A DNA stretch of 32,000 nt from Planktothrix sp. GU0601_MAG3. GTDB taxonomy: Bacteria > Cyanobacteriota > Cyanobacteriia > Cyanobacteriales > Microcoleaceae. The notes under the pieces were generated by a model. It had not been told where the DNA came from. It worked only from the letters and a program-made list of their open reading frames with translations, and searched no databases. Positions 1-32,000 of this stretch are shown piece after piece. The stretch covers positions 4,952,464 through 4,984,463 of the forward strand of contig CP136572.1 of assembly GCA_035193785.1 (NCBI GenBank), read 5' to 3'. How positions within the stretch are numbered: position 1 is the first letter of the stretch; every line of letters starts with the position of its first letter. The translations under genes were made by a program, and so were the position numbers.

Positions 1-544
1 GCGGGATTATTTTTATTGAAACCTCCGGCTATTGTTCCGGCGCCCACTAACCCTAACAGTTTCAGTCCCGCAAGCGGGATTATTTTTATTGAAACCGGGA
101 GAACCGCCGCCCCGATATTTTTCTATTTAATGTTTCAGTCCCGCAAGCGGGATTATTTTTATTGAAACTTTCCTCCTTAAAAGGGTTTAAAGATTTTCCA
201 GAATTTGTTTCAGTCCCGCAAGCGGGATTATTTTTATTGAAACCATTTTATCAACCAGGATCTATTAGTGCGGGATCTGGTTTCAGTCCCGCAAGCGGGA
301 TTATTTTTATTGAAACCAATCATTTTTACCTCCTTTTGTTTACTCGTTTGTTTCCGTTGTTTCAGTCCCGCAAGCGGGATTATTTTTATTGAAACTATTA
401 AGCAAGACATCAAAGGGAACGACGGTAAATACTGTTTCAGTCCCGCAAGCGGGATTATTTTTATTGAAACTACTAGGTACTCTATCGTTTCGCTCATACC
501 ATTGCCAGTTTCAGTCCCGCAAGCGGGATTATTTTTATTGAAAC
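1..544 (-). CRISPR. CRISPR array running off the left edge: 8 copies (first partial) of the 37-bp repeat GTTTCAGTCCCGCAAGCGGGATTATTTTTATTGAAAC (+ strand), with 7 unique spacers of 36-42 bp
   Basis: Identical repeats at 1-22 (partial), 59-95, 132-168, 207-243, 280-316, 359-395, 434-470 and 508-544. Spacers at 23-58, 96-131, 169-206, 244-279, 317-358, 396-433 and 471-507 show no similarity to each other. The repeat contains the palindrome CCCGCAAGCGGG. On the minus strand it reads ...AATCCCGCTTGCGGGACTGAAAC, a hairpin directly followed by an 8-nt ACTGAAAC tag. That matches my recollection of Cas6-processed cyanobacterial type I-D/III repeats, so minus-strand transcription is inferred. No cas gene is in the window. 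Confidence 0.97.
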
Positions 545-814
545 TCTGCCGTTTGAAAGCCTGATGGGGCGGTGATTCTGGAGCCCATTTTCGTGAACCT
601 CAAAAATTGCCTCATTTGGGCCCTCGTTATTGCAACAGATTATCAATAACTAACCGGACTCAAAAATATAAACTATTGATTTGTCAAGGTTCTAGGGTTT
701 TTCGTGAACCCCCCCAGGATTTCGCCCCCGCTTAGGTTCACGAAAATCATAATAAACCGAAACAATTTTCTTGTCAAGGGGAATCTTATATGATATTGCG
801 ATCGCCCCCCACCC
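545..814 (-). promoter_or_regulatory. Putative CRISPR leader between the glyS stop and the last perfect repeat
   Basis: A non-coding AT-rich 270 bp adjoins a fully conserved terminal repeat (508-544). Orientation follows from repeat structure. It contains three copies of a 12-nt motif (TTTTCGTGAACC at 588-599 and 699-710, inverted as GGTTCACGAAAA at 735-746) and two CCTTGACAA boxes on the minus strand. Confidence 0.4.
749..777 (-). promoter_or_regulatory. Sigma70-type promoter on the minus strand, TTGACA - 17 nt - TATTAT, firing toward the CRISPR array
   Basis: The minus strand reads ccTTGACAagaaaattgtttcggttTATTATgattttcg. The -35 box is the complement of 772-777 and the -10 box the complement of 749-754, with exactly 17 nt between them. 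It lies just downstream of the glyS stop and about 200 nt upstream of the first repeat in the inferred transcription direction. Confidence 0.4.
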
Positions 815-2968
815 TTAACTTTTAACAATTGCCCCAAAATCCGCCAAAACCCGGGCATGATTTCTTAATAATCCCAATAAATTTAACCGATTACGTTGAA
901 TATTCGGATCATCATCCATTACTAAAACACTTTCGGGGCCATCAAAAAAACCGCTCACCGTTGGGGTAATTTCTGCCAAGGCTTCCACCAATTGACGATA
1001 ATTTCTGGTGGCTTGAGAGGCTTGGGTTTGGGGAACTAACTGTACTAAAGCCTGATAGAATTGCCGTTCTGAGGACTTTTGAAATAACTCAGGATTAACC
1101 GTCATTTCCGGTTGCAATTCTAGGGTGTTTAAATCCCCTTGTTTCGCCAAACGGGTCGAACGATTAACGGTTTCATAAATTTGGTTTAAACTGCCATCTT
1201 GCCGAATAGTTTGGAGGAATAAAGCCCGATCTCTAACGTCTAATAAATCCTTTAAAGCCCGTTCTTGATATTCCAGATCATTCTCTCCTAAAACCGCATT
1301 CACCAAATCATAATCAATGGCTTTTTCATCCTGTAATAAGGTTCTAATTCGTTGCAGGAAAAAATCATATAATTCATGGTTTAATCCTAAAATTGCATTG
1401 GGAAAGGTATTAACAAAATCCACCGCAATTTGTTTCAGAAGTTGATATAAATTTAGGGGTAAATCCGCCGCCCAAATAATATTAACCACCGCATTCGCCG
1501 CCCGACGCAAGGCAAAGGGATCGGAGGAACCCGTGGGTAACATTCCCAAACCAAAAATACTAACTAAAGTATCGAGTTTATCCGCTAAACCGACTACTTG
1601 ACCGACTAGGGTTTGGGGTAAATTATCCGTAGCATTCCGGGGTAAATAATGTTCAAAAATTGCCGTTGCTACCGCTTCGGGTTCTCCCCCTGCCCTGGCA
1701 TATTTTTCCCCCATTATACCTTGTAATTCGGGAAATTCATAGACCATTTGGGTAACTAAATCCGCCTTAGATAATAACGCAGCCCGTTGAATTAAACTGC
1801 GGTCAGATTCACTAATATTAAGTTGTTCACTGATCCAATTAGCAATTTTACCAATCCGATTCACCTTATCCCGAACTGAACCTAAATCCTCTTGAAAAGT
1901 CACCGCTTCTAGGGAGGGTAAATAGCTTTCTAAGGGATTTTTTAAATCGGATTGATAGAAAAACTGTCCATCGGCTAACCGTGCCCGAATTACCCTTTCA
2001 TTTCCCGCCGCAATTAGATCGGATTTCGCCGGATCTCCATTGGAAATCGTAATAAAATAGGGCTTTAAGGGCGATATATTTTTAGTTTCCTTTGTTAATA
2101 CTGGAAAGTACCGTTGATGGGTCACCATGACGGTTTTAATCACCTCTGCGGGTAAATTCAAAAATTCCTGGTCAAAGGTTCCGACAACGGCCGTCGGCCA
2201 TTCCACTAAATTAACTACTTCTGCTAATAAATCTTCGGGAATTTCAGCCTCTCCCCCCACACTATTCGCCGCGATTTTAACTTCTTTTTGAATAGTCTGA
2301 ATTCGTTCCTGGGGGTCAACTTGAACAAAGGCTTTTTTCAGGGATTCGGCATAGATTTCAGGGTGGGAAATAGTAATCGGTTCGGGATGTAAAACCCGAT
2401 GTCCTTGGGAAATGCGATCGCTTGTAACTACCTCCGAACCACTAACTAAGGTAATCGGTAAAACCTGATTATCTAATAATGCAATTAACCAACGAATCGG
2501 CCGGGGAAACTTCAAATCCCCATCCCCCCAACGCATAAACCGTTTCCCTTCTAATTTGGTAATCCATTCTGATGTTAATTCGACTAAAATTTCCGCCGTT
2601 AATCGACCCGGAATTTTCTTTAAAACAAAGACAAAATCTCCTTTGGAAGTGGGACGAATTTCTAAATCTTCTAAATTCACGCCCTGTTTTTTAATAAATC
2701 CTGTCGCCGCCGGAGTGGGTTTTCCATCTTTAAATGCTGTAGTCGCCGGAGGGCCCTTGATTTCTTCTTCCCGGTCGGGTTGGTGGCTAGGAAGTCCCTC
2801 AATTAAGACTGCTAACCGTCGCGGTGTTCCCCAAACTTGAACCGACTCGACACTTAAAAACTGTTCTTTGAGACTAGCAGGAATTTTCTGTTTCCACTGT
2901 TGAATAGCGGTTTCAACAAAGGTGGCTGGTAATTCTTCTGTGCCCACTTCCAGTAAAAAACTAACCAT
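815..2968 (-). CDS. glyS: Glycine--tRNA ligase beta subunit
   Basis: Uninterrupted 717-aa ORF. The N-terminus [18 protein letters not shown] and overall length are typical of GlyS beta subunits. It contains intact GTTTC pentamers (1141-1145, 1432-1436) and GAAC (1158-1161) without frame problems. Confidence 0.95.
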
Positions 2969-3083
2969 AGGAAATTTTATAAAGAATGTTACTAAGACAA
3001 TTAAGGTGACAAATAATTACCATAGCAGGTTGGGGGGTCATTTCTCAAGGGTTAATCATTTTTTGAGAATTTTTAACCCCCGT

Positions 3084-3107
3084 GGAGACGCGCCATGGCA
3101 CGTCTCT
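3084..3107. repeat. 24-nt near-perfect palindrome GGAGACGCGCCATGGCACGTCTCT centred on an NcoI-like CCATGG
   Basis: The self-complementarity can be read directly, with one C/A mismatch. It lies between the Uma2 stop (3129) and the glyS start (2968). It resembles the short palindromic intergenic elements common in cyanobacteria and may act as a stem-loop after the Uma2 gene. Confidence 0.5.
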
Positions 3108-3128
3108 ACAGGATTTTTGGAAGTATCT

Positions 3129-3803
3129 TTATTCCGTGGGTTCGATGCCGAAAGATCGCAATTGTTCGGCTAAACGTTCAGCCCGATTTTGTGCTTGTAA
3201 TGCTGCTTCTTCTGGTGTCGGAATCAGATCACCTTCTAGGGTGAAATATCGGAGTTTTTCTTGATAAATACCCAAGAATAATCCTAACACTTGACTTTCT
3301 AATAATCCGGCAGCATTGGGGATAATTTCTTGATATTCCTGTCCGACTAATTTGAAACCTGTTAGTTCTAAATCATCGGGAGAAAACCAGAAATATTCCT
3401 GGGTTCTAAATTGATCTTGATATAAATTCTTTTTAGTCGTTTTATCGGTTTCTGCCGTTGAATTAGAGAGAAGTTCAATAATTAAATCGGGATATTTCCC
3501 TTCTTCTTCCCAAACTACCCAGGATTTTCTCGGAAGTTTAGAGGTATTTTTCACTAGGAAAAAATCTGGCCCGCGAAAGTCTCGATTTCTCAGTTGTTGA
3601 CGACTAAAATAGATGGTTAAATTTGCCCCAATAAAATAATCTGTTCTATCTTTCCATAACCAATCTAAACAAGACACTAATAACGCTAACTGGAGATAGT
3701 GTAATGTACTTTCCATTTCTACATACTCACTTTCAACTTGAGTACCATCGGGCATTAATGCCTCTAGTTGTTCTGCGGTAATTGACATTTTTTTCCTCCT
3801 CAT
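3129..3803 (-). CDS. Uma2-family (DUF820) putative restriction-like endonuclease
   Basis: The 224-aa ORF has the pattern YFIGANLTIYF...RGPDFFLV...PDLIIELLS typical of the Uma2/DUF820 PD-(D/E)XK family that is expanded in cyanobacteria. The true start is probably the MSITAEQ methionine at 3788. Confidence 0.8.
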   Translation of the reverse strand: MRRKKMSITAEQLEALMPDGTQVESEYVEMESTLHYLQLALLVSCLDWLWKDRTDYFIGANLTIYFSRQQLRNRDFRGPDFFLVKNTSKLPRKSWVVWEEEGKYPDLIIELLSNSTAETDKTTKKNLYQDQFRTQEYFWFSPDDLELTGFKLVGQEYQEIIPNAAGLLESQVLGLFLGIYQEKLRYFTLEGDLIPTPEEAALQAQNRAERLAEQLRSFGIEPTE

Positions 3804-3835
3804 TTGAGGTTGGCTTAATTTATTATATCAAATTT

Positions 3836-5186
3836 TCAATGCTCAATCATTTGTTCTAAAGATTCTTGCAAATCCCTGGTTAAGTTAGCAACTGCTTGAC
3901 GACGGTTTGTTTGATAATCTGACCATTTTTGGGTGACAGAAATCGGTTTACCAATTGTTAATTTAGCGCGTTTTTTTCCTAAATAGGGACGTTTTAGGGG
4001 GGTTTCTCCCTTTAACCGATTTACCATTGTCCAAACAATTAAAGTTGTTTCTGCGAAGCGATCAAAGGTGGGATTTTCTTTAATATAACTACCTGTTACC
4101 CCCACAAAACTTTCTACTAATCTCATATTCCACATTCGCAAACTGGCTTCGGTTGCCACCCGATCTGCTAATCCCAATTCTACCGCCGACCAGGTATCAT
4201 TAGCCTTGAGATCATAGCGATAAATACAATCCCAGCCCGCCTGTTCTAAGCGACGACAACGACTACTTAAATCTCCCATGGGTTTGAGATTAAAATATTC
4301 TTCAGCCACGGTTAGGGCAATATCTAATAATCGTTTAATTCTATCTGGAAAATCTATAGTTTCATCTTGGGGAATACTCCGATAATAGAATTGGCGATAA
4401 AAATTTTCCATTGTATCTAATAGATAGTTTCCTAATCGAATTAAACGGCTATATAGAGACGCAACGGTTAATTCTGGGCTAGATAGGGGTAGGTTACAAT
4501 CCCTTTCTAATTGGGAAATTAATTTTTCTAAATCTTCCCAATTGTCCTGAATATAAAAATACTGTATGCCAATGGGAACTAAATAAACATCTTCCGGTCG
4601 TGCAGCTTTTTTTAAATCTTCCACACACCAAAATCCTAATTGAGAAATTCCGGGTTTCTAAGGGACTAATATTTTGATTATGTCCATTGGTTGCTCCTTC
4701 CGGTGCGGCGGCTAAAGGAAATTGACCATTAATAAATAAATCCCGGGCTGAACGCAATCCTAAACGGTCAACTTTCCCCCTTAAAATTGGTGTTCCTCCT
4801 AATTTTGGAAATAGCCAAGAAACTAAGTTTCCTGCCCATAAAGGAATCCCTCGATCATACATAAAATGGGCATGAATTGGATTAGATAGGACAATTTCCT
4901 GTTGTTTTGCTGTCTCAGGAACAAATCGCCATAATAATTGACTAAGACAATAGGGATCATCCGTATTTGGATGACGAAAAGCCAATAAAAATCTAACTTT
5001 TCCGCTTTGAAATTGTTGATAAAGATTAACTAATCGTTCAATTTGTTCTATCTTAATTTCAACTAATGGGGTTTTCCATCTCATCCAAAAGGGCATCCCC
5101 CATTGGCAAACTTTTAACACTAAAGGATTAAAATGGGGCGGGATAAAATCTAGGGTGGGTTGTATATTTTTAATGATATTTACCAT
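3836..5186 (-). pseudogene. PlsC-type (HX4D) acyltransferase family protein, frame broken once
   Basis: The N-terminal ORF (4494-5186) carries FRHPNTDD (the HX4D motif) and AAPEGATNG. The C-terminal ORF (3836-4624) continues in the +1 frame. The break is at + strand GTTTC 4654-4658 (sense GAAAC). Removing one A gives ...NISPLE-PGISQLGFWCVEDLKKA..., a continuous protein of about 450 aa. Confidence 0.8.
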
Positions 5187-5645
5187 AAATTAGGGTTGAA
5201 TCAATTTAATAAGTATAGCAAGAGGCAATCTTGCTATAGGCAATCTTGCTATAGGTAAATACTTACTATGAGCAGCTTTTAGCTTTTAAGAATGTCCTAA
5301 CAGATGTGGCAACTGCTATATTAAAGGGGATTGAACTTAATCTATTATTATAGCAATTTCTCAGGATTTTGTTGTAATATTTGATTCCAGGGATTTCGGA
5401 TCAAACCTCTATTCTAGTTTGGGTTTGCAGGGACATCAATCCTAGATTTTTTGATAATTCCCGACCCTAAATTAAGTAAAAAGACTTATCATAGAACCCT
5501 TGAATTGTTCTGTCAAGTTATAAAATTTAACCACAATTCGTTACAATGACAACCAAACTTTAGCTCTAAAAACGGTTTGCTTTAAAAGGACAAATTATCA
5601 AGTTTTCACTTAGAAGGCAGGTAGAAAGGATGAAACCCCACCGAC

Positions 5646-6263
5646 TTGAATCAAGCATTTCAACATGGTTATTGTTTTCAAACTACCCTTGATCAGCATA
5701 GCGAGCAAGTTACCTATTCCGTCCATACCCTCGGTGAATTAGTTTTAACCTCTGGAAAAATTGCCGTTTGTGATCCTTTGGTTGTCCCTAATTCTCATCT
5801 GTGTTTGACTCAAACTCTGGCCGCGGGTCGTTATCCGGTGAAACTGAGTATCGCTACATTCCATGACCAAAAAGAACAAAGGGTCGCCTATGCCATGTTA
5901 GTCATTCGGGATCAAGCTGCGGTGCGATGGGAATTGGTGCTATCTTCTCAAAGGGATCAAGAATCGGGTTATTCCGTCACTTCTGGGACAGGATGTTTTA
6001 TGGATGGGGAAGGGGTCAAATACCTATCTTCCCTTTCTGATGGTGAGTTTGAAAGTTATTATAATCGTTTGGATCAGGCCTTAGATCAAAACTATCTTGA
6101 TACCTGGGATTGGACAAATTTCTGTTTCAATGAATCAACCGGATTGAATATTATTGCCTTTCATTCCGGTTGGGGAGAGGGTTGTTATCCCTCCTATTGG
6201 GGTTATGATTCCCAGGGAAATCCGGTCTGTTTAGTCACGGATTTTAGGCTTTGGGACTCGTGA
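5646..6263 (+). CDS. DUF4241-like hypothetical protein
   Basis: The 205-aa ORF has LTSGKIAVCDP, GTGCFMD and AFHSGWGEGCYPSYWGYD motifs, which I recall as DUF4241. As given it starts on TTG. An ATG at 5630 becomes in-frame (MNPTDLNQAFQ...) if one A of GAAAC 5632-5636 is removed. Confidence 0.6.
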   Translation: MNQAFQHGYCFQTTLDQHSEQVTYSVHTLGELVLTSGKIAVCDPLVVPNSHLCLTQTLAAGRYPVKLSIATFHDQKEQRVAYAMLVIRDQAAVRWELVLSSQRDQESGYSVTSGTGCFMDGEGVKYLSSLSDGEFESYYNRLDQALDQNYLDTWDWTNFCFNESTGLNIIAFHSGWGEGCYPSYWGYDSQGNPVCLVTDFRLWDS

Positions 6264-6801
6264 GGGGATCAACTACTTCCAATAGGGTTTGAATACTGGC
6301 ATTGTAATCAAAAAAGGAAAACAAATGTTTATATTTCAAGATGCCCTTTTTGTCTAAGACAAACTGCCCAGGTAAGGGCGCCCCCAGGGCTTGTCCCACA
6401 TGATATAACTGAAAAATGCCACAGCTTGGATTACTCAGCAATGGCATTTTCAACCCCAGATCTTTGACTACAATTTTGCTTTGGCGTTCATCGGTACTGG
6501 TAATCAGTAAAACTTCTATTCCCCTTTGCACAAAGGCTTCATAATTTTCATTCAGCGCTCTAACATGGGGATAACACCAGGGACAATATTGTTTTTCGGT
6601 AAAAATGCGCGTAAAGGCTAAAATTACTGGGCGATCGCCTCGAAATTGAGATAAACGCACTAATTGACCATTGGTAATATCGGGTAATTGAAAATCGGGG
6701 GTTTTCGACCCTAACTGTAAATTGCTAGTGGCCGGGATCGGAAAAAAGTTATTCCAAAATCGACGATTAATTAAACCGGTAAAATCGTTAGAAGTCAGCA
6801 T
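6244..6801 (-). CDS. Thioredoxin-fold redoxin / AhpC-TSA family protein with CPWC motif
   Basis: The 185-aa intact ORF has PDFQLPD...G..V.L..F.G...VILAF followed by QYCPWCYPH, a peroxiredoxin/thiol-disulfide oxidoreductase architecture. Confidence 0.75.
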   Translation of the reverse strand: MLTSNDFTGLINRRFWNNFFPIPATSNLQLGSKTPDFQLPDITNGQLVRLSQFRGDRPVILAFTRIFTEKQYCPWCYPHVRALNENYEAFVQRGIEVLLITSTDERQSKIVVKDLGLKMPLLSNPSCGIFQLYHVGQALGAPLPGQFVLDKKGILKYKHLFSFFDYNASIQTLLEVVDPLTSPKA

Positions 6802-6913
6802 AATAGTTTGTTGTTTGTACTCATCTTAGTTTAAAACAATCTTACAAAATCAATGAAACCCGCCTTTACATCATGGTAAAAACGGGCTTTTAAATCCGGT
6901 CTAAAAGGTGATC

Positions 6914-7508
6914 CTAGACCGCAGCAAAGAATTCTTTAGATTTGACGGGATCGGGGATCATGGTTTTGTCGCCCGGTTGCCAACCCGCAGGACAGACTTC
7001 ATCGGGATGAGCTTGAACATATTGCAGGGCTTGCAGTGTCCGCAGAGTCTCGTCCACGTTACGACCAAAGGCGAGGTTATTGATCGTGGAGTGTTGAATT
7101 ACCCCTTCTTTGTCAATGATAAACAGACCGCGCAGAGCAATTCCGGCTTCAGGATCAAGCACGTTATAGGCAGTGCTGATTTCTTTTTTCAGGTCAGCCA
7201 CCAGAGGATAGTTGAGGTCGCCCACACCACCAGATTTGCGATCGGATTGAATCCAAGCGAGGTGAGAAAAGGCGCTATCGACGGAAACCCCAAGAATTTG
7301 AGTATTGAGTTTGCTGAATTCTTCGGCGCGATCGCTAAAGGCCGTAATTTCAGTTGGGCAAACAAAGGTAAAGTCTAACGGGTAGAAGAACAGAAACCAC
7401 ATACTTACCCCGATAGTCGGACAGGGAAATGTCTTTGAATTCTTGGTCAACAACGGCCGTTGCTTTAAAATCCGGGGCGACTTGGCCAACACGCAGGCTC
7501 TCAGCCAT
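6914..7508 (-). pseudogene. Typical 2-Cys peroxiredoxin (AhpC/Prx1 type), frame broken near codon 38
   Basis: [15 protein letters not shown] and the C-terminal EVCPAGW are the two catalytic-Cys motifs. The real N-terminus [38 protein letters not shown] starts at ATG 7508 in another frame. The break is at + strand GAAAC 7393-7397 (sense GTTTC). Removing one T gives ...[19 protein letters not shown]. Confidence 0.9.
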
Positions 7509-7849
7509 GAATAATACTCCTTAAACTGACGATAGTATAGTTTCGTTGCAGAAAATCAGGACAATTTTGATCCCGATCGTCTGGCTATTTTACGATTTGT
7601 TACAAATATATCATAGTCGAAATGAGTACAGTTAGACAAGACTAAGTTGTAGGATTTGAGCAAAGGGAAGTCCCAGGCCCCTCAGATGTCTGTCCCCCAG
7701 TACCGTTATATAGGGAACAGGGAATAGGGAACACCGGATCTGGGTAGAGGATTTGTAATTAATTTTGTTTAGGTACTTACATCATTACTTCATAAAAATT
7801 TTATATTTTGTTTGACAAAAATAGAAATAACTCTGCCAAAATTCAGACT

Positions 7850-7888
7850 AAAAATGAAGGGTACAGATCAACTGCACCCTTTATTTTA
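7850..7888 (-). terminator. Stem-loop with flanking T-runs on both strands, a likely intrinsic terminator after the 77-aa ORF
   Basis: AAGGGTACAG-atcaa-CTGCACCCTT (7857-7881) forms a 10-bp stem with one mismatch. It is followed by TTTATTTT on the + strand and CATTTTT on the minus strand. Confidence 0.5.
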
Positions 7889-7908
7889 GTAATTCTATAT
7901 TTGGGCTA

Positions 7909-8142
7909 TTATCCAGCTTTTTTGTCAGTTCCCGGATGTTTTTTACTCTCTCGAAGTTGTTCCCACAAAGTTTCAATTTGCACATAAGATTCTTCTGCTG
8001 AAAGTTTTCCCCCGGTTTGCAGACAAACAATAAAGTCTACCTTTTTAGCAAATTCCTGCAAATTAGCATTAAACAAGATATTTTCAGGTGTAGCATTGCC
8101 GCGATAACGAGAATCCCAATAAAAAGAACCTAGGTTGGTCAT
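7909..8142 (-). CDS. Small hypothetical protein (77 aa)
   Basis: Intact ORF (MTNLGSFYWDSRYRG...LQEFAKKVDFIVCLQTGGKLSAEESY...). It sits last in a same-strand run of chelatase, ArsR and this ORF, and a terminator follows. No family recognised with certainty. Confidence 0.5.
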   Translation of the reverse strand: MTNLGSFYWDSRYRGNATPENILFNANLQEFAKKVDFIVCLQTGGKLSAEESYVQIETLWEQLRESKKHPGTDKKAG

Positions 8143-8304
8143 TGGTCTCAGACTCCAGTTTACATCATGGTTTATTTTTACATAGAATGCCGGATTTTGA
8201 ATCGGCTTACAAAGTATACTTTGATACTTTAATTATGGTTCCATCAATTCCATTCAGTGTTTGTTAAAAAGAATACAATTCTATTAACAACTATACAATT
8301 TACC

Positions 8305-8556
8305 TTAATCACAATCTGAGTGAGAGGTGGGAATGGGACTCGAATGGTAATGCTCGGCTAAATAGGCTTCTAGGACACCAAACTGGCTGGGGTTTAGACG
8401 ATAGTAAATCCAACGTCCCTCTTGCCGACTGCCCAATAATCCAGCCTCCTTCAAGATTTTTAAGTGAAAAGATAGTTTAGACTGATTGACGGCTAACTGT
8501 TCGCAAAGTTCACAAACACACAATTCTTGTTCTCGTAACAGATTGATGACCTGCAA
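8305..8556 (-). CDS. ArsR/SmtB-family transcriptional regulator (N-terminus probably extends to 8647)
   Basis: It has the winged-helix signature ELCVCELCEQLAVNQSKLSFHLKILKEAGLL...GRWIYYRL. The same frame is open upstream (FHALSDPLRLQVINLL) but lacks a start codon. ATG 8647 joins in-frame (MVANIVIEV-LRFPAVKTVLAGFHALSDP) if one base of + strand GAAAC 8619-8623 is removed. Confidence 0.8.
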   Translation of the reverse strand: MQVINLLREQELCVCELCEQLAVNQSKLSFHLKILKEAGLLGSRQEGRWIYYRLNPSQFGVLEAYLAEHYHSSPIPTSHSDCD

Positions 8557-8765
8557 ACGCAGAGGGTCAGATAGGGCATGAAAACCAGCCAGAACAGTTT
8601 TGACGGCGGGAAACCGCAGAAACCTCTATCACAATGTTTGCAACCATCAACGCTCTCCTAAATCGCGGTCAATAGCTCTAGCTTATCATTTTATTTTCGT
8701 CACTTGTAAAGGGCGAAAAGAAAGGAGACACAAAGGTACTAATAAACGAAGATACCGGAGTAAGA

Positions 8766-11700
8766 TTAAAGGGTTACTCCTTCTAAATCTGCTTCGGTTA
8801 ACTCATACAAAGATTTTAATTTTTCTAAAGTTTCGCCATCGGTTTCCCAAAATCCCCGACCATGGGCTTCTAACATTCGACCGACAATATTACGAAAAGC
8901 TTCGGGGTTGGCTTGTCTTAATTTAGTTGCCATGTTTTCATCTAAAGCATAGGTTTTAGAAGCTTGATCATAAACCCAATTTTCTTGGAAATTTGTTGTT
9001 CCTCCCCAACCCATTAAGGCGGTCATTCGTTGAGAAATTTCATAGGCCCCACCACTGCCTTGATTGACCATGGCCGTTGCCCATTTCGGGTTTAATAATT
9101 TTGTCCGATATTCAATTCTTAATAGGTCTTCTAATTGTCGGGGAGTGGTATCTTTAGAAAAACTTTCGACAAAACTGGCTTTAACTTTTTGACCTTTTTG
9201 TTGTTCCGCCGCCCGTTTTAATCCGCCCGTATTAGCATAATATTCTTGAATATCGGTTAATCCATATTCTACGGAATCAATTTGTTGAACAACATTATCC
9301 ATGGTTTTTAACAATTGCGTCATCACTTCCGGTCTGGCTTGTCCTTGATCTTTGCGTCCATAACTAAATACATTTCGTCCTTTCCAAGTGTCCGCTAATT
9401 CGTCTCCTGATTCCCAATTACCATCCACAATTTGATCATTAACTAACGATCCAAAATCCCCCGATGGGTTAGAAAATAAACGGGCGGACGGGTTTTCTAC
9501 TCCTTGCGATCGCAACTTCAAAGCGTGCTTTCTAATAAAGTTTTGTTCCTCCGCTTCTTCCGCATCCGCCGCCCGCACAAATAAATCATCTAATAATTCG
9601 ATAATATTGGCAAAACTATCTCTAAAAATCCCCGATAAATTGGCTAATATATCAATTCTAGGATGTCCGACTTGCTCTAAAGGTTGTAATTCATAACGCA
9701 CAATTCGCCCGGTTTCCTTCTTTAATTGGTTTGGCTCCCACTAATTCTAAGATAATTCCTAACGACTCCCCCCGGGTTTTAATAGCATCTAATCCCCATA
9801 ACATTACCGCAATGGTTTCAGGATAATTTCCGGTTTCTGCTAACTGTTGATTAATGATTTTTTGAGCAATTTCTCGTCCTCTCAAATAGGCCGCAGCCGA
9901 GGGCATTCGATAGGGATCTAGGGCATGAATATTACGTCCGGTGGGCAGAACTCCTGGCCCATCTCGCAGTAAATCCCCGCCCGGGGCTGGGGGGATATAT
10001 TCCCCATTTAATCCTTTTAATAAATTGGTTAATTCATCGGATGTTTGTAATAATAAGTCTCGAATTTGAGTTTCAGTTTCTGAGGTTAACTCATTCATTG
10101 ATTCGGTGGAATAAGCATTCAGATAGGTAGTTAATTCTTCTTCCGTTGGATTCTCTCCAAAGGTATGTAATCCCGATGAGAATAAACGCTGTTCTAAGAC
10201 TTGTAAATAATCATAGATTTTGATAAAATAGCTATAGAGAACTTCGACACTAAATAACCGAGCGTTTTCAGTTGTAAAGGCAATTCCTAATTTTTTGCCC
10301 TCCTGAAAGGGACAATCTACCTCTAAACCCATATCCACAATTTGCTGACTAATTGATTCTTGAAGGGTAGAATTTTTCTGCGGATCTTCTCGATATTCGG
10401 CAATTAAATCGCGTAAAGATACCAATTGTTTATAAAGTCCCGCCCGACCATAGGGAGGAACATTATAGGAAACTAACACCCCATAACCTCGACGTTTTGC
10501 TAACATTGATTCTGAGGGATTATTGGCTGCATAAAGATATAAATTTGGCAGATTTGCTAATAAAATATCTGACCAAGAATAGCCCGTATTTCCTAATGGT
10601 GATCCCGGCAACCATTCTACCGTGCCGTGCATTCCAAAATGAACAATTGCATCGGCTTGAAATTCCTTTTGTAGCCATTGATAAAAAGCCACATATTGGG
10701 GATGGGGGGTTAAATCTCGTTCAAACATTAACCGCATGGGGTCACCGGATAAACCTAAAGGCGGTTGCACTCCTACCCAAATATTTCCTAATTGAATTCC
10801 ACCAATATGATAATCTTCGCCAAAGGTTTTAATCCCGGTTTCTGTTAAGGATTTCCATTGTTTTTTAATCCGACTTCGTTGTAAATATCCTAACCATTTT
10901 TCCAGTTTATTAACATTAACTTGATTAGAAATAACAGAATTTTCTGCAAAACTAAAATCCTGTTGCGCTTCTAAGGTTTCATCGGCTATTTTTACCTTTT
11001 GAATTAAAACTTCCCCCGTTTCTGGCAACTCTCCAACGGTGTATCCTTGAGCTTTTAAGGCTTGTAAAACCTTTAATAAACTCTGGGGAACATTTAATAA
11101 AGCGGCGGTTCCTGTGGCTCCATATCCCGGGGGAAATCCATATAAAATAATCGCAATTTTTCGCTGTGATGGAGGTGTTTTTCGCAGTTGAATCCAACTT
11201 TTTACCCGTCCAGTTAAACGTTTAACTCGTTCAGGAATTAAATAAATATCTTCTCCTACTAACCCCCCCAAAGGAACGGTATCAATAGCACCATCAAGTT
11301 CCGGTAAAGCATATAAAACCACACTTTGTAAACCGCCAATTCCTTGACGAGTCCAAGATAATAAATCTTGAATTAATAGGGGCGCGGCGATAAAATAGGG
11401 AATATTTTTTATGGTTAAAATTTGTTTGGCAATTTCCACTTGTCGTCCGGCTTCCATTGATCCGGCTGGCCCTCCAACTAAAGGAAACCCAATGGTAGAA
11501 ACAATTGCATCAACGGTTACGGCTTCTTTTGATAAGGATAGGGTTTCTATTTTTCCCTGTTCTCGGTGATTCAATTCATCCGTTGTTGTCATCCAGTCTC
11601 TAACAGCAACATGACCTTCAACGCCATTAATAAAAATTGGTAAGGGAATTAATTGGGCTTGTTGAAAATAGCTAATTAGTTGGGGGATATAAGCTTGTTT

Positions 11701-12469
11701 AGTAATGACGTGCTTGCGATATATTAATATTCCCACAACGGGATCGTTAACGGCGTTGGGATATTGGGTTTTATACCATTCTAAATAGGCCTGTGGCGAT
11801 TCAAAATAACCGCTATAATCGGGGTGTAATAATCCCATATTTGGGGTTTCTATGGGTGGCGGAATTTCTCCAACAGTTAACCCTAAATAATTCGTTCCAA
11901 TTGTCCAGAACATCGCCGCGACATTTTCTGTTCCGCCCGCATTCCAATACCCATAAATAACTAACCAATTACGCAGGTCTTGAACTTTTTTAACCGGAAT
12001 AAATTTTAATAATTTCTGGCCTGTTTTCAAGAAACTAATATAACCAGCCAGTTTATCTTCTTCTTTACCACTGGAAAATTTACTCAAAATAAACTGCACT
12101 GGTTTGGGCATTCCTTTGGGTTTATCCCCAATTTTAAACGATCCAATTTGGGTTAAACTCATTAATTCTAAAGCGGATTCAAAAACCAACCGAATTGGAA
12201 TATTTTGTACCCGTTTCTCGTAACCATAATATTTGATCATAATCAAATAATAAACTGGCAAAAAATACATCGGCATTTTCCAAGGCGGCGGCGACGGTAT
12301 CCGGTTGATCAGAAATGGCGCGATCGCTAAATACACAAATTTCTAATTCTGGACAACGGGCGCTGGCTAATTTCGCGGCTATGCGATATAACTCAGCATT
12401 AAAAGACTCAAACCCAGCTATTAAAACAATCTTTTTCATAATCTTAGGTTTTAAAATATGCGTTTTCAT
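8766..12469 (-). pseudogene. CobN/ChlH(BchH)-family chelatase large subunit (about 1230 aa), frame broken twice
   Basis: Three consecutive ORFs (12179-12469, 9691-12336, 8766-9701) together form one CobN/Mg-chelatase-H type protein, with motifs LIAGFESFNAELY, RLVFESALELMSLT, HFGMHGTVEWLPG and NIHALDPYRMPS. Break 1 is at + GTTTC 12213-12217 (DQILWLRE-RVQNIPIRLVF). Break 2 is at + GTTTC 9712-9716 (KPIKEG-TGRIVRYELQP). Both are repaired by removing one A of sense GAAAC. Confidence 0.85.
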
Positions 12470-12508
12470 CTATTATTTATAATTATAGCAATTCTCAATT
12501 AAAATTAA

Positions 12509-13114
12509 ATGACAGAATATGATTTTCCCACTTCTGTTTTGATTGCGGGGGTGGATGAAGTGGGGCGGGGGGCTTTATTTGGCCCGGTGGTAGCGGCGGC
12601 GGTGATTTTGTCGGAGGATGGTATGGCTAAATTAACTAGCGCTGGGGTTAAAGATAGTAAAAAATTAACCCCGGGGGTTCGTTCTCGGTTAGCAATTGAA
12701 ATTAAAGCGATCGCCATTGATTGTAAAATTGGTTGGGCGACTGTTAGGGAAATTGATCGCTTTAATATTTTACAAGCGACATTATTAGCGATGAAACGGG
12801 CAATTTTAAGTTTAGATCCTCAACCAAAACTCTGTTTAATTGACGGAAATCAGAAGATTCCACAATTATTAATTCCGCAACAAACTATCATTAAAGGAGA
12901 TAGTAAATCTATTGTAATTGCAGCCGCTAGTATTGTCGCAAAAGTTTGGCGAGATGAATTAATTACCCGTTTGGCTGAAAAATATCCTGAATATGATCTC
13001 AAGCAAAACAAAGGTTACGGAACCGCAAAACACCGTCAAGCGATCCAAGATTATGGGATTACTTACCAACATCGTCAATCTTTCGGGTGTTGTCAATTAT
13101 CCTTACCTTTATAA
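12509..13114 (+). CDS. rnhB: Ribonuclease HII
   Basis: Intact 201-aa ORF with GVDEVGRGALFGPVVAAAV and DSKKL motifs and KGYGT...H near the C-terminus. Confidence 0.93.
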   Translation: MTEYDFPTSVLIAGVDEVGRGALFGPVVAAAVILSEDGMAKLTSAGVKDSKKLTPGVRSRLAIEIKAIAIDCKIGWATVREIDRFNILQATLLAMKRAILSLDPQPKLCLIDGNQKIPQLLIPQQTIIKGDSKSIVIAAASIVAKVWRDELITRLAEKYPEYDLKQNKGYGTAKHRQAIQDYGITYQHRQSFGCCQLSLPL

Positions 13115-13116
13115 AG

Positions 13117-14121
13117 TTAGGAACAATTTTCAGCTAACCAATTTAATAAATCTGACTCCGTTTCAAAATCTAATAATGCTTCTCCTAATTGTTCAACTAA
13201 TTCAATCGGAAGACTGCGGATTTGATCTTGAATTTCGGGGTTAATTGCTCCTAAACGACGATTTAGCAAACGCAAAATAAACGTTATTTCTCGTTGCAAA
13301 CCCTGTTCTATTCCCTGTTCTATTCCCCGCTCTATTCCCTGTTCAATTCCCTGTTGTATTCCCTGTTGTATTCCCCGTTCAATTCCCTGTTCCATCCAAC
13401 TTGTAACAATTTCCATAAATCTTTCCTCCTGAATCAGTCCTAAGCGATTTAGTTCCTCGGTAAAAACGACTTTTTCGCTAGAATTTAAACGCAAATAGGA
13501 GTCGATAAACCCCGAAATTAATTGATTTCTGGCTGGATCTAACCGTAACGTTACTAACAGACGCAAACACTCTGCTTTAACCTGGGGTCGATCCTGGGGT
13601 TCTATTCTCATTTTAGCCATTAATGCAGCCGCCACCGGATTTTGCTGACGTAAAAAATCCCGCCAGTTTAAACGATTCAGTTGGATCGCTGCATAGCTAA
13701 ATTCTAATACCTTTCGGTCGGGAAATTCAACTTGATAGTTGTTGGGTTCCAGACGTTGGGGGGTATCGAAAGAAAAGATTGCAATCGGATAAACCGGAAT
13801 TGCATATTTTTCATCTAGTCTAGCAAAATAATGGAACATCCGCCGGGCAAAATCGGCTTGAGCGTAGGATTGAGTCTCGGTATGGATGAGGAAAAAACTT
13901 TCCTGTTCTCGAAACCTAACTTTTGCTAATAGATCGACCTCTCGACGATTCCCCGATGTCAGATCAATGAATACCTCCTGGGGTAAAAAGGTAATAGAGG
14001 ATTGATCAATATAGGGAATTAGATCTGGGAAAAATAATTCTAAAAATTCCCAAAAAAACGTCGAAATTAACTCTTTAAATAATCGATCATGTTCAATTAT
14101 TCGTTCTGAAGTTTCAGCCAT
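13117..14121 (-). CDS. Rpn-family recombination-promoting nuclease / putative transposase (PD-(D/E)XK) with DUF4351-like C-terminus
   Basis: The 334-aa ORF has the N-terminal HDRLFKELISTFFWEFLELFFP...REVDLLAKV...FLIHTETQS pattern typical of this cyanobacterially expanded family. An internal (Q/R)GI(E/Q) tetrapeptide repeat precedes a C-terminal helical region. Confidence 0.75.
   Translation of the reverse strand: MAETSERIIEHDRLFKELISTFFWEFLELFFPDLIPYIDQSSITFLPQEVFIDLTSGNRREVDLLAKVRFREQESFFLIHTETQSYAQADFARRMFHYFARLDEKYAIPVYPIAIFSFDTPQRLEPNNYQVEFPDRKVLEFSYAAIQLNRLNWRDFLRQQNPVAAALMAKMRIEPQDRPQVKAECLRLLVTLRLDPARNQLISGFIDSYLRLNSSEKVVFTEELNRLGLIQEERFMEIVTSWMEQGIERGIQQGIQQGIEQGIERGIEQGIEQGLQREITFILRLLNRRLGAINPEIQDQIRSLPIELVEQLGEALLDFETESDLLNWLAENCS
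13301..13396 (-). repeat. 8 x 12-bp in-frame tandem repeat (CCCTGTTCTATT and variants) encoding QGIE/RGIE/QGIQ units
   Basis: Units at 13301, 13313, 13325, 13337, 13349, 13361, 13373 and 13385 carry 1-3 substitutions each. They translate as GIERGIQQGIQQGIEQGIERGIEQGIEQG within the Rpn ORF. Confidence 0.9.
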
Positions 14122-14140
14122 TTTAATTTTGATTTACCCC

Positions 14141-14725
14141 CTAACATTCAGCACTCGAAACCCGAATAACAGATTGGGTTTGTGGGGTCATATCCCCTAA
14201 TTGTTCAGCCGACCAATGGGCATAATCCGATAATAAATTATGGACTAATCGGTGTCTAACGGTCATTAACACACTTTTTAATAATCCGTTTCCGGTTGTT
14301 TCTAAAATCGGTTGGGGTGTTAACCATAATGGCGGGGGAAGTTCGACTTTAACTTCTAAATCCGCTTGACCTTTTAAGTAGGTGATTCCCTGTAATTCAA
14401 CTGGATATAATTTTCCGACTAAATTTAGGGCAAAACGTTGATTAATATATTCAATTCCGCGAATTTCACACCCGACAGATTTTAAGTTGAGAGTGCCATC
14501 GGACTGTATCCACAGTTTCAAGTCTACCGTTGGTTGTAAACTAAACATCATAAACTGTAAAGGACGCATTTTTAAGCGGTAAATATCCTCTGCTAAGGCA
14601 TCTAAACGGCTAGGATCAACTAACGCCTTTACCAAGCGTTTCGGTTGACGCAGGTAATGGTGAATTAAAGTTGGCTCCGGTACGGCCATTTCAACGGTTT
14701 GGGAGGCTTGAAAGTGGGTATACAT
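14141..14725 (-). CDS. DUF1997 family protein (conserved in cyanobacteria and plastids)
   Basis: Intact 194-aa ORF. The YLRQPKRLVKAL...YRLKMRPLQFMMFSLQPTVDLKLW pattern matches my recollection of DUF1997. Confidence 0.7.
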   Translation of the reverse strand: MYTHFQASQTVEMAVPEPTLIHHYLRQPKRLVKALVDPSRLDALAEDIYRLKMRPLQFMMFSLQPTVDLKLWIQSDGTLNLKSVGCEIRGIEYINQRFALNLVGKLYPVELQGITYLKGQADLEVKVELPPPLWLTPQPILETTGNGLLKSVLMTVRHRLVHNLLSDYAHWSAEQLGDMTPQTQSVIRVSSAEC

Positions 14726-14943
14726 ATAGAAAGTTATAAAAGTCTACTAATTTTAACTTATCTTAATATAATTTAAGAATTATTAAAACTATTTTCATCA
14801 GTCAAGAGTCACCGATCAAGAATAATAGCGTGTATTCCCTAAAAAATAGGTAATCGCTTGATCATAAGGGTAAGGTTGATGAGAATAATATAAATAATTG
14901 TAACGTCCCTTTCTATCCATTGATTATTTACGGAACTAAAATT

Positions 14944-15786
14944 ATGACTGTTTCTATTGCCCATCTTGGCCCATCGGGAACTTATGCAGAAGCCGCCGCC
15001 TTAGCTTATGCCCAATATCTTACCCAAAAAACCGGGGAAGAAGCCATGTTATGCCCCTGTTCAAGTATTAGCCAAACTTTATGGACAGTTGCCAAAGGGG
15101 AGGTTAATATTGGGGTAGTTCCTGTTGAAAATTCCATTGAAGGCAGTGTGACTATGACCCTAGATACATTATGGCAAATTGGCTGTCTTCAAATTCAACA
15201 GGCGTTAATTCTTCCTATTAATCATGCGTTGATTTCTCAAGCTAAAGATTTGGCTAATATTCAAGTGGTTTATTCCCATCCCCAAGCTCTAGCGCAGTGT
15301 CAAGGATGGTTAGAAAAACATCTTTCTGATGTGCCATTAATAGCCAAAAATTCAACCACAGAAGCCCTAAAATCCGTCCGAGATGAAACTAATTCAGCCG
15401 CGATCGCATCTTTAAGAGCAGCCGAATTATATCAATTACCTGTTCTTGCCCATCCTATTAATGATTATCCCGATAATTGTACTAAGTTTTTGGTAGTAAG
15501 TCTACAACCTTCAGGATCGGGAAAATACACATCTTTAGGCTTTAGTGTTCCGGCAAATGTTCCGGGTGCATTAGCAAAACCTTTAGCAATTTTTGCCGAT
15601 AGAGGGATTAATTTAAGCCGAATAGAATCCCGTCCTAGTAAGCGCTCCTTGGGGGATTATCTATTTTTTATGGATTTAGAAGCGGATAGCCATGAACCCA
15701 CGGTACAATTAGCTTTAGCGGAATTAAAAACCTTTACCGAAACCTTGAAAGTTTTTGGCAGTTACACCCTATTAAATCTGGATTAA
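14944..15786 (+). CDS. pheA: Prephenate dehydratase
   Basis: IAHLGPSGTYAEAAA at the N-terminus, VPVENSIEGSV, and a C-terminal ACT domain with INLSRIESRPSK...YLFFMDLE. ATG 14944 is preferred over the upstream TTG at 14920. Confidence 0.9.
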   Translation: MTVSIAHLGPSGTYAEAAALAYAQYLTQKTGEEAMLCPCSSISQTLWTVAKGEVNIGVVPVENSIEGSVTMTLDTLWQIGCLQIQQALILPINHALISQAKDLANIQVVYSHPQALAQCQGWLEKHLSDVPLIAKNSTTEALKSVRDETNSAAIASLRAAELYQLPVLAHPINDYPDNCTKFLVVSLQPSGSGKYTSLGFSVPANVPGALAKPLAIFADRGINLSRIESRPSKRSLGDYLFFMDLEADSHEPTVQLALAELKTFTETLKVFGSYTLLNLD

Positions 15787-15879
15787 TTAAAATTAATTCG
15801 GAAAATTGGTAATTGGTCTTGTAGGAGGGGTAAGAATTACTCCGGCTTTTTGCCCACCCTACTGATTTTTAAAGATTCT

Positions 15880-17269
15880 ATGGATATTTTTTTTAGCAGT
15901 ATTCCCAGTATTCCTGATTTAACTCATCCTAATGAATTAATGGAATTGGGATCAATAGTGATTAAAAACCTGATGAAATTGGCTATTTTTTTAATAGCAA
16001 TTGGTGGCATATTATCCCTAATTAATTGGTCGGTGAAAAAACCAGGGGATTCTATTTCTATTCCGGCGATTAAAACCGCCTTAGAACAATATCTGAAATG
16101 GATGCAAACTTTACCGCATTTAATTCTAATTGTTTCTGGTAATTACCAGTGGATTTTTTCTTTGTTCTACCTTAGCTAATCGCTATCATAATTGGGAACA
16201 ACAACGTATTACTCAAATTGCCACCACCGTCGCCGGAGAACGTTTAGAACAAACCGCACCTAGAATTCGTTATGAAATTGAAGAACCTTTTACCGATTAT
16301 AGATATATTGAGGGGAAAACTATTGAAATTAAAAGTACCCAGATTGCACCCCGTTGGATGACTTTATCAGGATCAAAAATTCAGGTTAAAATTAATCAAA
16401 CTACCAGTCCCGACACCAAACAATGGATTTATAGTGTTGATTTTTCGGGAGAATATCAAGTTAAAAATCAACTCAAAGGTGTCTCGGAATTTTTCTTTGA
16501 AGTTCCCCCACCTTACGGTTATTTATTATTACAGGATTTCCAAGTTGAACAAAATGGAAAACCCTTAGTACAAGTTAACCCTGGAGATTATGGATTTCCC
16601 TTTAAATTATCCCCGGGAGAAACCACAAATTTTAAGGTTAGCTATCAAGCTCAAGGTGCACCCCGTTGGGTTTATCAACCTGGGGAGCAATTATTGTCGA
16701 ATTTTAGCTTAAATGTTTTAGCTAACTTTCCCGATGCTGAATTTGCCGGAGCAGTGCCAACAGTTACAAAAGAAGCAGCAGAAAATCGACAACTTTCTTG
16801 GATTTATGAAGGTAATATTTCCGTTAAAAATCCGTTAGGAATATTTACCGCCACCGCTCCAATTCGCAATACAGGTGTTATCCCGCGATTATTATTATTA
16901 GCTCCAGCTATCTTTTTATGGTGGATTATTTTACTATATCTATCTTTACCCTTAACCTTGGGAGATGTGGCGATTATCGCCGGACTATTTTTTGCCTGTT
17001 TATTAACCCTAACCTATAGCAGTCGTTTGATTGATGCCAAACTTGCATGGACAGTAATTTCTCCAGTATTACTATTAGCAGTTTGGGGATTAGGGAAAAA
17101 CCGTCAAGCCTCTTGGGTGGCAATTATTTGTACAATTTCTGGGGGAATATTACCGATATTTGGTTTATTGGTTCCCTATAGCGGGATTACCTTAAGTTTA
17201 GCTGGGTTACTATCAGGAATCTGGTTAGCTTTTCAACATTGGTATGAATTAGGGAAACGGAAAGTTTAA
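15880..17269 (+). pseudogene. Hypothetical multi-pass membrane protein, frame broken once
   Basis: ORFs 15850-16179 and 16130-17269 overlap in frames offset by +1. The break window contains GTTTC 16133-16137. Removing one T gives a continuous hydrophobic helix ...LPHLILIV-LVITSGFFLCSTL. The C-terminal third is strongly hydrophobic. No family recognised. Confidence 0.6.
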
Positions 17270-17388
17270 CTGTAAAATAATAAACCAGGTTGTTCGCTTA
17301 TAAAGACTTTCTATACTTTTTTTAATAATAAATTTCCTAACTTTTTGTGACTAATCTTATATTTTAATATATAAAATCTGGTTTGAGA

Positions 17389-18409
17389 TTATTGTTGAAT
17401 TACCGCATTTTCTAACATTAAAATCGTTCCGTGTTCAGCATCAATTTTGACCTCTATTCCCAGAGGAATAGTAAATTGATCACGAATATGACCGATCATC
17501 GAACCATACCAAGCCGGAATTCCTAACGGTTTAATTAAATCCGTTAATACTTGCCATAGGGTTAAAGAGGGTTTCATTTCCCTCTCCTTTGGTGCAGGCG
17601 GTACATTGACTAAAAATAAACCCAGAAATTTGATCTAAAATTCCAGCTAATTTTAAATGGGTTAACATTCGATCAACTCGGTAAATATCCTCGCCAACAT
17701 CTTCTACAAATAGGATCGTATTCCGCCAATTGGGTAAATATTCAGAACCTACTAAAGCGGATAAAACCGATAAATTTCCTCCGATTAATCTTCCCTCGGC
17801 TTGACCTGGATAAATCGTTTCGACCCGAACATTGGCAGGATTTTTAAAGGTTACAGTTTGTCCCTCAAATATAATTTTTTTCAGCCAACCAACCGAATAG
17901 GGATTCCAGAGGGAAGTGCCTAATAATCCATGAAAAGTAACTAATCCGGTTTGACTATATAATCCTAATAATAAAGCGGTAATATCACTATAACCGAGAA
18001 AGATTTTAGGATTTTTACGAATTAAATCATAATCTAATAATGGTAAAATTCGACCGCTGCCCCAACCTCCACCCGTCGCAATAATTCCCTGAATATTAGG
18101 GTCAGCAAACATTTGATTAATGTCTGATGCCCGTTGTTGATCGGTTCCGGCTAAATAGCCATATTCACTCATTACATGGGGGGCAACTTTAACAGCGAGT
18201 TCCTGTTGGGCTAATTGCAGTTGAATCAACTTTAAATGTTCTTTTAAAATGGGGCTGGCGGGAGTTACCAACCCCACCGTATCTCCTGGTTTTAAAGCGA
18301 GAGGTTTAAGTAATATTTGGGAAGATGGAGATTGAGCAAGAATAGGAAACTGATTAGTAATTCCTGCTAAAGTTAATCCGGTTAAAAAATCACGACGATT
18401 CATAATCAT
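17389..18409 (-). pseudogene. S66-family LD-carboxypeptidase with a twin-arginine signal peptide, frame broken once
   Basis: MNRRDFLTGLTLAG is a Tat motif, with GGWGSGRILP and the GYSDITAL nucleophile motif. The C-terminal 62 aa (17389-17577) are in the +1 frame. The break is at + GTTTC 17571-17575 (sense GAAAC). Repair gives ...CTKGEGNE-PSLTLWQVL... Confidence 0.85.
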
Positions 18410-18426
18410 TTATTGGTTATCAGTTA

Positions 18427-19168
18427 TCATTTACTTGAATTGAGAATTTGATCAATTAATTCTTCAACCCCTAATCCCCGACTATTTTTCGTGACCCAAT
18501 TAACCTTTTCTTTAACTTGGGGTAAGGCATTAGCAACGGCTACGGAATAACCACATTGTTGTAAAAAATCACAATCATTTTCTGCATCCCCAACCCCAAC
18601 AATTTTTTCCGGGGATAGGTTGATTAATTCGGAAAGAGTTTTTAACCCAAAGGCTTTATTGATACCTACGGGTAGAATCATTATGGCTCCTTTATTATTA
18701 ATAATTTCAAGATTAACTCCTAACTCTTGAATCGTTTTTTGGGTGATTTCTAAATAGGGTTCCCAAGTGGCAATAATTACTCGTCCAATCCCTAAAAATT
18801 CTAAGGCTTGAGCCTGAGAAATCTTTAAAAATTCCTCTGGAATGGGTTGGTTTTGCAATTGTTGTTGTTTTTGGTGAATGCGATCGCGCAAGCGGGTTAT
18901 AAACGCTTCAGAAGGGCGCTCCGCTAACAATTTTTCTATCTGAGTCGAGGGTTGATATAATACCGCTCCATTTTCTGCAATCACCCAATCAAACCTATTA
19001 ATTATGGGAACATGATCAATTAAATTATCCAGTTGTCTTCCCGTAATTAAGATTAACTTTCTTCCCGACTCTCGCCACCGTTGTAGGGCTTTTAAAGTAG
19101 ACTCCTCTACGATTCCATCCATTGCTAGGGTTTCCATCAAAATCCGTCGCCAAAGCCAAATATTTCAT
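18427..19168 (-). pseudogene. HAD-superfamily (Cof/IIB-like) phosphatase, frame broken at codon 12
   Basis: GVGDAENDCDFL is HAD motif IV. ATG 19168 opens MKYLALATDFDG, then the frame slips at + GTTTC 19130-19134 (sense GAAAC). Removing one A restores the catalytic motif I, DFDGTLAMDG. Confidence 0.8.
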
Positions 19169-19253
19169 GGTTATAAAAAATCAAATTGTTGAGTAAAGGG
19201 TAGATTTATATTGAACTAATTTAACCCCTTATCTGTTTAATTCAACTCTAAAT

Positions 19254-19649
19254 TTATGGGTCATTATCTTCATACTCAACCCAGGAATTAGAGGTTTCTG
19301 AAACCCTAACTTTTAATTGAACTCCCTGCGGGACTCGTTTTTTCGTGACATCATAAATATATTTAGCAATCATTTCAGCCGTTGTCTCATATTCAGGGGG
19401 CAGAATTTCATTTAATACCCCATGATCTAATCCGCCTTTTTTAACATCTTTTTTTGCCCATCCTAAACTTCTAAAATCTGCCACCATCACGGGATGGGGA
19501 CAATGTTCCGAGGGGTGCAATTGGCTAGAGGTGGCTTCCACTTGTACACGATAGGTATGACCGTGCATTCGTCCACAGGGCCCATCATAATCCTTAATAT
19601 AATGGGCACTATCAAAGGTAAATTCCGTGGTCAATTTCCATTTAGGCAT
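19254..19649 (-). CDS. queD: 6-carboxy-5,6,7,8-tetrahydropterin synthase (PTPS/QueD family)
   Basis: Intact 131-aa ORF with FDSAHY...CGRMHGHTY...V.V pattern and a LDH..LNE segment typical of QueD/PTPS. Confidence 0.88.
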   Translation of the reverse strand: MPKWKLTTEFTFDSAHYIKDYDGPCGRMHGHTYRVQVEATSSQLHPSEHCPHPVMVADFRSLGWAKKDVKKGGLDHGVLNEILPPEYETTAEMIAKYIYDVTKKRVPQGVQLKVRVSETSNSWVEYEDNDP

Positions 19650-19834
19650 AGTTAAAAAAACTCAACTCAACTTCTAATTTTAGGGTAACGATGTAGTCGT
19701 ATATTTCTATTTATGATTCTATCAAAAATCAAAAAGAAATAGTAAAACTTATCAAAAATTAATGCTTATTTACCAGGTTAAATTAGTTAAAAAACAAACA
19801 TTTTCATCTTCCATAGATTTATATAAGCTGGGAA

Positions 19835-21688
19835 TTATTTTGTTAGGCTATTCCCGCATAAATCGGGAAATTCAATGGTAAAAGTGGTAAGATTTTGGCT
19901 GCTTTCCACTTGAATTGTCCCGTTTAATTGTTCCACTAACTTTTGAACCAAAGCCAACCCTAAACCCGTTCCTCCCTGTTTCCATGGGTCTGCATTCGGA
20001 ACTCGATAAAACTTCTCAAAAATTCGGGGAAGTTCTTTTTCAGGAATTTCGACTGGGTTGCGAATCACAATTTGTAAGGGGTCAGAAATGGCGGGAGAGG
20101 GTAGAGAAATATTCTGTTTTTTTGTTTTACGTTTGTTTTTAGTTGTTGAAGTTAATTCTCGCCAATTAGATACGGAAAGATAATGAATTCCTAAGAAAAT
20201 TTCTCCTCCGTTTGGTGTATATTTACAGGCATTATTTAATAATTCTGCTAGAATTCTTTCCAAACTATTAGAATTAGTTATGATCGGCTTTAAATCTGGA
20301 TAATACTGGACATTAAATACCTGATTTCGTTCTTGAGTACGAGAATAAAAAGGATTAATAATATTAGGCAACCATTCTAATAAATCTAAATTTTCCAGGG
20401 TAATAGGTGCAGAGGAAGATTCTAAACGTTGCAAATCCAATAAATCATTAATTAAATTGGTTTCCCGCAGACATTCCGATTCTAATATTTCTAAATATTT
20501 TTGACCTCGCTCTGAATTGGGAGCAATTTTTAACATATGAATAGCCATTTTCATATTTGCCAAAGGAGTGCGGAGTTCATGGGAAACCGTACTCAAAAAA
20601 TCATCCTTGAGAATATTTAACTGTTGCAGTTCTTGAACCTTAGACGTGCGTTCTTGAACTTGTTTTTCTAGTTCAGCATTACGGGTTTTTAACAGTTCCA
20701 ATTTTTCCGTTTGCAGTTGATTTACCGATTGCTGTAATTGTTTAACAACCCGATACATTTCCGTCGGGTCAAGCATTCTTAATAAACTAACCTGTGTAAT
20801 TATTCCTAATAACTCTCCTTCATCACCACAAACTATTAGTCGTTGTACCTGTTGCTTTTGCATTTCTTGATGTGCCATCCATAAAGAATCCTTAGTTTTT
20901 AAATAAAAGGATAAATTTTTCATCACCGTTGTGGCTGGAGTCCCCGTTAAATCTAATTCTAAAAATTGTGCCTCCACAATATCCTGTTCCGTCACTAATC
21001 CAATCGGCGTTAATTTATTCAGAGTTTCTGTTTGAAAAACAACTACACAACTGGCTTGATGGGCAGCCATCATTTGTGCTAAACTTAATACTGATGTTGT
21101 TACCGGAGCCGTAATCACTTGGGTGATAATTTCATCTCCAACTCGTCGTAATCTTAAAATATTAGCAGGTTGTAAAACCCGACGAATTCTTTCTGGAGTA
21201 ATCACTCCTACCAATTGTCCCCGACTATCTAAAACAGGTAAATGCGAAATTTGATGTTGTCGAAATAAGGATAAAGCCGTAAAAATATCTTGATCATCAG
21301 ATTCTGTTAAACTAACAGATATTGGAGACATAATTTCAGCAACTCTGATGATATTGAGATTTTTTTTTCTGTCAGGATCAGAAATTTCTGTTGCTATTAA
21401 CTTCACAATATCCCGTTCGGTGATAATTCCTAAAACCGCAGCCCCGTGAGGTTGTTCATCGGCAAGTACAGGAAGAACTTTTTCTGAGTTTTCAGCGATG
21501 ACTAAAACACAGCTTGCCCGGGATTCTTCCACTAAAGAAATATCGGAATTTAGAGGGCAACAATTTTGAGATTGACCCAATATTTTAATCACATCCGCTA
21601 AACAAGTTTCCGGTGTTACAATAAATGGATTCCGATCAATGGCTTGTTCTAAAGCAGATGAATAGCGCACAGATTGGTAAAATTCCAT
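19835..21688 (-). CDS. Sensor histidine kinase with tandem CBS-domain pairs, coiled coil, HisKA and HATPase_c
   Basis: Intact 617-aa ORF with repeated CBS-like segments (ITERDIVK, ISHLPVLD, VTEQDIVE, RLIVCGDEG), a coiled coil (QLQTEKLELLKTRNAELEKQVQE), the H-box FLSTVSHELRTPL, an N-box (ELLNNACKYTP) and a G-box (GGTGLGLALV). A K/T-rich insert (TSTTKNKRKTKKQNISLPSP) lies inside the ATPase domain. No cognate response regulator is adjacent. Confidence 0.9.
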   Translation of the reverse strand: MEFYQSVRYSSALEQAIDRNPFIVTPETCLADVIKILGQSQNCCPLNSDISLVEESRASCVLVIAENSEKVLPVLADEQPHGAAVLGIITERDIVKLIATEISDPDRKKNLNIIRVAEIMSPISVSLTESDDQDIFTALSLFRQHQISHLPVLDSRGQLVGVITPERIRRVLQPANILRLRRVGDEIITQVITAPVTTSVLSLAQMMAAHQASCVVVFQTETLNKLTPIGLVTEQDIVEAQFLELDLTGTPATTVMKNLSFYLKTKDSLWMAHQEMQKQQVQRLIVCGDEGELLGIITQVSLLRMLDPTEMYRVVKQLQQSVNQLQTEKLELLKTRNAELEKQVQERTSKVQELQQLNILKDDFLSTVSHELRTPLANMKMAIHMLKIAPNSERGQKYLEILESECLRETNLINDLLDLQRLESSSAPITLENLDLLEWLPNIINPFYSRTQERNQVFNVQYYPDLKPIITNSNSLERILAELLNNACKYTPNGGEIFLGIHYLSVSNWRELTSTTKNKRKTKKQNISLPSPAISDPLQIVIRNPVEIPEKELPRIFEKFYRVPNADPWKQGGTGLGLALVQKLVEQLNGTIQVESSQNLTTFTIEFPDLCGNSLTK

Positions 21689-21808
21689 AACGATACTCTA
21701 AAATGGTTTGTGGGAAGAAACACAGGATTTTTCACCTTATAAACTTAGCCGGAGATGAGGCTATTAAATCTCTAATCAGTTTAACTTTATTCAAAAATAC
21801 AGATAATT

Positions 21809-22462
21809 ATGATTATATCAGTTAATGAAAAAAAATTTTGGGAAGAACGCTATCAAGGAGGAAACACAGGCTGGGACTTAGGAGAACCCGCCCCACCACT
21901 TGTTAGGTTTTTGCAATCTTCCGAGGCTCCACCCCCGGGAAAAACTGCGGTTTTAGGCTGTGGACGGGGTTATGATGCCCTATTATTTGCTAGTTATGGA
22001 TTTCAGGTGATTGGGTTCGATTTTGCGGCTTCTGCAATTAAAGACGCATTAGAATATCAACAATTATTAATCAATAAATCGTCAATTTTAAAGGGAGCAG
22101 GAAAATATTTACCCACTTCAGCGCAATTTTTACAACAGGATATTTTTGACTTACCAAAGGAGTTTTTAGGACAGTTTGATTATGTAATTGAACATACTTG
22201 TTTCTGTGCTATTTCCCCAGATAAACGCCCTAGTTATGTAGAATTAATTGAATCAATTCTGCAACCCGATGGGCAATTATTCGGGTTATTTTTTACCCAT
22301 TCCCGTGCTGGAGGGCCACCTTTTGGGATCACCCCGGCGGAAATTCGACAATATTTTCAAGGGAAATTTCAGATTCTCTCCCTCCATCTCGTAACTGAAT
22401 CAACGCCTAGCCGCCAAGGGGAAGAACATTGGGGACATTTTGCGCTTGATCAAAAACTCTAG
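21809..22462 (+). CDS. SAM-dependent methyltransferase, TPMT / halide-thiol methyltransferase-like
   Basis: FWEERYQGGNTGWDLGEPAPPL is followed by the SAM motif I VLGCGRGYDALLFA and then GFDFA and EHTCFCAI, as in the thiopurine/thiol/halide methyltransferase clade. Confidence 0.8.
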   Translation: MIISVNEKKFWEERYQGGNTGWDLGEPAPPLVRFLQSSEAPPPGKTAVLGCGRGYDALLFASYGFQVIGFDFAASAIKDALEYQQLLINKSSILKGAGKYLPTSAQFLQQDIFDLPKEFLGQFDYVIEHTCFCAISPDKRPSYVELIESILQPDGQLFGLFFTHSRAGGPPFGITPAEIRQYFQGKFQILSLHLVTESTPSRQGEEHWGHFALDQKL

Positions 22463-22531
22463 CAATTCGTTCTGCAAATTTTTTCTAATTTGACTATAAT
22501 AAGTAAAGATTTAGCCAAACCTGAGTTACAA

Positions 22532-23215
22532 ATGAGTCAACCATTGAATTTAGAAAATATTGCCGATCAGTTAGATAGTAAAAACTTACGAGATCGTCTA
22601 TTAGCCCTAGCTTCTTTGCGAAATATTCCTCCAGAGGATGCGGTTCCTTTAATTAAAAAAGTGCTAAATGATGAAAGTTTGCAAGTCCGATCTATGGCAA
22701 TCTTTGCCCTAGGAATTAAACCGACGGAAGAATGCTATTTTCTGTTGGTGAAACTATTAGAAACTGACCCCGATTATGGGGCGAGAGCCGATGCAGCAGG
22801 TGCCTTGGGTTATTTAGGAGATATTCGAGCATTTGAACCTTTAGTTAGAGCTTTTTATGAGGACACAGATTGGCTAGTTAGATTTAGTGCGGCGGTCTCC
22901 CTGGGAAACTTAAAAGATATTCGCGCCCGGGATGTTTTGTTAGCCGCATTAGAGAGTGATGAGGTGATTTTACATCAAGCTGCAATTGCCGCAATCGGAG
23001 AAATTCAAGATGTTGAATCGGTTGATAAAATTTTGCGATTTGCTCAATCTGAAGATTGGTTAGTTCGGCAACGATTAGCTGAAGCCTTGGGTAATCTGGT
23101 TACACCAAAAAGCCTTTCTGCTTTGAATTATTTAGCTAAAGATAGTCATAATCAAGTTTCTGAATCGGCTAAAATTTCCATAGAGCGGCTACAACAAGCG
23201 GGGTTAAAACCTTAA
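22532..23215 (+). CDS. HEAT-repeat protein (PBS-lyase HEAT-like repeats)
   Basis: Repeated units of the form D....VR..A..ALG.......PL...L.D (LQVRSMAIFALG, GARADAAGALG, LVRFSAAVSLG, ILHQAAIAAIG, LVRQRLAEALG). ATG 22532 is preferred over the TTG at 22490. Confidence 0.8.
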   Translation: MSQPLNLENIADQLDSKNLRDRLLALASLRNIPPEDAVPLIKKVLNDESLQVRSMAIFALGIKPTEECYFLLVKLLETDPDYGARADAAGALGYLGDIRAFEPLVRAFYEDTDWLVRFSAAVSLGNLKDIRARDVLLAALESDEVILHQAAIAAIGEIQDVESVDKILRFAQSEDWLVRQRLAEALGNLVTPKSLSALNYLAKDSHNQVSESAKISIERLQQAGLKP

Positions 23216-23323
23216 GGATTTGATCAGCAGGGAATGGAGAATATATTGACAAATGAACCCTAATATTAGACGATAGATTTTCAGTTTCTATGTTCAAATC
23301 AAAAGTTATCGTTAAATCAGCCT

Positions 23324-24626
23324 ATGACTTCTCCATTCCCTTCTCGGAAAAAACCTAAAGTTCTCCAATTATTCTTTTTCAGTTTTGTGGTTTTATTTCT
23401 GGCTAGTACCTCGGCAATTCTCGGGGCAATGACGGCCCTATTAACTCCCGAAAAATTTGATTTTACTGAGCCGGAATCCAATATTTTAGATGGGTTATGG
23501 CAACATCGGTTTAAATATAGTTTATCTCGTCCAGTTAATATTTTAGTCTTGGGAATTGATGGCAACCCTAACAGTTCTTCCGCCTCTCCCGATCTGTTTA
23601 AAGGTCGCAGTGATACGGTGTTATTTGTCAATTTTCAACCCCAGGATAAATCCGTAAGTCTGTTATCAATACCCCGGGATACTCAGGTTTCAAATTCCAG
23701 GTTATGGTACGGGAAAAATTAATGAAGCTAATTATTGGGGTGGCCCTAAATTAGCAAAAGAAGTGATTCAAAATATTTTAAATAAAGTTGAAGTCAACCG
23801 TTATATTCGGGTTAGTAGCGGTGCATTTAGAGAATTAGTTAATTCTTTAGGAGGAGTAGAAGTTTATATTCCCCAACCCATGTCCTATCAAGATAAAACC
23901 CAAAAATTAAAAATTGATTTAGCTCCCGGTTGGCAAACAATTAATGGCGAACAGGCGGATCAATTTGTGCGGTTTCGGGGGGATGGTTATGGAGATTTAG
24001 GTCGGGTACAGCGTCAACAAGCATTAATGGAAGCGATTTTAGTTCGACTTAAAGATCCGACGGTTTTACCTCGTGTTCCTGAAATTATTCGGATTATGCA
24101 AAAATATATTGATACCAATTTAAACTTTGAGGAAATTTTAACTTTAGTTAATTTTGGTTTGAATCTGGAACCCCAGAATTTTAAAATGGTAATGTTACCT
24201 GGTCGCTCTAGTTCTGAGGATTTTAATAGTAGTTATTGGTTAATTGATGAGCGGGGACGCGATCGGGTTATGTATCAATATTTTCGTTTAGATTCAACCG
24301 GATACACCTTAAAAAGTGCCTACGAACCTTCAGCTTATGAAACTTTATCCAAGGATTTAAAAATTGCGATTCAAAATGTTTCTAGTAATCCTAAATCCGC
24401 AGAGAAAATGCTCAATTTTTTAGCCGACCAAGGATTTAGTCAAGTTTATTTAGCTCCGACTGAATCCACTCAACAACTGAAAACCCAAATTATTGTTCAA
24501 GGCGGAGATTTGGGGGCGGCTAAACTAATGCAAAAAAACCTGGGTTTAGGTGAGCTTAAATCCTCCTCCACGGGGGAAATTGGCTCGGATTTAACCATTA
24601 GGGTCGGAGAAGATTGGATCAATTGA
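23324..24626 (+). pseudogene. LytR-CpsA-Psr (LCP) family cell-envelope protein, frame broken once
   Basis: An N-terminal TM helix, then NILVLGIDG...GRSDTVLFV...LLSIPRDT. Downstream, in the +1 frame, come IPGYGTGKINEANYWGGP and VNSLGGVEVYIP. The break window contains GTTTC 23687-23691. Removing one T gives IPRDTQV-QIPGYGTGKIN. Confidence 0.85.
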
Positions 24627-24754
24627 TTAACAATCTAGGGATTTGCTCTTATCACCCAATTCGGGATTGGCAAATCCTCGAATAAAATATGACAATCTAT
24701 CGAAAATTGCTATACAATATAAAGTAGTTGTTAAGAAAATTCCGATGGATGTCT

Positions 24755-26240
24755 ATGACTGCTAATGCACCTGTTAAAACGGATTACGAAGCGATTATTG
24801 GGTTAGAAACCCATTGTCAATTGAACACAGACACCAAGATTTTCTCCAATTCTTCGACGAAATTTGGAGCCGATCCTAATATGAATATTGATCCCATTTG
24901 TATGGGATTACCTGGTGTACTACCTGTATTAAATGAAAAAGTTTTAGAATATGCAGTAAAAGCCGGGTTAGCCCTGAATTGTGAAATTGCACCCTACAGT
25001 AAATTTGATCGCAAACAATATTTTTATCCTGATTTGCCCAAAAATTATCAAATTTCTCAATATGATTTACCCATTGCCATAAATGGTCATTTAGAAATTG
25101 AAATTGTCGATGAAGATGGTAGTTTCCACTCGCAAAACTATTGGGATTACTCGCTTACATATTGAAGAAGATGCGGGAAAATTAGTCCATGGCGGCAGCG
25201 ATCGGCTTTCCGGTTCCACCTATTCCATGGTTGATTATAACCGGGCTGGAATTGCTTTAGCTGAAATTGTATCTGAACCGGATATTCGCTCGGGACAAGA
25301 AGCCGCCGAATATGCCCAAGAATTGCGTCGCATTGTGCGTTATTTGGGCGTGAGTGATGGCAATATGCAAGAGGGTTCCCTGCGATGTGATGTTAATATT
25401 TCCGTGCGTCCGGTGGGGCAAAAAGAGTTCGGAACTAAAGTTGAAATCAAAAATATGAACTCTTTTAGTGCTATCCAACGGGCAATTGATCATGAAATCG
25501 AACGGCAAATTAAGGCGATTGAAACCGGGGAAGAAATTTTTCAAGAAACCCGTTTATGGGAAGAGGGAAGTCAACGGACAATTAGTATGCGGAAAAAAGA
25601 AGGAGCAAGCGATTATCGCTATTTTCCTGAACCCGATTTGCCGCCAATTCAAGTATCTGCTGAACAATTAAAAACCTGGAAATCTCAATTACCCGAACTC
25701 CCAGCAGAAAAACGCCATCGCTATGAATCAGAATTAGGATTATCCCCCTATGATACCCGTGTATTAACGGATGATCACCCGATTTCTGAATATTTTGAAG
25801 CCACAATTGCCGCCGGAGCTAATATTAAACAAGCGGTAAATTGGATTATGGGTGATATTACTGCCCATATAAAAAATGAAAAATGCAGTGTAACTGAAAT
25901 CGCTTTAAAACCGGAAGGATTAGCAGAATTAATTGCTTTAATTGAAGCCGGAACTATTAGCGGTAAAATTGCTAAGGATTTATTACCCGAACTCTTAACC
26001 CAAGGTGGATCTCCTAAAGCATTAGTTGAAGCAAAAGGATTAATTCAATTATCCGATCCTAAAGCATTAGCAGAAATTATTGATCAAGTTTTGCTAGAAA
26101 ATCCCAAGGAATTAGAACAATATCACGCAGGGAAAACCAAACTCCAAGGATTTTTTGTCGGTCAAATTATGAAAAAAACTGGCGGACGGGCTGACCCAAA
26201 ACTCACCAATCAAATCTTAGGAGAAAAACTCAAAAAATAA
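24755..26240 (+). pseudogene. gatB: Aspartyl/glutamyl-tRNA(Asn/Gln) amidotransferase subunit B, frame broken once
   Basis: [33 protein letters not shown], then in the +1 frame [19 protein letters not shown] and the full C-terminal YqeY-like tail. The break window contains GTTTC 25122-25126. Removing one T gives [20 protein letters not shown]. The start could be ATG 24755 or 24749. Confidence 0.93.
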
Positions 26241-26248
26241 ATAGTTTC

Positions 26249-26286
26249 TTCAGGTTAGGTTGGAATAATTCTCAACCCAACCTGAA
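26249..26286 (+). terminator. Intrinsic terminator-like hairpin between convergent gatB and a small membrane-protein gene
   Basis: TTCAGGTTAGGTTG (26249-26262) pairs with CAACCCAACCTGAA (26273-26286), a 14-bp stem with one mismatch and a 10-nt loop, followed by ATTTT. Confidence 0.55.
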
Positions 26287-26295
26287 ATTTTAAGA

Positions 26296-26547
26296 TCAAT
26301 CAGATTTAGGACTAAAAAATAATTGGTTAACTTTACTAATTACCCAACTCAAAATTGCTCCTCCCATTAAAATTCCAATCGCGGGAGTAAATACAGGTTG
26401 CCAAAGTTTATACCATAAATCCAATCCGAGATTGAGTTTAAAAGAATTGCCTAAAACCGCAATTACCAACCAAAAAAAACTAAATAATACAAAAAAAACA
26501 TTTGCCACCAAAACTAGATTCAACCATTTAATCAATTGTTCTTTCAT
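26296..26547 (-). CDS. Small hypothetical membrane protein (83 aa, two predicted TM helices)
   Basis: Intact ORF with two long hydrophobic stretches (LVLVANVFFVLFSFFWLVIAVL and AIGILMGGAILSWVI). No family recognised. Confidence 0.5.
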   Translation of the reverse strand: MKEQLIKWLNLVLVANVFFVLFSFFWLVIAVLGNSFKLNLGLDLWYKLWQPVFTPAIGILMGGAILSWVISKVNQLFFSPKSD

Positions 26548-26709
26548 AGTTCAAACTCAATAAAAATTATATCAATCTATTTGATCTTGATTATATTTTA
26601 AGGGTTAGGGGGATTTTTTTGCAAATATTAATTCAAAATTTGTAGACAAACTTAACCTAATCTTTGTTACAATAGATCCTAGCAGTTATAGCAGGCAGTC
26701 TGTGTTAAT

Positions 26710-27204
26710 ATGGTTCGCTACACCCTAGCTCAAAGTCCCGAAATCGTTCTTACCATCCGAGGCAAAGATTCATCTCAAGCCCGGGAGAAAGCGATGGACA
26801 AACTGATGGAATTGATAGACGCGGGTAAACTACCAACGGAATTGGAAGAAGGCTTTAGTCCCCAACAGTTCATCGAAGTCAAGGAGCCCGATGATAGTCC
26901 CTTAGAAGAAGAAGATGCTATTTCCGAAGCCGTGCAAATTCTGAGTAATTTGGCTTCCTTGAAATTAAAGATGATGGAATCAAGAGAAGAAGCCCTAAAA
27001 GTGCGAGAATCTATTGATATTCTGTTCACAGATCAACCCGTGACTGTAGAAGAAATAACCGAATTAAAAGACGGCTTTAAGGTGTTAAAAAATTTCGCGG
27101 TTTCCAATCTTAGATATCGAGAAGCTAGGGGCAAAGCGGAAGAAGCCAGAGCCGTTTTAGATGAAGCATTAAAATCTTCCGAAACCCGAACCAAAACCAG
27201 ATAA
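26710..27204 (+). CDS. Hypothetical acidic, helix-rich protein (164 aa)
   Basis: Intact ORF with E/K-rich helical composition. The two antisense ORFs in the track are less plausible. No family recognised. Confidence 0.55.
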   Translation: MVRYTLAQSPEIVLTIRGKDSSQAREKAMDKLMELIDAGKLPTELEEGFSPQQFIEVKEPDDSPLEEEDAISEAVQILSNLASLKLKMMESREEALKVRESIDILFTDQPVTVEEITELKDGFKVLKNFAVSNLRYREARGKAEEARAVLDEALKSSETRTKTR

Positions 27205-27331
27205 TCCCCAGGGGAAAAAAGATAAAAAATAACTTTAAAATAGGGAATGGGGAATAGGCAATGGGCAATAGTGATGAATTTTTCGAGTATTCTAATAAGA
27301 GCAGTAATCATTATTTCCTCTTTTCCTAAAA

Positions 27332-27720
27332 CCCATTATCGATCACGGATTTAAAAAGATTACGCAGATTAACACAGATTAAAATCCGTGAAATCCGCGA
27401 AATCCCCCTAAATCCGCGATCCCGATTACCGCTCACGGATTCAAAAGGATTACGAAAATTAACACATATTAAAATCCGTGAAATCCTTGAAATCCCCCTA
27501 AATCCGCGATCCCGATTACCGCTCACGGATTCAAAAGGATTACGAAAATTAACACATATTAAAATCCGTGAAATCCTTGAAATCCCCCTAAATCCGCGAT
27601 CCCGATTACCGCTCACGGATTTAAAAGGATTAGGAAAATTAACACATATTAAAATCCGTGAAATCCGCGAAATCCCCCTAAATCCGCGATCCCGATTACC
27701 GCTCACAGATTGAGGTAGAT
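27332..27720. repeat. Tandem repeat, unit about 90 bp, about 4.3 copies, ending 1 nt before the CorA-like start codon
   Basis: Units are 27332-27420 (89 bp, divergent), 27421-27510 and 27511-27600 (identical to each other), 27601-27690 (a few substitutions) and 27691-27720 (partial). Each unit holds an inverted repeat TCACGGATT...AATCCGTGA and four AAATCC sub-repeats at about 10-nt spacing. Confidence 0.95.
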
Positions 27721-27721
27721 T

Positions 27722-28480
27722 ATGAAATTACCCCTGACTTGGAATCTTCCCGTCACAATTTCCGATCGCTTAGGTCAAAAAAGTTTTGGCAAACAACGGG
27801 CGATTGTAGCAGAAGATAACCTATTATTAGTATTACATAAAGCCCCAGAACCCGGCGATCGCAATCGAGATGCCGTATTATTTTGGCGAAAACCCGATGG
27901 CCGTTGGGAATGCAGTAAAGGTGGTGTGGCACTGCAACAATTAACCAATCATATTAAAGAGTATAATTCAGCCGAAGAAGAATTAAATCAATTCTATAAA
28001 ATTGCTAAAACCGCCGAAGATTATTTTACACTATTAGAAGCGATTACCCCCCTACAGTTAGCAATAGAAAACCTGCACGCCACCTTACAAACCGCTAGAG
28101 AAGCTATCCCTCAAGATCGAGATCTAATTGATTTCAGAGATGGAGCCTATGAAATTGAACGCACCCTAGATATCCTTTATACTAACACAAAAAATGCCCT
28201 AGATTTCAAAGTTGCCAAAGAAACAGAATCCGCAACTAAAGCCGCCCATCGCCTTAATACCTTAGCCTCAATTTTCTTACCCCTGACGGCAATTTCCTGT
28301 GTATTTGGGATGAATTTAACCAGTGGTCTTGAATCCCAATCTATCCTAATATTTTGGATAATTTTTTTAGCCGGAATCTGGTTAGGATTAGTAGTCAGAC
28401 AATGGGTGCTTACCGGAAAAATTTCTCAATTAAGTTTCAGCAAATTAGCAATAGATTTAAAACGAGAATTATCAGATTAG
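27722..28480 (+). CDS. CorA-like divalent-cation transporter family protein (short form, GMN motif)
   Basis: 252-aa ORF. The C-terminus LASIFLPLTAISCVFGMNL is followed by a second TM helix (ILIFWIIFLAGIWLGLVV), the CorA/ZntB 2-TM GMN architecture. The N-terminal soluble domain is short relative to canonical CorA. Confidence 0.7.
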   Translation: MKLPLTWNLPVTISDRLGQKSFGKQRAIVAEDNLLLVLHKAPEPGDRNRDAVLFWRKPDGRWECSKGGVALQQLTNHIKEYNSAEEELNQFYKIAKTAEDYFTLLEAITPLQLAIENLHATLQTAREAIPQDRDLIDFRDGAYEIERTLDILYTNTKNALDFKVAKETESATKAAHRLNTLASIFLPLTAISCVFGMNLTSGLESQSILIFWIIFLAGIWLGLVVRQWVLTGKISQLSFSKLAIDLKRELSD

Positions 28481-28636
28481 ACAGGTTTATGCAGACCAAC
28501 CCATCACCCCATGTTGCCCATAGCCGATAGACTATTCCCCATTCCCTATTATTTAACTTGTCAGCGCCAGGATGAGTTTTAATGATATGATGGAAGTTTT
28601 GCATACTCACCAAACAACCACCAAAGGAGAAGCCAA

Positions 28637-29633
<997 letters not shown>

Positions 29634-29636
29634 ATT

Positions 29637-29730
29637 AGCAGGGGGAGTAGGGGGAGGAGGAGCAGGGGGAGCAGGGGGAGTGGAGGAGCAGGGGGAGTGG
29701 AGGAGTGGAGGAGTGGAGGAGCAGGGGGAG
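29637..29730. repeat. G-rich repeat block (GCAGGGGGAG units interspersed with GTGGAGGA octamers), six G5 runs
   Basis: Read directly, starting 4 nt after the ilvC stop. It is complementary in character to the C-rich block at 29820-29870. Confidence 0.9.
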
Positions 29731-29742
29731 TAATTATTTATT

Positions 29743-29819
29743 CCTAACTTCTAACTTCTAACTTCTAACTCCTAACTCCTAACTTCTAACTCCTAACTCC
29801 TAACTTCTAACTTCTAACT
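29743..29819. repeat. Heptanucleotide microsatellite, 11 x CTAACTY (STRR-like)
   Basis: Units start at 29743 with period 7. The seventh base follows the pattern T T T C C T C C T T C. It resembles the short tandemly repeated repetitive heptamers known from filamentous cyanobacteria. Confidence 0.9.
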
Positions 29820-29870
29820 CCTTCCCTCCCCTGCTCCCCCTGCCTCCCCTGCTCCCCCTACTGCCTCCCT
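29820..29870. repeat. C-rich block, inverted counterpart of the G-rich block
   Basis: CTTCCCTCCCCTGCTCCCCCTGCCTCCCCTGCTCCCCCTACTGCCTCCC. Its reverse complement contains GCAGGGGGAGCAGGGGAGG units like those at 29637-29730. Confidence 0.85.
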
Positions 29871-30093
29871 ATTTTACTGGCTGACCCTTATCAAGTTTTT
29901 CAATTTCTTTCTCCCGTTGTTCGTTAGTATCTTTAGGTTTTAACCACTGTGGCCATAAACTAACAACAAACTGACGACTGGTTTTACTGGCATCTCTGGC
30001 AGGTTTGGGCAAAAATTTAAACGTATCGCCCGAGGAAATAAACAGAACAATTAAGGCGACGGCGCCCCAGCCCAGAATTTTTTTAGGAGTCAT
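29869..30093 (-). CDS. Small hypothetical protein with an N-terminal TM/signal-anchor helix (74 aa)
   Basis: Intact ORF with hydrophobic ILGWGAVALIVLFISS followed by a charged tail. No family recognised. Confidence 0.45.
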   Translation of the reverse strand: MTPKKILGWGAVALIVLFISSGDTFKFLPKPARDASKTSRQFVVSLWPQWLKPKDTNEQREKEIEKLDKGQPVK

Positions 30094-30179
30094 AAGCGAT
30101 TTTTTAGATAGAGATATTTATGGGATTTTATTGTAATCAAATTTGAAAATTTTGTACACCCTGACTATGATTATACCCA

Positions 30180-31863
30180 TTAATACTGAGTTTTTAATAA
30201 GTCTTCAATAAAAACTTGAGTTTCCGGGGGAATATCAGTAATTAAACGCACCGGAAAAGCGGGAGTTGAGATAAATTGATAATATTCTGGAGTCAGGAAT
30301 ACCTGATATTTTTGGGCTTCGGGAGTCAGTTGGGCGGCGGTGGCTAAAACCATAGCTTTAGCATAATTCTTAACATCTTGTGAGGCATCTCCCACGATTT
30401 CACCCCCGGAAATGGGAGTCACAGGAATCCAACTTTGATCCCCAATAGTTCCAGGATCTCTGACACTTAAATGGGTGGCTCCTAAAACCCCTAATAATAA
30501 TTTTTCGGTTTTAATTTGGGGAAAAATAGCAATTTGTTCGGGTAAAGCGGGGGTGACTTTATCGGATGATTGGGTAAGAATTAAAGTAGGAACTTGAACT
30601 TGATTTAATCCTGTTTTTCCAAATATAACCGAAGCAGTGGGGGAAAATGCGATCGCCCGTTTAATTCGTGGGTCACTAAACCGATAACGATCATTTGGGA
30701 GTTTCTGCGGCTAAACATTGGGTAGCTTTTCCCAGACTAAAGGTAATAAAACTCTGATCACAACTTTTCCTTAATTGATCAATTTGGAACTCTCCCCCAG
30801 CTAAAGCTAAAGCCGTTGCTCCGCCGAAAGAATATCCAAATACTAAAGTATTATTAGTATTAAATTTACCTTTAAATCTAGGATCATTTATATTCAATTT
30901 TTCTAATTCATTCAAGGTAAAAATCAAATCTTGGGGACGTTCGATAATTTCCGTGGGAGATAAAAATAAATTCTGATTTACAAAATTCGCGTTACTCCCG
31001 GGGTGTTCGGGCACAATAACCGTATAGCCATGGGAGGCTAAATGTTCCATTAAATATCGTAATTCTTGATAATCAGAACCTCGACCATGGGAATAAAGAA
31101 TTAAGGGTTGATCGGGTGTAGCTGCGGAGGAAGAATAAATATAAACCGGAATATTGCGATCGCGTTGTTTATCCAGTAATTCTATGCGAGTAATTTCCAC
31201 TTTTCCTGGCCCGGGTTGACTAGGATCAAAAGGAATTGATGGAGCTTGAGATCCTTCAGGGGTGAGTTTAGGTAAGACCTCTAAAAGTAACCTTTGAGTT
31301 TGCCAAAATCCTTGATTTAATCGTGTTAAAACCGCAAAAGCTTGCGGAAGATTAATCTCAATCGTCGGTAAAGGATAGTTTTCTAAAAAATTAATAACGG
31401 ATAAGCCCTGTTCAGATTTAGCCGAAGACAGAATAGCTGTTTTAATCGCTGTTCCACCTTGAGATTTGTCCGCAGAAATAATCGTATCAATATCAGTTAA
31501 TAATCTAGTTCCCACTTGACTATTAACAATTTCTTCAACGGTTTCATCTTTAATTTTAATTTTAATGTTTAAAGCTCCTAAAGCCTGTTGCTTTTGTTCG
31601 GGCTTTAAAAAGCTAAAATAACCCAATAATCCCACAGGAACTTTCCCCGTTTCTGCAAATTCTTTTAAGTCTTTAACGGAAACCGTCGCATAAATAAATC
31701 CCTGTCTAATCACAACGGATTCCGCCGCCAGCAGGGGGGGGGTAAACGGAGGAAAACCACTTAAAATAGTAGTTGTGAAAAGACTCAGGGGAAACAACAA
31801 TTTTTTCCACTGGCGTTTGGCGCACTGTGCGGAAGCAGAAAGGGGAATTTGAACCATAATCAA
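30180..31863 (-). pseudogene. DUF1400-domain alpha/beta hydrolase, frame broken once
   Basis: The N-terminal part (30691-31863) has a DUF1400-like segment (VVIRQGFIYATVSVKDLKEFAETGKVP), then LILYSHGRGS and the nucleophile elbow GYSFGG. After + GTTTC 30701-30705 (sense GAAAC) the protein continues in the +1 frame without stops through 30423-30700 into ORF 30180-30422. Repair gives ATQCLAAE-LPNDRYRFSDPRIKRAIAFSP...GATHLSV... Confidence 0.8.
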
Positions 31864-31901
31864 AGATCTAGGTTAAACAATCCCAAAAGTTTAGCATCGA
31901 A

Positions 31902-32000
31902 TTATCCGATCGCCATCGGGGGGCGGTGCTGGGAAAAGGGTTGGGCTGCTTCAAGCTGGGCAGCTAAAGCGATTAGAGTGGCTTCAGAGGCTGGTTTTCC
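31902..32000 (-). CDS. 3' end of an unidentified ORF entering from the right edge
   Basis: The minus-strand frame is open from the window edge to TAA (complement of 31902-31904) and reads ...ASEATLIALAAQLEAAQPFSQHRPPMAIG*. It is too short to identify. Confidence 0.25.
   Translation of the reverse strand, partial: GKPASEATLIALAAQLEAAQPFSQHRPPMAIG

Follow-up and report, generated by a model that had tools for sequence, protein, structure and literature searches.

The stretch of cyanobacterial DNA analysed here (32,000 nucleotides, hereafter the window) carries approximately 30 genes, 12-13 of which are broken by shifts of the reading frame, in an organism that had grown in enrichment culture. 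The broken genes include core or essential ones (ilvC, gatB and a chelatase gene, together with that of cytochrome f in the flank). The question raised by this locus is whether such breaks belong to the genome at all and, if they do not, what produces them.

A single context for the frame breaks

A sequence-only reading of the window had listed 13 breaks, all of the +1 type and all at the pentamer GAAAC or its complement GTTTC. The pentamer was found at every listed position, with one start (that of the membrane-protein site) shifted from 16133 to 16132, and the 13 breaks stand, together with a 14th at 27181-27185 that had been overlooked. As had been proposed, the two ORF fragments at every break merge into one ORF once a base is deleted from the 3-nt run, and the frame relation is +1 throughout. 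The claim that this pattern is far from chance also holds: of 1151 A/T runs of exactly 3 nt in the window, 122 lie in GAAAC/GTTTC, and the probability of finding the pentamer in all 13 slip intervals is about 10^-7.3. Side remarks on glyS (GTTTC at 1141 and 1432, GAAC at 1158) were all correct. For the ArsR-family regulator, the extra base does lie in such a pentamer, but in the one at 8610-8614, neighbour of the one originally named (8619-8623): relatives have GGGAACCGCAGAAAC where the window has GGGAAACCGCAGAAAC, and the downstream GAAAC at 8619 is retained in L057, L007 and L010 (it has diverged in L061 and L008). Because the break sits at 8610-8614 rather than at 8619, the restored junction is IVIEVSAVPAVKT, and the junction previously given (IVIEV-LRFPAVKT) was wrong.

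The breaks are independent of gene strand and of codon phase: on the sense strand the pentamer reads GAAAC nine times and GTTTC five times, and its G is found at codon positions 1, 2 and 3. One insertion lies a single codon past a start codon and another 7 codons ahead of a stop. Longer A/T runs in the window (166 of 5, 56 of 6 and 16 of 7) are unaffected. The enrichment extends beyond the window, since the pentamer is present at all eight candidate breaks of the 16 kb of flanking DNA; with a silent site at about 35695 these make nine further sites, and two of the eight breaks as well as the silent site were confirmed against relatives. Over window and flanks, about 23 of some 335 GAAC/GTTC sites are affected (about 7%, or 0.5 per kb). 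A comparison of 20 hit with 310 unhit sites gave no extended motif that would tell them apart (the best of 600 tests had p = 0.003); the base after the motif is C at 11 of the 20 hit sites, and the context TGAACC is hit three times.

Comparison with relatives

At 12 of the 13 listed sites, and at 27181, the run is exactly one A/T shorter in relatives of about 85-93% nucleotide identity, which read GAAC/GTTC or a synonymous variant (Table 1). The listed sites covered at the DNA level were 4654, 7393, 8610, 9712, 12213, 16132, 17571, 19130, 23687, 25122, 29060 and 30701; site 5632 falls outside this check, the DUF4241 gene being missing from the syntenic block of the relatives, and is the sole listed site without their confirmation; the base added there could be either A or C. 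At least two of the relatives (PCC 11201 and PCC 9631) are Illumina MiSeq assemblies at 150x. Beyond such sites, the coding DNA aligned to relatives showed no unpaired difference of 1 nt that could be put down to the window.

Table 1. Extra bases in the window, with the reading in relatives (L numbers) where compared.
Feature	Position	Strand	Observation
Lysophospholipid acyltransferase-like gene (449 aa, 3836-5186), split	4654..4658	-	Extra A/T, sense GAAAC; L086-L088: GGTTCT
DUF4241 gene (5630-6263), putative extra A right behind ATG	5632..5636	+	One-base deletion gives MNPTDLNQ... in DUF4241 frame
2-Cys peroxiredoxin gene (6914-7508), split	7393..7397	-	Extra A/T in GAAC/GTTC; L086: CAGAACCAC, intact 197-aa Prx
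ArsR-family regulator, break	8610..8614	-	L057, L007, L061: GGGAACC/AGGAACC; window: GGGAAACC
CobN/ChlH-family chelatase (1233 aa, 8766-12469), second break, near C-terminus	9712..9716	-	Extra A/T; relatives: GGTTCC
CobN/ChlH-family chelatase, first break, near N-terminus	12213..12217	-	Extra A/T; relatives one base shorter
Membrane protein gene (472 aa, about 15850-17269), split	16132..16136	+	Extra T in GTTC; relatives: ATTGTTCTGG
LD-carboxypeptidase (Peptidase_S66) gene (17389-18409), split	17571..17575	-	Extra A/T; L057, L034: GGGTTCATT
HAD/S6PP-like hydrolase gene (18427-19165), split near N-terminus	19130..19134	-	Extra A/T; L057: AAGTTCCATC; L007, L034: GTGCC
LytR-CpsA-Psr (LCP) gene (23324-24626), split	23687..23691	+	Extra T; L081 one base shorter: CAAGTCCAAAT
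gatB (24728-26240), split	25122..25126	+	Extra T; L081 one base shorter: CAGTGCAACT
ORF 26710-27204, 14th extra base, last 12 codons altered	27181..27185	+	Window GAAAC; L081 GAAC: TCTGAACCCGAA
ilvC (28637-29633), split	29060..29064	+	Extra A; L081: CTACGAACAGGG
DUF1400/alpha-beta-hydrolase gene (560 aa, 30180-31863), split	30701..30705	-	Extra A/T; L080, L081: GGGAGTTCTGAGG

Correction gives full-length proteins with continuous domains. The AhpC-TSA domain of the peroxiredoxin runs unbroken over the junction, as do the S66C domain of the LD-carboxypeptidase, the LytR_cpsA_psr domain of the LCP protein and KARI_N of the ilvC product (positions 2-165 of 165); the ArsR-family protein matches HTH_5, the motif DFDGTL is restored in the HAD hydrolase, and GatB_N matches both fragments of gatB. 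The 560-aa hydrolase was matched in L080 and L081 in one tblastn stretch, and in seven of seven close relatives the chelatase is a single unbroken gene of 1233 codons with the GGTTCC reading at 9712; at 12213 relatives carry GTTC (L009, L034, L061) or the synonymous GCTC or CTTTC. All 120 orthologues of the acyltransferase (about 449 aa) have the junction (L/I)EPG, and the extra base at 4654, ambiguous in GAAACCC, is therefore A and not C. The corrected C-terminal tail of the ORF at 26710-27204 (...SSEPEPKPDNPQGKKDKK) agrees with that of L081 (...SSEPESKPDNYQGKKDKK).

Extra bases at the level of the reads

By exact protein matches, the window lies on JAULAM010000015.1, a contig of assembly GCA_030545275.1 (MAG3, a Planktothrix-like cyanobacterium from a metagenome), which according to its source paper was sequenced by PacBio Sequel II HiFi only (run SRR25183167) and assembled with hifiasm-meta. 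The Logan (k-mer) contigs, an independent assembly of this run, match the window base for base at 100% identity over 2,419, 11,951 and 2,019 nt (16.4 kb in total) and reproduce the split genes, that of ilvC among them; the extra base is thus already within the HiFi consensus reads, and is not an assembler or polishing error. In the published MAG table, MAG3 has a BUSCO of 95.9% and 5,913 CDS, 37% more than the roughly 4,300 of Planktothrix reference genomes, an inflation comparable to that of the window, where 12 genes have become 25 pieces. The other five MAGs of the run have a BUSCO of 100% and normal CDS counts, so that, on the basis of this table, MAG3 appears to be the sole affected organism of the sample.

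The frame breaks are almost certainly artefacts of some kind. A context-specific artefact, the leading explanation of the sequence-only reading, is supported by the HiFi-only data, the absence of the extra base from relatives, the disregard of strand and phase and the essential genes hit, although only its sequencing variant survives the agreement of the two assemblies. The alternative there considered, a genuine +1 insertion compensated by programmed recoding, is effectively excluded, and real insertions in general, including a massive recent pseudogenisation by GAAC-specific insertion, are highly improbable: the HiFi reads agree, two assemblies are identical and HiFi is the only platform for the strain, but the organism grew despite so many broken genes, each insertion is missing from relatives at 92% identity, and two of these insertions lie next to a start and shortly ahead of a stop. 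A ribosomal or transcriptional signal is ruled out because the motif occurs in both orientations and all codon phases. Programmed +1 frameshifting and transcriptional slippage likewise give an apparent +1 break at a recurring short sequence in otherwise intact genes, but genuine recoding keeps to one strand and phase and is conserved in orthologues, neither of which is true of these sites. Genome decay (Mycobacterium leprae, recent endosymbionts) also interrupts a large share of genes, but through varied lesions at random positions that spare essential genes, whereas here a uniform +1 at one tetramer hits them. A purely technical context error, arising in the CCS chemistry or software without any DNA modification, is unlikely. 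One-base extension of A/T runs is the commonest class of HiFi error, and the mild enrichment of C after the motif would fit it; it is opposed by the five unaffected MAGs of the same SMRT run, by the roughly 93% of identical tetramers left intact with no flanking motif to set them apart, and by the unaffected runs of 5, 6 and 7. HiFi assemblies, moreover, do not generally carry some 0.5 frameshifts per kb.

A candidate DNA modification

A DNA modification is very probably the trigger. The insertions are single-base errors that stand in the HiFi consensus reads and not in the genome of the organism: on native MAG3 DNA, the sequencing polymerase reports an additional A·T within the AA/TT of some GAAC/GTTC sites, which form a fixed subset and very probably carry a site-specific modification. 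The preferred, still tentative candidate is a Dnd-type backbone phosphorothioation (5'-GpsAAC-3'/5'-GpsTTC-3'), which flanks the AA:TT step on both strands and may hold up the sequencing polymerase at the neighbouring A or T. The cognate nucleotide could then bind there several times without being incorporated, and this could be called in both strands as one further copy of the base, to be accepted by the consensus and then by any assembler.

The Dnd systems (DndABCDE) of E. coli B7A, Salmonella enterica Cerro 87 and Riemerella anatipestifer share the same 4-bp core, modify both strands and use a minority of sites: 4,855 of 40,701 GAAC/GTTC in B7A (12%), and less than 20% generally, versus 7% here. 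In Salmonella, phosphorothioate occurs at 0.84 per kb, at reproducible positions chosen by a rule that is not known; the reproducible positions, the lack of a strict extended consensus and a density of roughly 0.5-1 per kb are common to both cases, as is detectability through the behaviour of the SMRT polymerase, the kinetics of which phosphorothioate changes. Many cyanobacteria carry DndC: Nostoc, Calothrix, Fischerella, Symploca and Desertifilum are among the 120 best hits, out of more than 7,000 homologues, and dndBCDE has been reported in Microcoleus. Against this candidate, none of those 120 best hits lay on the contig of the window; the SMRT kinetic signal of phosphorothioate has been described as relatively weak, making an insertion in more than 50% of reads unexpected; occupancy at a given site is reported to be partial within a population; and TGAAC(A/C) is rarely modified in B7A, whereas TGAACC is hit three times here. 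The read-out also differs, an unreported extra base instead of a shift in interpulse duration.

It is also possible, if somewhat doubtful, that a different modification, known or undescribed, acts at a subset of GAAC/GTTC, for instance a deazaguanine in place of the G or a bulky adduct on adenine or thymine, which would be more disruptive to the polymerase than phosphorothioate. The evidence for a read-level, organism-specific and site-fixed artefact fits it equally, and the weak SMRT signal of phosphorothioate, together with flank preferences unlike those of the known (enterobacterial) Dnd systems, favours a more disruptive lesion. However, a 4-bp GAAC/GTTC core with occupancy below 20% and without an extended motif is not known from any other modification system; methyltransferases act on almost every one of their sites, the reported deazaguanine motifs of phages are GA and GGC, and a deazaguanine would be expected to cause errors at the G, not within the AA run.

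No paper was found that ties insertion errors of HiFi reads to phosphorothioate or to another DNA modification. Phosphorothioate or not, a modification would place MAG3 beside the modification-linked errors of other long reads (for example those at methylation motifs in nanopore basecalling, mended by homology polishing such as Homopolish), which are likewise systematic, motif-bound and organism-specific, persist through consensus and polishing, give rise to false frameshifts and can be put right with the help of homologues. Those of the nanopore type are substitutions or deletions at every methylated motif, whereas here a +1 insertion affects a subset of a 4-mer, on a platform normally regarded as free of such errors. 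What makes the locus of interest is the quality of the assembly and a probable modification of the DNA of this cyanobacterium; recoding is not at issue.

Extra bases at GAAC/GTTC and the comparison with relatives

The sequence-only reading had claimed thirteen +1 reading-frame breaks in 12 genes, all of them at the pentamer GAAAC/GTTTC, that is, GAAC/GTTC with one additional A or T. The pentamer was indeed found at 13/13 breaks, although two coordinates were wrong: in the membrane-protein gene it starts at 16132 and not at 16133, and the ArsR break, placed at 8619-8623, lies in the adjacent pentamer at 8610-8614, where relatives read GGGAACCGCAGAAAC and keep the second GAAAC (the peptide restored after correction is IVIEVSAVPAVKT). 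In every break the downstream frame is +1, and deletion of one base per run fuses the ORF pairs or triples into single ORFs, as had been proposed. In the corrected proteins the Pfam matches are single and run without a break over the junctions (e.g., KARI_N 2-165 of 165 and AhpC-TSA 1-123 of 124). Each shift must fall within an interval of 20-206 nt, and the joint probability of finding the pentamer in all of these intervals is about 10^-7.3, which upholds the view that its use is beyond chance.

A fourteenth extra base (GAAC to GAAAC) rewrites just the last 12 codons of its ORF, whose tail matches that of a relative after correction. Since this site gives no obvious split, frame-break scans undercount the extra bases. 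In 16 kb of flanking contig, rebuilt from look-up loci, the pentamer was present in the slip interval of all eight candidate +1 breaks, so that the motif enrichment holds outside the window, and nine extra-base sites were located there; the flank genes broken include those for an amidase, a T2SSE ATPase, a sensor kinase (twice), a dynamin-like GTPase and cytochrome f. Over 48 kb, about 23 of about 335 GAAC/GTTC sites are affected (7%, 0.48 per kb), with equal density outside the window.

Extra A/T bases at GAAC/GTTC in the window and its flanks (window-relative positions; negative values and values above 32,000 lie in the flanks; sites with no entry in the last column are putative)
Position	Gene	Extra base confirmed against
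4654	acyltransferase	DNA of contigs encoding three acyltransferase orthologues
5632	DUF4241	
7393	2-Cys Prx	DNA of contigs encoding three acyltransferase orthologues
8610-8614	ArsR	relatives (BLASTN indel listing)
9712	chelatase	relatives (BLASTN indel listing)
12213	chelatase	relatives (BLASTN indel listing)
16132	membrane protein	relatives (BLASTN indel listing)
17571	LD-carboxypeptidase	relatives (BLASTN indel listing)
19130	HAD	relatives (BLASTN indel listing)
23687	LCP	Planktothrix-like metagenome contigs
25122	gatB	Planktothrix-like metagenome contigs
27181-27185	ORF 26710-27204	relatives
29060	ilvC	Planktothrix-like metagenome contigs
30701	hydrolase	Planktothrix-like metagenome contigs
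~-7969		
-6448		
-4099		
-2953/-2878/-2829		
33016		relatives
34141		relatives
~35695	(silent site)	relatives
36821		
38025		

A GTDB genome scan with the corrected chelatase recovered seven close relatives, in all of which (7/7) the chelatase is one unbroken gene of 1233 codons, and screening of metagenomes with the corrected hydrolase recovered two Planktothrix-like contigs. When the corrected acyltransferase was used as a protein query, 120 full-length orthologues (about 449 aa) were obtained, all with (L/I)EPG at the junction, which shows that the extra base at 4654 is A and not C. Altogether, relatives with 85-93% nucleotide identity to the window have one A/T fewer at 12 of the 13 listed sites and also at 27181. 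The only listed site outside this comparison is 5632, the DUF4241 gene being missing from the relatives' syntenic block. Other 1-nt coding indels in the BLASTN alignments with the window were limited to two compensating pairs, located in divergent stretches of the chelatase. All 1-nt coding differences that can be ascribed to the window are one and the same +1 at GAAC/GTTC, and the frame is intact in all orthologues compared.

Several other features of the region were recorded during this comparison. The DUF4241 gene lies between the acyltransferase and redoxin genes in the window genome alone (synteny difference at 5216-6130), and a second synteny difference is found at about 7750-7787, the block to the left of about 7787 being located elsewhere in all GTDB relatives; a contig of the Logan k-mer assembly starts at 7751. 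The DUF4351 gene (13117-14121) shows in-frame 12- and 24-nt length variation with respect to relatives at 13319-13380, in a short tandem repeat of TTCCCTGTT-like units. A CRISPR array occupies positions 59-559 (probably from base 1), with at least 7-8 copies of a 37-nt repeat (GTTTCAGTCCCGCAAGCGGGATTATTTTTATTGAAAC) and spacers of 36-42 nt; the first bases of the repeat are GTTTC and the last are GAAAC, as is usual for such repeats, and 16 of the pentamers in the window stem from these termini. No cas genes were called in the window or within 9 kb to its left. In one relative, the JGI contig LHMISPF_alex1_c1775 (L086, 3811-5965), glyS is broken at a 5-A run that has one A too many (opposite window position 1392), a homopolymer error of the ordinary kind, in contrast to the motif-bound errors of the window.

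Origin of the extra base

The broken genes are not a real feature of this genome. The artefact explanation, already the leading one in the sequence-only reading, is supported by the lack of the extra base in relatives, including PCC 11201 and PCC 9631, which were sequenced by Illumina MiSeq at about 150x. A programmed +1 frameshift or another form of recoding was rejected: on the sense strand the motif reads GAAAC nine times and GTTTC five times, with its G at codon positions 1, 2 and 3, and no ribosomal or transcriptional signal could fit both orientations and all three positions; furthermore, the frameshift is not conserved, the orthologues being in frame. Genuine pseudogenes or genome decay were also discarded, because the lesions are uniform (the same +1 at one tetramer) and relatives do not carry the insertions. 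Core-metabolism or essential genes are among those struck (ilvC, gatB, chelatase, peroxiredoxin and cytochrome f). Real insertions with compensating recoding, which had been kept as an "unprecedented" alternative, are therefore excluded for practical purposes by the strand, phase, orthologue and essential-gene evidence.

The product of the intact glyS gene of the window has an exact match on JAULAM010000015.1, a 3.54-Mb contig of GCA_030545275.1. According to the announcement paper of GCA_030545275.1, the sample was an enrichment culture from Han River water, sequenced with PacBio Sequel II HiFi as the sole platform (SRR25183167, the one run of this sample), assembled with hifiasm-meta and then binned. 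Logan contigs, an independent k-mer assembly of this same run, match the window without a single difference over 2,419, 11,951 and 2,019 nt and contain the same split genes, so the extra base is already present in the HiFi consensus reads. This rules out hifiasm-meta, the Geneious re-assembly or polishing as the source of the error, and of the earlier proposal of a "sequencing, basecalling or polishing" artefact the part that stands is an error in the HiFi consensus reads. When the ends of the Logan contigs were tested for site heterogeneity, they were found at repeats and none at GAAC sites. The short contigs end at 27330-27400, 27620-27700 and 29640-29760, where an element of about 60 nt (containing AAAATCCGTGAAATCCGCGAAATCCCCCTAAATCCGCGATCCCGATTACCGCTCAC) is duplicated and a tandem repeat rich in G (GGAGCAGGGG / GGAGTGGA units) is located.

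Site selection and candidate modifications

A pure sequence-context error, without any modification of the DNA, is an unlikely explanation. No extended motif survived correction among 20 hit and 310 unhit GAAC sites (±30 nt, single bases and two-base classes), no position within that range separates the two groups (the best p value was 0.003 among 600 tests), and local GC is equal in both. In addition, 93% of identical tetramers are unaffected, much longer A/T runs are spared, and other organisms of the same SMRT run appear to be spared as well, judging from the published MAG statistics (the remaining five MAGs have a BUSCO completeness of 100% and reference-like gene counts). The trigger must thus lie in the organism's own DNA, at certain GAAC/GTTC sites, and this points to a modification of that DNA.

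The most likely trigger would be Dnd phosphorothioation, in which both strands receive sulphur, at GpsAAC/GpsTTC. The GAAC/GTTC core of this system is shared by all 14 window and nine flank sites, each being this tetramer with one additional A/T. Dnd modification also affects a minority of sites at fixed positions with no strict consensus, as seen here, where 7% of sites are hit and two assemblies agree at every site; in E. coli B7A, whose genome was assembled from PacBio data, phosphorothioate was found at 4,855 of 40,701 sites (12%), and in Salmonella at less than 20% of sites, with a density of about 0.84 per kb, in reproducible positions following a selection rule described as unknown. Phosphorothioate alters SMRT polymerase kinetics, although its kinetic signal has been described as weak, which counts against this trigger. 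In the proposed mechanism, two phosphorothioate links would flank the AA:TT step and the polymerase would stall there; non-productive binding of the cognate nucleotide could then be read as one more copy of that base, in both strands alike. Enterobacterial Dnd flanks favour M-GAAC/GTTC-K and avoid TGAAC(A/C), whereas here C is enriched directly 3' of the motif (11/20 hit sites, with a background of 0.25) and TGAACC is struck three times; this mismatch weighs little, as flank bias is no defining feature across phyla. Another, possibly undescribed, modification at GAAC/GTTC sites is a serious rival to phosphorothioation. It is conceivable, if rather improbable, that the insertions trace out a chemically undescribed, polymerase-stalling epigenetic mark other than phosphorothioate that follows a Dnd-like minority GAAC/GTTC rule. 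Literature searches for phosphorothioate or other modifications leading to HiFi insertions or frameshifts returned nothing relevant, and a search on the sequence context of deazaguanine gave no link to GAAC.

dnd genes are common in cyanobacteria, as indicated by the literature and by DndC protein matches. With DndC from the E. coli 55989 dnd island as query, the matches listed (the best 120 of more than 7,000) were enterobacterial or from other proteobacteria; with a truncated dndC from a Picosynechococcus plasmid, the best 120 of more than 7,000 were mostly cyanobacterial, none of them on JAULAM010000015.1, and two further dndC candidates belonged to other samples. Neither dnd nor restriction systems are mentioned in the Planktothrix comparative-genomics paper. 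Two cyanobacterial dndC remnants, both C-terminal only, were observed in the Picosynechococcus sp. PCC 7117 plasmid (L079, 6001-6810) and in a second comparison locus (L089, 1672-2667). One of them lies 3' of a gene annotated as "phosphorothioation-associated methyltransferase", and the other adjoins an SBD-HNH (ScoMcrA-like) nuclease gene, with dndD and dndE downstream, suggesting that these loci are decayed or rearranged phosphorothioate islands.

Consequences for the genome and for its probable DNA modification

MAG3, to which the window belongs, was described in the announcement paper as a 5.1-Mb cyanobacterium with 40.5% GC, a 16S 99% identical to Planktothrix/Oscillatoria, a BUSCO completeness of 95.9% and 5,913 predicted CDS, compared with about 4,300 in reference Planktothrix genomes. 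In the window, 12 of about 30 genes are split into 25 pieces, an inflation close to the MAG3-wide CDS excess of +37%. About a third of the genes are falsely split in a published "high-quality, circular" HiFi MAG, and pseudogene, pangenome or recoding analyses of MAG3 would be misled. HiFi-only assemblies can hold dense, motif-bound and organism-specific frameshifts that survive consensus and assembly, and these can be recognised and repaired through the GAAAC/GTTTC signature together with homology.

Beyond this caution for HiFi-only MAGs, the residual interest of these errors may lie in their being the footprint of a partial GAAC/GTTC modification in a Planktothrix-like cyanobacterium. Even if ordinary phosphorothioate is responsible, it would be new to see its effect strong enough for an additional base to be called in HiFi reads, and if an undescribed mark proves true, the roughly 2,000 false frameshifts of the assembly would be a ready genome-wide map of it. 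If the modification trigger is confirmed, modified sites could be mapped to the base from such errors in existing public HiFi data, with no kinetic files, and partial modification of the GAAC/GTTC type would extend to bloom-forming cyanobacteria.
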